A stretch of DNA of 64,000 bases, taken from an uncultured Thalassospiraceae bacterium. GTDB lineage: Bacteria; Pseudomonadota; Alphaproteobacteria; Rhodospirillales; JAPHRK01. The stretch covers positions 23,385 to 87,384 of the forward strand of contig CBDULT010000006.1 in the NCBI GenBank assembly GCA_965368165.1, in the 5' to 3' direction. The notes beneath the pieces are model-generated. The model was given only the letters and a program-made list of their open reading frames with translations, was not told where the DNA came from and did not search any database. Of the stretch, positions 1-64,000 are shown piece after piece. Position numbers and translations under genes: made by a program. The stretch's first letter is position 1, and every line of letters begins with the position of its first letter.

Positions 1-112
1 TATCACGGACCAAGCCGACAAAAGAGCACAAGCCACCGATGGCATGATTGCCTTCAGCCATTCTGGCCATTTCTTCGCCAGGGTCAAAATCTTCTGCCTG
101 AACTCTAATCAT
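1..112 (-). CDS. moaE: Molybdopterin synthase catalytic subunit, 5' part only (runs off the window)
   Basis: Manual translation of the minus strand from ATG at 112: MIRVQAEDFDPGEEMARMAEGNHAIGGLCSFVGLVRD, a typical MoaE N-terminus; directly downstream of moaD. Confidence 0.9.
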   Translation of the reverse strand, partial: MIRVQAEDFDPGEEMARMAEGNHAIGGLCSFVGLVRD

Positions 113-115
113 GTT

Positions 116-367
116 TTACCCCCCTGTAACTGGCGGGAACATGGCAATTTCATCTCCGGTTTTTACCGGGTGAGAGAAGTCTACATATTCTTGATTTACG
201 GCCACCCGAACGATCGAAAGATCAGCAAAAGCCTCGGCATATCCATCCCCCCGTTTAATAAGCCAATCAATTAACTCTTGCACGGTACCCACGGATTTTG
301 GCGGAGAAACCTGTTCTTCTGCAATGCCAGTTTTGCTGCGGAGCCAGGCAAAATAAAGGATGTTCAT
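116..367 (-). CDS. moaD: Molybdopterin synthase sulfur carrier subunit
   Basis: 83 aa, MNILYFAWLR N-terminus and C-terminal PPVTGG di-glycine. Confidence 0.97.
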   Translation of the reverse strand: MNILYFAWLRSKTGIAEEQVSPPKSVGTVQELIDWLIKRGDGYAEAFADLSIVRVAVNQEYVDFSHPVKTGDEIAMFPPVTGG

Positions 368-1617
368 CGGGCCACCTCGCTAAAGGGGAGAAAGTCCACC
401 AAAGAGCCTTCTTTTACTTCGGTACATTCTTCTTTTAACTCAATCAGACCATCTGATTGAACCATTGAATTAAGAATGCCAGAGCCATCGGCCTTAAATT
501 TTTCGACCCTCAGTTCCCCATCACCTTTAAGCAACTTGGCCCGCAGCCACTCCCGCCGTCCAGGTTTTTTAGCAAAATCAAAAGCGGCTTTGACTTTGTA
601 GAGAACCGGATTGATATCATCACGACCTGAAAGCAACATGACCACAGGGCGTCCGATGCGCATAAAGGTGACAAGGGCGGCTACCGGATTGCCGGGAAGG
701 CCAATAAAAGGTGTGTCCCTGACTTGACCCAAAGCAATTGGGCGTCCGGGTTTGATGGCCAACTTCCAGAAATGTAGTGCCCCGAGAGCTTCGACGGCGG
801 CCTTCACGTGGTCTTCCTCTCCCAGGCTCACCCCGCCGGAAGTAATCATTAAATCGTGGTTTTTGGAGGCTTTATCCAAGGCATCTTGAATTTGGTCGAG
901 CTGATCGGGAAGTATACCAAGGTCGGTGATTTCACAGCCCATGCCTTCGAGCTGGCTCATGATAATAAAGCGGTTAGAATCATAAATACCGCCGGGGACG
1001 AGCTCTTGCCCCGGGTTTTTAACTTCGTCACCAGTGGAGAAAACCGCCACCCTGAGTTTTTTTAAAGTCGGGAGCGTTTGGCAGCCAACAGAAGCGGCGA
1101 GGCCAATTTCCTGTGGACGCAGTTTCATCCCTTTTTGTAAAATGACATCCCCTGTAATGATATCTTCCCCCGCGCGACGCAGGTTGGCCCCGAGCTTTAT
1201 ACCGGGTTTAATGACAACGGTTTCGCCCTCAAGATTGGTATCTTCCTGCATAACAATGGTGTCGGAACCCTCAGGCACAGGGGCACCCGTGAAAATCCTC
1301 AAAGCTTCGCCTTTTTCAGCCGCCCGGTCCAAGGGATGCCCCGCAGCGATGCGAGCCGTTACGGGGAGTTTGGTGGGGCTGTCACTGATTAAATCCTGAT
1401 GCTGAACAGCGTAGCCATCAACAGCGGAGTTGTTATGGGGGGGGACGCTCATGGGCGCGATGACATCTTGGGCCAGGACCCGCCCTAAACATTGGCGCAA
1501 AGGGGTATCTTCCTGGCTAACGACAGGGGAAACGGTGGTTTTTAGTTTTTCGATAGCGACTTCCAGCGGCATCATTTTTTCTTCGCCGGAGAAGCAGCAA
1601 TCCGTGGCTTGCGACAT
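364..1617 (-). CDS. moeA: Molybdopterin molybdotransferase
   Basis: SAVDGYA, RIFTGAPVP, STGDE, SGGVSLG, IKPGRP and GLPGNP motifs; operon context. Confidence 0.97.
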   Translation of the reverse strand: MSQATDCCFSGEEKMMPLEVAIEKLKTTVSPVVSQEDTPLRQCLGRVLAQDVIAPMSVPPHNNSAVDGYAVQHQDLISDSPTKLPVTARIAAGHPLDRAAEKGEALRIFTGAPVPEGSDTIVMQEDTNLEGETVVIKPGIKLGANLRRAGEDIITGDVILQKGMKLRPQEIGLAASVGCQTLPTLKKLRVAVFSTGDEVKNPGQELVPGGIYDSNRFIIMSQLEGMGCEITDLGILPDQLDQIQDALDKASKNHDLMITSGGVSLGEEDHVKAAVEALGALHFWKLAIKPGRPIALGQVRDTPFIGLPGNPVAALVTFMRIGRPVVMLLSGRDDINPVLYKVKAAFDFAKKPGRREWLRAKLLKGDGELRVEKFKADGSGILNSMVQSDGLIELKEECTEVKEGSLVDFLPFSEVAR

Positions 1618-1622
1618 TAAAC

Positions 1623-2126
1623 TTACCCTTTTGTAAGACCGCTTTGGTCTAAAATAAAATCTGCAACAGCGGCAACATTGTTGAGGTCCAAGACCGGACG
1701 GTTGGCATTTGGAACCTCTTCATCACTGGCGATGGCGACAACGGAATCGTCTTCAAGACTTCGCAATTCTTTCCCGAGGGAAGGGCGAAAAATTTCCATC
1801 TTTATATGCTTGTGGGATTTAAAGCCTTCAATCAGCAAAAGGTCTACCGGAGATATCTTGGTGATTAATTCTTCCATCATTGTTTGAGGTTCATCGCGAA
1901 CCTCATGCATTAAAGCCCACCGTTTATCTGATACGACCATCACTTCACTGGCACCTGCTTGGCGATGCTCATACGAATCTTTTCCGGGTTTATCGATATC
2001 AAATTTATGGTGAGTGTGTTTCATTGTTGAAACGGATATTCCCCGTCCGGTTATCTCCGGAATAAGACTTTTAATCAGTGTGGTTTTTCCGCTACCACTC
2101 CACCCGACGAGACCAAAAACTTTCAC
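1623..2126 (-). CDS. mobB: Molybdopterin-guanine dinucleotide biosynthesis protein B
   Basis: GWSGSGKTT P-loop, KHTHHKFDIDKPGKDS, LIEGFK. Confidence 0.96.
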   Translation of the reverse strand: MKVFGLVGWSGSGKTTLIKSLIPEITGRGISVSTMKHTHHKFDIDKPGKDSYEHRQAGASEVMVVSDKRWALMHEVRDEPQTMMEELITKISPVDLLLIEGFKSHKHIKMEIFRPSLGKELRSLEDDSVVAIASDEEVPNANRPVLDLNNVAAVADFILDQSGLTKG

Positions 2127-2720
2127 TCACTGCTCCCTATTTAATTCAATTTTTGCGTCTTCTTCTTGAATATGTTTCAAGCCCGCCCTTAAGTAATCAT
2201 ATCCCGTGACCAGGGTCAAAACCGCCGCACCCCATATGCCATATATACCGATTTCCGTTGAGGTGAAGGGGCCAAAAGTTGGCCCAACTTCGCCGATGAC
2301 CAAAAAGCCTAAGGCAAACATTTGCAGGGCTGTTTTCCATTTTGCCAAGTTTGTCACCGGGACACTCACCCGAATTTCGGCTAAAAACTCGCGCAGCCCA
2401 GAGACGGTAATCTCTCGACTGAGAATAACAACGCTGGGTAAGATATGAATACCATTGAGGGGACCGAAACCTGCCAGCAATATCAAGATTGCGCAGACCA
2501 ACAACTTATCGGCGATGGGGTCTAAAAACCGTCCAAGACTCGATTGTTGACTCCAGGCACGAGCGAGGTAGCCGTCAAAAAAATCAGTAATACTGGCAAA
2601 GGTATATACGCCAAAAGCCACCCAATTCCCGAAGGTAGACTCCAGGAAAATAAAATAGACCAGAACCGGAATCGCAATGATCCGAGAAAAGGTTAGAATG
2701 TTGGGCAGCGTGTAGTACAT
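2127..2720 (-). CDS. pgsA: CDP-diacylglycerol--glycerol-3-phosphate 3-phosphatidyltransferase
   Basis: PNILTFSR, DFFDGYLAR...G..LDPIADK CDP-alcohol motif; classic uvrC-pgsA order. Confidence 0.96.
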   Translation of the reverse strand: MYYTLPNILTFSRIIAIPVLVYFIFLESTFGNWVAFGVYTFASITDFFDGYLARAWSQQSSLGRFLDPIADKLLVCAILILLAGFGPLNGIHILPSVVILSREITVSGLREFLAEIRVSVPVTNLAKWKTALQMFALGFLVIGEVGPTFGPFTSTEIGIYGIWGAAVLTLVTGYDYLRAGLKHIQEEDAKIELNREQ

Positions 2721-2767
2721 TCTAAGGTATACCGTTGGCAGTTAAAAACGTCTGCGCATTCTAGAGG

Positions 2768-4684
2768 TTAGTTTCCAGAATGGAAATGGTCATAGAGTTT
2801 TTTTGCCATGGCTTTGCTGATTCCATCCACAGCTTCTAAATCAGCCAGCCCTGCTTTGGCGACTCCATCGGCAGAACCGAAGTGGTGGAGCAAAGCGCGC
2901 TTGCGTTTTGCCCCAACCCCGGGGGCTTGATCGAGTATGGATTTGCTCACCCCTTTCGAGCGTTTTGCTCGGTGGGTACCAATGGCAAACCGATGAGCTT
3001 CATCCCGTAAACGTTGGAGGAAATAAAGCACCGGGTCTTTAAACTCTAATTGGATAACCTCTTTGCCTGGCATGAAGAGTTTTTCTTTGCCCGCGTTTCG
3101 GTCTGGGCCTTTAGCAATTGCGGCAACAGGGAGGTCATCAATTCCTAACTCTGCAAAAACCTCAACAGCTATAGACAGTTGCCCTTTGCCGCCATCAAAA
3201 ATAACCAAGTCGGGCCACTGGCCATCGGTGCGTGCCGGGTCTTCTTTAAGGGCACGAGAGAATCGACGGGTGAGAACTTCGCGTGCCATGCTATAGTCAT
3301 CACCGCCCTTAAACTTGCCTTCAGTATCGCCGCGAATATTAAATTTACGGTACGCATTTTTGACAAAGCCCTCCGGCCCGGCGACGATCATGGCCCCCAC
3401 TGAATTGGTGCCGGAGATATGGCTGTTGTCATAGACTTCAATTCGTTGGGGTGGACCTTCTAAACCCAAAACCTCGGCCAATCCTTCAAGCAATTTTCGT
3501 TGGGAGGCACTTTCTGACATGCGACGTACAAGAGCTTCGCGGGCGTTGGCTTGTGCGTGTTCAACAGCTTTGCGTTTGTCGCCTCGTTGAGGGATTGTTA
3601 CATGCACCTTGTGTCCCGCACGGACTGCCAGGGCTTCTGCTAAAACATCCCGCCCCACGATGGAATGACTTAAGAAGATTTGCCTGGGCGGAGGCTTGTT
3701 GGCGTAAAACTGACCTATAAAAGCTTCCAAAACATCGCTGATTTTGGCTTCTTTGCTGTGACTGGGGTAATAGGCTCGATTACCGTGATTGAAATCAGCA
3801 CGGAAAAAGAATACCTGAATGCAGGTTTGCCCACCCTCTTGGTAAGCGGCGATGACATCAGCGTCACCCAAACCCAAAAGATTGATTCCTTGCTTGGCCT
3901 GAATGCGTGACATGGCCCGAATGCGATCCCGATAGAGGGCGGCGGATTCAAATTCCATGGCATCGCTGGCCTTCTGCATCAGGTCCGATAGGTCGTTTTG
4001 AATTTCTTTACTGCGTCCGGTAAGAAAAGCACGGGCCTGATCGACAAGGGCAAGGTAATCGTTGCGACTGATTTTTTCTTCAACGCAGGGGGCTGAGCAG
4101 CGTTTGATTTGATAAAGCAAGCAAGGGCGGGTCCGCGACTCGAAAACCCCATCCGAACAAGTGCGTAGAAAAAAGGCCTGTTGCAGGATATCTAAGGTGT
4201 GATTGACCGACCAGGCAGAGGCAAAAGGGCCGAAAAATTCTCCTTCTTTAGCCCGCGCCCCTCGATGCTTGACCACCCGCGGAAAAGGGTGAGCACTGGT
4301 GAGGTGGATCATGGGAAAGGATTTATCGTCACGCAATAAAATGTTATATCGGGGGGTTAACTTCTTGATCAGATTAGATTCGAGGAGAAGAGCCTCGGCT
4401 TCCGTATGGGTTGTAATGAATTCCATGGAGGTTGTACGGGCAATCATCCGAAGGATTCGCATGACTTGGCGTTGGGGGCGGGTATAGCTGCTCACCCGCT
4501 TTTTTAAATCCTTGGCCTTCCCCACATAAAGAGCATCTCCTTTATGGTCCATCATACGATAGACACCAGGGCTACTGGGAAGGGTTTTTAAGTAGGATTT
4601 AATAACCTCGATTCCGGCGTTAAGGGACTCCTTCCCACTCGCCTCTGTAGAGATATTTCCTTTAGTTTCGGTGTCTTGCGCCAT
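2768..4684 (-). CDS. uvrC: Excinuclease ABC subunit C
   Basis: GIY-YIG N-terminus (PGVYRM...YVGKAKDL), IEVYDNSH, DGGKGQL, RDEAHRFA, C-terminal HhH. Confidence 0.98.
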   Translation of the reverse strand: MAQDTETKGNISTEASGKESLNAGIEVIKSYLKTLPSSPGVYRMMDHKGDALYVGKAKDLKKRVSSYTRPQRQVMRILRMIARTTSMEFITTHTEAEALLLESNLIKKLTPRYNILLRDDKSFPMIHLTSAHPFPRVVKHRGARAKEGEFFGPFASAWSVNHTLDILQQAFFLRTCSDGVFESRTRPCLLYQIKRCSAPCVEEKISRNDYLALVDQARAFLTGRSKEIQNDLSDLMQKASDAMEFESAALYRDRIRAMSRIQAKQGINLLGLGDADVIAAYQEGGQTCIQVFFFRADFNHGNRAYYPSHSKEAKISDVLEAFIGQFYANKPPPRQIFLSHSIVGRDVLAEALAVRAGHKVHVTIPQRGDKRKAVEHAQANAREALVRRMSESASQRKLLEGLAEVLGLEGPPQRIEVYDNSHISGTNSVGAMIVAGPEGFVKNAYRKFNIRGDTEGKFKGGDDYSMAREVLTRRFSRALKEDPARTDGQWPDLVIFDGGKGQLSIAVEVFAELGIDDLPVAAIAKGPDRNAGKEKLFMPGKEVIQLEFKDPVLYFLQRLRDEAHRFAIGTHRAKRSKGVSKSILDQAPGVGAKRKRALLHHFGSADGVAKAGLADLEAVDGISKAMAKKLYDHFHSGN

Positions 4685-4786
4685 CGCCTGAAAGCCGTCT
4701 TTTCAAATACCCAGTGTTAAAAGTCTTTCTTCTCTATTTTACGCCTTTTTTAGGGAGATAACAGGGTTCAAACTGACGTTAGATAA

Positions 4787-5007
4787 CTATCCACGGATCA
4801 TGTGGATAAGTCTGTAGATAATCCTCTTAAGGGGAGACATATCGGCAGAACTCTGCGGATTTCCTCTGTTTGATTAAAAAATAGGCACATTTGTAACATA
4901 TTGAAAAATATAGAAAAATTTAAGTAAAGATTGAAAAAAAAACGGCTTCAACTTTTCTTTTGCTTTATGCCTAAGGGGGTGTGGGCCTTAGAACCCTATG
5001 TGCACAA
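4787..5007. promoter_or_regulatory. DnaA-box cluster with AT-rich tract (candidate oriC or DnaA-regulated uvrC promoter)
   Basis: CTATCCACG 4787-4795, perfect TGTGGATAA 4801-4809, TGTAGATAA 4813-4821, TGTGCACAA 4999-5007; A/T-rich stretch about 4870-4965. Confidence 0.6.
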
Positions 5008-5127
5008 CTTGGTTAGGTAAACCAGTGAAGTGCCTTATTTCAAGGGGTTAAGAGGCTTTCTTGAGTCAAACAAGCGACACTTCCGTTTAAGTCGTATTTT
5101 AGGAATATTTTTGCTAAATATTGAATT

Positions 5128-5526
5128 TTATGGCTTGCGACAGCCAAGCAATTTATGCAACGCGTCGGCTTTGATCATGGTGCCTTTGAAATTACATCGC
5201 CAAGCTTCCGTTCCCTTTAAATTTGCGCCAAGTAAAAAGGCCCCCCGCAAGTCGGTATCGTTAAGCTCAGCCGTGCCCAAATCGGCATTCGACAGGTTCG
5301 CATAAGAAAGAGATGCTTCGCTAAAATTAGCGCGGGTGAGCTTCGTACCTGAGAGGTCTGAATCCGACAAATCAGCCCCTCTGAAATCCACGTCTGTAAG
5401 ATCTAAACCCGACAAGTCAACACCTCTAAGATCAGCCCCCGACAAGACAGCTCGACGACCTTTTGGGTCCATATTCAGCCACAGGTAGTGAGAATCGATG
5501 ATTTCACCAAGCTCGTCAGGGGTCAT
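5128..5526 (-). CDS. Pentapeptide repeat protein
   Basis: About 18 tandem A(D/N)LxG-type pentapeptides after an N-terminal helix (ELGEIIDSHYLWL); starts 12 bp after the gyrB stop. Confidence 0.92.
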   Translation of the reverse strand: MTPDELGEIIDSHYLWLNMDPKGRRAVLSGADLRGVDLSGLDLTDVDFRGADLSDSDLSGTKLTRANFSEASLSYANLSNADLGTAELNDTDLRGAFLLGANLKGTEAWRCNFKGTMIKADALHKLLGCRKP

Positions 5527-5538
5527 TTTCTTTATGTC

Positions 5539-7992
<2,454 letters not shown>

Positions 7993-8005
7993 TTATCTAA
8001 TGGCC

Positions 8006-9196
8006 TCAATGAGGCCGGACGGCGCCGTTGTCGACGCTGAAAAATTGTGCCTTGCCCCCCAAGGAGGAAAAGACAGTATGGTCAGTACCAGTTACCCAGG
8101 CTTGGGCACCCAGATTAAAAATTTCACCGAACAAAGCTTCGCGGCGTTGTCCATCTAAATGCGCTGCAATCTCGTCTAGTAACAAAATTGGTGGTGCGCC
8201 GCGTTCTGCGGCCCTTAGTCTTGCATCCGCCAAAACGATGGCAATCAACAAAGCCTTTTGTTCGCCGGTAGAACATTGTTCGGCATCTACATTCTTGCTC
8301 AAATGCACGACCTTAAGATCGCTCTTTTGCGGTCCTTCAGAAGTTGATCCCGTTTCGCCATCTTGGCGGCGGGTCATGGCAAGAGACGTTCTTAGTTGTT
8401 CTTCAACGGCCAGAGCGGGCATGTTGTCGAGCATTTCTTCCATACGTCCGACAATCTCAATACTGGCCTTCGGAAACAGTCCCTCTGCATCCTGGCAAGC
8501 TGCATCTAAGCGCTTTGCCATTTGACGCCTTGCCGCAGCAATAGAGATGGCCTTTTCAGCCATGGTCGTTTCTAAAGCCCGCAGCCAATCGCCGTCCGAT
8601 TGTCCCTCTTTAAGCAACTTCAAGCGAGATCGCGCTGCCTTATCCCAAGCACTGAGCCGCCCCGAATGGGCCGGATCAAAACCATAGATCAGACGATCTA
8701 AAAAACGCCGTCGAGCCGATGCTCCATCAATAAACAAACGATCCATTTGCGGCGTGAGCCAAACCATGGAGAGATGCTCCGACAAAACCGTTTGGCTTTT
8801 AACAATCTCACCATTCACTTTAACTACTCGCCTCTCCCATCCATTACCCGAATTGCCAGGGTCGCGCCCGGTACCGAGTTCTGTCGTACCTTCTGGCGTT
8901 TGGGCAATGGCTGCAACGCCCCAAGGACGTCGTGTATCTTCCGGTTCACCAGGGCTTCGTCGGCTCATGTCCTGAACCTTGGCCCGCCTTAAGCCCCTTC
9001 CAGGCACCAAAAACGACAAGGCCTCCAACAAGTTGGTCTTCCCGGCCCCATTGGGACCCGTAAAAATCACCGAGCGTGTATCCATTTCTAATCGTTGGAA
9101 AGGATAACTACGAAAGTCACTCAAGGTAATTTGGGTCACAGCCATGGTATTTTCCACAACGGCTCCGTCGTTTGCAAAACCAAGGGGAGGCCCCAT
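8006..9196 (-). CDS. recF: DNA replication/repair protein RecF (true start may be ATG at 9145)
   Basis: FRSY, GPNGAGKTN, RRRFLD, CSTGEQK, LLLDEIAAHLD. Confidence 0.96.
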   Translation of the reverse strand: MGPPLGFANDGAVVENTMAVTQITLSDFRSYPFQRLEMDTRSVIFTGPNGAGKTNLLEALSFLVPGRGLRRAKVQDMSRRSPGEPEDTRRPWGVAAIAQTPEGTTELGTGRDPGNSGNGWERRVVKVNGEIVKSQTVLSEHLSMVWLTPQMDRLFIDGASARRRFLDRLIYGFDPAHSGRLSAWDKAARSRLKLLKEGQSDGDWLRALETTMAEKAISIAAARRQMAKRLDAACQDAEGLFPKASIEIVGRMEEMLDNMPALAVEEQLRTSLAMTRRQDGETGSTSEGPQKSDLKVVHLSKNVDAEQCSTGEQKALLIAIVLADARLRAAERGAPPILLLDEIAAHLDGQRREALFGEIFNLGAQAWVTGTDHTVFSSLGGKAQFFSVDNGAVRPH

Positions 9197-9229
9197 CTGT
9201 TTGGCGTGGATAGTCAGGCTCCTTAATCC

Positions 9230-10348
9230 TTAAACCCGCATGGGCATGAGCACATAAAGCGCACTGGCATCTGCGGAATCCCGAACCAAAGTCGGTGACG
9301 CTCCATCAGCCAATTGGAATTGAACCGTGTCGCCTTCAACCTGGTGAACAATCTCCAGCAGATAACGGGAATTAAACCCAATTTCGATGGCATCGGCACT
9401 GTAGGAGACTTCAACTTCTTCCGTTGCCGTCCCACTTTCAGGGCTGCTGGCAGAAAGCACCAGCAAGCCTTGACTCAATGCCAGTTTCACCGCCCGAGAT
9501 TTTTCTGTTGAAATGGCTGAGACGCGATCCACCACCTGGGCCAAAACCTTGCTTTCAACTTCAAGAATTTTATCATTACCTTGGGGAATAACCCGTTGGT
9601 AATCAGGGAAGGTGCCGTCAATCAGCTTGGAGGTGAGAACCGCCTCATCGAAAGAAAACCTAATTTTAGTTTCTGAGAGGCTGATCTCGACCGCATCTCC
9701 TGTTTCATCAATCAGCTTGCGAAGCTCGCCAACGGTCTTGCGAGGAATGATAATTCCAGGGATATCGGCGGAGCCTTCCGGTAAAGGCAAATCCACACTG
9801 GCGAGGCGGTGGCCGTCGGTGGCGACGCCGCGCAGGACAGGGGTGCCGCCCACATCTCCGGCATGGAGATAAATACCGTTGAGGTAATAACGGGTTTCCT
9901 CCGTGGAGATGGCGAAACGGGTGCAATCGATCAGATTGCGCAATTCTCCGGCAGGAACCATAAAGTTATGAGGAAGATCACCCCCAGACATGGCAGGGAA
10001 ATCTTCCGTAGGCAAACAAGCAAGGGTAAATTTCGACCGCCCGGCCCGTAGAACCAACTGCTCATCACCACCTGTATGATCGAGCTCAACCTGAGACCCA
10101 TCAGGGAGTTTACGCACGATGTCATACAAGGTGTGGGCCGCTGTTGTCAGCACGCCAGGCGCAGATACTTCTGCGGCGACTGTTTCAACAATATCCAAGT
10201 CCATGTCGGTAGCGTTAAGGCTGATAACGTCGTTTTCAGCCTCAATTTTTACGTTAGACAGGATAGGAATGGTGTTTCTTCTCTCCACAACACTTTGTAC
10301 GTGTCCTAAAGATTTCAGCAGTGCCGCCCGTTCGATAGTAATTTTCAT
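9230..10348 (-). CDS. dnaN: DNA polymerase III beta clamp
   Basis: RRNTIPILSN, ETRYYLNG, ATDGHRL, C-terminal LMPMRV. Confidence 0.99.
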   Translation of the reverse strand: MKITIERAALLKSLGHVQSVVERRNTIPILSNVKIEAENDVISLNATDMDLDIVETVAAEVSAPGVLTTAAHTLYDIVRKLPDGSQVELDHTGGDEQLVLRAGRSKFTLACLPTEDFPAMSGGDLPHNFMVPAGELRNLIDCTRFAISTEETRYYLNGIYLHAGDVGGTPVLRGVATDGHRLASVDLPLPEGSADIPGIIIPRKTVGELRKLIDETGDAVEISLSETKIRFSFDEAVLTSKLIDGTFPDYQRVIPQGNDKILEVESKVLAQVVDRVSAISTEKSRAVKLALSQGLLVLSASSPESGTATEEVEVSYSADAIEIGFNSRYLLEIVHQVEGDTVQFQLADGASPTLVRDSADASALYVLMPMRV

Positions 10349-10547
10349 GATCTTATCTACGATCCGTCGTTATTGTTCCCAAGTCGATTTACCAAGGAAA
10401 ACCTTGGTATTTTCGCCTCCTAGACCGTTCAAGAACCCCGCTCTTGCCGTCGATATAGGAAAGGCCGCTAAGCGGCCCTTGCGAAAGGAGATTCAGTATA
10501 ACAGAACCCCCCCAAAACCGAAGCCTTTTTGTGCTTATTTAGGGTGT

Positions 10548-10556
10548 TTATCCACA
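10548..10556 (+). promoter_or_regulatory. DnaA box in the dnaA-dnaN spacer
   Basis: Perfect TTATCCACA; an extended -10-like TGTTATACT facing dnaN lies at about 10495-10503 (minus). Confidence 0.75.
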
Positions 10557-10560
10557 ATAT

Positions 10561-10624
10561 TTAGTACGTTCAGACGCCAAGCAGGCTTACGCGTAGCGAT
10601 GCGCGGGCCATAGTCATGGCTTTG
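10561..10624 (+). repeat. Intergenic hairpin repeat, copy A (subtype 1)
   Basis: TTAGTACGTTCAGACG...CTTA-CGCGTA gcga TGCGCG-GGCCAT agtc ATGGCT-TTG; aligns with 54166-54220(-) and 48949-48987(+). Confidence 0.85.
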
Positions 10625-10654
10625 GGAGGTTTAGAGGTGACAGGAACACTTTAA

Positions 10655-10730
10655 ATGGGCCATTGAGGCCCCGCGCAATATTTGCGCGCAATCCCACGGG
10701 GCCCAAGGGCCCCGTCCGGCGACTAAGGGC
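10655..10730 (-). repeat. Intergenic hairpin repeat, copy E (subtype 2)
   Basis: GCCCTnAnTCGCCGGACGG-hairpin-TGGG-hairpin-GGCCTCAATGGCCCAT; near-identical flanks to 30448-30524(+). Confidence 0.9.
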
Positions 10731-10741
10731 AAAACTAAACC

Positions 10742-12208
10742 TTAGCTCTCAAGCATCCGCTTCAATAGTTCCACATCTTCAGCAAACGTTGGTTCAGCGT
10801 TACGGAGCTCGTCTACTTTTTTCACCGCGTGCATAACGGTAGTGTGGTCGCGGCCACCAAACTTACGGCCGATTTCAGGCAGAGAGCGTGAGGTCAACTG
10901 CTTGGCCAGGTACATGGCGACCTGACGTGGTCTTGCCACAGAACGGGCACGACGTGCGGAATGCATGTCAGAAATACGAATGTTGAAATGCTCAGCAACG
11001 CGTTTTTGGATTTCCTCAATGGTCACCCGTCGGTCATTGGCCCTCAGCAGGTCGTGAAGGACTTCCTGGGTGCTTTCCAGAGTGATATCACGACCAACAA
11101 GTTGAGAGTGGGCGACAACCCGATTTAAAGCACCTTCAAGTTCCCGAACATTGGAGGTGATTTTGTGGGCGAGGAACTCGGTGACCTTTTGTGGCATGAC
11201 CAGGTCCATGGTTTCAGATTTTGCCTGAAGAATACCAAGGCGCAATTCATAGGTGGTGGCGTGAATGTCAGCCACAAGGCCACAATTTAAGCGTGACTTA
11301 AGCCGCTCTTCCATGCCTTCCAAATCAGAAGGGGATTTATCGGCTGAAATAACGATTTGACGACCTTGGTCAACCAGCGCATTAAATGTATGGAAAAATT
11401 CTTCCTGGGTGGATTCTTTGCCGCTGATGAACTGCACATCGTCAATCATCAGCACATCGACGGACCGGAACTGTTCTTTAAAGTCTACGGTGTTTTTTTC
11501 ACGCAACGCCCGGATAAAGCGATACATGAATTTTTCAGCCGACATATAAACCACAGAGCGATTCGGAGTCGCAGAGCGAATATGCCAAGCAATGGCGTGC
11601 ATCAGGTGGGTTTTGCCCAAGCCGACACCACCATAAAGGAAGAGGGGGTTGAACTGGACAACAGAAGCTTCAGCGATTCGTTTTGCCGCCGCGTAAGCAA
11701 ACTCATTGGGTTTGCCGACAACAAAATTATCAAAGGTAAAGCGGGCATCCAAGGGGCCGCAAAGCTCGGCCCGTTCCTCAGATAAAGTATCACGATTCGG
11801 TGCGGCAGAACGGAGTTCAGGCATACCAGGTTTCGCCCCCCTCGACGGAGATGTTTTCGGCCGGGGTTGGGAAAGAGGCGCTGCAAAGGGGCCTCCTTTT
11901 GACGCCAGTGCCGCCGTTGGGCTCTTGCGTTCTTCCTGAACAGTGATGTCGAGGGATTTTATGTCCGTATTTTCCCCTCGCCATAAATTTTGCAGACGCT
12001 CGGCATAATGGGTCAAAACCCAATCACGCATGAACCTTGTCGGAACCGAGATTTTTAAGGCCCCGTCTTCGATGGCCCGAATCGCCATAGGTTTGAGCCA
12101 GCTTTTAAAAGCGGCATCGCCAATTTCGTCTTTCATCCGACCGCATATACGGCCCCATTGCTCTTCAACAATAGTGTCGATGGAAGATATGTCGTGTTGG
12201 TATCCCAT
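10742..12208 (-). CDS. dnaA: Chromosomal replication initiator DnaA
   Basis: FNPLFLYGGVGLGKTHL, IDDVQF, QEEFFHTFN, NVRELEGAL, GGRDHTTV. Confidence 0.99.
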   Translation of the reverse strand: MGYQHDISSIDTIVEEQWGRICGRMKDEIGDAAFKSWLKPMAIRAIEDGALKISVPTRFMRDWVLTHYAERLQNLWRGENTDIKSLDITVQEERKSPTAALASKGGPFAAPLSQPRPKTSPSRGAKPGMPELRSAAPNRDTLSEERAELCGPLDARFTFDNFVVGKPNEFAYAAAKRIAEASVVQFNPLFLYGGVGLGKTHLMHAIAWHIRSATPNRSVVYMSAEKFMYRFIRALREKNTVDFKEQFRSVDVLMIDDVQFISGKESTQEEFFHTFNALVDQGRQIVISADKSPSDLEGMEERLKSRLNCGLVADIHATTYELRLGILQAKSETMDLVMPQKVTEFLAHKITSNVRELEGALNRVVAHSQLVGRDITLESTQEVLHDLLRANDRRVTIEEIQKRVAEHFNIRISDMHSARRARSVARPRQVAMYLAKQLTSRSLPEIGRKFGGRDHTTVMHAVKKVDELRNAEPTFAEDVELLKRMLES

Positions 12209-12588
12209 TAGAATCCAATTCTTCCCCTAATCCCAACTCGCAAAAAAACAATTTGGGCAGAATAAAAATAAATACCGAGAGAATCGCCTTTGAAGGGCAA
12301 CCCTCAACAAAATCAAATATCAAAATCCGCTAAATTAAGGCAAATAGCCCCTCAACGGAGTTCTTCCAAAAAGAGCAAAATATAATCCTGCCGATTTTCC
12401 GGCTGTTATCAGTTGCCTATCTCAAGAGCTTTAACGTTCTGCCTTAATTGGCGTTCCTCAATCTTTATCTCGGTTGAGTTTGCCAAAAAAAATCCGTTTG
12501 CGAGCACCTTGTTTAAGTGACGCACTCTTGAAATCTTCAACTTTTATTTGCTGGCTTTCCCCGTTCTCCCCCGGTCAAAACCAACTGT

Positions 12589-12617
12589 ACTTTAGCCCCC
12601 GATAAAAACGCTTTCAA
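12589..12617 (-). promoter_or_regulatory. Putative sigma70 promoter of dnaA
   Basis: TTGAAA-17 nt-TAAAGT on the minus strand; two GANTC sites just upstream (12654-12658, 12674-12678). Confidence 0.5.
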
Positions 12618-12735
12618 TGAGATTGAAACGAGAACATGCAAAATAAACTTCTTGACTCTAAAAGAGACCTTTTGAATCACCCTCTTGGGTTTGACGATTT
12701 GGAAGGAAGTTTTTTAGCTTGCAGAACAAAGACGC

Positions 12736-12773
12736 AAAAAAGCCGCCCGTCGGATAATTCCGAGGCGGCTTTT
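12736..12773 (-). terminator. Intrinsic terminator of rpsT
   Basis: AAAAGCCGCC...GGCGGCTTTT stem followed by a U-tract on the minus strand. Confidence 0.8.
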
Positions 12774-12798
12774 AAACTCTTTTAAGCGAGTCGCTTAA

Positions 12799-13062
12799 TT
12801 AAGCGATTGCTTTAATCCGTGAGGACAGGCGGGAAATTTTCCGGGACATGGTGTTTAGTTTGACAACACCCCGGCTAACGCCACGCATCATTTCTGGTTG
12901 AGCAGCTTTTAAAGCTTCTTGTGCTTTGCCCTGATCGCCAGACTCGATTGCCAACTCGACATTTTTAACAAAAGTGCGAATTCGGCTCATGCGTGCGCCG
13001 TTTACTTCAGCGCGACGGTCATTACGACGAATACGTTTTTTAGCAGACTTGTGATGTGCCAT
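12799..13062 (-). CDS. rpsT: 30S ribosomal protein S20
   Basis: [12 protein letters not shown]...[10 protein letters not shown], 87 aa, usual position upstream of dnaA. Confidence 0.98.
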
Positions 13063-13173
13063 TCTCTAAGAACCTACGTTCGATCAATTTTCTAAATTCG
13101 GAAGCGGGGTTATATAGGGCTAAAACTCTGCCGTCAAGCGGCATAAACTGTTATATCCCCGCCTTTTTTGAGA

Positions 13174-13950
13174 TTATTTATTCTTAAATTTCGGAGACCG
13201 CTTCTCAGCGAATGCAGCCATACCTTCTTTTTGGTCTTTTGTGGCAAAGAGAGAGTGGAAAGCCCGACGCTCAAACAGAACCCCTTCACTGAGGCTGACC
13301 TCGTAAGAACGGTTAACCGATTCTTTTGCCATCATGACAGAAGGGCGGGAAAGTTTGGCAATTTCATCGGCTGTGTTGAGGGCGTCTTCAAGCAGGTCAT
13401 CAACAGGCACAATCCGGCTGACAAGGCCAGCCCGCTCGGCTTCTTCTGCGTCCATCATACGACCTGTGAGAACCATTTCCATGGCCTTAGATTTGCCCAC
13501 ATAGCGTGTCAGGCGTTGGGTGCCGCCTGCGCCGGGGATGATACCAAGTTTGATTTCTGGTTGCCCAAATTTAGCGTTGTCACCCGCCAGAATAAAATCG
13601 CACATCATAGCGACTTCACAGCCACCCCCAAGGGCATAGCCCGCAACAGCCGCAATTACCGGCTTGCGGCACAAGCGGAGTTGCTCCCAATTGTCCGTGA
13701 TAAAGTCACCTAAAAAAGCATCCATGAAAGATTTTGACTGCATGGCTTTGATGTCAGCCCCGGCGGCAAAGGCTTTGTTGCTCCCGGTGAGAACAATAGC
13801 ACCAACTTCATCGTTTGCTTCAAAGTCGATGAGGGCAGCTTTCAACTCAAGCATAAGCTCAGGGCTTAAGGCGTTCATGGCTTTCGGCCGATTTAAGGTG
13901 ATCAGGCCGACGCGTCCTTTTTGCTCGGAAATGATATTTTCATAGGCCAT
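13174..13950 (-). CDS. Enoyl-CoA hydratase (crotonase family)
   Basis: [38 protein letters not shown]. Confidence 0.95.
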
Positions 13951-13991
13951 GGTAAATTACTCCCGCAAATAAATGGTCTGGTGATTGGATA

Positions 13992-14375
13992 TTATTTATA
14001 AGGTGACAAGGCAAAGTGGACCGTGAGCATTTTATCTTGATCCGTATTTTCAGTTGGAAACTCAAGTTTAAGAGCCTCCCCTTCTCTTTGAAAAGATCCT
14101 TGTGCTTTCTCGACCCAGCCTAGCTGGGGAAGGACTATTCTATAGAAAGAAAGAACAGCTTCCCTTGCCAGGTGTCCCTGGGCATAGGATTCGACGATTC
14201 GGCCCTGAGGCGTGTCGAACTCTAGATTCCCCTCTTCTGCCATGACGAGGCCTGGCATTAAGGGCAGGTCTTCAAAACCCGTCACAAAAGCATTGGTATC
14301 CGCCAAGGCCGAAGTCGTTATGAAAAGGGCTAGGCAAAAAACGATAATTTGGTGATGTATTTTCATCATGGCCAT
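13992..14375 (-). CDS. Hypothetical exported protein
   Basis: Signal peptide ending ALA; DLPLMPGL...FDTPQGRIV...LPQLGW pattern of a small alphaproteobacterial periplasmic family. Confidence 0.8.
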   Translation of the reverse strand: MAMMKIHHQIIVFCLALFITTSALADTNAFVTGFEDLPLMPGLVMAEEGNLEFDTPQGRIVESYAQGHLAREAVLSFYRIVLPQLGWVEKAQGSFQREGEALKLEFPTENTDQDKMLTVHFALSPYK

Positions 14376-14433
14376 GGCTATAGCATAGTTTTTTTTAGGA
14401 GGTTACTTTTTATTTGGCGATTGGTCTGGGACC

Positions 14434-14534
14434 AACGACGCCTCAGATTTACGAAAAGGGCAATCGTAAATGGAAATAAACCTTACGTCAGTCCCGCTTA
14501 TGCGGAAATGACAGTTCAATATCGAGGCGTCGTT
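14434..14534. other. Multibranch inverted-repeat element downstream of mutM
   Basis: Outer stem AACGACGCCTC/GAGGCGTCGTT enclosing ATTTACGA/TCGTAAAT and GTCA..CCGC ttat GCGG..TGAC hairpins. Confidence 0.65.
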
Positions 14535-15366
14535 ATTTTTGTTTTTTAGAGCAGAAGAAGGTTGAACGCCCTGCTTGAGTAATCCGTGCGATTCCCTCCT
14601 TACAATCACACCCGGGGCAAGGCTCTCCTTCTCGTCCATAAACTTTAAAACTATGTTGGAAATATCCTAGCTCTCCAGAGGCCTGACGATGGTCCTTTAA
14701 AGATGATCCCCCCGCTTCGATGGCCTCATTCAGAACAGCGACAATTTCTGTTGTTAACAGTTCAATTCTTTGGCGGCTGATATCTGAAGCTTTCTTTTTT
14801 GGAGAAATTCCCGCCCTAAAAAGGGATTCGCAGACATATATATTGCCAAGCCCGGCGACTATCTTTTGGTCGAGAAGGGCTGTTTTGATCGGGCTGTTTC
14901 TCTTCTTGAGTTTTCCAGCCAGGACGGCACTGTTGAACTGATTGCCCAAGGGTTCCGGCCCGATATCGGCGAGAAGGGGGTGGGTTTCAAGTTCCGACTC
15001 CTCCAAAATATCCATCAGGCCGAATCGACGGGGGTCGTTAAAGCGAAGGGTTTTCTTCTCATCGGTGATGAAATCAACATGATCATGAGGGCCGGGGAGG
15101 GGTGTTTCCCCTTCTTCATGAATGGTCATGCGTCCCGACATGCCAAGATGTATCAGCAGGGTCTCGTTGGTAGATGTTTTGATGACAATATATTTAGCAC
15201 GGCGGCGAACCGACTTAATTTCTGCGCCTTCCAGGCGTTCAACAAAGCCCTGCGGGAAGGGTTTGCGCAAGTTTGGGCGGCGTTGGATGACACTTATTAA
15301 TGTGCGACCTTCAAGTACCGGAGCGATTCCACGGCAAACGGTTTCTACTTCAGGGAGTTCGGGCAT
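14533..15366 (-). CDS. mutM: Formamidopyrimidine-DNA glycosylase
   Basis: Start reassigned to MPELPEVE (15366); HLGMSG, DPRRFG, GLGNIY, C-terminal zinc finger. Confidence 0.98.
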   Translation of the reverse strand: MPELPEVETVCRGIAPVLEGRTLISVIQRRPNLRKPFPQGFVERLEGAEIKSVRRRAKYIVIKTSTNETLLIHLGMSGRMTIHEEGETPLPGPHDHVDFITDEKKTLRFNDPRRFGLMDILEESELETHPLLADIGPEPLGNQFNSAVLAGKLKKRNSPIKTALLDQKIVAGLGNIYVCESLFRAGISPKKKASDISRQRIELLTTEIVAVLNEAIEAGGSSLKDHRQASGELGYFQHSFKVYGREGEPCPGCDCKEGIARITQAGRSTFFCSKKQK

Positions 15367-15422
15367 AATTTTCTCTTCAATCCGGTATAGCGCAACGCAA
15401 TGCCATAGGCTATGTTCCGCAG

Positions 15423-16205
15423 ATGTCGAAATCAAGCCAACAAAATAGTCCTTTACCGGATGATCAGGAAACCACGCATTTCGGGTTCTCTACCGTTGCT
15501 CGGGGAGAGAAGGCCTCTATGGTGCGCGATGTTTTTGACAGTGTCGCCGGTAAGTACGACTTAATGAACGACCTCATGAGTGTGGGGGTTCATCGCCTGT
15601 GGAAAGCCGCCATGATGGATTGGCTCAACCCCCAACCGGGGACAACCCTTCTTGATGTCGGCGGTGGCACGGGTGATATTGCCATGCGCTTCCTTGATCG
15701 GGTTAAAGGTGTCGGGGATGTTTTTGTCTGTGACATTAACTATGAGATGCTCCATGTGGGGCGGGATCGCTCCATCGATAATGGCTTGTTGACGGGCATC
15801 AATTGGATTTGTGGCAATGCGGAGAAACTCCCTGTTCCTGATCAATCTGTTGACGCCTACACCATTGCTTTTTGTATCCGCAACGTGACCGATATCCCGA
15901 AGGCCTTGGAAGATGCCCACCGGGTTTTAAAGCCCGGCGGTCGGTTCCTCTGTTTGGAATTTAGTGAAGTGGTTCTTCCGGTTCTGGATAAAATTTATGA
16001 TGCTTATTCTTTCGGTCTGCTGCCTAAAATTGGGGAAATCGTCGCCAATGACCGGGAGTCCTATCAATACCTCGCCGAGAGCATCCGCCAATTCCCTCCC
16101 CAAGAAGAATTTGCCGCGATGATCAGGGCGGCAGGGTTTGAACAGGTGAGCTATCGTAATCTTTCAGGCGGAATTGCGGCTATGCACACTGGCTGGCGAA
16201 TATAA
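15423..16205 (+). CDS. ubiE: Ubiquinone/menaquinone C-methyltransferase
   Basis: [32 protein letters not shown]. Confidence 0.98.
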
Positions 16206-16208
16206 ATT

Positions 16209-17771
16209 ATGATTATCCGGTCTTTGAGAAATATTCGTCGTCTCCTTAAGGTTGCCCGCACCCTTGCGCGTTATGATGCTTTGTTTTTACTGGAACGTTT
16301 GGATGTGGCTCCCGGTGTGGTCTTCGCGGCCAAGCTTATCCCGGCGATTAAAAGTCGTTCCATTAGCAAACTGCGCCCCGGTCAACGCCTGGCAAAAGCT
16401 TTGGAGAGTCTTGGCCCGACAATGATTAAGCTCGGTCAGGCCCTCTCTACCCGCTCGGATTTGCTGGGTGAAGAAATGGCGGCGGATTTATCCGAGCTGC
16501 AAGACCGCCTTGCCCCTTTCCCGGGCCCTCAAGCCCGCACCATTATTGAGAAAGAACTCGGTGCACCGATCGAATCTCTTTTCTCTGAATTTGATGACCA
16601 GGCTATTGCGGCAGCGTCCATTGCCCAGGTTCACTTTGCTGTCACGACTGAGGGTGATGAAGTGGCTGTGAAAGTTCTGCGCCCCCATGTGAAGGACTCC
16701 TTTCGGCGTGATTTTGACATGTTCTATTGGGTGGCGGAACTGGTCGAGCGAACCAAACCTGAACTCAAAAGGCTAAAGCCTGTCGAGTCGGTGCGTTCCT
16801 TAGAAGAAACCGTTCAGTTAGAAATGGATTTGCGCTTTGAAGCCGCCGCCGCCGCTGAAATGGCGGAGAACTTCGAAGGCGACACTGATATTCATATCCC
16901 AACCATTGACTGGATACGTACGGCCCAATCTGTCATGACCATGGAACGAATTTCAGGCCTCCCAGTCGATGAGCGCGAGGAACTGGTTGCGGCAGGCCAT
17001 GACCCCATTGACGTGATCACCAAATGTGCGGGACTTTTCTTTAAAATGGTCTTTCGGGATGGTTTTTTTCATGGGGATTTGCACCCTGGAAACCTGTTTG
17101 TTCGGGATGACGGCACCATTATTGCGGTCGATTTCGGCATCATGGGCCGGGTGGATAAAAAGACCCGTCGCCATCTTGCTGAAATGCTGATCGCTTTTTT
17201 GACTAAGAATTACCGTCGCGCTGCTGAAGTTCATTTTGAAGCCGGGTGGGTCCCCGCCCATAAATCTGTGGATGCTTTCACCCAAGCCAGTCGCTCTATT
17301 GCCGAGCCCATTCTTGGGTTGCCCCAGGATCAGATTTCCATGGCGCGCTTACTGGCACAATTATTCCAGGTGACCGAATATTTCGACATGGAAACCCAAC
17401 CGCAATTACTTCAGTTGCAAAAAACCATGTTGCTGATTGAAGGCACCGGGCGCACCCTAAGCCCTCAAGCCAACATGTGGCAATTGGCTGAACCATTGAT
17501 CGAATCCTGGTTTGTGGAGAATATGGGACCCCAAGCGCGCATTCGCGATGCCGCTGAAGACTTTACCACCAATTTGCAACGCTTGCCCGTAGTGCTCGCC
17601 GGGCTTGAAGCCAATTTGGGGGCGATGGCTCAAGGGGGGTTAAAACTTCACCCCGATACCTTGGAAGCCATGGGCGGGAAGAAAAATGGAAATGGCACCA
17701 CAGACCGCTGGCTTTGGGTCGGGGTGGTTGTTGCTCTTGCCACCTCCCTTATTAGCGTGGTTTTTTCATAA
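16209..17771 (+). CDS. ubiB: Ubiquinone biosynthesis kinase-like protein
   Basis: IKLGQ, AAASIAQVH, VAVKVLRP, FFHGDLHPGN, DFGIMG. Confidence 0.97.
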   Translation: MIIRSLRNIRRLLKVARTLARYDALFLLERLDVAPGVVFAAKLIPAIKSRSISKLRPGQRLAKALESLGPTMIKLGQALSTRSDLLGEEMAADLSELQDRLAPFPGPQARTIIEKELGAPIESLFSEFDDQAIAAASIAQVHFAVTTEGDEVAVKVLRPHVKDSFRRDFDMFYWVAELVERTKPELKRLKPVESVRSLEETVQLEMDLRFEAAAAAEMAENFEGDTDIHIPTIDWIRTAQSVMTMERISGLPVDEREELVAAGHDPIDVITKCAGLFFKMVFRDGFFHGDLHPGNLFVRDDGTIIAVDFGIMGRVDKKTRRHLAEMLIAFLTKNYRRAAEVHFEAGWVPAHKSVDAFTQASRSIAEPILGLPQDQISMARLLAQLFQVTEYFDMETQPQLLQLQKTMLLIEGTGRTLSPQANMWQLAEPLIESWFVENMGPQARIRDAAEDFTTNLQRLPVVLAGLEANLGAMAQGGLKLHPDTLEAMGGKKNGNGTTDRWLWVGVVVALATSLISVVFS

Positions 17772-18363
17772 ACCCGTCTAATTGCAAGTCGAGCAAACGC
17801 TGACCTTCTGCCACTAAATCAAAGCTGCGCGCGCTCAATGACCAGCGCATGGCGAGGCCTTGAATCAAGGCGAGGAGCAAATAAGCCCCATCGTCTGGAT
17901 TGAGGTTTGGTTGGAAATTTCCGTTGGTAATGTTAGCCGCGATCAGCCGTGAGAAATTACGGTGGCGTTTGCCCATCAATCCGGCAAAAAAGGCCCGCAT
18001 TTTTTCATTCTCACTATGGAGTTCACGAGAGAATAAAATATCGGGGATTGCCGGGGTTTGCTGAATAAACCCAAGGTGATCAATCACAAGCTTGCGTAGT
18101 TGCTCAAGTGGGGGGGCCTCTTTATCTTCTCCCAACGGAGAGGCTGATTGCAAAATATCCCCAACCCGTTGGGCCACCGCTTCCCATATATCCCCTTTGG
18201 TGGGAAAATGCCGAAAGATGCCGGCTTGGGAAATCCCCACTTCCTGGGCCAGCTTTTCCGTGGTTAATCGGTCGGGGCCAATTACCCCCGCCATTTTTAT
18301 CACCGCATCGACGATTTCCGCTTTGCGGGCGGCAGCACTTTTTCGGGTCCGAACGGCTCTCAC
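17752..18363 (-). CDS. TetR/AcrR family transcriptional regulator
   Basis: N-terminal HTH (LAQEVGISQAGIFRHFPTK). Confidence 0.92.
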   Translation of the reverse strand: MRAVRTRKSAAARKAEIVDAVIKMAGVIGPDRLTTEKLAQEVGISQAGIFRHFPTKGDIWEAVAQRVGDILQSASPLGEDKEAPPLEQLRKLVIDHLGFIQQTPAIPDILFSRELHSENEKMRAFFAGLMGKRHRNFSRLIAANITNGNFQPNLNPDDGAYLLLALIQGLAMRWSLSARSFDLVAEGQRLLDLQLDGFMKKPR

Positions 18364-18467
18364 TTAAGGCACTCGCTTTTGTTTATGCAGTTTGGATGCA
18401 AGCAAAACCCTGCATCCCGTAATAGTAAGCCGCCGGATTTAGGTGTCAACAACCTGTAAGTTTCGCC

Positions 18468-18944
18468 TTAATTGGCGGCCTGGGCTTCAAGGCGGTATGC
18501 AGCATGACACCCTGTGCAGTTAAGCAGTAATTGGCCGAGCTTGGTCAAAACAGCTTCCGGGTCGCCCATGTCTTTGGCATCTAAGCTCAGATCGTCAAAA
18601 GCTTCGTGGGTGACAAACCCCAGCTTCTTGAATTCAAGAGGTAATTTACCCATCAGCGGTGTAGGCACAGCCTTCGCGGTTGTCATCCCAACTTGGTGTG
18701 CGGCCGTGGCAATGGTTTCCATATCTTTTGCAGCAAGGGCTTCAGTTATGGTCTGCACTGCCTCAAGAAACCCCCGCATTTCTTCGAGAACAAAATCTCG
18801 TTCGTCGGGATATAGCACTATAGCTGTGCGCCCATCTTTACTGGCCGTTACATTGCCTTGAACCATGAATATATAGGCCATAAACCCCATGGCACAAATT
18901 GATAGAGCCATTATTGCCCAGCAGATTTTACAAGAACTTTTCAC
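18468..18944 (-). CDS. Membrane-anchored c-type cytochrome (cytochrome c'-like helical)
   Basis: N-terminal hydrophobic helix, C-terminal CTGCH heme motif followed by YR. Confidence 0.8.
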   Translation of the reverse strand: MKSSCKICWAIMALSICAMGFMAYIFMVQGNVTASKDGRTAIVLYPDERDFVLEEMRGFLEAVQTITEALAAKDMETIATAAHQVGMTTAKAVPTPLMGKLPLEFKKLGFVTHEAFDDLSLDAKDMGDPEAVLTKLGQLLLNCTGCHAAYRLEAQAAN

Positions 18945-18962
18945 AATAATCTCCCTGTGGTG

Positions 18963-19004
18963 ATTTCCATTTTTAGTGAGTAGTTAATCACTAAAAATGG
19001 AAAT
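18963..19004. promoter_or_regulatory. 17-bp inverted repeat, probable TetR operator
   Basis: ATTTCCATTTTTAGTGA-8 nt-TCACTAAAAATGGAAAT, 18 bp upstream of the cytochrome gene, in a divergent promoter region. Confidence 0.65.
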
Positions 19005-19096
19005 GTCAAATTATGACCTATTCTGTAATTGTATAACTCGTCCCCTTTGAAGGATGTTGGGGCGCAGTTAAACCCTCGACATAACGGGAAAAAACA

Positions 19097-19669
19097 ATGC
19101 CGGAAATTTTTGTCATCCTCTTGCTGCACCAAACCCTTTTCCAGGGGATGTTTGTGCTTAAGAATACGCTCCTGCGGCGGAAAATTGGTCAGAAAATCCG
19201 GGGGAATAACATTGAGGCTACAGTGTCGATTGTATTCTTTGCTCTGTTTATCGGGGTTGCATTGGGGATGAGTCTTGTCGATCTGCCCTTTGGGAGAATA
19301 CAACTGGCTCCTGATCCTCTAGCCTGGACCATCGGATTGTTCATCCTTATGGCAAACTTACTTATCTCAGCCGCCTCCCTTCATGGCCTGAAGGGCTCTT
19401 GGCGGGTTGGAGTTTTAGCGGAGCAGAAAACGGAGTTGGTGACTTCTGGTATTTACCGGTTCTCCCGCAATCCTTATTTTGCTTCTTATTTATTGATGTT
19501 CGTGGGATATACGCTCCTACTGCAAAACGGGGTTCTATTGATCCTTTCAGGGATTGGCTTTTTATTGGTCCACTCTATGGTGCGTAAAGAAGAAAGCTAC
19601 TTAACTTCCGTGCATGGAGAGGCCTATTTGCTCTATAAGGGAAAAACCGCAAGATATCTTGTAGTTTAA
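19097..19669 (+). CDS. Isoprenylcysteine carboxyl methyltransferase (ICMT/PEMT) family membrane protein
   Basis: SWRVG, LVTSGIYRFSRNPY, EE..L...G..Y..Y motifs. Confidence 0.9.
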   Translation: MPEIFVILLLHQTLFQGMFVLKNTLLRRKIGQKIRGNNIEATVSIVFFALFIGVALGMSLVDLPFGRIQLAPDPLAWTIGLFILMANLLISAASLHGLKGSWRVGVLAEQKTELVTSGIYRFSRNPYFASYLLMFVGYTLLLQNGVLLILSGIGFLLVHSMVRKEESYLTSVHGEAYLLYKGKTARYLVV

Positions 19670-19696
19670 GTTACGCTCCCTTGAAGAAAGAGTTTT

Positions 19697-20326
19697 ATGG
19701 TTGATATTGCCTTAACCGCCTTTGTTACCCTGTTCGTTGTTATTGACCCCTTGGGTCTGACGCCGATGTTTTTGGTCATAACCGAAGGCGGAGACAAAGA
19801 TTTTCGCCGTCGTATGGCAATCCGGGGTGTTTTGATTTCAACGGGAATATTGTTTTTCTTCGCCGTGATCGGCAATGAATTCATGACCCTTTTGGGGATC
19901 AGCTTATCGTCATTTAGAATCGCCGGTGGGTTTATGCTTTTTCTGGTGGCGCTGGAAATGGTGTTAGAAAAGCGCTCGTCACGGAAATCTCAAAAAGCAG
20001 AAGAGGTGATCGAAAAAGAACACCTGGAAGATATCTCGGTTTTCCCCTTAGCCATCCCTTTACTGGCGGGCCCCGGGGCCATCACCACGGTGATGCTTTT
20101 GATGTTGGCGCAAGAAGGCCAGGCCATGGGGCAAGGAATTACCTTGGCGGTTCTTAGTCTGGTGCTGGTCATTTGTCTGGTTATGTTCTTGCTTGCTGAG
20201 CGTCTTGCCCGCTATTTGTCTGAAACGTTTATCAATGTTCTTACGCGGTTGCTCGGGGTGCTGCTCGCAGCCTTGGCAACTCAATATATGATCGACGGGA
20301 TCAGAGCGGCCCTGTTTGCCGGGTAA
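19697..20326 (+). CDS. MarC family membrane protein
   Basis: VIDPLG, FRIAGG, PLAIPLLAGPG, TRLLG. Confidence 0.95.
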   Translation: MVDIALTAFVTLFVVIDPLGLTPMFLVITEGGDKDFRRRMAIRGVLISTGILFFFAVIGNEFMTLLGISLSSFRIAGGFMLFLVALEMVLEKRSSRKSQKAEEVIEKEHLEDISVFPLAIPLLAGPGAITTVMLLMLAQEGQAMGQGITLAVLSLVLVICLVMFLLAERLARYLSETFINVLTRLLGVLLAALATQYMIDGIRAALFAG

Positions 20327-20421
20327 CCCTCCTTCGTCTTCAGGGTGGTTTCTCAGATGGTTCCGAGGTAAAGTTTTTAAAACAGGGGCTGGTTGAGGCT
20401 GAAACCACAGAGGGGCTTACC

Positions 20422-22020
20422 ATGGCGAAGCGAACTTTTGACTATGTTATTGTTGGAGGTGGTTCTGCTGGGTGTGCTCTTGCCGGGCGGCTTAGTGAAG
20501 ACCCAAAAATATCGGTCTGTTTGTTGGAAGCTGGTGGCCCTGATAAGAGTGTCCTTATACACGCTCCTGCTGGTGTTGCGGCTATTCTCCCCACCCCTTT
20601 GCACAACTGGGCTTTTAAGACCGTTCCCCAGCCGGGTCTAAATGGGCGTCGAGGATATCAACCTCGGGGCAAGACTCTGGGCGGCAGCAGTTCGATCAAT
20701 GCCATGCTTTATGTGCGCGGCCATAAATGGGATTACGACCACTGGGCTGAGCTCGGCAATAAGGGTTGGTCCTATGATGAGGTGCTGCCCTACTTTAAAA
20801 AATCAGAGAACAATGAAGTTATCAAAAACGACTATCATGGGCAGGGCGGGCCACTGAATGTTGCCGACCTTCGCTGCCCCAGCTCCTTGGGTAAAGTGTT
20901 CATTGAAGCCGCTGGGCAAATGCAAATCCCGGAGAACCTGGATTATAACGGTGAAGAACAATATGGTGCCCACGCTCTGCAAGTGACCCATGTAAACGGC
21001 GAGCGGTGCAGTGCTGCCAAGGCTTATATTACTCCCCATATGAATCGCCCCAACCTCACGGTTATTACTCATGCTTTGACTGAGAATATCCTGTTTGAAG
21101 GCAAGAAAGTTGTGGGTGTCACCTATAAGCATGACGGTAAAACTCATCAGGTGGGGGTGGGGCGTGAGGCTATTATAAGCGGTGGGGCTTTTGGGTCGCC
21201 GCAAATTTTGATGTTGTCAGGTGTCGGTCCTGCTGATGAACTTAAAAAACATGGCATTGAAGTCCACCATGAACTTCCTGGAGTGGGACAAAACCTTCAA
21301 GACCATATTGATTTCATCCATAGCTATCGAACCCGAAGTGACAGCGATACCTTTGGGGTCTCTCTTCGCGGGGGCTTGAAAATTCTCAAGGCGATCCCCG
21401 AATGGAAAAACAAACGCACCGGCTTGATCACCAGTCCCTTTGCCGAAGCCGGAGCCTTTATTAAAAGTTCCCCAGAATTGGAAAATGCCGATCTACAATT
21501 GATTTTTGTTGTCGGCATTGTTGATGACCATAATCGCAAGTTGCACTTGGGCCATGGCTTCAGTTGCCATGTCACCGTCTTGCGCCCCAAAAGCCGGGGC
21601 TACGTCGGCCTCAACAGTGCCAACCCCAAAGACGCCCCTCTCATCGACCCGGCCTTCCTTTCAGATGAGGCCGATATGGAGCTGCTGGAGAAGGGAGCTT
21701 ATCTCCAACGGCAAATCCTCGAATCCCCCGCTCTTGACCCCTATCGCGGCAAGCCCCTCTATAAAGTAGACACAGCCAACCAAGAAGCCGTTCGCCAAGA
21801 CATCCGCAACCGCGCCGACACCCAATATCACCCCGTCGGCACCTGCAAAATGGGACGTGCAGACGACCCAATGGCCGTGGTTGACGCCCAGCTAAAAGTT
21901 CATGGCTTAGAATGCCTCAGAGTCGTTGATGCCTCCATTATGCCTACCCTCATCGGCGGCAATACCAATGCCCCAACCATTATGATTGGAGAGAAGGCGG
22001 CGGATATGATTAGGGGGTGA
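20422..22020 (+). CDS. GMC family oxidoreductase (choline/alcohol dehydrogenase-like)
   Basis: GGGSAG, PRGKTLGGSSSIN, SPQILMLSG, YHPVGTCKMG, GNTNAP. Confidence 0.95.
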   Translation: MAKRTFDYVIVGGGSAGCALAGRLSEDPKISVCLLEAGGPDKSVLIHAPAGVAAILPTPLHNWAFKTVPQPGLNGRRGYQPRGKTLGGSSSINAMLYVRGHKWDYDHWAELGNKGWSYDEVLPYFKKSENNEVIKNDYHGQGGPLNVADLRCPSSLGKVFIEAAGQMQIPENLDYNGEEQYGAHALQVTHVNGERCSAAKAYITPHMNRPNLTVITHALTENILFEGKKVVGVTYKHDGKTHQVGVGREAIISGGAFGSPQILMLSGVGPADELKKHGIEVHHELPGVGQNLQDHIDFIHSYRTRSDSDTFGVSLRGGLKILKAIPEWKNKRTGLITSPFAEAGAFIKSSPELENADLQLIFVVGIVDDHNRKLHLGHGFSCHVTVLRPKSRGYVGLNSANPKDAPLIDPAFLSDEADMELLEKGAYLQRQILESPALDPYRGKPLYKVDTANQEAVRQDIRNRADTQYHPVGTCKMGRADDPMAVVDAQLKVHGLECLRVVDASIMPTLIGGNTNAPTIMIGEKAADMIRG

Positions 22021-22024
22021 GGGG

Positions 22025-22894
22025 CTATGACCCCAATCTCTCCAATTCAAACCGCTTCGATGGCTTTGTAATTTCCCTTTGTGCCGGAATCAAATGCAGC
22101 TCCATGCTCTCTGCCTTTTCTGTTGCCTCGATGATCCCGTAAAGCGAACTGACGGCGGCTCTTAAAGCTCTCGCCTGTTTGCGTTTTTTTAGGTAGTTGC
22201 CGAGGAATAAGGCGGTAAAAGTGTCTCCCGTGCCTTTGGCTTTAAGTTCCAGCCTGGGGGTTTGGGTGAGGCAGGCTTTGGTGGGGGAGACGGCGAGGGT
22301 TTCGAGGGTGTCTTCGCTAAATTCGCCGGTTTTTCTGAGAGAAGTGACAACGACAATTTGGGGACCGTTGGGAGACATCTTATTTGATAAAGCTCTTGCG
22401 GCATCCATGGCTTCTTCAACCGTCGTGGCACCATGGCCTGTCAGCTGTTCGAGTTCAAAAGCATTGGGGGTGATAATATCTGCCAAGGGGACCAACTGGT
22501 CACGGATGAAGGTGGGAATATCTTGAGCGACATAGATGCCTTCTTCCCAATCGCCAATGATAGGGTCACAGCAGTAAAGAGCCTTGGGGTTGATCTCTTG
22601 AGCTTGGAGAACTGTGTTCCGAACCACAAAGCCGTTTTTAACAGTGCCTAAATAGCCACTCAAAACCGCCTCGCAATCTGGAAATATAAGCCGTTGCCCA
22701 ATGCCATTGATCATGTTGGCAAGGTCAGATGATTCGGTGATTTTACCTTTAAACGACCCATAACCTGGGTGGTTGCTGAACTGCACGGTGTTTACAGGCC
22801 AGACCTCGAATCCGAGCCGTTGCAATGGAAAAACGGCGGCTGAATTGCCCACATGACCGTAAGCAACAGCCGATTGGATGGATAAAATGGTCAT
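22025..22894 (-). CDS. pdxY: Pyridoxal kinase
   Basis: ILSIQS..YGHVGNSAAVFPLQRLG, FSNH, DPIIGD, TPNAFEL, GTGD; start set to MTILSIQS. Confidence 0.93.
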   Translation of the reverse strand: MTILSIQSAVAYGHVGNSAAVFPLQRLGFEVWPVNTVQFSNHPGYGSFKGKITESSDLANMINGIGQRLIFPDCEAVLSGYLGTVKNGFVVRNTVLQAQEINPKALYCCDPIIGDWEEGIYVAQDIPTFIRDQLVPLADIITPNAFELEQLTGHGATTVEEAMDAARALSNKMSPNGPQIVVVTSLRKTGEFSEDTLETLAVSPTKACLTQTPRLELKAKGTGDTFTALFLGNYLKKRKQARALRAAVSSLYGIIEATEKAESMELHLIPAQREITKPSKRFELERLGS

Positions 22895-23000
22895 TTTGAG
22901 CGATTTCCCAGTGTTTTTTAATAGTCTCAAGCTTGCAACGTTTTGCTCTGTGACTATAGTCTGCCGCCAACAGAGCTATCTATCAATGGAGAAACGTCAA

Positions 23001-23882
23001 ATGGCTGTTACAGCACGTCCCCGCCGCAGTGTCCTTTATATGCCCGGCTCCAACGCCCGAGCCCTTGAAAAAGCGAAATCCCTTCCTGCCGATGCCCTCA
23101 TTTTGGATATGGAAGATTCCGTCGCACCTGACGCCAAAGAACTGGCACGAGAGCAGATTTGTAAGGCGGTTAAAGAAGGCGGTTATGGTAAACGTGAAAT
23201 CCTTGTCAGGGTCAACGGCCTGAACACCCCATGGGGCCAAGCCGATATTGCCGCCGCCAGTCAATGCGGTGCCGATGGCATCTTGTTCCCGAAAGTAGAA
23301 AGTGCCGATACGGTGCGCCAAATCGAATCTATTATGGACAATGCTGGGGCTCCTGCTGATCAGACAATTTGGTGCATGATGGAAACCCCTCGCGCCATGT
23401 TCAAAGCCGAAGAGATTGCCGATGCAACCCCCCGCCTTGGTGGTTTTGTCATGGGCACCTCAGATTTAGCAAAAGACCTGCACTGCCTACACACTCCGAT
23501 GCGGTTGCCTTTCATTACCTCTCTTGGGCTTTGCATGCTCGCCGCCCGTGCTGCGGGCATTCCAATCCTTGATGGGGTTTATCTTGACCTTGGAGATGAT
23601 GAGGGCTGTAAAGCTGCCTGTTGGCAAGGAGCCGAGTTGGGCTTTGATGGCAAAACCCTGATCCACCCTAAGCAAGTTGCCGCCGCCAACGAAGTTTTTG
23701 CACCAGACGATGCTGAGATCGCCTGGTCGCGTAAAATCATTGAGGCCCATGCTCAAGCCGAGAAAGAAGGCAAAGGCGTGTTGCAAGTTGACGGTAAACT
23801 GGTTGAAAACCTTCATGTGGAGAACGCCAAGCGTTTGATCTCTATGGCTGAGGCCATTGCTGAAATGGAAGGGTCTGCTTGA
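23001..23882 (+). CDS. CitE-family CoA ester lyase/thioesterase (malyl-CoA lyase/thioesterase-like)
   Basis: RRSVLYMPGSN, DMEDSV, MMETP, GTSDL, GFDGKTLIHP; adjacent to mch; start set to MAVTARPRR. Confidence 0.88.
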   Translation: MAVTARPRRSVLYMPGSNARALEKAKSLPADALILDMEDSVAPDAKELAREQICKAVKEGGYGKREILVRVNGLNTPWGQADIAAASQCGADGILFPKVESADTVRQIESIMDNAGAPADQTIWCMMETPRAMFKAEEIADATPRLGGFVMGTSDLAKDLHCLHTPMRLPFITSLGLCMLAARAAGIPILDGVYLDLGDDEGCKAACWQGAELGFDGKTLIHPKQVAAANEVFAPDDAEIAWSRKIIEAHAQAEKEGKGVLQVDGKLVENLHVENAKRLISMAEAIAEMEGSA

Positions 23883-23883
23883 G

Positions 23884-24939
23884 ATGAGTAAAACAAACAC
23901 AGGCAACTTCTTCGAAGACTTCAAGATCGGTCAGGAAATTTTCCACGCCACCCCGCGCACCATTACTGAAGGCGATGTAGCCCTTTACACCGCCCTTTAT
24001 GGCCCGCGCTTTGCTGTGCAATCTGCTGATACTTTCGCCATGGATATTGGCTTTGAACAAGCCCCGATCGATGATTTTCTAATGTTTCATATGGTGTTTG
24101 GTAAAACCGTACCGGATATTTCCCTTAATGCGGTTGCCAACCTAGGCTATTCGTCTGGGCGTTTTGGTGCTCCGGTTTACCCTGGCGACACGGTTCGCAC
24201 CATGTCGAAAGTGATTGGTCTTAAGGAAAATTCCAACGGTAAAACCGGGGTTGTTTACGTTAACTCAATCGGGGCCAACCAGCGCGACGAAGTGGTGCTC
24301 GATTATGTCCGTTGGGTGATGGTCAATAAAAAAGACACCAGTGCGCCCGCACCGGAAACAGTTATTCCAGATCTTCCTGCTTTTGTTGATGCTGAAAAGC
24401 TGGTCATTCCCGAAGACCTCAATATGGGTCACTATGATTATGAGTTGTCTGGGAGTACCTTCACTTGGGACGACTATGAAGTGGGTGAGAAGATCGACCA
24501 TGTGGACGGCATGACCTTAGAAGAAGCCGAGCACCAAATGGCGACTCGTCTCTACCAAAATACCGCCAAGGTTCACTTCGACCAAATGGCTGCCGATAAC
24601 AACCGCTTTGGGCGTCGCTTGATCTATGGTGGTCATATTATTAGCCTGGCCCGGTGCCTCACCTTCAATGGCCTGGGCAATGCCTTTAAGGTGATCGCCA
24701 TCAATGCGGGTTCTCATGCCAACCCTACATTTGCTGGCAACACCATCTTTGCCTGGTCAGAAGTGATTGAAAAAATGACCCTGCCGGGTTCAACAGAGAT
24801 GGGTGCCTTGCGCATTCGCACTGTCGCCACCAAAGATAAAACCTGTGAAGACTTCCCTTACAAAGGCGAAGACGGTAAGTATGACCCTCATGTGGTTCTT
24901 GATTTCGACTACACGGTATTGATGCCGAGGAAAAGCTAA
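23884..24939 (+). CDS. mch: Mesaconyl-CoA hydratase (double MaoC/hot-dog fold)
   Basis: MSKTNTGNFFEDF, FHMVFGKTVPDISLNAVANLGY, YQNTAKVHF, RRLIYGGH. Confidence 0.88.
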   Translation: MSKTNTGNFFEDFKIGQEIFHATPRTITEGDVALYTALYGPRFAVQSADTFAMDIGFEQAPIDDFLMFHMVFGKTVPDISLNAVANLGYSSGRFGAPVYPGDTVRTMSKVIGLKENSNGKTGVVYVNSIGANQRDEVVLDYVRWVMVNKKDTSAPAPETVIPDLPAFVDAEKLVIPEDLNMGHYDYELSGSTFTWDDYEVGEKIDHVDGMTLEEAEHQMATRLYQNTAKVHFDQMAADNNRFGRRLIYGGHIISLARCLTFNGLGNAFKVIAINAGSHANPTFAGNTIFAWSEVIEKMTLPGSTEMGALRIRTVATKDKTCEDFPYKGEDGKYDPHVVLDFDYTVLMPRKS

Positions 24940-24959
24940 CTTCACAAACGAATGAATTA

Positions 24960-24999
24960 AAAAAAGGCCCGGTCTTAAATTTAAGACCGGGCCTTTTTT
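24960..24999. terminator. Bidirectional terminator, perfect 40-bp palindrome
   Basis: AAAAAAGGCCCGGTCTTAAA|TTTAAGACCGGGCCTTTTTT between convergent mch and acnB. Confidence 0.88.
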
Positions 25000-25007
25000 A
25001 TTTAACA

Positions 25008-25044
25008 GATCGCAAGGCGGTCCGCCAATCGTTTGGCGTGAGTC
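25008..25044 (-). repeat. Intergenic hairpin repeat, copy F (subtype 3)
   Basis: GACTCA-CGCCAA acga TTGGCG-GACCGCCTTGCGATC; aligns with 30552-30591(-). Confidence 0.75.
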
Positions 25045-25054
25045 TGCGTGGCAC

Positions 25055-25089
25055 TTGATTAGGATTGATCAAAGATCAATCCTAATCAA
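25055..25089. repeat. Perfect 16-bp inverted repeat
   Basis: TTGATTAGGATTGATC-AAA-GATCAATCCTAATCAA. Confidence 0.85.
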
Positions 25090-25098
25090 TTCAACAGC

Positions 25099-27684
25099 CT
25101 ACATTTTGACGGTGTCAGCCACATCTTTGAAAGAAGGGATTTGATCGAAGTTCATGTAGCGGTAAACATCGTCGGCTTTGTCTTTTAGACTTGCGACTTG
25201 CTTCATGTACTCTTCTGCCGTGGGGATTTTCCCGATCAGGGCGCAGACGGAAGCCAGTTCGGCAGAGCCGAGGAAGACTTGAGTATCTATGCCAAGACGA
25301 TTAGGGAAGTTCCGGGTTGACGTTGACATGGCGGTCGAACCTTTGCGGATTTGGGCTTGGTTGCCCATACAAAGGGAACAGCCTGGGGCTTCCATGCGTG
25401 CGCCCGTTTTGCCAAGGATGGAGTAGTAGCCTTCTTCGGTCAGAATAGCGGCATCCATTTTGGTTGGCGGCGCAATCCAAAGACGAGTAGGCAAGTCGCT
25501 AAGACCATCAAGCACTTGTCCCGCAGCGCGGAAGTGACCAATATTGGTCATGCAAGAACCGATGAAGACTTCATCAATTTGGTTGCCAGCAACGTCAGAC
25601 AAAGTTTTCACATCATCTGGATCATTTGGGCAAGCCACAAGCGGCTCTTTGATTTCGTTCATGTCGATTTCAATAACCGCCGCATAATCTGCATCGTCAT
25701 CCCGTTTTAGCAATTGTGGGTTGGCGATCCATTCTTCCATGGCTTGGATGCGACGTTTCAGGCTGCGCTCATCATGGTAATCATTGGCAATCATCCATTT
25801 CATCAAGGTGATGTTGGAGGTCATGTATTCAATGATCGGTTCTTTGTTGAGATGAACCGTACAGCCAGCTGCAGAACGCTCAGCCGCAGAATCAGAAAGC
25901 TCAAAAGCTTGCTCAACTTTAAGGTCAGGCAATCCTTCGATTTCCACGATAGTGCCGGAGAAAATATTTTTCTTCCCCTTTTTCTCAACAGTCAAAAGCC
26001 CTTCTTTAATCGCGGCATAAGGAATGGCGTTAACCATGTCGCGTAACGTGATGCCAGGCTGAAGCTCCCCTTTGAAACGAACCAACACTGACTCAGGCAT
26101 ATCCAAAGGCATAACCCCTGTCGCAGCAGCAAAGGCAACCAGACCGGAACCCGCCGGGAAAGAAATACCGATAGGGAAACGGGTGTGGGAATCGCCCCCA
26201 GTACCGACTGTATCGGGCATCAGCAGACGGTTGAGCCAAGAGTGAATAACTCCGTCACCGGGACGCAGAGCAACACCGCCCCGAGTTTCGATAAAATCAG
26301 GCAAGGTCTTATGGGTCGAAACGTCAACCAGTTTTGGATAGGCACTGGTGTGACAGAAGGACTGCATGACGAGGTCAGCTGAGAAGCCAAGGCATGCTAA
26401 ATCTTTAAGCTCATCGCGGGTCATGGGGCCGGTGGTGTCTTGAGAGCCCACCGTGGTCATCTTAGGTTCGCAATAGGTGCCAGGACGAACCCCTTGGCCT
26501 TCAGGCAAGCCACAGGCGCGACCGACCATTTTTTGTGCCAAGGAGAAACCTTTGCCCGTGTCGGCGGGGACGTGAGGTTGGCGGAACAGGGTTGAAGGCT
26601 CTAGGCCTAAGGCTTCGCGGGCGCGGGCAGTAAGGCCCCGGCCAATGATCAACGGAATGCGTCCACCAGCCCGAACTTCGTCAAAAATCACGTCTGATTT
26701 TACTTTAAATTCAGCTATGACTTCGCCGTTTTTCAGGGCTTTACCTTCAGCGGGGCGCAATTCAATCTCATCGCCCATGTTCATTTGCGAAACGTCAAGT
26801 TCGATGGGCAATGCGCCCGCATCTTCCATGGTGTTATAGAAGATCGGAGCAATTTTGCTGCCAAGACAGATACCGCCGAAGCGTTTGTTTGGAACAAAAG
26901 GAATGTCTTCCCCGGTCCACCATAGAACAGAGTTGGTTGCCGATTTCCGAGAGGAACCTGTGCCAACCACATCGCCCACATAGGCAACCAAGTTGCCTTT
27001 GGCTTTGAGGTCTTCAATAAACTGGATCGGGCCACGCACCCCATTTTCTTCTGGGGTAATACCGTCACGCGCATTTTTCAGCATGGCAAGAGCGTGCAGA
27101 GGAATGTCTGGGCGGCTCCAGGCGTCTGGGGCTGGGGAGAGATCATCGGTGTTGGTTTCACCCGTTACCTTAAACACGGTAAGTTTAATGCTATCGTCGA
27201 CTTCAGGCTTGGAGGTAAACCATTCGGCATCGGCCCAGGATTGTATGACCGCTTTGGCATTTACGCTGCCTTTGTCGGCTTTGTCTTTGATATCAAAAAA
27301 GTAATCGAAAACCAGCAAAGTCTTTTTCAGGCCTTCGGTGGCTGCGGAGCCGCATTCGTCGTCGTCGAGCAGGCTGATGAGGGGTTCGATGTTGTACCCC
27401 CCCAGCATCGTGCCGAGCAACTCAGTCGCTTGAACCCGTGAAATAAGGGGACAAACTTCTTGCCCACCAGCAATTTTCGCCAAAAAGTTGGCCTTGATGC
27501 GGGCCGCATCATCCACCCCGGCGGGAACCCGGTGGGTGAGGAGTTCAACGAGTGTTTCTTCTTCTCCGGCCGGTGCGTTTTGCAGCAATCCAACCAAGGT
27601 TTCTGTTTGTTCAACAGATAAAGGAAGAGGAGGAATTCCTAATTCTTCACGTTCGGCGATATGTTGACGATAAGATTCAAGCAC
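25099..27684 (-). CDS. acnB: Aconitate hydratase 2
   Basis: HEAT-like N-terminus, [54 protein letters not shown]. Confidence 0.98.
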
Positions 27685-27846
27685 TGGTGATCTCCGCTAC
27701 AGCAAGAGTGAATTTACAAGGGGGTCATGAAGCTGGTGCTTCATGCCGCAAATTGGTGGGCCTTATACACCATAAATGGGGCGTTTTGTCCAGAAGTAAA
27801 CCCTTCAATAGCCGCAGGAATGCTAGGGATTGGTACTACCAGATGA

Positions 27847-28182
27847 TTAGAATAATCGCCCGCCATTTGGGAGGGTCGTTGTGGGTTCTATGAGGACAAC
27901 GGCCCCGTTTTCATCTGGAAAGCCAAGGACGAGGCACTCGCTCATGAATTTACCAATTTGTTTTGGGGGGAAGTTGACCACAGCGGCGACTTGTTTACCG
28001 AGGAGATTTTCCTGAGTGTAGTGGACAGTGATTTGGGCCGAGCTTTTCTTCACGCCGATCTTGTCGCCAAAATCAACTTTGAGCTTGAAGGCTGGTTTGT
28101 GGGCTTCGGGGTAGGGGGCAACTTCAACAATGGTGCCTACCCGAACATCGACTTTTAAAAAATCATCAAAGCTTATGGTCAT
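27847..28182 (-). CDS. csaA: CsaA-like tRNA-binding/export chaperone
   Basis: DFLKVDVRVGTI, KKSSAQIT, VVNFPPKQIG, SECLVLG. Confidence 0.92.
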   Translation of the reverse strand: MTISFDDFLKVDVRVGTIVEVAPYPEAHKPAFKLKVDFGDKIGVKKSSAQITVHYTQENLLGKQVAAVVNFPPKQIGKFMSECLVLGFPDENGAVVLIEPTTTLPNGGRLF

Positions 28183-28203
28183 GGGGCTATCCTTAAACAC
28201 AGC

Positions 28204-28234
28204 AAAAAGGGCTGTCCTTAATAGGACAGCCCTT
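28204..28234 (-). terminator. Intrinsic terminator of the phasin gene
   Basis: AAGGGCTGTCCT-TAAT-AGGACAGCCCTT with a U-tract on the minus strand. Confidence 0.8.
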
Positions 28235-28261
28235 AAAGCAGGTCAAAGTATGTGACCGAAT

Positions 28262-28768
28262 TTATGCTTTAATTTTGGAAACTTGAGCTTTGAGCTCTTC
28301 CAAGTTTTCGGTGAAACGTTTGTTAACGGTTTCAAAAGCTTCGGTGTTTGATTTGTTAACCATTTCGGCCAACTCACGCATGTTACCAAGAGCACCGTCG
28401 AGAGCTTTTTGCAAAACTTCGGTTTGTTTAACGACAGAGTCTTGAACGCTGCCTGCGCTGGTTACATCGGTAACGCTTGAGTTAACTTCTTCAAGGGTCT
28501 TTTGAAGGATTTCGCCTTGACGTTTGAATACGGCTTGTACGCCTTCAACAGCAAGTTTGTTAGCTGCGACGACAGCTTCAACATTTTTGCGTTGGGCATC
28601 CATAAGAGGTTCCATGTCCATGGAAGGAACTTTGAAGTCACCCATTACTTTGGTGAATTCACCGGACATTTTGCTTGGGTCAAAATCAGCAAAGATTTTG
28701 GAAGCGTCGAAACCGCCCATGAATTGGGTTGGGTCAAAATTGAACATGTTGTTTTCTGCTTTAGCCAT
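28262..28768 (-). CDS. phaP: Phasin (PHA granule protein)
   Basis: QRKNVEA...AN..A.EG.Q...RQ pattern, Ala-rich helical protein; PhaR-like box upstream. Confidence 0.9.
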   Translation of the reverse strand: MAKAENNMFNFDPTQFMGGFDASKIFADFDPSKMSGEFTKVMGDFKVPSMDMEPLMDAQRKNVEAVVAANKLAVEGVQAVFKRQGEILQKTLEEVNSSVTDVTSAGSVQDSVVKQTEVLQKALDGALGNMRELAEMVNKSNTEAFETVNKRFTENLEELKAQVSKIKA

Positions 28769-28860
28769 TGTACTTACTCCACCTACTGGGAATTAACTGT
28801 AAAAACGTGAATGAATGTAAGCCTAATATAGAGGGGAGCAACAAAAAGGTCAAGCATTTA

Positions 28861-28875
28861 TTGTGCAGTGCACAA
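28861..28875. promoter_or_regulatory. PhaR-like operator
   Basis: Palindrome TTGTGCA-G-TGCACAA (TGC-N3-GCA core) upstream of phaP. Confidence 0.7.
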
Positions 28876-28952
28876 AAATATATTTCTTTTTAAATACAAT
28901 TGGTTACGCGTTTATATATAAAATATTTCGCGATTGCAATATTTTTTAGACG

Positions 28953-29567
28953 CTAATTTTGTGCGGGCGCAACATTTTCTGGATTGGATTCTGGTGGTGA
29001 ACCGCAGAAGGCTGCAAGCTTGTCGGCTTTATCTAAGACACGGTCTAAAGCAGCCATGGTTGAGGCCATATCTTCGCTGTCGTCTTTAAGCCAAGTTTTG
29101 AAGGCCCGACCATAGAGCAGGGCAAGCCCTTTTGTTTTAAGGGCCCCCTTTAGCCCGGATGAATTAATTCCGGCAGCTTCCAGCATCCAGGCCATTGAAT
29201 TCATAAACTGAGGAAGGGAGAGTAAATTTGTCAGGGGGGTTCGGGCTAAACCTTTGGCGATAGAGGTAACACCCAGACGATGTTCCTGCAAAGTATCGAA
29301 ACGGCACATCATGACATCAAAGAGGCGATCACGGGGGGATTCTTCACTCTTTGTTTCCTGCTGGGAGAGAACTTCCTGGTCAATGCGTTGAAGAAACCCG
29401 TTGAGGATTGCTGGTTTTGTCGGAAAGGCTTGGCGAAGTTCTGCCAAAGAGCATCCCGCTTTTAAGGCCACCTCATTGAGCGAGACTGAAGGCCAAGGCT
29501 TTTCTTCTGCTAAGGATAAAGCCGAGTCTATAATTCTGTCTTGGGTTGTTTTCTTTCTTCCTGCCAT
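28953..29567 (-). CDS. TetR family protein
   Basis: N-terminal HTH; RDRLFDVMMCRFD and WLKDDSED...TMAALDR typical of a conserved alphaproteobacterial TetR-like family. Confidence 0.85.
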   Translation of the reverse strand: MAGRKKTTQDRIIDSALSLAEEKPWPSVSLNEVALKAGCSLAELRQAFPTKPAILNGFLQRIDQEVLSQQETKSEESPRDRLFDVMMCRFDTLQEHRLGVTSIAKGLARTPLTNLLSLPQFMNSMAWMLEAAGINSSGLKGALKTKGLALLYGRAFKTWLKDDSEDMASTMAALDRVLDKADKLAAFCGSPPESNPENVAPAQN

Positions 29568-29614
29568 TGTTTGTTCCTCCTCTTCACCTCCTTTTATTTA
29601 GGTGCAAAGGAGGT

Positions 29615-30424
29615 TTAGGCAAGTTCTTTCGACCGTTTTGCTGCTGCCGCAATGGCACGGTCCATGACGGGCTGCAGGCCATTCTTTGCCATCAATACAT
29701 CCAAAGCCGCCGCCGTGGTGCCGCCGGGGCTGGTGACGTTCTGGCGTAAAGTTGAAACTTCTTCGGTTGACTGGAATTGTAGCTCGCCAGCCCCGCTTAC
29801 CGTGGCGCGGGCGAGTTTCTTCGCCAGATCTTCGGGCAAACCAGCCTTAACCCCTGCGGCAGCGAGAGTTTCCGTCAGGTAAAAAACATAGGCGGGGCCG
29901 CTGCCAGAAACGGCGACAACTCCGTCCATGTGGGCTTCATCCTTAATCCAGGCGACCTGGCCAACGGCTTCGAGCAACGTTTGGCACTGGTTTTTTTGTT
30001 CAATATTCACAAGGTTGTTGGCAAAGGCCACCGTTATACCGCGACCAACGGCAGCAGGGGTGTTGGGCATGGTGCGGATAATGGCGGTGTCTCGGCCAAG
30101 AAGCTCTTCAAAAAACCCAACCGTCTTTCCCGCAGCGATGGAAACAAATACCGTTTGGGAGCTTTTAAAGGTTTTGTAAGGAGGAACAACCTCTTCCATG
30201 ACCTGAGGTTTAACCGCAAAGAGGACAACTGAAGGGGCGAGCTCTTGAGGCAATTCATTAAAGTTAGAATAGACGTTTGTTTGGCGTGCGCGGAGGCCAA
30301 TGGCAAGTTCTTCGGTAGGCTCAACAATATGTATAGAAGAAGGGGGGCGGCCTTGGTCAAGCCAGCCATCTAATAAAGCACTGCCCATTTTCCCGCAGCC
30401 GACAATCAGCAATGAACCCGACAT
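29615..30424 (-). CDS. proC: Pyrroline-5-carboxylate reductase
   Basis: GCGKMG, AVKPQ, RTMPNTP, SGSGPAY, VTSPGGTT. Confidence 0.98.
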   Translation of the reverse strand: MSGSLLIVGCGKMGSALLDGWLDQGRPPSSIHIVEPTEELAIGLRARQTNVYSNFNELPQELAPSVVLFAVKPQVMEEVVPPYKTFKSSQTVFVSIAAGKTVGFFEELLGRDTAIIRTMPNTPAAVGRGITVAFANNLVNIEQKNQCQTLLEAVGQVAWIKDEAHMDGVVAVSGSGPAYVFYLTETLAAAGVKAGLPEDLAKKLARATVSGAGELQFQSTEEVSTLRQNVTSPGGTTAAALDVLMAKNGLQPVMDRAIAAAAKRSKELA

Positions 30425-30447
30425 TTGGTCTCTCCTCTTTATTAAAT

Positions 30448-30524
30448 GCCCTCAATCGCCGGACGGTGGCAAGGGCCACCTTGGGCTTACGCCGAAATGG
30501 TTCGGCGAGGCCTCAATGGCCCAT
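30448..30524 (+). repeat. Intergenic hairpin repeat, copy D (subtype 2)
   Basis: GCCCTCAATCGCCGGAC-GGTGGC aagg GCCACC-TTGGGCTTA-CGCCGAA atgg TTCGGCG-AGGCCTCAATGGCCCAT; matches 10655-10730(-). Confidence 0.9.
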
Positions 30525-30551
30525 GAAGTATATTATTGCTAAGCTCAAATT

Positions 30552-30591
30552 GAGTTGCAACCGCAGTCCCGCGCAGCTTTGCGCGTGAGTC
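30552..30591 (-). repeat. Intergenic hairpin repeat, copy G (subtype 3)
   Basis: GACTCA-CGCGCA aagc TGCGCG-GGACTGCGGTTGCAACTC; aligns with 25008-25044(-). Confidence 0.75.
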
Positions 30592-30644
30592 CCAGGGTTT
30601 TTAGGGATATTCCCTACGCCTATGGGACACTTTAAAAGTCTAAA

Positions 30645-31148
30645 TTAAGCCTCGCCTACTGTTTCGATCATGGCAGCTTCTACCGCCTCAGCCGCTGTCT
30701 TTCCGCCCCAGATAACAAACTGGAAGGCAGGATAAAAACGGTTGCATTCGCTTACGGCAATTTCCAACAAATCTTCCAGTTGTTCTTCTGAAATCATGCC
30801 TTTCAATAACATCGTATGGCGGAAGAGGGGCAGGTTTTCTTCATCCCAAAAACTAAAATAACCGAGCCACATCTTCTCATTAATCTTAATAAGAAGGCGA
30901 TAAATCTCGTCTTTTTTGTTCTCAGGAACCCGCATATCAAAACTACAGGAGAAATGTAAGGCTCCGGCATGTTCGCTCCAGGCAAAAAACAGGCTGAAGT
31001 CACACCACTTACCAACAATTTCAATGGCGAGTTCGTCGGGGCTGCGTCGATCGCAAGACCATTCTTTGCCAAGCACGATCTCTTCTATAACCTCAAGGGG
31101 GTTCTCAGTCGGGCTGATAAAATCATCAGCGAGTTGAATTCCGGCCAT
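30645..31148 (-). CDS. YbjN-domain protein
   Basis: NPLEVIEE, INEKMWLG.F, ECNRFYPAFQFVIWGGK...ETVGEA; usual neighbour of proC in alphaproteobacteria; start 31148 or 31154. Confidence 0.88.
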   Translation of the reverse strand: MAGIQLADDFISPTENPLEVIEEIVLGKEWSCDRRSPDELAIEIVGKWCDFSLFFAWSEHAGALHFSCSFDMRVPENKKDEIYRLLIKINEKMWLGYFSFWDEENLPLFRHTMLLKGMISEEQLEDLLEIAVSECNRFYPAFQFVIWGGKTAAEAVEAAMIETVGEA

Positions 31149-31220
31149 GTTCATGCTCCCCAGTGCGTTAACCTTAAGGGACAGGACCTTCCCGTAAAGA
31201 TTTTAGAGGCGCTTGTTTAT

Positions 31221-31255
31221 ATACTATATCTAGGGATATACCCGATATGTTGTAT
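31221..31255. promoter_or_regulatory. Tandem NrdR-box-like sites
   Basis: ATACTATATCTAGGGA (31221-31236) and ACCCGATATGTTGTAT (31240-31255) resemble acaCwAtATaTwGtgt. Confidence 0.45.
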
Positions 31256-31370
31256 TGTAACGCCAACCTATCCACTAGGGAGAGATTGCCATAAGGGAGA
31301 CTCGTGACGCAAGGGATGAAAGAGTCGCAAACAAAATTCTTTTGTGGAAAAGATAATTTATTGAGTCAAA

Positions 31371-33029
31371 TCAAGCTTTTCTGACGCAGTTTTTCCCGGC
31401 ATTTTTTGCTTCATAAAGGGCTTCGTCAGCGCGGATGTTCATTTCGGCGGGGTCATCAATGTCCGGGAAAGCCGCAACACCACAGCTAAATGTAGTGATA
31501 AATTCTTCTGATCCAGAATGCTGTTTTACTTTGCTGAACCCATCGCGGATATTCTCAAGCACGGTGACCGCCGTTTTGCCATCGGTGTTTGGTAAAATAA
31601 CGGCAAATTCTTCGCCACCATATCGACCAATGATATCAGAGCGACGTAACCGTTGGCGCAACACCTGAGCAAGACTTTTTATCACCGTGTCTCCGGTCCA
31701 GTGCCCATAGGTATCATTCACGGTTTTGAAATTGTCAATGTCGAGCATGGCGAAAGACAAGGGCATTTTTGCCCGCTTCGCTCGGGAAAATTCATCGCCG
31801 AGCATTTCTTTAATTTTGGTATGGTTGGCGAGGCCAGTCATGCTGTCGCGAGTGATCATCGAACTCAACAGCCGAGCCCGTTCCGCCCTTGCTTTAATAG
31901 AGGAGATCAGGAGTTCCGGATAAACAGGCTTGGCAAAAAAGTCGTCTCCGCCAGTTTTAAGAGCAAGCAATTCTCGCTCAAAACCGCCGTCAGCCGTAAG
32001 GAAAATAATAGGGGTTTGGAAGAATTCTTCCCGTTGGCGGATAATCTGTGCCAATTCAATACCATTGCATCCCGGCATATTGATATCCATCAGGATAATA
32101 TCCGGGTTTAGTTCGTTGAGTGGGCCCATAATTTCCATAGGATTGTAGATGACCTTGGCATGCATCCCCACACCTTCGAGCAAAACTTTATAAAGTTCAG
32201 CAAGGGGTTGGGAGTCTTCGACAATCAAAACACGGTAAGGCTCTGGATCATCTGTGCTGGTAAATTCATCGAGTGTTTCAACGATGCGGGCGATATCGGC
32301 TGGATTGGTCAGGAAGGCGGCCGCACCGCTGCGAACGGCTTGCAGACGTAACTCAAGGCTATCTTGGACCCCCAATAAAATCACAGGAGCTGTCTCTTCA
32401 TCGCCTTCTTTGAGGGAGGTCACGAGGTCAAAGAGGCTGCCATCATTTTCATAACAATCAGCGCCAACGATTAAAGCTGAAGGGTTTCTTGTTTTAAGTT
32501 CTGTCCGCAAAGCATCTGGCTTGTCAAATAATTCAAGCTTGTAGCCGTAATGTTTGAGCTGCGAAGCCAGATGCTCGCCAATGTCCTCATCACCTTCAAG
32601 GACAAAAACGTCACTTTGGCCTTCAGTATTCTCAGGGGGGGTGGTGCGTAAATTTGGGGTAGCTAAGGTATGATAAATATCTGATTCGTTGTTGCTGCTG
32701 GCTTTCAGGTCATTAATGAGGGCTGCAATTTGTTGGCGTTCTTCATGAGAAAGGGCTGCATTTGAATTTTTTACAGCCAGAAGCAGGGTCTGGATTGTTC
32801 TCGCAACACGCCCAACAGCGACAAAGCCTAAAGTCGGTGCTGTGCCGGCAAGTTTATGGACAACATGAATCAGATCATCCAATCTTTCTGGATAACCCTC
32901 CCCCCCTCCGGTTTTTCGGAGAGTTTCCCAAGCTTGGTCCGCTTCATTCAGCTTTTCTGGTAGTTTTAAACCAAAGGCGTCTTTTGCCGCTTGGAGTTTG
33001 GCTTCCAAGATTTTGTCGATATCGTTCAT
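31371..33029 (-). CDS. Diguanylate cyclase, Hpt-REC-REC-GGDEF
   Basis: VHKLAGTA Hpt motif, degenerate first REC, intact second REC (IVEDS, LMDINMP, KP), RRSD I-site and GGEEF. Confidence 0.93.
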   Translation of the reverse strand: MNDIDKILEAKLQAAKDAFGLKLPEKLNEADQAWETLRKTGGGEGYPERLDDLIHVVHKLAGTAPTLGFVAVGRVARTIQTLLLAVKNSNAALSHEERQQIAALINDLKASSNNESDIYHTLATPNLRTTPPENTEGQSDVFVLEGDEDIGEHLASQLKHYGYKLELFDKPDALRTELKTRNPSALIVGADCYENDGSLFDLVTSLKEGDEETAPVILLGVQDSLELRLQAVRSGAAAFLTNPADIARIVETLDEFTSTDDPEPYRVLIVEDSQPLAELYKVLLEGVGMHAKVIYNPMEIMGPLNELNPDIILMDINMPGCNGIELAQIIRQREEFFQTPIIFLTADGGFERELLALKTGGDDFFAKPVYPELLISSIKARAERARLLSSMITRDSMTGLANHTKIKEMLGDEFSRAKRAKMPLSFAMLDIDNFKTVNDTYGHWTGDTVIKSLAQVLRQRLRRSDIIGRYGGEEFAVILPNTDGKTAVTVLENIRDGFSKVKQHSGSEEFITTFSCGVAAFPDIDDPAEMNIRADEALYEAKNAGKNCVRKA

Positions 33030-33201
33030 TCCTTACCCCAAGTATTAAGGGTTGTTCTTCTTATCGTCATTAATAATCAAGACAAGATAGAATCCCTTTA
33101 GATTTTTGGCCCATTTTCTTTTATTTATCTCTTTAAATACAAGGGGGGTTTTACCACTGAATTCAAGACAAAAAAGGGGAAATTCCTTAAAGTCCTCATT
33201 C

Positions 33202-33222
33202 GGTATAGCTAAAATTTATACC
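33202..33222. promoter_or_regulatory. Putative LysR recognition site
   Basis: GGTATA-N9-TATACC inverted repeat about 20 bp upstream of a TAGACA -35-like hexamer, ahead of the ABC operon that ends in a LysR gene. Confidence 0.5.
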
Positions 33223-33362
33223 TCACTGTGAAATTGTCATTAGACATAATAGCCAAACCCGCCTTAGTATAACCGTCAATAACTGTCTTTAAGGCGGTAG
33301 ATAGCCATCTTGTATATCAAGGCGGTCACATTAAACTCAAGATACATATAACGGGGAGTTCA

Positions 33363-34628
33363 ATGACTAAAAAATCAATTACCGGGGTTTCGAGCCCTAT
33401 TTCAATCTCGCGTCGTACCTTTACCAAAGGGCTGGCCGCTAGTACGGCAGCTTTGGCTGGTGGTTTCTCAATTATCGACCATGCTCATGCAGCTAAACCG
33501 CTAAAGCTCGGCATTTTGTCTCCGGAATCCGGTTTCTTTGCTCGTGAAGGCCAAGCGTGCCGCCGGGGTTATGAGTTGGCTGGGCCGATGCTTGCTGATA
33601 TGGGCATGCCTGTTGAGATGATGTTTGCCGATACGGAATCCAGTGCTGACAAAGCGCGGACCGCTGCAGAAAAATTGATCAACGAGGGGGCAAATGTTCT
33701 TATTGGTGCTTTTGTTTCGGGCCATACCATGGCGATTGCCCAGGTGGCTGAACAAAAAGGTATTCCGCATATTATTAACGTTGCGGCGGCACCTCAGATT
33801 ACCAAACAAGGCTATAAGTACGTCTTCCGTAACTTTGCCACTGGCCCCATGTTGATCATGAATGGTTTTGGCTTGATCAAAGACCTGTTCAAGGCGACAG
33901 GCGTCACGCCAAAGACTGCTGTATTCATGCATGTGAACGATACATTTGGTAAGTCGATGGCTGGTGGGGTGAAAGCATTAGCACCTCGGATGGATTTACC
34001 TTTTAAAATCGTTGAAACCATTGGTTATGACCCTAAAGCCAAAGACCTGTCCGTAGAGATTGCTAAAGCGAAAGCGACCAAGGCTGATATCTTATTACCA
34101 GCTTCCCACGGTCCAGATGCCATCATGATGGTACGGGAAATGGTTAAGCAACGGTGGGAGCCTATGGGCATTATGACCCCTGGCGCACCGGGAACTTATG
34201 ACCAAGCTTTCTTTAAAACTCTGCAACGGTTCTCTGAGTATGTCATCGCGAATGTGCCCTGGATGGACCCCAAGGTGGATATGACCAAAACCTTGGCGGC
34301 TGGCTTTGCCAAGAAATATCCAGACGATATGATGGAATTGAATGTTGGCTTTAGTTTTGAGGCAGCTTTAATTGCGGCGGACGCCTACAAACGGGCCGGC
34401 TCTTCAAACCCTGATCAGTTGGCGGCGGCCTTGCGGGAAACCAACATCATGAACCACGTGATGGTTGGGGGACCAATTCAGTTCAATGAAGAAGGTCAGA
34501 ACGTCAATATTAAGTCGACGACGCTTCAAAATCTTGACCGCAAGCCAACGGTTGTATTGCCTGCCGGTTCGGCGGAGGCCAGTCCGGTCTTCCCCATGCC
34601 AGGTTGGCGGGATGCAATGCGGAAATAA
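33363..34628 (+). CDS. Liv-type ABC transporter substrate-binding protein
   Basis: Tat-like signal (SRRTFTKG...AHA), type 1 periplasmic binding fold pattern. Confidence 0.92.
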   Translation: MTKKSITGVSSPISISRRTFTKGLAASTAALAGGFSIIDHAHAAKPLKLGILSPESGFFAREGQACRRGYELAGPMLADMGMPVEMMFADTESSADKARTAAEKLINEGANVLIGAFVSGHTMAIAQVAEQKGIPHIINVAAAPQITKQGYKYVFRNFATGPMLIMNGFGLIKDLFKATGVTPKTAVFMHVNDTFGKSMAGGVKALAPRMDLPFKIVETIGYDPKAKDLSVEIAKAKATKADILLPASHGPDAIMMVREMVKQRWEPMGIMTPGAPGTYDQAFFKTLQRFSEYVIANVPWMDPKVDMTKTLAAGFAKKYPDDMMELNVGFSFEAALIAADAYKRAGSSNPDQLAAALRETNIMNHVMVGGPIQFNEEGQNVNIKSTTLQNLDRKPTVVLPAGSAEASPVFPMPGWRDAMRK

Positions 34629-34631
34629 AAT

Positions 34632-35504
34632 ATGACTTGGGATATAATCGCCAACATTCTTGTCGGCGGTGTCCTGACCGGTTTGGTTTACGCTCTGATG
34701 GCCCTTGGGCTCTCCGTGATTTTCGGGGTCATCAGAGTGGTTAACTTCGCCCATGGGGAGATGATGGCTTTGGCAATGTATGCTGCTTTTGTCACCTTCT
34801 CCACCTTCGGTCTCGACCCGCTCCTTGCCACACCAATTATTGCCGGAGGGTTATTCCTTTTAGGGTATGTCATGCAAAGGGTTATCGTTGATCCTTTTGT
34901 TACCCGGCCTGAGCATGAACAGTTTATCCTTTTGCTCGCCGTTGCCATTTTACTGGTGAACGGGCTGCTGCTGGTTTTTGGCCCCGATGCGCAAAGTATT
35001 ATGGTGGAATATGGCTTCGACTCTTATGAGATCGGGCTGCTTATTGTGGATAAGGTAAAGGTCTATGCGGCGGGGGCGGCGATTGCCGTTGCCCTCTCTC
35101 TCTTGCTGTTTTTCAAGTATACCCGTACAGGCAAAGCTATCCGTGCCTGTTCGGATAATTTGCTTGGGGCCCAGGTTGTGGGCTTGAATATTAAAAACCT
35201 CTATGCCCTAACCTTTGGGCTTGGGGCGGCTTGTGTCGGGGCGGCGGGGTGTTTGTTGAGTATGCTCGTGGATATCACGCCTATGCTGGCACCTGAGCTG
35301 ACCTTATTAGCCTTTATCATTGTCATCATTGGGGGGTTAGGGAGCTTAAGTGGTGCCTTGCTTGGCGGGGTTCTTATCGGTGCTTCAGAAGCTATGGCGG
35401 GGCTGATGATTACCCCTTCCATGAAATCTCTCTTCAGTTTTGGCCTTCTTATTTTGGTCCTGGCAATTCGTCCTCAAGGACTGATGGGGAAAAGGTCTTC
35501 ATGA
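34632..35504 (+). CDS. Liv-type ABC permease (LivH-like)
   Basis: GLSVIFGVIRVVNFAHGE, GKAIRA, IGGLGS, RPQGL. Confidence 0.95.
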   Translation: MTWDIIANILVGGVLTGLVYALMALGLSVIFGVIRVVNFAHGEMMALAMYAAFVTFSTFGLDPLLATPIIAGGLFLLGYVMQRVIVDPFVTRPEHEQFILLLAVAILLVNGLLLVFGPDAQSIMVEYGFDSYEIGLLIVDKVKVYAAGAAIAVALSLLLFFKYTRTGKAIRACSDNLLGAQVVGLNIKNLYALTFGLGAACVGAAGCLLSMLVDITPMLAPELTLLAFIIVIIGGLGSLSGALLGGVLIGASEAMAGLMITPSMKSLFSFGLLILVLAIRPQGLMGKRSS

Positions 35505-36514
35505 TGGATAGACTATTTGGTGGGATGCCGAAAAGAGCCTTGGTTCTTCTCGGCCTGATGATAGCGGTTTTGGTCATTGCTCCGGCTTTGGTGAATGCTT
35601 ATGTGCTATCGGTCATTTTAATCACGCTCTATTTTGCCTATGTTGGGCAAGCCTGGAACTTAATGATGGGCTATGCCGGGCAACTCTCTTTGGGTCACAC
35701 GCTTTATGTGGGGCTGGGGGCCTATACCTCGGCGGCTTTGTTTGTCCATTTTGGCCTCTCCCCTCTCATTGGCTTGTTCGTTGGCATCGTGATTGCTGTC
35801 GCTGCGGGTGCCTTGATCGGTTCCATGGCCTTTCGCTTTGGTATTGGCGGGGTTTACTTTGCCTTGCTCACCATCGCTTTTGCCGAATTCACCCGCATTC
35901 TGTTTGAGCATTTTGAATGGGTGGGGGCTATGTCTGGCCTGTTTTTGCCTGTTGAAAACCGGGACGGAAATGACTTGCTGAACCTTCGGGGTGGCCCGGT
36001 GATGTTTTATTATGTCATCTTGTTTCTTTGCTTTGCCGCCCTTGGGGTTAATCAATGGTTGATGAAATCACGCCTTGGTTATTACTGGATGGCAATCCGT
36101 GAAGACCAAGATGCGGCCCAAGCTGTGGGGATCAACACCTTCCGCTATAAAATGATTGCGGTGATGATCTCAGCCGCGATGACTTCTTTAGGCGGTGTGT
36201 TTGTTGCTTTTTATTACAACAACCTTTTCCCCCCTGATGCTTTTGGTATGCATCGATCCATCGAACTTATCTTGGCGCCGATTATTGGCGGCATGGGAAC
36301 CCTCTTTGGCCCCATTTTAGGCGCCTTTATCCTCACCCCTTTAGGGGAAGGTTTAACCATATTGATGGAAAGCATGGGCATTCAAGCGGCGGGCGTAAAA
36401 CAATTGTTTTATGGAATTATCCTGCTTGTCATTATCCGCTTTGTCCCCGGCGGAGTCTGGCCGTGGGTTTCAAAAGCAGTGGGGATAGATAAAAGAATGA
36501 AGGGGAAAAACTGA
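35501..36514 (+). CDS. Liv-type ABC permease (LivM-like)
   Basis: WNLMMGYAGQLSLGH, YFALLT, AIREDQDAA, GGMGTLFGP. Confidence 0.95.
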   Translation: MMDRLFGGMPKRALVLLGLMIAVLVIAPALVNAYVLSVILITLYFAYVGQAWNLMMGYAGQLSLGHTLYVGLGAYTSAALFVHFGLSPLIGLFVGIVIAVAAGALIGSMAFRFGIGGVYFALLTIAFAEFTRILFEHFEWVGAMSGLFLPVENRDGNDLLNLRGGPVMFYYVILFLCFAALGVNQWLMKSRLGYYWMAIREDQDAAQAVGINTFRYKMIAVMISAAMTSLGGVFVAFYYNNLFPPDAFGMHRSIELILAPIIGGMGTLFGPILGAFILTPLGEGLTILMESMGIQAAGVKQLFYGIILLVIIRFVPGGVWPWVSKAVGIDKRMKGKN

Positions 36515-37242
36515 TGGCAAAACCTCTTCTTCAATTAAATCAACTTTCAAAATCCTTCAAAGGCTTACAGGCTGTTGATGGGGTGTCAATTGAAGTGCCT
36601 GATGGGGCGATCAATGCTCTGATTGGTCCTAATGGGGCCGGAAAAACCACCATCTTCAATATGATTGCTGGTGTTTTTCCGCCAACGGAAGGCCAGGTGA
36701 TTTTCGATGGGCAGGACATCACAGGGCAACGCCCTGATCAGGTTTGCCAGGCGGGAATTGGCCGGACCTTTCAGGTGGTTAAGCCTTTTAACGATCTATC
36801 GGTTTTAGATAATGTTTTGGTCGGTGCTTTGCGTAAAACGCCTCACGTTGATGAGGCCCGAGAAGATGCTCGGTCAATTCTTGATCGACTTGGTTTGAAA
36901 AGTAAGGCTCAGCAAATGGCCTCAAATCTCACCTTGCCTGAACGCAAGCGTTTAGAGGTTGCGAGGGCTTTAGCCACGGGGCCAAAAATACTTTTACTCG
37001 ATGAGGTGATGGCTGGTTTACGGCCCATGGAAACCGACGAGATGGTAATCTTTTTTAGAACCCTCAATAAGGACACAGGCATCACTATCTTTTTAATTGA
37101 GCATGTTATGCGAGCGGTGATGGCTCTGTCTGAGCGGGTCTATGTAGTTAATTACGGCAAGTTGTTGGCCCAAGGGACTCCTGATGAAGTGGTCAATGAT
37201 CAAGCGGTGCTCGATTGTTATTTGGGTGAGGAGGCCTTTTAG
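36514..37242 (+). CDS. Liv-type ABC ATP-binding protein (LivG-like)
   Basis: GPNGAGKTT, GIGRTFQ, LLLDE, IEH. Confidence 0.95.
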   Translation: MAKPLLQLNQLSKSFKGLQAVDGVSIEVPDGAINALIGPNGAGKTTIFNMIAGVFPPTEGQVIFDGQDITGQRPDQVCQAGIGRTFQVVKPFNDLSVLDNVLVGALRKTPHVDEAREDARSILDRLGLKSKAQQMASNLTLPERKRLEVARALATGPKILLLDEVMAGLRPMETDEMVIFFRTLNKDTGITIFLIEHVMRAVMALSERVYVVNYGKLLAQGTPDEVVNDQAVLDCYLGEEAF

Positions 37243-37947
37243 ATGCTTAAAATTGAAAACCTCCACCTATATTATGGCGATGCCCAGGCCCTTTCCGACG
37301 TTTCGTTACAAGTGCCGGATGGAGAAATTGTTGCCATCGTTGGGGCCAATGGGGCGGGGAAATCTTCCCTGATTCGCACCATTGCGGGAATTGAAAAACC
37401 TGCGCAAGGCACCATTGTTTTTGATGGGCAGGACATTACGGGTCAACCAAGCTACAAGGTCTGTGAGCTTGGGTTAGGGCAAGTGGCGGAAGGGCGACAG
37501 ATCTTCCCCTCTATGACCATCAAAGAAAACTTGGAAATGGGAGCGGTTATCAACCGTGGACGGGCCAAGGCCGATCAAAATTTTGAAAGAGCCGTGACCA
37601 TCTTTCCTCGCCTGAAAGAACGCTTGGATCAAGCTGCCGGGACCTTGTCCGGGGGGGAGCAACAGATGCTGGCGATCGGTCGGTGCCTCATGGGAGAGCC
37701 GAAACTGATCATGTTTGACGAGCCATCCTTAGGTTTGGCGCCGGCATTGGTCCAAGAGGTCTTCCAGGTAATCCATCGTCTCAATGATGAAGGCATTACC
37801 GTGGTGCTGGTAGAGCAAAATGTTGCGGTGTCTCTGAAAATGGCCAACCATGCCTATGTGCTGGAAAATGGCCATATGGTGATGGAAGGGACTGGAGAAG
37901 AACTCCTCAATGATGATCGGGTTCGCCAAGCATATCTAGGGTTATAG
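37243..37947 (+). CDS. Liv-type ABC ATP-binding protein (LivF-like)
   Basis: GANGAGKS, LSGGEQQMLAIGR, DEPSLGLAP, VEQN, AYLG. Confidence 0.95.
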   Translation: MLKIENLHLYYGDAQALSDVSLQVPDGEIVAIVGANGAGKSSLIRTIAGIEKPAQGTIVFDGQDITGQPSYKVCELGLGQVAEGRQIFPSMTIKENLEMGAVINRGRAKADQNFERAVTIFPRLKERLDQAAGTLSGGEQQMLAIGRCLMGEPKLIMFDEPSLGLAPALVQEVFQVIHRLNDEGITVVLVEQNVAVSLKMANHAYVLENGHMVMEGTGEELLNDDRVRQAYLGL

Positions 37948-37951
37948 GCTG

Positions 37952-38884
37952 ATGGACCTCAAACAGCTTCGCCATTTTGTCGCCGTTATTGAGCATGGGA
38001 ATATCCTCAGGGCAGCCGCTGCTATCCACATTTCTCAACCTGCTCTCAGCAAAAGCGTCCAAAAACTTGAAGCTTCGGTCCAGGCCCCCTTGCTTGAGCG
38101 CACCATCAGAGGGGTGACCCCTACTTTGTTTGGCGAGACGCTTTATAAACACGCCAAGCTTATCCTCAGTCAAACCCAACAAGCCTTGGAAGATATCGGT
38201 TCCTACCGAGAAGGGTTTAAGGGGCATATTAAGATTGGTTTAGGGGCGAGTTTTGCCGGATTTATGTTGCCGGAAGCGGTGATTAATCTGCTTAAAAAGC
38301 GGCCAGAGATAACCTTCTCTGTGGTGAGCAAGCCTTACGAAGAACTGATCCCGATGTTAGAGCAGGGAGAACTCGACGCTGTCTTAGCCTTGTTCCCCCC
38401 CAATCCGTTAAATGCCGACCTGTGCTATGAACCACTCATTTCCAGTGATTTTAAGACTGTTTGCCGTTCTGAGCACCCTTTAGCTGATAAAAAAAAGGTT
38501 TCGTTGCAGGACTTAGCTGATAGTGAGTGGGTTTTATTTGACCGCCCTCAGGCGGCTAAAATCCTTCACGCGCAAATTTTTACCGATGCAGATATTCCAG
38601 CCCCAAAGCCCGTGATTGAAACCAGTTCAGTCTTTTTCATGAAGGCAACACTTTTGCAGGGGGATTTTTTAAGTTTTGTCCCTCCGGGGTTGGTGATGGA
38701 AGAACTGAATAACGGTAGTTTGAAAACCCTTGATGCCGATACGCCCCCTTTCCGTATGAAGGCAGGTATTATCTATCGTTCGACCGGGGTGCAACAAACC
38801 ACGACAACAGCTATTATTGAAGAAATTAGATCAATTCGTGACAAACATGGCCCGGTTTCAGAGGCGCAAACGATAGCCAATTGA
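37952..38884 (+). CDS. LysR family transcriptional regulator
   Basis: MDLKQLRHF...SQPALSKSVQKLE HTH plus substrate domain. Confidence 0.96.
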   Translation: MDLKQLRHFVAVIEHGNILRAAAAIHISQPALSKSVQKLEASVQAPLLERTIRGVTPTLFGETLYKHAKLILSQTQQALEDIGSYREGFKGHIKIGLGASFAGFMLPEAVINLLKKRPEITFSVVSKPYEELIPMLEQGELDAVLALFPPNPLNADLCYEPLISSDFKTVCRSEHPLADKKKVSLQDLADSEWVLFDRPQAAKILHAQIFTDADIPAPKPVIETSSVFFMKATLLQGDFLSFVPPGLVMEELNNGSLKTLDADTPPFRMKAGIIYRSTGVQQTTTTAIIEEIRSIRDKHGPVSEAQTIAN

Positions 38885-38918
38885 CGGACCACAAGAAGAC
38901 TAAGTTGGAGAGAAGAAC

Positions 38919-40757
38919 ATGCCTAAACCAGATATAGCCCTTTTAGATTTCGCACCGGCGGAAGTAGATGTAGAGAAACTTGATGGAGGGGGAATGATCC
39001 TTCGTTCTCCCATGGCGTTACAGCCCTATGGAAGCTGTTTAGGCGAGTTCATCCGTCATTGGTCGTCTGTTGCTCCTGATAGAGTTTTCCTGGCGGAACG
39101 CAATGAAGAGAATGGCTGGCGTAAGGTCACCTGGGGCGAAACCCGTGATCTGGTAGAATCCATCGGACAGGCCCTGCTTGACCGGGACCTTTCTGAGGAA
39201 AGACCTGTGATGATTTTGTCCGATAATTCGGTCAACAATGGCTTGCTGCAACAGGCCGCCATGTATGTCGGTATTCCGGTCGCCCCGATCTCTCCGGCTT
39301 ATTCCCTAATGTCCCGAGATTTTGCTAAGCTGAAACATATTTTTTCAGTGGTCACCCCCGGCTTGATCTATGTGGAGAATGGGAATTTCTTTGCTAAAGC
39401 TCTTGAGTCTCTTGACCTTGAAGGTGTGGAAGTGGTGGTGGGAAGCAAAATTCCTGTGACCTTAGAAGCAACGGAGTTTTCCGAATTAATGGAAACCGAT
39501 GCGGGGACGGAAGTCGAAGAGGCCTTTGCGAAAGTGGGGCCGAAAACATTGGCTAAAATACTCTTTACCTCTGGATCAACGGGGATGCCTAAAGGGGTCA
39601 TTAATACCCAGGAGATGATGTGTTCTAACCAGCAAGCTATTGCCCAAATATGGCCTTTCCTCAAAGAAAAACCCCCGGTTTTGGTCGATTGGCTTCCCTG
39701 GAACCATACCTTTGGTGGTAACCACAACTTCAATATGATCATCAAAAATGGCGGGACCCTATATGTGGATAACGGCAAGCCTGCGCCTGGTTTGATTGAG
39801 AAAACTGTTGATATTCTGCGTGAAATCTCTCCAACCATGTATTTCAATGTGCCCCGTGGCTTTGATATGCTGACCCCTTACTTAGAGAAAGAGCCTGCCT
39901 TGCGGGATAACTTCTTTAAAGGGTTGGATTTTATTTTCTATGCTGCGGCTGCCTTGCCCCAATCGTCATGGGAAAAGCTTGAAAACCTGTCAATTGAGTC
40001 GCGGGGGGACCGGGTGTGCATGTTGTCAGCCTGGGGATCAACTGAAACTGCCCCTATGTCGACCTCGGTTCATTATCCTATTGAAAAAGCGGGCGTGATT
40101 GGCCTGCCAGCTCCGGGAACAGCGATCAAGATGGTTCCTAATGCCGGAAAACTGGAATTACGTATTAAAGGGCCGAATGTGACCCCTGGTTACTTCCGTG
40201 ATGCTGCAAAAACCAGAGAGGCTTATGATGAAGAAGGCTATTACATCATTGGCGATGCTGGAAAATTTGCTGATCCAGAAAATCCCAGTGCAGGGATTGT
40301 CTTTGACGGGCGAACCGCTGAAGACTTTAAGCTCACAACGGGAACCTGGGTGAGCGTGGGAACTCTTCGCGTCAATGCCCTCGCTGCAACGGCACCGCTC
40401 ATTCAGGATGCGGTCGTCACCGGACATGATAAAGAAGAACTGGGTTTGTTGCTATTCCCCAACCCTATGGGCTGTGTTTCAGCTTGTGGCCTCGACCCGG
40501 ATACCCCTTTTGATGATATTATCACCCATGGAGATGTTATTGCTAAACTAAAAGCTGGATTGGAACTTCATAACAGAGCTAATCCAGCCAGTAGTACGGC
40601 GATTAAAAGAGTAATCTTCATGACTGAACCCCCCAATATTGACGCGGGAGAGATCACCGATAAAGGCTATATTAATCAACGGGCCGTGCTTGAATGCAGA
40701 GCCGCTCAAGTTGAGACGCTCTATGCGGGTGGGGAAGGGGTTATACAAATAGAGTAA
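38919..40757 (+). CDS. fcs: Feruloyl-CoA synthetase-like acyl-CoA ligase
   Basis: FTSGSTGMPKGV, DWLPWNHTFGGNHN, GSTETAP, FDGRTAEDFKLTTGTWV, EITDKGYINQ. Confidence 0.88.
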   Translation: MPKPDIALLDFAPAEVDVEKLDGGGMILRSPMALQPYGSCLGEFIRHWSSVAPDRVFLAERNEENGWRKVTWGETRDLVESIGQALLDRDLSEERPVMILSDNSVNNGLLQQAAMYVGIPVAPISPAYSLMSRDFAKLKHIFSVVTPGLIYVENGNFFAKALESLDLEGVEVVVGSKIPVTLEATEFSELMETDAGTEVEEAFAKVGPKTLAKILFTSGSTGMPKGVINTQEMMCSNQQAIAQIWPFLKEKPPVLVDWLPWNHTFGGNHNFNMIIKNGGTLYVDNGKPAPGLIEKTVDILREISPTMYFNVPRGFDMLTPYLEKEPALRDNFFKGLDFIFYAAAALPQSSWEKLENLSIESRGDRVCMLSAWGSTETAPMSTSVHYPIEKAGVIGLPAPGTAIKMVPNAGKLELRIKGPNVTPGYFRDAAKTREAYDEEGYYIIGDAGKFADPENPSAGIVFDGRTAEDFKLTTGTWVSVGTLRVNALAATAPLIQDAVVTGHDKEELGLLLFPNPMGCVSACGLDPDTPFDDIITHGDVIAKLKAGLELHNRANPASSTAIKRVIFMTEPPNIDAGEITDKGYINQRAVLECRAAQVETLYAGGEGVIQIE

Positions 40758-40902
40758 AACCGCCTTGCGTATGAAATTAAATGGTTTTTCTATATTTTAA
40801 TCCACTTTGTCGAGAGTTAAGGCATATGTCGCTATAAATATGTATGTTTGACCAGAAGAAACAGGTAGAAGATTTGTTTCCTTTCACTTGAGATGAAGCC
40901 TC

Positions 40903-42573
40903 ATGCTCAACAAGTTTGTGTTGCGTCATTTTCTGCTACTCCTCATCCCAACAGCCATATTGTTTTGGGGAGTCATCTTAGGCATTATGCACGTCAAGAT
41001 GGACGAGCGTAAAGAGGTGGTTAGGTCCGGTGAGACCGCCAACCTTAAGCTGGCAAAACAAGCCATCACTTATGAACTGGCGATGATTTCTTCTGATCTC
41101 CGGATCTTAGCACAATATGGATTTTCCCTTGATGGGCACCCTTCAAACGAAGGTTTGACCGCAGACGACTTACGCGTCTTTTCCAAAGAAAAACAGTTCT
41201 ACGATCAAATCCGCTTTCTTGATCTACAGGGAATGGAAATTGCGCGGGTAAATCTAAATAAGGGCCTCCCGACAATTGTTCCTAAAAATAAGCTCCAATT
41301 CAAAGGTGCTAGGTATTATTTTACCAAAGGCATTAAGGCCCCATCGGGGTCTATCTATATTTCCCGTTTTGATCTGAATAAGGAGAGAGGGAAGGTTGAA
41401 ATCCCACGGAAGCCAATGTTGCGTTTTGTTATGCCTTCCTTTAACCGAACTGGGGAAAAACAAGGTGCTTTTGTTCTCAACTATTTAGGGCAACGCTTGA
41501 TTGATAATTTTGCTAAAGCCATGGTGAGCGCCAAAGGCCAAAAAATGATTATCAATGACCAGGGTTACTGGCTCTTGGGTCCTAGTCGGGAGGATGAATG
41601 GGGCTTTATGTTTAATAATGGAAAGACCATTAATGCTCTTTATCCTAAATCCTGGGAGATAATTAAAGGGCGGGTGAATGGGCAATTTTATGATGGGAAT
41701 GGGCTTTTTACCTTTGAAACCGTTCAGCCTGATTTTGAGTTTGACGCCGATAAATCAAATCAAAACCTTGTTTTGAATGATGCCGGGAGTTGGAAGCTTG
41801 TCTCCTTTATCCCGGAATTTGAATATCAAGAGTTGATCGGAGAAATTACGCGCTTGTTGTGGCTTATCTCCGTGCCAATATTTGGGGCCATTGTTGTCGG
41901 CCTCTGGTGGCTAACTCACTATAAGAGTCACAGAGACGAGGTGCTTTTTGAACTGAAAAAAGCTGTTGATGGACTGGATGAAGAGGTTCACGAAAGGACC
42001 AAAGAACTTCGTGAAGAAATCACTGAAAGGAAAGCCCTAGAAGTTAAGCTCCGTAAAATTGCCTGGACCGATGAACTCACTGGCCTTCTGAGCCGGAGGG
42101 CCTTTTTGGAGGCTGCCGAAAAAGAAAATGACCGCTTTATACGTTATGGAGAAGTTTATACGGTTCTCATGTTAGACCTGGATCACTTTAAGAATGTAAA
42201 TGACACCTACGGACACCATGCCGGGGATGTTGTGCTTGAAGAAACGGCGAAGGTTTTGAAAAGAATGGTCCGCAAAACCGATATTGTCGGTCGGATTGGG
42301 GGCGAGGAAATCGCTTTTCTATTGCCCAGAACCGATTCCGATGTTGCCTACCAATTGGCTGAGCGTATCAGAGTCCACCTCGCCAGTATGGTCGTGCGTT
42401 GTGACGGCTTAGAAATTACTGTTACCGTGAGTATTGGTGTCGCCAAGGTGAGGCCTGGGATAGCCTCGTTTGGCGAGGTCATGGGCCTCGCCGACCGAGC
42501 CCTTTATGAAGCAAAAGAACGCGGCCGTAACCAGGTTTGTATCTTTAAATCGGCGGTTTCAAAAAAACTCTAA
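40903..42573 (+). CDS. Membrane sensor diguanylate cyclase (Cache-like periplasmic domain + GGDEF)
   Basis: Two TM helices, YDQIRFLD/KGARYYF/DLNKERG/WGFM sensor motifs, DLDHFKNVND, RKTD, GGEEI. Confidence 0.92.
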   Translation: MLNKFVLRHFLLLLIPTAILFWGVILGIMHVKMDERKEVVRSGETANLKLAKQAITYELAMISSDLRILAQYGFSLDGHPSNEGLTADDLRVFSKEKQFYDQIRFLDLQGMEIARVNLNKGLPTIVPKNKLQFKGARYYFTKGIKAPSGSIYISRFDLNKERGKVEIPRKPMLRFVMPSFNRTGEKQGAFVLNYLGQRLIDNFAKAMVSAKGQKMIINDQGYWLLGPSREDEWGFMFNNGKTINALYPKSWEIIKGRVNGQFYDGNGLFTFETVQPDFEFDADKSNQNLVLNDAGSWKLVSFIPEFEYQELIGEITRLLWLISVPIFGAIVVGLWWLTHYKSHRDEVLFELKKAVDGLDEEVHERTKELREEITERKALEVKLRKIAWTDELTGLLSRRAFLEAAEKENDRFIRYGEVYTVLMLDLDHFKNVNDTYGHHAGDVVLEETAKVLKRMVRKTDIVGRIGGEEIAFLLPRTDSDVAYQLAERIRVHLASMVVRCDGLEITVTVSIGVAKVRPGIASFGEVMGLADRALYEAKERGRNQVCIFKSAVSKKL

Positions 42574-42591
42574 AAGGGTGAGTTTGGGAGA

Positions 42592-43893
42592 TTATTTTTG
42601 AGTAACGCTGTCAATAAATTGGTCCACATCACGGTTTAGGTTTGCAGCCCGTTGTTGCAGGTCTCCAGCGGCATCATTAATACCAGCTACAGATGAATTT
42701 GTTGATTCTGCGCCGCTCGCAACTTCACGAATGGTTTCTGCCACGGTGCGCACCCCTTCAACCGCTTGTTGAATATTGCTGCTGATCTCATTCACCACAG
42801 CATTTTGTTCTTCAATGGCCCCTGCAATCGCCGTCCCGGTTTCATCAATTTCGTCGATGCTTTCACCAATGCCACCAATGGCACTCACGGCTTCTTTTGT
42901 CGCCGTTTGCATGCTGCTGATTTGATGGACAATCTCTTCTGTTGCTTGGGCAGTTTGGTTGGCCAGGTTCTTAACTTCAGATGCCACCACGGCAAATCCT
43001 TTACCAGCTTCCCCGGCTCGTGCCGCTTCAATGGTTGCATTCAAGGCTAAGAGGTTGGTTTGCTCGGCAATATCGTTAATCAAGCCAACAACCTCACCAA
43101 TTTTATCTGCTGCAGTTGCCAGAGTTTCGACCGTGCTGTTTGCATCTCGAACTTTGACCACCGCAGCCTTACCCATTTCTGACGAACGGGCGACTTGTTC
43201 TGAAACTTCACCGATGGAAGCGGTGAACTCTTCTGTCGCTGCGGCAACGCTTTCCACATTTCCATAAGCGGTTTCAGCCGCTTCGGCCACGGTGGCTGAT
43301 TGGGTGCTGGTGTCGCTGGCAACGGCTCCCATGTCGCGAGAATTGTCTTCAAGTTGGGAGGCTGTTGAGGAAACGGAGGTGACAACCTCTTTAATTTTAG
43401 CACCCATTGCGCCGGCATTTTCTGCAAAATTCTTGGTGCGTTGGTCCATGGAGGCTAAGCCTTCATTGACAATGCTCGCTTGAATGGCAAAGCCTTTGAC
43501 CATGCCTGTCATATTAATACTGCGGAAATATTCCCCTTTAGCCGCATATTCCAAGGCTGCTCCAGCTTCACGGGCAAAAGCTTCAGTGCGGTCAAGTAGG
43601 CGGTTGGTACCTTGCTGCATGATACCCACAGAGTCTTTACGCACAATATCTAGGACGCGAACATTCAGGTCACCTTTCGCTGCAGCTTCGAGAATGGTAC
43701 TTGTTCGATTAATCTCTCCAATGGCTTTATTTATGCCAATAAACGCAGTTACAGCTAAAATAAAGACGATTGCTTCAACAATTACGGCATCAATACCTGC
43801 TCCTTCAACGGCACTTAATATGGTGCCAAGAAGCGCGAGACCACCGACAACAGCGACCATTATCTTGATGGTTTTTAGGGCGACGAAGTTCAT
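42592..43893 (-). CDS. Methyl-accepting chemotaxis protein without a periplasmic sensor domain
   Basis: Two closely spaced TM helices, HAMP-like segment, IAEQTNLLALNATIEAARAGEAGKGFAVVASEVK. Confidence 0.95.
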   Translation of the reverse strand: MNFVALKTIKIMVAVVGGLALLGTILSAVEGAGIDAVIVEAIVFILAVTAFIGINKAIGEINRTSTILEAAAKGDLNVRVLDIVRKDSVGIMQQGTNRLLDRTEAFAREAGAALEYAAKGEYFRSINMTGMVKGFAIQASIVNEGLASMDQRTKNFAENAGAMGAKIKEVVTSVSSTASQLEDNSRDMGAVASDTSTQSATVAEAAETAYGNVESVAAATEEFTASIGEVSEQVARSSEMGKAAVVKVRDANSTVETLATAADKIGEVVGLINDIAEQTNLLALNATIEAARAGEAGKGFAVVASEVKNLANQTAQATEEIVHQISSMQTATKEAVSAIGGIGESIDEIDETGTAIAGAIEEQNAVVNEISSNIQQAVEGVRTVAETIREVASGAESTNSSVAGINDAAGDLQQRAANLNRDVDQFIDSVTQK

Positions 43894-44059
43894 TTTTTGA
43901 CCCCTGAATTCTAAGGTTTATTTTATGCAGAATTGACCTTGTTTGTGCAGCATTTTTTTATTTAGGTCAATTAATATAGCTTGCCTAAACCTAATTTGGA
44001 ATTACAATTATCCCCTAATTAACAAGGGATTATCCTAGGGTTACAGGAAAGGGTGTTCA

Positions 44060-44584
44060 ATGGTTGATAACCGAGCATTAACTGGTGTTGAGAGAACATT
44101 TAGCAGAGACGATATTATTGTCAGTAAAACCGATACCAAAGGGAAGCTGACCTATGCCAATAATGTTTTTCTGGAAATAGCCGATTACACAGAAGCCGAA
44201 GTTATTGGCCAGCCTCACAGCCTTATTCGCCACCCAGATATGCCCCGATGCATCTTCAAAGCTCTTTGGGATAACATCCAGGCAGGGGAAGAAATCTTTG
44301 CTTATGTCATGAACCGCACAAAGCACGGTGATCATTACTGGGTTCTGGCCCATGTGACCCCCTCCTTTGAAGGCTCTGATAAACAAATTGTCGGCTATCA
44401 TTCCAACCGACGGGTTCCTGAAAAGAGGGCCTTAGATGTGATCAAACCTCTTTATGCCAAGCTTCTGCAAGAAGAGAAAAGGCACTCTAACCCCAAAGAA
44501 GGCCTGGTTGCTTCTATGAAGATGCTTGGAGAAGCCCTGGAGCCTTATGAAGGGCGTTACGATAAGTTCGTTCTATCTATTTAG
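44060..44584 (+). CDS. Stand-alone Aer-type PAS protein
   Basis: IVSKTDTKG.LTYAN, GQPHSLIRHPDMP, LW, GDHYWV; no signalling domain. Confidence 0.92.
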   Translation: MVDNRALTGVERTFSRDDIIVSKTDTKGKLTYANNVFLEIADYTEAEVIGQPHSLIRHPDMPRCIFKALWDNIQAGEEIFAYVMNRTKHGDHYWVLAHVTPSFEGSDKQIVGYHSNRRVPEKRALDVIKPLYAKLLQEEKRHSNPKEGLVASMKMLGEALEPYEGRYDKFVLSI

Positions 44585-45277
44585 TTATTTATAAAGCTTA
44601 GCGATCTTTTCAGGTGAAACACCAAGGAAGTAAAGAGTAAGGCAATAAAGATGAAACAGGGGGCGACGCCAGTAGCCGCCTTTTTGGTATCTAATGGCAG
44701 AGGTTGTGGCTTTAGCTTTCAAATAGTTAAGCCGCTTTCTGCCGATCCGCCTGATCAACTCCACATCTTCCATCAAGGGTATGGGTTTAAAGCCTCCTAG
44801 TTGATGGTAAAAGTCTCGACTGATCAACAGTCCTTGATCCCCATAGGGCAAAGCCAATGCCCAACAGCGCAGTTCCACCATCCGTTCAACTCGACGGGCC
44901 GCTGGGGTGGTGTCATCAAGGGCATAGGTGAAAACGGCGGCTTTCTCTCGGTTGCTGTCTTCAGCCATATAAGCGGAAACCTCCTTTTCCCAATTGGGGC
45001 TTAAGGTGGTGTCGCCATGAATGAAAAGCATAAAACCACCTTGAGTTGCTTTGGCCCCTTGAGCCAGTTGTGCCCCCCGTCCTTTTGAGCCAGTGATCAC
45101 TTTTGCCCCATTATTTTCCGCAATAGGTATCGTGCCGTCACGTGATCCCCCATCGACAATGATAACCTCTAAAACAAGGCCCTTGTCTTTGAAACAGGCA
45201 AGGGTTTCCTCTAACCCCACCTCTGCATTCAGGGTCGCAATGACAACACTTAGGGTTGGTGGTGTTTTTTTATTCAA
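44585..45277 (-). CDS. GT2 glycosyltransferase (TIGR04283-like)
   Basis: VDGGSRD, GRGAQL, FIHGDT, LPYGDQG, PLMED, TSAIRY. Confidence 0.9.
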   Translation of the reverse strand: MNKKTPPTLSVVIATLNAEVGLEETLACFKDKGLVLEVIIVDGGSRDGTIPIAENNGAKVITGSKGRGAQLAQGAKATQGGFMLFIHGDTTLSPNWEKEVSAYMAEDSNREKAAVFTYALDDTTPAARRVERMVELRCWALALPYGDQGLLISRDFYHQLGGFKPIPLMEDVELIRRIGRKRLNYLKAKATTSAIRYQKGGYWRRPLFHLYCLTLYFLGVSPEKIAKLYK

Positions 45278-45382
45278 CAGGGCTCTCGCTGATCATCAAT
45301 GGACAGGGAATTATTGATCCGCTATTTATGCACTAAAGTCAGTAAAGACTTTAACACGCCTTGAAAGTGGTTATAAGCGACA

Positions 45383-45994
45383 ATGGATTATTTTAGCGAC
45401 GAAGAGCGACAAAAACAGGAGGCCTTTGCATCTTATCGGGATGAGAAGTTTAAGCCTCTGACGGATTTTTTGACCAAGCTAAATATCCGCGCCAACCACG
45501 TGACCATTGTGGCAGTGATCTTGCTGATACTTGGTTGTATGGCAGGGCCTGATCTGGGTTTAACGGCCTCGTTCCTTCTTTTCTTTTATTGTTTTCTTGA
45601 TGGTATAGACGGGCCGCTGGCGCGCTCAACAAACTCCCAGCATCAGGGAGGTGCCATTATTGATATGGTTGCGGACCAAGCTGGGGTTATTCTTGCCCCG
45701 GCGGCGGCTATTTATCATTTGGGAACCGATGGCATTTCAGCCGTTTTGTTCGCCAGTCTTTATGTGTCTTTTATTGCTTTGGTGGTTTATGCCAACAGTC
45801 ATGGCATCAAGCTCTTCAGGTTTGTTCGCCTAAAGTATTTTTTCTACTTTGTTTATTGTTTATCAATCCTGATAAATTATGACTTAGTAACCTACTTGTT
45901 TTATATTGCTGATACATATTATTTAATCTTAGTGCTGCTGACCGTTGCAAAAATTTATAGGTTTTTTTCCCAAGCTGGTAAAAATCAAAGTTAA
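45383..45994 (+). CDS. CDP-alcohol phosphatidyltransferase family protein
   Basis: ANHVT and DGIDGPLAR-x8-G-x3-D-x3-D signature. Confidence 0.9.
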   Translation: MDYFSDEERQKQEAFASYRDEKFKPLTDFLTKLNIRANHVTIVAVILLILGCMAGPDLGLTASFLLFFYCFLDGIDGPLARSTNSQHQGGAIIDMVADQAGVILAPAAAIYHLGTDGISAVLFASLYVSFIALVVYANSHGIKLFRFVRLKYFFYFVYCLSILINYDLVTYLFYIADTYYLILVLLTVAKIYRFFSQAGKNQS

Positions 45995-46062
45995 ATTCAA
46001 CATTGAGCCTTTAAATTGGGCGGCTTAATACACATGTTAGCTCATATTAACATTTGGTATCT

Positions 46063-46953
46063 ATGATTACATTTGACCTCCACTACCACACAAACACTTA
46101 CCGTTCTCTTCAATCTACGCGCAAACGGCGTTTGGAGAAGCATCGGCTTTTTTTGGAAAAGACGGGTGTGGATTATGTGGCCTCAACGGAGCATGCCTAC
46201 AAACGGCCTTTAGATGCCTTTCGCTACTTGCGCGATGCCACCCACGACATCAAAACCGAAATTCTGCCTGCCGTTGAAGCGATTTCTCAAGAAGGGATCG
46301 ATATGATTTTCCTCTATGAGTCTGAGCAGGCGCTTATTGAGGGTATCCGTGAGTTAAAGCCCTTTTGCTGGTCGATCTGGGACACGGCGACCATTGCAGC
46401 GGAGACCAAAGCCCTTACCATCATCCCCCATCCTTTCACACCAGGACGCTCAGGGATTGTTGCGGGTATAGGTGTGGAAGGCTTTATGCAAATTCAGGCG
46501 CAATGTGATTACGTCGAAATACATAACGGCCTGAGCATTTTTTTGATGGATATAGCCGCTAAAAAACCTGATGCTTTTAAGGTGGATAAAACCTCAGGTA
46601 ATATTCAAAAAACTTTTAAGTTGCCGGATGAGTATATCATTGAAGGTGTCGGACAGGCGATCAGTTCCGATGCCCATCACCCAGGGCATCAGCGTATTGT
46701 TGGCAAAACAAACCTACCCCTTGAAAAAGGTGACTGGTTTGGCTTTCTAAAAAAACGCGTTAAGTTTGAAGAGGCCTTGGTGGCTGAGGAGTTTGTCAAT
46801 AACTCGACCAAATTACGCCAGCTTGTGCAAAGCGGGCGCTGTGTGTTGGGCGAATATAGCCTCAAATCCATCAAAAAAGTAAAAACCCATAACCGCAAGC
46901 GGACTGAACTCGCCGCCGGACGGGGGGCAACTAAACTTAAGGCAACCGTTTAG
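46063..46953 (+). CDS. PHP-family metal-dependent phosphoesterase-like protein
   Basis: DLHYHT, STEH, PAVE, PHPF, EIHNG, SSDAHH motifs. Confidence 0.82.
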   Translation: MITFDLHYHTNTYRSLQSTRKRRLEKHRLFLEKTGVDYVASTEHAYKRPLDAFRYLRDATHDIKTEILPAVEAISQEGIDMIFLYESEQALIEGIRELKPFCWSIWDTATIAAETKALTIIPHPFTPGRSGIVAGIGVEGFMQIQAQCDYVEIHNGLSIFLMDIAAKKPDAFKVDKTSGNIQKTFKLPDEYIIEGVGQAISSDAHHPGHQRIVGKTNLPLEKGDWFGFLKKRVKFEEALVAEEFVNNSTKLRQLVQSGRCVLGEYSLKSIKKVKTHNRKRTELAAGRGATKLKATV

Positions 46954-47513
46954 ATCGGCTCTTTTGGTTTTCTGACGATGCGATAGGTTACCCAATAACC
47001 GATCACACTCAAACCCAGGCTGTAAGGCAAACACCCAACAACAATGCTTAGGCCAAAGGTATCCCAAAGATTTGCAACCAGATCTAAAAGGGCATAAAGC
47101 GCATTCTCGTTATCGGCTGCCATCACCTTATCAAGCTGTTCGGTAAACATACCAAAACTGGAATGACCGTCGAAATCTAACAAAATAACTTTGCCAGTGA
47201 GGTAAAATAAATAATACATGGGAAGCATGGTGGCGGGGTTAGAAACCCACGACCAGGCAATAGCCAGGACCATGTTAAAGTTCCAGACCCGACGCAGGGC
47301 AAGCCAGATCATAAAGATCAGGTACATTTGCAAACCTACTGTGGGGGTGAAACCAAGCAAAAGGCCAATAGCGACTCCACGGGCGATTAATTCGGGACGT
47401 TCCCGGGCCCGCTTAACGGGGACAATGAGGCGATAATAAAGCAGCCTCAGTAATTTTGAGCTGACCCCCTCTTTGTTTCTTGCGTGTCGAGCATCGCGAA
47501 GCCATTGCCTCAT
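46950..47513 (-). CDS. DUF2062-like membrane protein
   Basis: IARGVAIG...FTPTVGLQ...WVSNPAT.LP. Confidence 0.85.
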   Translation of the reverse strand: MRQWLRDARHARNKEGVSSKLLRLLYYRLIVPVKRARERPELIARGVAIGLLLGFTPTVGLQMYLIFMIWLALRRVWNFNMVLAIAWSWVSNPATMLPMYYLFYLTGKVILLDFDGHSSFGMFTEQLDKVMAADNENALYALLDLVANLWDTFGLSIVVGCLPYSLGLSVIGYWVTYRIVRKPKEPI

Positions 47514-47657
47514 CGTCCGGTCACCATAAAAAAAAACTAAAAAATTTTCAGACCTAAGTTGTTAAGCAAACTAGAGGATTTCTGTCAAACCCCAAACACT
47601 GTCAGGGGGGCAGTTGATTTATGGGTGTTTTGCCCCCAAGTTTAAATATGAGGAACG

Positions 47658-47846
47658 GTGGCAAGTATGAGTGAAAATTTAAAAGATACTTCTTTGGTAG
47701 AATATCTCGCAGAAAAAGCTCTTGAGGATATTCGAAGGGCTCGACAATTCAAATCAACGGAATCTGGTCAACTCCTTAGGGAGGCTGAAGAACTCACCTA
47801 TCTTGCATCAAAGCTTCTTTCAAAAAGAGAATCTCTTCACAAATAA
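47658..47846 (+). CDS. Small hypothetical protein
   Basis: 62-aa helical-looking ORF with GAGG upstream of a GTG start, filling an intergenic gap. Confidence 0.5.
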   Translation: MASMSENLKDTSLVEYLAEKALEDIRRARQFKSTESGQLLREAEELTYLASKLLSKRESLHK

Positions 47847-47881
47847 AACCAAGTGGGAAAGCCTATCTGAACCATTGGTGG

Positions 47882-48082
47882 TTAGCCAATGGTGATAATC
47901 TTCGACTCAGGGCCTTCGTAAAAGTCACAACGTCCAAAGGCGTTCATAACGTGATAGGCTAATGGGCTGGACGAAAACTCAGGGTTTTTCTTTAAGAACT
48001 CACAGGTTTTACAGCCAGGCTGGTCACCACATTTAATCATTGTTCCATTTTGGGCACTCATTTTAGAAATCCTTAAAATCAT
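47882..48082 (-). CDS. Small Cys-containing hypothetical protein (start uncertain)
   Basis: ORF with C-x5-C-x2-C...C pattern, filling an intergenic gap. Confidence 0.5.
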   Translation of the reverse strand: MILRISKMSAQNGTMIKCGDQPGCKTCEFLKKNPEFSSSPLAYHVMNAFGRCDFYEGPESKIITIG

Positions 48083-48218
48083 TCATATTTTTTGGGACCG
48101 ACGGAACTGTTTTATTTTGTAGTTTTACACTTAAAAGCTTAAATTATCATCAAGTCTGTTGTTGGAATACAATGAAAATGTTACAAAATCATGAATGTGC
48201 TTCTTTTAGGAAAGCTTG

Positions 48219-48914
48219 ATGGCTCAACGGATTCTTATTGTTGAAGACGACGAAATGCTTTTAGGCATGTTGGTCACTCTTTTTGATCACTATGGCTATA
48301 AAGTAGATCAAGCCGTGACGGGCTCAGAAGCCATGAAGAAGGTTGATAAAATCCCCCCGGACATGATCCTCCTTGATCTAGGCTTGCCTGACGAAGATGG
48401 CTTGACTTTGATCCGCAAGTTCCGTTCCCGCCATGAAATTCCGATTATCGTTTCAACCGCTCGGGAAGGAATTGACGACCGCCTCTCTGCTTTGGAGATG
48501 GGGGTAGACGATTTTATTGTTAAGCCTTACGACCCGCGGGAGTTGGGGTTAAGGGTACGGAATGTTTTTTCTCGGGTGAGAGATGTTGCTAAAGGCAAGG
48601 AAGATAAAAAAATTATTGAGGCAGCAGAGTTGGAGCTTGACCTGTTCGCCCATAGTGTTTCGACGCCCGATGGCACAGCCTATGAACTTCCCCCTTCAGA
48701 ATTTCGCCTACTTTCGGCTTTGATGAATTCCCCAAATCGGGTTTTGTCGCGGGACCAGCTTCTAGATGCTATCACTACAGATAACGAGCCCCCTTCAGAG
48801 CGAATTATTGATGTCTTGATCAGCCGCTTGCGTAAAAAACTAGAGCCTTCACCCGCCAAACCAATAAAAATCATTACGGTGCCCGGCTTTGGTTACAAAT
48901 TGGCCTCTTCTTAA
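48219..48914 (+). CDS. OmpR-family response regulator
   Basis: IVEDD, LLDLGLPDEDG, KP, winged helix (IDVLISRLRKK, TVPGFGY); no adjacent kinase. Confidence 0.95.
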   Translation: MAQRILIVEDDEMLLGMLVTLFDHYGYKVDQAVTGSEAMKKVDKIPPDMILLDLGLPDEDGLTLIRKFRSRHEIPIIVSTAREGIDDRLSALEMGVDDFIVKPYDPRELGLRVRNVFSRVRDVAKGKEDKKIIEAAELELDLFAHSVSTPDGTAYELPPSEFRLLSALMNSPNRVLSRDQLLDAITTDNEPPSERIIDVLISRLRKKLEPSPAKPIKIITVPGFGYKLASS

Positions 48915-48948
48915 GCCTTTTGCGATTAGTCTTTGATCAGTTAGGGTT

Positions 48949-48987
48949 CTTACGCCAAACGTTTGGTGAGTTACAGTCGTGGCTTTG
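48949..48987 (+). repeat. Intergenic hairpin repeat, copy C (subtype 1, degenerate)
   Basis: CTTA-CGCCAA acgt TTGGTG-AGTTAC agtc GTGGCT-TTG. Confidence 0.7.
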
Positions 48988-49036
48988 CCTAAGAATGCTA
49001 CTAGCCTAATTCAGTTCACTTCGTTACATTTCGCCC

Positions 49037-50587
49037 ATGGGGTTGATGAAATCGATAGCCACAGTGGGTGGCATGACCATGACAAGCCGGATTTTGGGTT
49101 TCGTACGAGATATTCTCGTGGCGGCGGCTCTGGGTGCCGGGCCCATTGCTGACGCCTTTTTCATTGCCTTTAAAATCCCTAATTTGTTTCGACGCCTTTT
49201 TGCTGAAGGGGCCTTTAATGCCGCCTTTGTGCCTTTGTTTGCGGGCAAGCTGGAGCAAGACGGGGAGGACCAGGCCCGCCTCTTCGCCAATCAGGCCTTT
49301 TCTTTTCTTTTCTGGATTTTGCTGGTTCTGCTGATCGTCATGGAATTGGGCATGCCCTGGGCCATGATGGGCTTTGCGCCTGGTTTTATGGGTGACCCGG
49401 AAAAATTCAATCTCGCCGTTCTCTTTACCCGCATCACCTTCCCTTATCTGCTGTTTATCTCTCTGGTATCCCTCCTGGCAGGGGTGCTGAACTCACTGGG
49501 GAGGTTTGCCGCCGCCGCCGCGACTCCTGTATTACTCAATATTAATTTAATCGCTGCTATATTGCTCTTGGCCCCTGTTTTGCCCTCTCCTGGTCATGCG
49601 CTGGCTTGGGGTGTTTGTGCCGCAGGGATGATCCAATTTATCTGGTTGGTATGGCACTGCACCCGCCTCGGCATGATGCCGCGCCTTGGTTTCCCTCGGC
49701 TCAATAAAGCAGTTAAAACCCTCCTTGTGAAGATTGTTCCAGGTGCCATTGGGGCAGGGATTTATCAGGTGAATTTGGTGGTTGATATGATCATTGCTTC
49801 CCTGCTTCCCACAGGCTCCATTACCTATCTCTTCTTTGCCGACAGGGTGACCCAGCTTCCTCTTGGAGTCGTCGGTGTGGCCGTTGGGACGGCACTGTTG
49901 CCTTTGCTTTCAAGACAACTGCGAGCCAATGACGAAGCCGCAGCCAGCCATAGCCAAAACCGTGCTTTGGAATTTACGCTCTTTCTGACTATTCCTGCCG
50001 CAGTGGCTTTTGCCATTATTCCTGATCCAATTATTACGGTTTTGTTTCAGCGTAATGAATTTACTGAGCTTGCTGCAAACGCAACCGCTGCGGCCTTAAT
50101 GGTCTATGCCTTTGGTCTTCCCGCCTATGTGCTGAACAAAGGCCTGACCCCTGGTTTCTTTGCCCGAGGCGATACCAAAACGCCGATGTTTGTGGCGGCA
50201 GTTTCCATGGTGGTTAATGTGGTATTCAACCTGGTCCTCATGGGGCCCTTCCTCCATGTGGGCCTTGCCATGGCAACGGTGATTTCAGCCTGGACCAATA
50301 CAGCTTTGCTGGCGATTATTTTAAGCAAGCGCAATCAGCTTAAACTCGATCAACGGTTTCTTCGTCGCCTACCAAAAACTTTGCTGGCTTCTGCCCTCAT
50401 GGGCGGGGCTTTGTGGGGGGCGAAAACCCAACTTGAAAGCTGGGTAAATGGGGGGCAAAGTGAGCGCGTTTTAGCCTTGGTTATTCTCATTTTTACGGGA
50501 CTCGTTGTTTACTTTATCGCTGCCCAACTGACGGGTGCAGCCCGCCTTTCTGACCTCAAAGATTTTTTAAAACGTAAGTCGACTTGA
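49037..50587 (+). CDS. murJ: Lipid II flippase
   Basis: [42 protein letters not shown]. Confidence 0.97.
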
Positions 50588-50687
50588 CCCCCCCTTAAGA
50601 AGGCTCCATAAAGCGGGCGAATTTTTTATATTAATCTGGCGTGGTCCAACATGGCCGGATCAATTTCTCTCGCAAGGGTCCAAACCT

Positions 50688-51686
50688 ATGAACAGGATTT
50701 TCTCAGGCGTTCAGCCTACCGGTAACCTCCACCTTGGCAACTATCTCGGTGCAATTCGCAACTGGGTACAGTTGCAAAATAACTATGAATGTATTTTCTG
50801 TGTTGTTGACATGCACGCCATCACCGTTTGGCAAGACCCCAAGCAGTTGATCGCCAACACCCGCGAAGTTGCGGCAGCCATGATTGCTTCCGGTGTTGAT
50901 CCCAAAAAGAACGTAATCTTTAACCAGTCCATGGTTTCCGGCCATGCAGAATTGGCGTGGATTTTCAACTGTGTCGCTCGCCTTGGCTGGCTTAACCGCA
51001 TGACCCAGTTTAAAGAAAAAGCTGGCAAAAACCGTGAGAAAGCCTCTGTCGGCCTCTATGCCTATCCTAACCTGATGGCAGCAGATATCATGCTCTACAA
51101 GGCCACGCACGTGCCTGTGGGCGAAGATCAAAAGCAACATCTGGAGCTAACTCGGGATGTGGCTCAAAAGTTTAACAATGACTTTAAGAATGAGTTCTTC
51201 CCTATTGTTGAACCGTTAATTTTTGGCGAAGCGACGCGGGTGATGAGTTTGCGTGATGGCTCTAAGAAGATGAGTAAATCAGACCCTTCTGATGCTTCGC
51301 GGATTGTCATGACTGATGGGCCAGACCAGATCGCTAAGAAAATTCGTAAGGCTAAAACCGACCCACACCCCATTCCTTCCAGCAAGGAAGAATTTGAGGG
51401 TCGCCCCGAAGCGGCTAACCTGATGGGCATTTACGCGGCTCTAGCCGATACGGATATTGGTTCTGTCTGTAATGAATATGGCGGCAATCAGTTCTCAACC
51501 TTCAAACAGGCTCTGTCTGATTTGGCGGTAGAAAAATTGGGCACTATTGGTTCTGAGATGCAGCGTTTGATGGATGACCCTGCAAGCATTGATACGGTTC
51601 TGAGAGAGGGAGCTGAGCGGGCCCATGCTATTTCGGCACCAATCCTTAATGAGATTAAGGATATTGTTGGTTTCTTACGACCTTAA
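50688..51686 (+). CDS. trpS: Tryptophan--tRNA ligase
   Basis: [26 protein letters not shown]. Confidence 0.99.
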
Positions 51687-51704
51687 AATAGTCCGCGCAT
51701 AAAT

Positions 51705-51737
51705 AAAAACGCTGCTCTAAATGGGCAGCGTTTTTTT
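51705..51737. terminator. Bidirectional terminator after trpS
   Basis: AAAAACGCTGCTC-TAAAT-GGGCAGCGTTTTTTT. Confidence 0.85.
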
Positions 51738-51867
51738 ATTCAGCCGCTGGTATAACGGATTGAGGGCGTTCTTTGTCTTCAAAGAACTCATCAAGCATAG
51801 ACTTGATATTGGTGATAATCTCTTCAAGTTCTAGATCATCAAACTGATCGTCAATTTTGTTTTCCAC
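51736..51867 (-). CDS. Small acidic hypothetical protein (43 aa)
   Basis: GTG start at 51867 with GGGAGG SD about 8 nt upstream; stop abuts the terminator. Confidence 0.55.
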   Translation of the reverse strand: MENKIDDQFDDLELEEIITNIKSMLDEFFEDKERPQSVIPAAE

Positions 51868-51983
51868 CCGATTTTCCTCCCTTAGAAGATTCCTTATAGG
51901 CGTCTTGTGTAGTGTGTAAACTACTATAAAGGGTTCTAGGCCGAACCCCCCATATGGGGGGTAATTCATGTTTATTATATTTC

Positions 51984-53228
51984 TCAGGCTTTGCAGGGAA
52001 GAAGGACGGAAAATTTGCTCCCGACGCCCTCGGTGCTTTCGACAGTTAGGGTGCCCCGATGGCGGTTGATGATGTGTTTGACGATGGCGAGGCCTAGGCC
52101 AGTTCCGCCTAAATTCCGTGACCGCGCTTTATCGACACGATAGAACCGTTCCGTCAACCGCACTAGTTGATCTTTTGCAATTCCATCACCTTGATCTTCC
52201 ACAGTCACCCGAACTCCTTTGCCGGGGCTTTTAGGCAGGGGGATATTGTCTTCTGCCGTGATGGTCACAGCGGTTCCTGTTTTTCCATAGCTTAAGGCAT
52301 TGGCAATCAGATTCATAAAGACTTGGGTGACCTCATCAGCGTCACCAATAATGGGGGATAACTGATCTGGCACCCTTACCACTATGGAAATGTTTTTGTC
52401 TGCAGATTGCTTATCCAGAGCATCAACGACACTTTCTATTATCGTTTCGAGGTCAACCTTATCGTTGGGCTGGACATGTTCATTGACCTCAATTTTTGAA
52501 AGGGACAGCAGGTCTTCTATCAAACGGCTCATGCGTCCGGCTTCGGCTGACATAATGGCTAAGAACCGACCCTGGGCTTCTGGGTCTTGGCTGGCTTCCC
52601 CTTGCAGCGTTTCGATAAAACCGACCAAGGAAGAGAGGGGGGTGCGAAGTTCATGGCTGACATTGGCAACGAAGTCGGCCCGTAAATTTTCTGCGGCTTT
52701 AACGGTGGTCAGGTCATGTAAGGTCAGGAGGGCATTCCCTATTTCCCCTTGAGGGTCAGCAACAGGGACCACGTTGACCAGATAAGATCGTTCTATAGCC
52801 CCGGGTAATGAGACATCAAAAGATGTCTCTGAGCCTTCGCTTAGGGTATCGGCAACGGCTGAGAGAACCTCTGGGTGACGAATGGCATAGCCCAGGTCTT
52901 GTGATTCCATGATGCCGTCAAACTCCTTTTTGGCGGCTTTGTTGGCAAGTTTAATTTTCCGTTGGCTGTCCAGGAGCAAGACGGGGATCGGGATAGATTC
53001 TAACAGATGGGTATCTAAGCTAGGGTGAGTATTTTGTGTTGCCCTAATTTTCAATTGCCGAGGTTGCTTTAGCTCTTGCCTAAGCCATATCCCACCGGCT
53101 AAAAAACCGATCCCAAGCATAAGGGCCGGGCCGTGATCAATAAGACCTGACATTGAAAAGGCAAACAGGATAAGCAATCCCGGTGTCAGGGCAATGACAA
53201 TGGTTTTTGTATGATCGCCCATCGTCAA
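51984..53228 (-). CDS. phoR: PhoR-like sensor histidine kinase (TM-PAS-HisKA-HATPase)
   Basis: RADFVANVSHELRTPL, RLTERFYRVDKARSR..GGTGLGLAIVKH. Confidence 0.85.
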   Translation of the reverse strand: MTMGDHTKTIVIALTPGLLILFAFSMSGLIDHGPALMLGIGFLAGGIWLRQELKQPRQLKIRATQNTHPSLDTHLLESIPIPVLLLDSQRKIKLANKAAKKEFDGIMESQDLGYAIRHPEVLSAVADTLSEGSETSFDVSLPGAIERSYLVNVVPVADPQGEIGNALLTLHDLTTVKAAENLRADFVANVSHELRTPLSSLVGFIETLQGEASQDPEAQGRFLAIMSAEAGRMSRLIEDLLSLSKIEVNEHVQPNDKVDLETIIESVVDALDKQSADKNISIVVRVPDQLSPIIGDADEVTQVFMNLIANALSYGKTGTAVTITAEDNIPLPKSPGKGVRVTVEDQGDGIAKDQLVRLTERFYRVDKARSRNLGGTGLGLAIVKHIINRHRGTLTVESTEGVGSKFSVLLPCKA

Positions 53229-53237
53229 AACTACTCC

Positions 53238-54086
53238 TTAAGGTGCCCGCTTGACGAGCCGTTTGGGAGCAAGAACATCAGCAAACTTGGCGTCTGTTTT
53301 GGTCATGTTCGCTTTAGCAGCCTCCATGATATCGGCAGACATCAACATACCAGCATTCCACAGAGCAATTTGGTTGAGAGATTCGTCCACTGAATGATCG
53401 CGGCTGTAATTGATCACCTCTTTGCTGCCCACCACTGACAAAGGAGATTTTGAGGCAATCAATGCGGCAGTTTCCATCACTTTTTCCAACATCTCTTCCT
53501 GAGTTTTAAACAGGTCATTGACCAACCCGCATTCTTTCGCTTCCTCGGCATACATACGTCGCCCTGTGTAAGCGAGTTCCTTAACTTTACCCAAACCGAT
53601 CAGGGTAGGCAGGCGTTGGAGGGTTCCAACATCTGCAACCATGCCAATGTTGATCTCTTGGATAACAACAAAAGCATTTTCGGTACAGTAACGCATATCA
53701 CAGGCGGTGGCTAAATCGACACCTCCGCCGATGCAGCCGCCTTGGATGGCGGCAAGAACAGGCAGTCGGCATTTTTCGATGACCGTAAAGGTCTCTTGCA
53801 TTTCTTTAACGGTACGGTAGAGCTGTTCCCGTTTACGTCCGGGGTCCCCTTCTGCCATGTCCTGTAAAATACCCGCGAAGGCATTGAGGTCGAGTCCAGC
53901 AGTGAAGTGTTTCCCTTGAGAAGAAATAACCACAACCCGAGCTTCTGCTATATCAGATATTTCCGCAAAGACATCTACCATCTCCTGCCAGAATTCCATA
54001 ATCATGGTATTGAATTCTTTAGGGCGGCAAAGTTGAATGTGGGCGATGTGATTGCTAACGTCGAGGGCCAGAGTTTTATAAGGCAT
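53238..54086 (-). CDS. Crotonase family protein (dienoyl-CoA isomerase-like)
   Basis: HFTAGLDL, GGCIGGGVDL, DVGTLQRLP; start set to MPYKT. Confidence 0.9.
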   Translation of the reverse strand: MPYKTLALDVSNHIAHIQLCRPKEFNTMIMEFWQEMVDVFAEISDIAEARVVVISSQGKHFTAGLDLNAFAGILQDMAEGDPGRKREQLYRTVKEMQETFTVIEKCRLPVLAAIQGGCIGGGVDLATACDMRYCTENAFVVIQEINIGMVADVGTLQRLPTLIGLGKVKELAYTGRRMYAEEAKECGLVNDLFKTQEEMLEKVMETAALIASKSPLSVVGSKEVINYSRDHSVDESLNQIALWNAGMLMSADIMEAAKANMTKTDAKFADVLAPKRLVKRAP

Positions 54087-54165
54087 TCTTCTCTCCAAAG
54101 TGATTTGGAGAGAGGCTAGAACATATCAAGTTTTAAGGAAATCTTTTAATTACAGGCGTTGCTTA

Positions 54166-54220
54166 CAAGGCCACGATTGTGGCCCGCCAATGGTTTAGCG
54201 TAAGCGTTTGAACGTATTAA
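54166..54220 (-). repeat. Intergenic hairpin repeat, copy B (subtype 1)
   Basis: TTAATACGTTCAAACGCTTA-CGCTAA acca TTGGCG-GGCCAC aatc GTGGCC-TTG. Confidence 0.85.
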
Positions 54221-54228
54221 TTTAGAAG

Positions 54229-55080
54229 CTAGGCGATATCTAAACCTACGTCCAGTGTTGGTGCGCTATGAGTGAGCCAGCCGACAGAAATTACATCGAC
54301 ACCGGATTCAGCAATGGCTTTTGCCGTCTTGATGTTGACCCGACCAGAAGCTTCGGTAATGGCGCGACCATCAATCAGGGCGACGGCTTTTTTCAAAGTT
54401 GTGGGCGTCATATTATCAAGTAACACCACATCAACCCCTTCCTCTAAAACCTCTTTAAGTTGGGCCAAGGTATCGACTTCCACTTCCACTTTAACCATAT
54501 GGCCTAAACCGTTTTTAGCAGCTTGAATGGCTTGTTTGACGCCTCCGGCGACAGCAATATGATTGTCTTTGATCAGGATGCCATCATCAAGACCGAAGCG
54601 ATGGTTGGTCCCCCCGCCAGCCCGCACGGCGTATTTCTCAAAGGCCCGGAGGCCCGGCGTGGTTTTACGGGTGCAGGTTATTTGGGCTTTGGTTCCGGCA
54701 ACGGTATCGACAATCTCTTGGGTCGCCGTGGCGATCCCGGAAAGGTGACCGACATAATTTAGGGCCACCCGCTCGGCTGTCAGAACAGCCCGCGCCTTGC
54801 CTTTAATGGACATCAAAATGTCGCCTGGTTTGACTTGGCTGCCATCACGACGTAGCCGTTTTATTTTGACCTTAGGGTCGAGTTGTCTAAAGGCTGCCGC
54901 AGCAAAGTCCAGCCCAGCGACGCAACCTTTTTGGCGGGCAACAATATCGGCTGCCATTATGGCACTTTTAGGGATCACGCTGTCGGTGGTGATATCCCCG
55001 GCGCGCCCCAAGTCTTCAAACAAGGCTTCTTTAACCGCTTGCTCGACGCTCATGGGGAGCAATTTTACCAGTTTTCTCAT
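54229..55080 (-). CDS. nadC: Quinolinate phosphoribosyltransferase
   Basis: AERVALN, TRKTTPG, NHRFGLDD, IKDNH, EVEVD, LLDNM, LTHSA. Confidence 0.98.
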   Translation of the reverse strand: MRKLVKLLPMSVEQAVKEALFEDLGRAGDITTDSVIPKSAIMAADIVARQKGCVAGLDFAAAAFRQLDPKVKIKRLRRDGSQVKPGDILMSIKGKARAVLTAERVALNYVGHLSGIATATQEIVDTVAGTKAQITCTRKTTPGLRAFEKYAVRAGGGTNHRFGLDDGILIKDNHIAVAGGVKQAIQAAKNGLGHMVKVEVEVDTLAQLKEVLEEGVDVVLLDNMTPTTLKKAVALIDGRAITEASGRVNIKTAKAIAESGVDVISVGWLTHSAPTLDVGLDIA

Positions 55081-56660
55081 GCTTGTTTCTTTCCATAGGG
55101 GCGTTCAGCCATATCAATTGCAGCAACTTTTCGATTGGCCTCTTCAAGGGTCAAGAAACTGCGTTTGGCAAAAGTTGTTTTGGTTTCGGGGAAATCGCTT
55201 CGGAAATGACCGCCACGGCTTTCTTGACGGTTGAGTGCCGCAATTCCGATCATCTTGAGCACGGTCGCTTGATTACGCAACCCCCCAAATGCCGGGAAAT
55301 TTGCTTCCAGACGAACGATTTCCCGTAGGGCGAGCTTCATGGTCTTTTCTTCACGGATCAAACCGAAAGCATCATAGGCGAGTTGGCGCATTTTCTGGGC
55401 CCAATATTGCCCATTAAGAGGTGCCTTAGATTTTGAATTACGCTCGATCGTTGCTAAGTTTTCCGGACTGTTGGTGCTTAAAACGGCCTGGGCCGTGCGC
55501 GGGGCAAAGACAATCGCTTCCAAGAGCGAATTACTCGCCAGCCGATTAGCCCCGTGGATACCTGTCGAAGCCACTTCACCACAAGCCCAAAGACCGGGCA
55601 GGCTGGTTCGTCCATCTTCATCCACATGGATGCCGCCCATATGGTAGTGGGCGGCAGGTACGATTGGAATGGGGGCGTTGGTGGGATCAATTCCTGCCTG
55701 CTGGCAATAAGCAAATACCGTTGGGAAGCCTTTAGCAAATCCTTTGCCAATAGCCTTACGGCAATCAAGGAAAGTACGTTGCCCCATTTGCCTTTGTCGC
55801 CATATCGCGCGCGCCACCACATCCCGGGGGGCCAACTCCGTATCTTCATGAACGGCAGACATAAAACGAACACCGTTGCTATTGACAAGAATTGCCCCTT
55901 CACCGCGCAAAGCTTCCGTCGCTAGGGGCAAGGGGTCGCCGCCAATGTCGATGGCCGTGGGGTGAAACTGGACAAATTCCATATCAGCGAGCCGAGCCCC
56001 GGCACGAGCCGCCATGGCAAGTCCATCGCCCCGTGCTTCTAAGGGGTTGGTGGTATATTGATAAAGAGCCCCAAGCCCCCCCGTCGCCAGAACCACTGCC
56101 GAAGCTTCAATAGGGGTGACTTCGTTTCCTCTTTGAAGGAGAGCCCCGTGGACATGACCGTTGGTTACCAAAAGGTCGAGAGCCTCAGCACCTTCCAGGA
56201 TCTTAATGGCATCCGTCGCCAATACGGCTTTTTTTAAGGCGCGCATAATCTCAGCCCCGGTGGCATCCCCCCCCGCATGAAGGATGCGACGGCGGCTATG
56301 GGCGGCTTCTTGGCCGACAACCAATTGGCCTTGACCATCTGTATCAAAGCACACACCGAATTTTTGCAATTCCTCAATGGCTGAGGGGCCGTGCGAGGTG
56401 AGCAGGTTTATGGCTTGTCGTTCACCTAATTCGCCCGCTGTCCCTAAGGTGTCAGCAGAATGTAATGCGGGGGAATCATCCTCGCCAACGGCAGCGGCAA
56501 CCCCACCTTGAGCCAGGGCACTGGCGGCCCCTTCCCCAAGAGGGGCTTTAACAGCAAGAATAATTTTTGGCGTTGGTTTCGCTGCCGCAAGTTTTAGGGC
56601 TGTAATAAGCCCGGCGGCTCCGGCACCGATGATGAGGACCTGTGGAGTCACGGAAGTCAT
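55077..56660 (-). CDS. nadB: L-aspartate oxidase
   Basis: AQGGVAA, QFHPT, TEALRGEGA, ELAPRD, HYHMGG, HGANRLASNSLLE, ESRGGH. Confidence 0.97.
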   Translation of the reverse strand: MTSVTPQVLIIGAGAAGLITALKLAAAKPTPKIILAVKAPLGEGAASALAQGGVAAAVGEDDSPALHSADTLGTAGELGERQAINLLTSHGPSAIEELQKFGVCFDTDGQGQLVVGQEAAHSRRRILHAGGDATGAEIMRALKKAVLATDAIKILEGAEALDLLVTNGHVHGALLQRGNEVTPIEASAVVLATGGLGALYQYTTNPLEARGDGLAMAARAGARLADMEFVQFHPTAIDIGGDPLPLATEALRGEGAILVNSNGVRFMSAVHEDTELAPRDVVARAIWRQRQMGQRTFLDCRKAIGKGFAKGFPTVFAYCQQAGIDPTNAPIPIVPAAHYHMGGIHVDEDGRTSLPGLWACGEVASTGIHGANRLASNSLLEAIVFAPRTAQAVLSTNSPENLATIERNSKSKAPLNGQYWAQKMRQLAYDAFGLIREEKTMKLALREIVRLEANFPAFGGLRNQATVLKMIGIAALNRQESRGGHFRSDFPETKTTFAKRSFLTLEEANRKVAAIDMAERPYGKKQA

Positions 56661-56674
56661 GCTGCTAACTCCGC

Positions 56675-57700
56675 TTAACCCCGGCCAACGGCAAGCATGT
56701 TGTCTAAAGCTTTTTTGGCCTCAATTGCAACGGCTTCATCCACAGTCACCTCCACGGTCATATTGGTTAGTGAATCGATGATCTTGGGCAGGGTGATACG
56801 TTGCATATGCGGACAGAGGCTACAGGAGCGGATAAAGTTGGTTTCTGGATTGCCCGCCACCAAGTTATCACTCATGGAACATTCCGTAATTAGGGCGACC
56901 TGCTCTGGTTTGTTCTCAGTTACATAGTTCGCCATGCCAGAAGTGGAGCCAGAGAAGTCGGCTTTTTGCAGAACTTCCGGAGGGCACTCTGGGTGAGCCA
57001 GAACGGTGACGGCGGGGTAGGTGCGCCGTAAGTCTTCTACCTGTTGGGCAGAGAATTGTTCATGCACTTCACAGCGGCCAGGGAAGGTGATGATTTCAAC
57101 CTCAGTTTCAGCGGCAACGTTTTGGGCCAGAAATTCATCCGGAAACAACATTACTCGTTCGACACCGAGGGATTCAACCACTTGTTTGGCATTGGCTGAC
57201 GTGCAGGTAACGTCGGACACGGCCTTAACATCGGCCGAAGTGTTGACGTAGGTAACAACAGGGACGCCGGGATAGAGGGTGCGCATTTTGAGGATATCAT
57301 CGGCTGTGATCGATTCCGCCAAAGAACAGCCCGCGAGGGGGTCTGGAATAAGAACCGTCTTTGAGGGGTTCAAAATCTTGGTGGTTTCCGCCATGAAATG
57401 TACGCCTGCCAGGACAATGACATCGGCATCTACTTCGGTCGCCTTTTTTGCCAATGCGAGAGAGTCGCCGACAATATCTGACACGCAGTGGAAAATATCC
57501 CGGGTCTGATAGTTATGAGCCAGGATGATGGCGTTACGCTCTTTTTTAAGGCGTTCGATTTCATCCACGTAAGGGGCAAGATGAACCCATTCGTCGTCGC
57601 TAAATACGTTCTTTACCCGCTGGTAAATGGGGGCGGTGCGCTCAGCAACCTCAGTGGTAAAGTCGGGGTTTGCCTGAGCGGCTTGCGGCATGGCAATCAT
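56675..57700 (-). CDS. nadA: Quinolinate synthase
   Basis: LAHNYQ, GVHFMAET, AGCSLA, YVNTSA, CEVH, HPEC, CPHM. Confidence 0.98.
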   Translation of the reverse strand: MIAMPQAAQANPDFTTEVAERTAPIYQRVKNVFSDDEWVHLAPYVDEIERLKKERNAIILAHNYQTRDIFHCVSDIVGDSLALAKKATEVDADVIVLAGVHFMAETTKILNPSKTVLIPDPLAGCSLAESITADDILKMRTLYPGVPVVTYVNTSADVKAVSDVTCTSANAKQVVESLGVERVMLFPDEFLAQNVAAETEVEIITFPGRCEVHEQFSAQQVEDLRRTYPAVTVLAHPECPPEVLQKADFSGSTSGMANYVTENKPEQVALITECSMSDNLVAGNPETNFIRSCSLCPHMQRITLPKIIDSLTNMTVEVTVDEAVAIEAKKALDNMLAVGRG

Positions 57701-57710
57701 CTAAATTCCC

Positions 57711-57731
57711 TTATGCTCAAAACGAGCATAT
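57711..57731. promoter_or_regulatory. NadQ-type operator upstream of nadABC
   Basis: TTATGCTCAAAACGAGCATAT matches the ttATGCTC-N5-GAGCATaa palindrome; 10 bp upstream of the nadA start. Confidence 0.8.
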
Positions 57732-57891
57732 GTCGTTGCAAAAAATCAGGCACTAAAGCACCTGCACCGTTAAGATAGGAGTGCCCCTGGGGAGAGTCAA
57801 GAAAATCAAGAAAACTCTAATATTCAAATCCATGATTGACCTCAGGAAATTATCTTTTTTAAGCTTTACAGGGCTTGGTCAGAGACCCTTA

Positions 57892-58851
57892 ATGCTTGAT
57901 ATGATTATAACCCTTCCCTTGGCACTGATTGTTGCCATTTCTCTTGCTGCACTTGCCCCTGAACCTGGGGCAAGTCTCTTACAGGCTGGCTTCGCTCCAT
58001 GGTTAGTGGCGTTGATTTTTTTGGTTAATGGCTATCAAACTGATTTGAAACGTCGTCCGGCTGGGAAAGCCTTGGGGGCAGCAACCGGGTTGATGGTGGT
58101 GATCAACCTGATGGTTGGGCCCCTGCTTGGGATGGCAACAGTTATGGTTTTGGGTCTTGAAGGGGGAATAGCACTTGGGTTGATTGTCATGGCAACGGTT
58201 CCTCCAACCCTGTCATCGGGTATTATTTTAACCCTTATTGCCAAGGGAGATGGGCTTTGGGCTTTGCTGTTCACCGTTGCCCTCAATATTTTCGGCATCA
58301 TCACTATTCCTTTGATTTTGCCCCTGGTGGCCTCCTTAAGTGAAGGCGTGATAATCGATCCTTGGCCCCTTTTTGAGAAGCTTGTTCTGCTGGTGCTCAT
58401 CCCTTTTTTGGCGGGGCAACTATTACAGAAATTTTTTGGGGAGGGCCGCTTTAGCTCAGTGACTAAGTATATCCCGACGGCCTGTATAACCATAACAGTC
58501 TGGTTGATCATGTCCAACACTGTGAATGGATTTGAAGAAGGGAGTCTCTTCCCTCTTGGCTCCCTGGCTTTGGCTGGGATTGGCGGCTTTATCATTCATG
58601 GAATTTTGTTTGGCCTTTGCCTTGGCGGTGCCAAGAGTTTGAAGCTTCCCTCAAAGGCTGTGAGTGCTTTTGCTTTTACGGGAAGCCAAAAAACCCTTCC
58701 TGTCGCGATTAGTATTTTGGCAACTTTGCCTATGGGAACTGGAAATGCCGTTTTGGCCTGTATCCTCTTCCATTTTATTCAGATTTTTCTCGACAGTTGG
58801 ATTGCCGGGCATTGGGGCAAAGACGGAAAGACCCTAAAAAGAAGGAATTAA
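57892..58851 (+). CDS. Bile acid:sodium symporter (BASS/SBF-like) family transporter
   Basis: Multiple TM helices, VPPTLSSG and GSQKTLPV motifs; start uncertain. Confidence 0.85.
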   Translation: MLDMIITLPLALIVAISLAALAPEPGASLLQAGFAPWLVALIFLVNGYQTDLKRRPAGKALGAATGLMVVINLMVGPLLGMATVMVLGLEGGIALGLIVMATVPPTLSSGIILTLIAKGDGLWALLFTVALNIFGIITIPLILPLVASLSEGVIIDPWPLFEKLVLLVLIPFLAGQLLQKFFGEGRFSSVTKYIPTACITITVWLIMSNTVNGFEEGSLFPLGSLALAGIGGFIIHGILFGLCLGGAKSLKLPSKAVSAFAFTGSQKTLPVAISILATLPMGTGNAVLACILFHFIQIFLDSWIAGHWGKDGKTLKRRN

Positions 58852-58860
58852 GGTCCCAAT

Positions 58861-58894
58861 AAAAATGGGCACGTTTGTTAAAGACGCGCCCATT
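58861..58894. terminator. Terminator between the convergent symporter and ibpA
   Basis: AATGGGC.CGTTT-GTTA-AAGACG.GCCCATT with flanking A/T runs. Confidence 0.7.
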
Positions 58895-58924
58895 CTAGTT
58901 TTTTGCTAAAGAGAACTCAGAGGC

Positions 58925-59398
58925 TTAAGCCGCTTTCTTTTTGGTGTTATCTTCGATCACTGTTGCTTTAGGGGCAGTCGAAGAAATCTTGATCTGACGT
59001 GGTTTGAGTTCTTCAGGAACGACTCGCTCCAGGTCCACATTCAGAAGGCCATTTGTCAGGTTGGCTCCCTTTACTTCGATATGATCAGCGAGTTGGAAGC
59101 GGCGTTCAAATGAACGTCCAGCTATGCCGTGATGCAGATAAGTCTTAGCTGATTGATCACGCTCGTTTTTGCCCGTTACCGTGAGGGTGTTTTCCTTAAT
59201 AACAATATCGATCTCATCTTCGCCAAAACCTGCGACCGCCATGGTGATACGGTAAGCAGTCTCGGAGAGAGCCTCAATGTTGTAGGGCGGATAGGAGACC
59301 GATGCATCGTCTAAACGAGAGGCTGAATCCAACATATCCTGGATGCGATCAAAGCCGATGGTTGACCGGAAAAGGGGGGTGAAATCTAAAGTACGCAT
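58925..59398 (-). CDS. ibpA: Small heat shock protein IbpA/Hsp20
   Basis: MRTLDFTPLFRSTIGFD, YPPYNIE, AVAGF, GIAGRSFERRFQLA, NGLL, PEELKPR. Confidence 0.96.
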   Translation of the reverse strand: MRTLDFTPLFRSTIGFDRIQDMLDSASRLDDASVSYPPYNIEALSETAYRITMAVAGFGEDEIDIVIKENTLTVTGKNERDQSAKTYLHHGIAGRSFERRFQLADHIEVKGANLTNGLLNVDLERVVPEELKPRQIKISSTAPKATVIEDNTKKKAA

Positions 59399-59485
59399 AG
59401 CCATATTCTCCTTTATGAGCAACATGGAGTTAAAGCTCTAACCACGTGGTTAGGAGCCATGGGGCCACCACCATGGTCGACCCCG
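59399..59485 (-). ncRNA. ROSE-type RNA thermometer in the ibpA 5' UTR
   Basis: CCAUGUU-G-CUC auaaag GAG-AAUAUGG: UUGCU motif with a bulged G pairs over the SD; two further hairpins upstream. Confidence 0.85.
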
Positions 59486-59540
59486 AACAATGTGACGGTT
59501 AAAACCCAAAAATAGGCATTTCAACTTATCGTCAAAACTG

Positions 59541-59568
59541 ATTTAGTCGGGAGAAGGGGTTATGCAAG
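59541..59568 (-). promoter_or_regulatory. Putative RpoH (sigma32) promoter of ibpA
   Basis: CTTGCA-16 nt-CTAAAT on the minus strand upstream of the ROSE element. Confidence 0.5.
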
Positions 59569-59576
59569 AGGGAGGA

Positions 59577-61565
59577 TCATTTTTTTTTATCATCGGTTTC
59601 TAGGCCGGGAAGCTCGTTTTCAGAATCGATTGTATCTGTTTCTTCTTCGTTGTTTTCATCTGGTGCGAGGTCGTTTATTTGATCGCTGTCTTCATCGTCA
59701 CCCTCTTCACTTTCGGTGATACGTTTTCCTTTGCCGCCGACTTCATCGCCTTCTTTGGCGTGTCGGGCGTCTCGTCTTTCTTCGGCATGTTCATCATAAA
59801 TGATTGAGTAAAGGGTCATTGGTTTGTCGATCCCTTTGAGTTCATATTTTCCTTCATCGAAGAAATCAAGCTCAGCTGTCCCTGCGCAAATGCTTCTGAT
59901 AGTTTCGGAAACAAAAACCTCGCCTGTATCCGCCCGATCACAAATACGAGCGGCAAGCTGAACGGTTGTTCCAAACAAATCGTTATCTTCAACGATCAGT
60001 TCACCGGCATGAAGCCCTATCCTGATTTTTAGCAAAACCTCTTCGTCTGCCCTTGTCTCTGCCATAATTTGTTTTTGGATTTCAGCGGCGGCTTCAACCC
60101 CACTTGAAGAAACAGAGAAGGAGGCCATGATGCCGTCGCCCGTATGCTTTATTTCTTTGCCATTATAAACGGTCAGATTGGTGCGAACGATGCGGTTATG
60201 TTGCCGCACCACCTCTTGGGCAACCTTATCGCCTTTCTCTTGGTTGAGAGCCGTGGAACCGACCATGTCGGTGAACATAACCGTAATCGGACCCGTATCA
60301 GGGTCTTTAGGTTTCGGCTTGTTCCATTCGTTAAGAGCATTTTTCATCTGTAAGCCGACGGAGGATTCTTCTGTCGAGCGAATGCGCGAACGCATGGCAT
60401 CAATACCTGATTTGAACATATTCAGATAACGGCTATCCGTGGCTAAGTATGAATCATAGATTTTGACGAATTTGTCGGCCTGTGGTTTAGAAATACCAAG
60501 CAGGACAACTAATTCAGCCAGGACCTCATTTCTTTCATTGTTATTCAAGCCTTCTTCAATACCAAATGCATCACAAGCCCCAGCTAAAAACAGGCTCAAG
60601 CCAAACAAGTTGAATTTATCTAAACGGACGTTAGCAGCTTTGATTTCGCCAATGCCTTCCTCAAGGAAGGCAACTAAATTATTACGTAGGTTTTTAACCT
60701 GCTCAGATTCTTTTTTGACTGCTTGCCTGATGGATTCGGCCTCGGCATCACGGTCAAACGCGTCTTCCTCAATATCGTCGGCGTAAACGGTTCCTTCGTC
60801 GTCCTCTTCCTCTAGCCCATCATCTTCGCCATCTTCCCCATAAAAGCTGTCGCCCTTATCCTGAGTATAAGGGTTTTTATTCTGTGAGCGAGCTTGTCCC
60901 TGATTTTGGTTTCCGGCGCCGCTTCCAACATGGGGAAGGTCTGGGGCTGCACTGAGGTCATCTTTATTGAGGAATATGAGGGCGAGAACAATGCCTGTTA
61001 ACAAAAAGGCGAGAACGAAAACCACAAAAAGCAATGTGCCTAATTCACTACGCTGAATAACCCCTTCAAGGAGCTTGGTATTGCGCACAACAAAGGAGAT
61101 CATGCTGCTGAGGAATGTTCCGGCGATAGCGGCAACTAAAATGATAATGGCAATTTTGCCAATCAAGCCAAAGCCAGAAGTTTTGTGGTTTTTTTTGCCA
61201 GCCTCGCCCGCTTGTGGTTGATCTTCTGCGGGAGCTTGAGCTTGTGGAGCCCCTTTCGGGGCTGTTTTTGTGGTTTTTTTGGTTTTTTTTGCTGGAGGGC
61301 TTGCCCCCCCTCTTTTGGAGCCAGCCCCGGCTCCTGTTCCGGAACCGGCACTCTGATAAACAGTTACCTCAGAAGAACTGTCAGATTCTGGGTCATAAGT
61401 TTCTTTAACAACTTTGACAGTTTTGATGGATTTTTGTTTTTCGAGTTTTTCGGCTTCACTCATCGCCATGGCACGTTCTTGGTTGTCGTAGCGTCCATGC
61501 ATAGACCACCGACCATTTTGCAAGGTCAGAACTTCAAAGGTAATTTTTCTTCCTGCCATCGACAT
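59577..61565 (-). CDS. Membrane class III adenylate/guanylate cyclase
   Basis: TVMFTDMVGST, IKHTGDG, IRIGLHAG, DLFGTTVQLAARI, ELKG; two TM helices, acidic linkers. Confidence 0.9.
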   Translation of the reverse strand: MSMAGRKITFEVLTLQNGRWSMHGRYDNQERAMAMSEAEKLEKQKSIKTVKVVKETYDPESDSSSEVTVYQSAGSGTGAGAGSKRGGASPPAKKTKKTTKTAPKGAPQAQAPAEDQPQAGEAGKKNHKTSGFGLIGKIAIIILVAAIAGTFLSSMISFVVRNTKLLEGVIQRSELGTLLFVVFVLAFLLTGIVLALIFLNKDDLSAAPDLPHVGSGAGNQNQGQARSQNKNPYTQDKGDSFYGEDGEDDGLEEEDDEGTVYADDIEEDAFDRDAEAESIRQAVKKESEQVKNLRNNLVAFLEEGIGEIKAANVRLDKFNLFGLSLFLAGACDAFGIEEGLNNNERNEVLAELVVLLGISKPQADKFVKIYDSYLATDSRYLNMFKSGIDAMRSRIRSTEESSVGLQMKNALNEWNKPKPKDPDTGPITVMFTDMVGSTALNQEKGDKVAQEVVRQHNRIVRTNLTVYNGKEIKHTGDGIMASFSVSSSGVEAAAEIQKQIMAETRADEEVLLKIRIGLHAGELIVEDNDLFGTTVQLAARICDRADTGEVFVSETIRSICAGTAELDFFDEGKYELKGIDKPMTLYSIIYDEHAEERRDARHAKEGDEVGGKGKRITESEEGDDEDSDQINDLAPDENNEEETDTIDSENELPGLETDDKKK

Positions 61566-61743
61566 TCTATCAGCCCATTATCTGCTCACCAATTTATGAA
61601 CATAGCGAAGGTACCACATCATAGGGAGGCATAGCTTCAAAATTACATAGTGATTCGTTTCGAGAAAATGAAGAATTGTCTCAAAAGAGAACGAAAGCAG
61701 CGACTTGGTAATTTTAGAGGATGATTTTTAGGTGAGAGACAAC

Positions 61744-61775
61744 AAAAAGGGCGATCCATTGACAGGAACGCCCTT
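61744..61775 (-). terminator. Intrinsic terminator of rpmE
   Basis: AAGGGCG.TCC...GGA.CGCCCTT followed by a U-tract on the minus strand. Confidence 0.7.
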
Positions 61776-61812
61776 GTCGCTGACGGCAAAACCGTCGCAA
61801 AATTTCTTTGCC

Positions 61813-62037
61813 TTAGTTTTTAAGGCCGATTCCTGCAAACCGCTTGTTAAACTTGGCAAGCTGCCCGCCGCTATCCAATAGACGGTGAACGCCAGTCCAA
61901 GCCGGGTGCGACTTAGGATCAATGTCCAACTTCATTGTATCGCCTTCTTTGCCCCAAGTAGAACGGGTCTTGAAGGAAGAACCATCAGTCATGCTGACTG
62001 TGATTTCGTGGTAATCTGGGTGAATATCTTTTTTCAT
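61813..62037 (-). CDS. rpmE: 50S ribosomal protein L31 (Cys-free type)
   Basis: Start reassigned to MKKDIHPDY; [19 protein letters not shown]. Confidence 0.97.
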
Positions 62038-62164
62038 GCTTCTGCTCCGCAAATCCAAGTGGCGTTGTATAGATGAGCCCTTAAGGGGATGCAACCTTTT
62101 TAAGCACTTGTTTGAAGGAGTTTTGATGGGTATATGCCTGAAGGAGATTTAGAAAGGGAAAAAC

Positions 62165-62494
62165 ATGGCACTCACAGACAGTTCATTTGCCGCTCTCGGT
62201 AAGAAAACATTAGAAGACATGCTCGATGCCATCGAAGGCGGGCTTGGTGATTATATGGATGTTGATCTGGTGGGCGGTATCCTGACAATTGAGTTGGATG
62301 AAGGGGGAGAGTACGTCATTAACCTTCATGCCCCAAATCAGCAGATTTGGATGTCCTCCCCGGTTAGTGGGGCTTCTCACTATGAATATAATGATGCAGA
62401 TGACACATGGGTCTCTACCAAAGGGGCGGGGGCCTTGTTTGGTATACTGGCGGCTGAGCTTTCTAAGGCCAGTGGAGAAACTTTTTCTTTTTAA
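62165..62494 (+). CDS. cyaY: Frataxin-like iron donor
   Basis: GILTI, YVINLHAPNQQIWMSSPVSG, WV. Confidence 0.93.
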   Translation: MALTDSSFAALGKKTLEDMLDAIEGGLGDYMDVDLVGGILTIELDEGGEYVINLHAPNQQIWMSSPVSGASHYEYNDADDTWVSTKGAGALFGILAAELSKASGETFSF

Positions 62495-62527
62495 GGGCCA
62501 AGGTGGGCTATTAGAGCAAAAAACACC

Positions 62528-63463
62528 CTAGCCCTCTAATGCTAATTCCTGCATCTTATCCCAGGCATGCATTTTATCAGTGATGTCCATGGCGGAACTT
62601 TTGAGCTGATTGAATGTGGTTTCTGGGATGGTTTTTTGTCCGCTGAATTCAGATTCCAGATCGACTCGAGATAAATAGATTTGTCCGACGGTTAACTCTT
62701 TGTTCTTTGTCTCTTCAATCAAAAGGGTGACAGGGTGCGACGAGGAGCCATTGCTTTGGGGGAAACGTTTTCTGTTTGAACAAAAATAGTCATAAATATT
62801 CAAATCTGTGTCGTTAAGGGATAAAATTTCTTGCTGGTGGTCTTCCAGTTGAAGGCGTTCAGCTCCTTTTGATTTATTGAGCTTCTTCATGATCATGTTG
62901 GGGAGGCAATTATAACTTAATAAGTCCTCAATGACCTGATCGGCGTTCTTATCAATATCAATCAGAGCAAATTTTTCCTCAAGTTGTGCGGTTATCTCCC
63001 CGAGGGGCGCGTTTCCCTGGAACCCCAGATGCCGACACATAAAGTTTTGGTTCTCTTCTCGCCGAAAAAAGCCTTCAAAATTAGAATTTGAAACCTGTTT
63101 ATCTTGGCGCAGACATTCATAAAGGTAAGCCGATTTTACCCGCTGAACCGGGTCCCTAAAAAGGGTCATTAGCTGAAAGCTGCTGGGGATTTTGTTATGG
63201 GTTCCAAAAGGGAGGTGTGAGGCAATAAAGCCGTAATCTATATTCTGAGGTGCCTGATCAAAAGGTGTATCGACGCGGGAGATGAAGGGCGGCTTAAACC
63301 CTGGAATGGAATTTCTGACTTGCTGGAAAAAAATAGTGCTGCTGGCTTTAATCGCCATGTAAATGGAGGTGCCGGCGGTTTTAGGAATGTGGTAGAAAAA
63401 AATACGATCAAAGGCGATTGAACTTCCGCCCCGCGCTCCTCGATAGATCCGGTATTCTTCCAT
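62528..63463 (-). CDS. Sulfotransferase family protein
   Basis: PAPS-binding motifs YHIPKTAGTS and RDPVQRVKSAY. Confidence 0.85.
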   Translation of the reverse strand: MEEYRIYRGARGGSSIAFDRIFFYHIPKTAGTSIYMAIKASSTIFFQQVRNSIPGFKPPFISRVDTPFDQAPQNIDYGFIASHLPFGTHNKIPSSFQLMTLFRDPVQRVKSAYLYECLRQDKQVSNSNFEGFFRREENQNFMCRHLGFQGNAPLGEITAQLEEKFALIDIDKNADQVIEDLLSYNCLPNMIMKKLNKSKGAERLQLEDHQQEILSLNDTDLNIYDYFCSNRKRFPQSNGSSSHPVTLLIEETKNKELTVGQIYLSRVDLESEFSGQKTIPETTFNQLKSSAMDITDKMHAWDKMQELALEG

Positions 63464-63487
63464 TTTTTGCCTTTGGGTTAATTTCGC

Positions 63488-64000
63488 CTAAACTTTACCC
63501 TGCTTCAAGAGTTTACCCGCCGCAATAACGACGATAACCATAATGATCGCTCCCCCCAAAAAGGGCCAGTCTTTTCCAAGCATAGCAAAAAGGAAGCCGG
63601 CCCAGGTTGGGCCAAGAACGCGGGCCATGGTGGAGGCGGAACGGCTCAAGCCCATCATTGCGCCTTGGTTCTCCTCTCCCGCATGTTGAGAGATCAAGCT
63701 GCTGAGCGTCGGGGTGGTGATGGAAAAGCCATAGGCTAGGAAGACCATAGATACCAGCAGGATTGGCAGGGTACTTGAAAAGGGGATCATGCCGAGGCCA
63801 ATGGCGAGGGAAATGGTGCCTTGGACAATGAGCTGACGCTCACCAAAGCGTTTTACCAACCGCCCAATTGCGCCGCCCTGGATGGCCGCACTCATAATGC
63901 CCACGAACGCGAATAGATAGCCGTTTTGTTCGGGTCCCCAGCCATAGGCCCGCTCAGACCACATGGCGAAGGTGGCCTCCATGCCAGCAAAAACAAAGGT
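63488..64000 (-). CDS. MFS transporter (TetA-like), 3' part only
   Basis: Hydrophobic helices, IGRLVKRFGERQL, QGAMMG...ARVLGP; 5' end lies beyond the window. Confidence 0.9.
   Translation of the reverse strand, partial: TFVFAGMEATFAMWSERAYGWGPEQNGYLFAFVGIMSAAIQGGAIGRLVKRFGERQLIVQGTISLAIGLGMIPFSSTLPILLVSMVFLAYGFSITTPTLSSLISQHAGEENQGAMMGLSRSASTMARVLGPTWAGFLFAMLGKDWPFLGGAIIMVIVVIAAGKLLKQGKV

Follow-up and report, generated by a model that had tools for sequence, protein, structure and literature searches.

The window, the whole 64,000-nucleotide stretch analysed here, carries seven short intergenic hairpins, which raises the question of whether they form one repeat family, whether such a family acts as DNA or as RNA, and how its copies spread. 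The seven are probably members of one old, modular, non-coding palindromic DNA repeat family, REP/BIME-like in behaviour.

Copies in the window and anatomy of the unit

The repeat unit is 60-95 nt long and has an asymmetric, nearly invariant skeleton. From 5' to 3' it consists of a 5' box (TCAAACGCC), a variable-hairpin slot, GGC-TYA, a CG-closed covarying hairpin (P2) and a further hairpin (P3). The 5' box reads CCCTCA-nn-CGCC or CGTTCAAACGCC, the segment ahead of P2 is (CTT)GGC-TYA-CG, and the P3 loop is either AGTC/GGTC or TCAAT. Three types are distinguished by the slot, which holds no hairpin in T1, a GC-rich hairpin in T2 and an AT-rich insert of about 35 nt in T3. Stem sequence varies from copy to copy, with almost perfect Watson-Crick pairing throughout. 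Two G·T juxtapositions in the P1 stem of T2 (GCCGG / TTGGC) are fixed, with 97-100% conservation, a strand asymmetry that a DNA reading does not account for. The same invariance across a class of bacteria is seen in the unpaired boxes and in the first base of the loop.

An earlier note on this DNA listed seven hairpin copies, and their sequence, place and strand are all exactly as it gave them. The nhmmer search that defines the genome-wide set of 79 places exactly seven family copies in the window:

Copy A, 10565..10625, + strand: T1; 5' box CGTTCAGACGCC, linker, GGC-TTA, P2 CGCGTA/TGCGCG, P3 GGCCAT-AGTC-ATGGCT; nhmmer match C6:33949-34009, R2 match C6:33927-34025 (E 3.1e-20); fold z -1.0
Copy E, 10648..10730, - strand: T2; 5' box, GC-rich P1 GGGGCCC-TTG-GGGCCCC, GGA-TTG, P2 CGCGCAA/TTGCGCG, P3 GGGCC-TCAAT-GGCCC; R1 match C6:34026-34121 (E 3.6e-18); DNA fold z -3.58
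Copy F, 25007..25098, - strand: T1 with a long 5' palindrome, P0 (25055-25089); R2 match C6:48373-48468; fold z -5.50
Copy D, 30448..30531, + strand: T2; R1 match C6:53825-53921 (E 1.5e-19); fold z -3.33
Copy G, 30553..30632, - strand: T3, that is T1 with an insert of about 35 nt (TAGGGAATATCCCTAAAAACCCTGGG) in the variable slot; P2 CGCGCA/TGCGCG; fold z -3.90
Copy C, 48924..48987, + strand: degenerate T1/T3; P2 with one G·T, P3 eroded; R2 match C6:72305-72388; fold z -0.03
Copy B, 54163..54215, - strand: T1; P3 GGCCAC-AATC-GTGGCC; R2 match C6:77533-77622; fold z -3.16

TYA precedes a CG-closed stem in six of the seven, and copy E has ATTG, as had been recorded. Rather than a core combined with three different flanking modules, as the earlier note had it, the copies have a single skeleton in which a slot takes a variable hairpin and the 3' hairpin is one of two alternatives. 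The grouping in that note (A/B/C, D/E, F/G) also needs correction: A, B and F have the T1 5' box in common, D and E are T2, G is T1 with the T3 insert, and C is T1/T3 in degenerate form. Towards the 3' end, the AGTC-loop hairpin is carried by A, B and C (degenerate in F and G), and the TCAAT-loop hairpin by D and E. In copy B the linker is deleted, so that the 5' box abuts TTA-CG directly. Single-strand folding is better than in shuffled sequences for five of the seven (z -3.2 to -5.5); copies A (z -1.0) and C (decayed, z 0.0) have no folding advantage over shuffles.

A unit may stand alone, form a doublet with an unlike unit (tail to tail, gap 21-25 nt) or be part of a tandem array. Copies A and E form such a doublet, with A as first half and 22 nt between them; D and G form another, with D as first half and a 21-nt gap, set between two co-directional genes. 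Copy F has an intrinsic terminator on one side and the stop codon of the convergent gene on the other. Modules are also exchanged between types. In chimeras at C5:51316 and C5:75845 the 5' half is T1 and the 3' half T2, and in other genomes T2 5' halves are coupled with AGTC/GGTC-loop P3 hairpins. The P2 alleles CGCCAA and CGCGCA are each found in both T1 and T3, thus all four combinations exist. Recombination between copies would reshuffle modules in this way and yield the mosaic.

Copy number, pairing and turnover

In the 3.65-Mb genome, a formal scan found 67 sites where T[CT]A precedes a CG-closed stem of 6-7 bp (loop of 3-4 nt, no more than one wobble), compared with 19-27 in five third-order Markov genomes. 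Long conserved flanks accompany about 40 of the 67. Among the 64 trinucleotides that can precede such hairpins, TTA ranks first (39/1083) and TCA sixth (28). The further copies that the earlier note proposed to look for do exist: iterated nhmmer gives 79 merged copies genome-wide, from overlapping sets of 48 (T1), 26 (T2) and 50 (T3) profile matches.

The claim that stems differ while pairing is kept is borne out by covariation above that of all 500 shuffles in two alignments. For T2 (18 copies), double changes occur at 6/7 P2 pairs, and covariation scores 0.338 where shuffles give 0.145 (attained by 0/500). For T1 (27 copies), 10/12 P2 and P3 pairs show double changes, and the score is 0.373 against 0.172 (again 0/500). 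In a broad set of 107 distinct copies from many genomes, Watson-Crick pairs fill 1795/1837 stem cells, with G·T in 9 and A·C in 4; the percentage paired is inflated by fitting the alignment (A5) to the model's structure. The same set contains 317 double-change cells, and one-sided changes are almost nil.

The description as a non-coding intergenic mosaic repeat of REP/BIME type is supported by placement, with 76/79 copies intergenic; by crude ORF calls, which also underlie all context statistics given here, about 89% of the genome is coding. Copies lie mostly downstream of genes, some adjoining terminators, and avoid divergent (promoter) spacers (6/76 copies versus 26.5% of all spacers, p = 7e-5). 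Orientation is biased neither by gene strand (31 antisense, 24 sense) nor by replication strand as judged from GC skew (T2 14 to 12; T1/T3 22 to 27). The genes that they bracket are housekeeping genes: smc, truB/rbfA, metK, pgk and cmk-rpsA-ihfB. An influence on host transcripts, through 3'-end stabilisation or insulation between genes, is possible as a by-product.

Comparison of filled and empty orthologous spacers, another proposal of the earlier note, revealed frequent presence/absence differences between congeners. The congener G001 lacks the element at sites F, B and D/G: site F measures 16 nt there versus 96 nt in the genome studied, and the D/G doublet is missing as a whole. Site A/E is occupied by different DNA. 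Copy C is present in both congeners at the orthologous place (R2 match G001:C22:52134-52232) and is therefore old. In the reverse direction, 20 G001 loci were taken. The nhmmer element is absent from two of them (L199, L201); of the remaining 18, seven are shared with the genome studied, seven are empty in it and four are unclear. Three doublets were gained or lost as whole units. Ten polymorphic sites showed neither a consistent target motif nor a consistent target-site duplication; the junction spacer DNA there is poorly conserved and too diverged for certainty. As no enzyme, target motif or duplication was found, we infer mobility from presence/absence and copy number alone, and part of the polymorphism could be explained by deletions.

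Structured RNA, transposase-borne repeat or DNA palindrome

One alternative is a structured RNA family, either a cis-acting 3'-UTR or intercistronic stabiliser or insulator, or an sRNA, whose folding is selected and whose boxes bind protein. It would accommodate the strong covariation, the invariance of unpaired boxes and first loop base across the class, the location 3' of genes and beside terminators, the retention of certain copies at orthologous sites, and the conserved P1 juxtapositions, which as G·U are natural for RNA. Counter to this, orientation relative to flanking genes is unbiased, one half of every doublet is necessarily antisense, and copies are often present in one congener and absent from the other. 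Among stem mismatches of the genome studied G·T is no commoner than A·C (27 to 40), the counts in the broad set being 9 and 4, and stem changes are G-C to C-G swaps almost devoid of wobble intermediates. In the Rfam comparison that the earlier note had called for, the family matches no entry: the whole window gave no family at gathering thresholds, and eight element loci gave, at E <=1, five unrelated matches far under gathering scores. The structured-RNA option of that note is thus disfavoured, and we consider it unlikely. Stems that are almost purely Watson-Crick, placed without strand bias, point instead to DNA palindromes. The hairpins would then matter as DNA, either extruded or single-stranded, or as palindromes that intrastrand templating keeps perfect, and a strand-specific RNA role would form no part of the proposal.

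Spread by a transposase can be considered in two forms, both of which we regard as highly improbable. In one, the repeats are REPs/REPINs mobilised by a RAYT (Y1 HUH), or IS200/IS605-type PATEs, whose enzyme reads TYA beside a single-stranded DNA hairpin. A short fixed motif immediately 5' of a hairpin is the geometry by which HUH/Y1 enzymes recognise single-stranded DNA, and TTAC/TCAC directly 5' of the hairpin fits it; in addition, inverted doublets look like REPINs, a RAYT-like gene is in the genome, and many extragenic copies of a short palindrome are present (79, 76 of them intergenic). The window itself holds no cognate transposase, as had been noted. However, the genome's sole Y1/RAYT-like gene, present as two identical copies, is flanked at both by an unrelated 12-mer repeat (ATCAAAGGGGTC / GACCCCTTTGAT) that has 59 exact copies, and no T2 element lies within ±1.5 kb of any of 11 Y1 loci in 10 genomes. 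Among 61 genomes, 11 have element and Y1, 11 the element only, 13 Y1 only and 26 neither; four of the 11/22 element-bearing genomes without a Y1 match are 100% complete and hold 35, 16, 14 and 10 copies. HUH/Y1 recognition is thus unsupported, the Y1 loci examined lacking the element and Y1 presence not following it across genomes. Orientation without replication-strand bias also speaks against this form, as do a palindrome end tagged by T[CT]A then CG rather than GTAG or CGTC, and a genome without a PF07282 (TnpB) match. In the other form, the doublet is a MITE, a deletion derivative of a DDE-type IS whose imperfect terminal inverted repeats would be the outward TCAAACGCC boxes. Doublets, about 165-200 nt long, do appear and disappear whole, their outward-facing 5' boxes resemble one another, and short direct repeats occur at two junctions, GCTAG (B) and AACAG (F). 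Against this, single units or head-to-tail arrays predominate over doublets, and the 10 polymorphic sites have no consistent duplication or target. There is also no IS with matching ends in an assembly of few long repeats (16 non-self HSPs of at least 400 bp), no recurring transposase beside copies (65 ORFs at 20 loci scanned) and no IS110-family gene in the genome. The only outward-facing ends are the boxes of doublets, and junction DNA at the 10 polymorphic sites is highly diverged.

Returning to the palindromic DNA repeat, its copies would spread through a putative trans-acting factor that reads the invariant skeleton. We infer that the mobilising enzyme is not the genome's RAYT-like Y1 transposase. 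Two formal assignments found no support: REP/RAYT membership, since neither the tag nor a cognate flanking RAYT was found, and an IS200/IS605-derived PATE, for which replication-strand orientation bias and a TnpB partner are both missing.

Distribution and comparison with known repeats

Contrary to the earlier proposal, the family is not lineage-specific. Its T2 form occurs in 22/61 genomes of the order and, among genomes sampled from the class's other orders, in 7/149. Records of Novispirillum and Telmatospirillum carry it too, as do "viral" contigs, often in tandem arrays. The skeleton is conserved across the class, in hosts from 47% to >70% GC; some copies are conserved at orthologous sites.

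Like the REPs and BIMEs of E. coli and other Enterobacteria, the units are short, GC-rich extragenic palindromes with many copies between operon genes and after genes, in which unlike units are paired in inverted orientation by short linkers into mosaics and stem variants coexist in one family. They differ in having neither a GTAG tag nor a linked RAYT, in their greater length (60-95 nt), their 2-4 hairpins and their invariant asymmetric skeleton, in head-to-tail tandem arrays, common in other genomes, and in spanning a class rather than a genus or family. As in the REPIN-RAYT systems of Pseudomonas and others, an inverted hairpin doublet is a single unit of gain and loss, and inheritance is mostly vertical, with some copies common to several species. 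Here, in contrast, the doublet halves are unlike units and the Y1 gene is tied to another repeat and does not track the element.

A search of S. meliloti 1021 pSymB (1.68 Mb), which we take to be a RIME carrier, with the T2 model (R1) gave no match. The family may yet prove identical in sequence to one of the catalogued repeats RIME, Sm-repeats, Caulobacter CIR and Brucella Bru-RS, which would make it known. The RIMEs of Rhizobium and Sm-repeats of Sinorhizobium are described in PMC2573895 as intergenic mosaic elements of Alphaproteobacteria, with large palindromes and function unknown, a description that the family shares. In the GTAG/CGTC-tagged REP superfamilies (Di Nocera et al. 2013, PMC3733652), one hairpin bears a short conserved tag at one of its ends; they form dimers and clusters and, for CGTC repeats, reside mostly in alphaproteobacteria, all features with parallels here. 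The family differs from them in its tag (TYA then a CG closing pair, with no CCA tail), in its stems (6-7 bp, versus 8-9 bp whose first two positions are A/T) and in nesting the hairpin in a larger multi-hairpin unit (PMC3733652).

A bolder reading, which we hold to be doubtful though conceivable, is of a class-wide, RAYT-independent alphaproteobacterial hairpin element whose invariant skeleton CCCTCA..CGCCGGGCG..CTTGGCTYACG, including the two fixed G·T, is the putative recognition site of a DNA-strand-specific enzyme or host factor, with stems actively re-templated; adjacent units within arrays differ by clean complementary swaps. If true, this would be a new mechanism of mobilisation or maintenance for bacterial palindromic repeats, and not another REP. 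To our knowledge, the spread of most bacterial intergenic palindromic repeats is understood only with a linked RAYT; this family is abundant and modular, has a class-wide skeleton and is not tied to a Y1 transposase. Patchily distributed, arranged in tandem arrays and with doublets gained or lost whole, it is a clean comparative system, in which phylogenetic profiling could reveal a second mobilisation route. In practice, predictions of sRNAs, terminators and riboswitches in Rhodospirillales should mask these units, which are also useful as strain-typing markers.

A genuine family of modular repeats

The seven intergenic hairpin copies (A to G) that the earlier note had listed in the window match its sequences exactly, and they belong to a repeat family that is genuine, far above chance and rightly noticed there. 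We best read the family as REP/BIME-like modular palindromic DNA repeats whose mobiliser was not found by our searches, and as old and of patchy occurrence in Alphaproteobacteria. Starting from three seed alignments, iterated nhmmer gave 48 T1, 26 T2 and 50 T3 matches (T1 to T3 being the unit types), which merge into 79 copies in the genome carrying the window (G000, a draft of 3.65 Mb in 35 contigs, 47.4% GC), where the window spans C6:23385-87384. Seven of the 79 fall in the window, all of them already noted, so the list for the window was complete. A formal scan (T[CT]A, then a CG-closed stem of 6-7 bp with no more than one wobble and a loop of 3-4 nt) found 67 sites across the genome, where five third-order Markov genomes gave 19-27; about 40 of the 67 have long conserved flanks. 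TTA ranks first of 64 among trinucleotides before such hairpins (39/1083) and TCA sixth (28). BLASTn-short with the five spacers returned only 30 HSPs from the genome, and profile and covariance models were used instead; a relaxed hairpin regular expression (3234 matches, chiefly noise) was discarded.

The hairpin core had been described as combined with three different flanking modules. The flanks do differ, but they are not separate modules: all units follow one skeleton.

Skeleton of the unit, from its start
P0: optional, variable 5' hairpin
Box: yrCGTTCAAACGCC in T1/T3; CCCTCAAACGCC in T2
P1 slot: almost empty in T1 (ACGCA); GC-rich hairpin GGGCGCG-CTCTT-CGCGCTT in T2; AT-rich insert of ~35 nt, itself containing a hairpin, in T3
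GGC-TYA, followed by P2, the CG-closed hairpin first noticed
P3: GGCCGC-AGTC-GCGGCC-TTG in T1/T3; GGGCC-TCAAT-GGCCC-AT in T2

Unit types of the window copies
Copies A, B and F: T1
Copy G: T3
Copy C: decayed T1/T3
Copies D and E: T2

Modules truly shuffle among units. Two chimeras (C5:51316 and C5:75845) have the 5' half of T1 and the 3' half of T2, AGTC/GGTC-loop P3 hairpins are joined to a T2 5' half in other genomes, and the P2 alleles CGCCAA and CGCGCA are each found in T1 and in T3. Five tail-to-tail doublets, each a T1/T3 and a T2 unit in inverted orientation with a constant gap of 21-25 nt, occur in G000 and include A/E and D/G.

The P0 module of copy F is a near-perfect 35-nt palindrome (window 25055-25089, TTGATTAGGATTGATC AAA GATCAATCCTAATCAA), and many T1 copies are preceded by related, covarying P0 hairpins (GATTGATC..GATCAATC, GCAAGC..GCTTGC). 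One T2 copy (G000 C12:78997-79103) has an additional insertion of ~26 nt within its P1 slot, which thus tolerates nested insertions. Inspection by eye led us to set aside other candidate pairings: only part of the 27 T1 copies have a CTGCG/CGCAG stem in the 5' box, a GCC/GGC closing stem in T1 pairs inconsistently, and extension of P2 by GGCTT/GGGCC, an RNAalifold alternative, involves invariant columns only. No integron attC core sites, IHF consensus or CcrM GANTC sites were seen in the consensus, likewise inspected by eye.

DNA palindromes or structured RNA

The covariation that the earlier note had seen in these stems exceeds that of shuffles in each of three alignments.

Covariation of paired positions
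18 T2 copies: double changes at 6/7 P2 pairs; score 0.338 against 0.145 shuffled; reached by 0/500 shuffles
27 T1 copies: double changes at 10/12 P2 and P3 pairs; score 0.373 against 0.172 shuffled; 0/500
117 matches (107 distinct) from many genomes and contigs: 14/18 pairs, 317 double-change cells; score 0.436 against 0.096; 0/500

In the 117-match alignment 98.2% of cells are paired, a percentage flattered by an alignment that was fitted to the model. In folding of single-stranded DNA, five of the window's seven copies beat shuffles (z -3.2 to -5.5); copies A and C, at z -1.0 and 0.0, fold no better than shuffles.

Such stems could belong to a repeat acting as DNA or to a structured RNA, and both had been offered as readings. 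The RNA reading is disfavoured by strand balance, mismatch counts and Watson-Crick stems. Where neighbouring genes are co-directional, copies lie antisense to them in 31 cases and sense in 24, and orientation is independent of GC skew (14 to 12 for T2; 22 to 27 for T1/T3). Stem mismatches in G000 comprise 27 G·T and 40 A·C, the latter being wobbles of the opposite strand, with no excess of G·T. Of the 1837 stem cells in the broad set, 1795 are Watson-Crick, 9 G·T, 4 A·C and 29 other; where stems change, they exchange G-C for C-G, one-sided intermediates being nearly absent. As far as sequence comparison reveals, this stem pattern is the signature of DNA palindromes rather than of RNA helices drifting via wobble pairs, and together with the strand balance, the independence of GC skew and the mismatch counts it leads us to the DNA-palindrome reading. 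Rfam, a comparison that the earlier note had proposed, holds no catalogued family that matches, with zero hits for the element at gathering or E-value thresholds. On the other side, G·T is juxtaposed at two positions of the T2 P1 stem (GCCGG / TTGGC), with 97-100% conservation. This feature speaks against a fully symmetric view of the element and gives the skeleton a defined strand.

Gain, loss and spread

Comparison with a same-genus genome (G001, genes ~73-82% identical to those of G000) revealed empty and filled orthologous spacers, a contrast that the earlier note had proposed to look for.

Window sites in G001
Site F: empty, 16 nt against 96 nt
Site B: empty
Site D/G: empty, entire doublet missing
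Site C: shared
Site A/E: a different 128 nt in place

In the reciprocal check of 20 G001 loci, nhmmer found no element in two (L199, L201); the other 18, compared with G000, were shared in seven cases, empty in seven and unclear in four, and two more doublets were missing as entire units. At the polymorphic sites, where junction DNA is too diverged to read, neither a target motif nor a duplication could be made out consistently; the direct repeats GCTAG at site B and AACAG at site F are anecdotal only.

The 128 nt at site A/E (G001:C22:12724-12851, orthologous to window 10561-10737) are unrelated and carry CCCTCCCC...GGGGAGG hairpins, perhaps from a further family of repeats. The sequence TTATCCACA (window 10548-10556), immediately upstream of copy A, fits the DnaA-box consensus, perhaps by chance; it is conserved in G001 and hence part of the flank, not of the element. 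Copy F immediately adjoins a strong intrinsic-terminator hairpin with A-runs/T-runs on both sides (window 24966-24998), which lies between convergent genes and is conserved in G001.

Across G000, 76 of the 79 copies are intergenic in a genome that is ~89% coding by a crude ORF call. Divergent spacers hold 6 of the 76, against 26.5% of all spacers >50 nt (p = 7e-5).

Contrary to what the earlier note had supposed, the family is not lineage-specific. Our T2 model (R1) matches 22/61 genomes and 18/47 genera of the order, with 1 to 55 matches each, and 7/149 sampled genomes of the same class outside it. The full-length T1 model (R2) matches 17/61 genomes (53 matches in G000, 20 in G001), and elsewhere most of its matches cover the core only. 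An exact-pattern search with the T2 3' half gave 17 stretches in named records: two strains of Novispirillum itersonii, both of which carry arrays, one Telmatospirillum MAG, and MAGs of Rhodospirillales and Rhodospirillaceae. Some of these stretches form tandem arrays that repeat every ~106-109 nt. A viral-contig collection holds 57 stretches matching the skeleton pattern, and one provirus record of 47.9 kb has 22 R1 matches in arrays (period ~108 nt). In these arrays the skeleton is identical between neighbours, which are told apart only by complementary swaps in the P1 and P2 stems. No match was found for a GC-rich copy in a plasmid collection (blastn), nor for R1 in S. meliloti pSymB.

In Novispirillum itersonii (L061, L069, L070), locus L167 and provirus record G210, 3-5 units follow one another head to tail in tandem arrays that repeat every 106-109 nt; in G210 every unit ends in part of a terminator-like hairpin and a T-run.

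Known repeats and the search for a mobiliser

Like REP/BIME, these repeats are extragenic palindromes in mosaics of unlike inverted units, positioned after genes and within operons, and their doublets behave as REPINs do. They lack the features that define REP/RAYT systems, a GTAG or CGTC tag (PMC3733652) and a cognate RAYT. Our literature searches, which gave no sequences for the rhizobial RIMEs and Sm-repeats, Caulobacter CIR or Brucella Bru-RS, turned up no description of the family. The family could gain in interest from two features, a skeleton that is both invariant and asymmetric, and stems that swap cleanly from one array unit to the next.

Recognition by HUH/Y1 enzymes, suggested earlier from the motif beside a hairpin, is not borne out: the Y1 genes of G000 are flanked by another repeat, and across genomes Y1 presence does not track the element. 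Among 61 genomes, 11 have element and Y1, 11 the element only, 13 Y1 only and 26 neither; copy numbers of 35, 16, 14 and 10 occur in 100%-complete genomes that have the element only. A RAYT/Y1 gene flanked by copies had been proposed as something to look for, and 0/11 Y1 loci (10 genomes) have a T2 match within ±1.5 kb (filters off, E up to 1). TnpB (PF07282) and an IS110-family gene (PF01548) are absent from G000, and self-BLAST revealed no IS-like parent there. In stretches of 400-4000 nt bracketed by copies, all genes are ordinary or housekeeping ones. Among 65 ORFs next to copies at 20 loci of other genomes, no family recurs; many ORFs in the GC-rich loci are without a Pfam match and possibly spurious.

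G000 itself has two identical RAYT-like Y1 genes of 244 aa, at C6:136557-137399 (L001:1362-2204) and on C28 (L002), with scores of 58.6 bits for PF01797 and 74.3 for NF047646, the latter under its family cut-off of 80. A different repeat flanks them, as ATCAAAGGGGTC on the upstream and GACCCCTTTGAT on the downstream side; the 12-mer GACCCCTTTGAT has 59 exact copies genome-wide, clustered on C2, C4, C6 and C11 among others. The Y1 genes and this repeat look like a separate REP/RAYT-type system whose RAYT is, unusually, duplicated. Each gene has two upstream CATCAAAGGGGTC copies and inverted copies downstream, three at C6 and two at C28.
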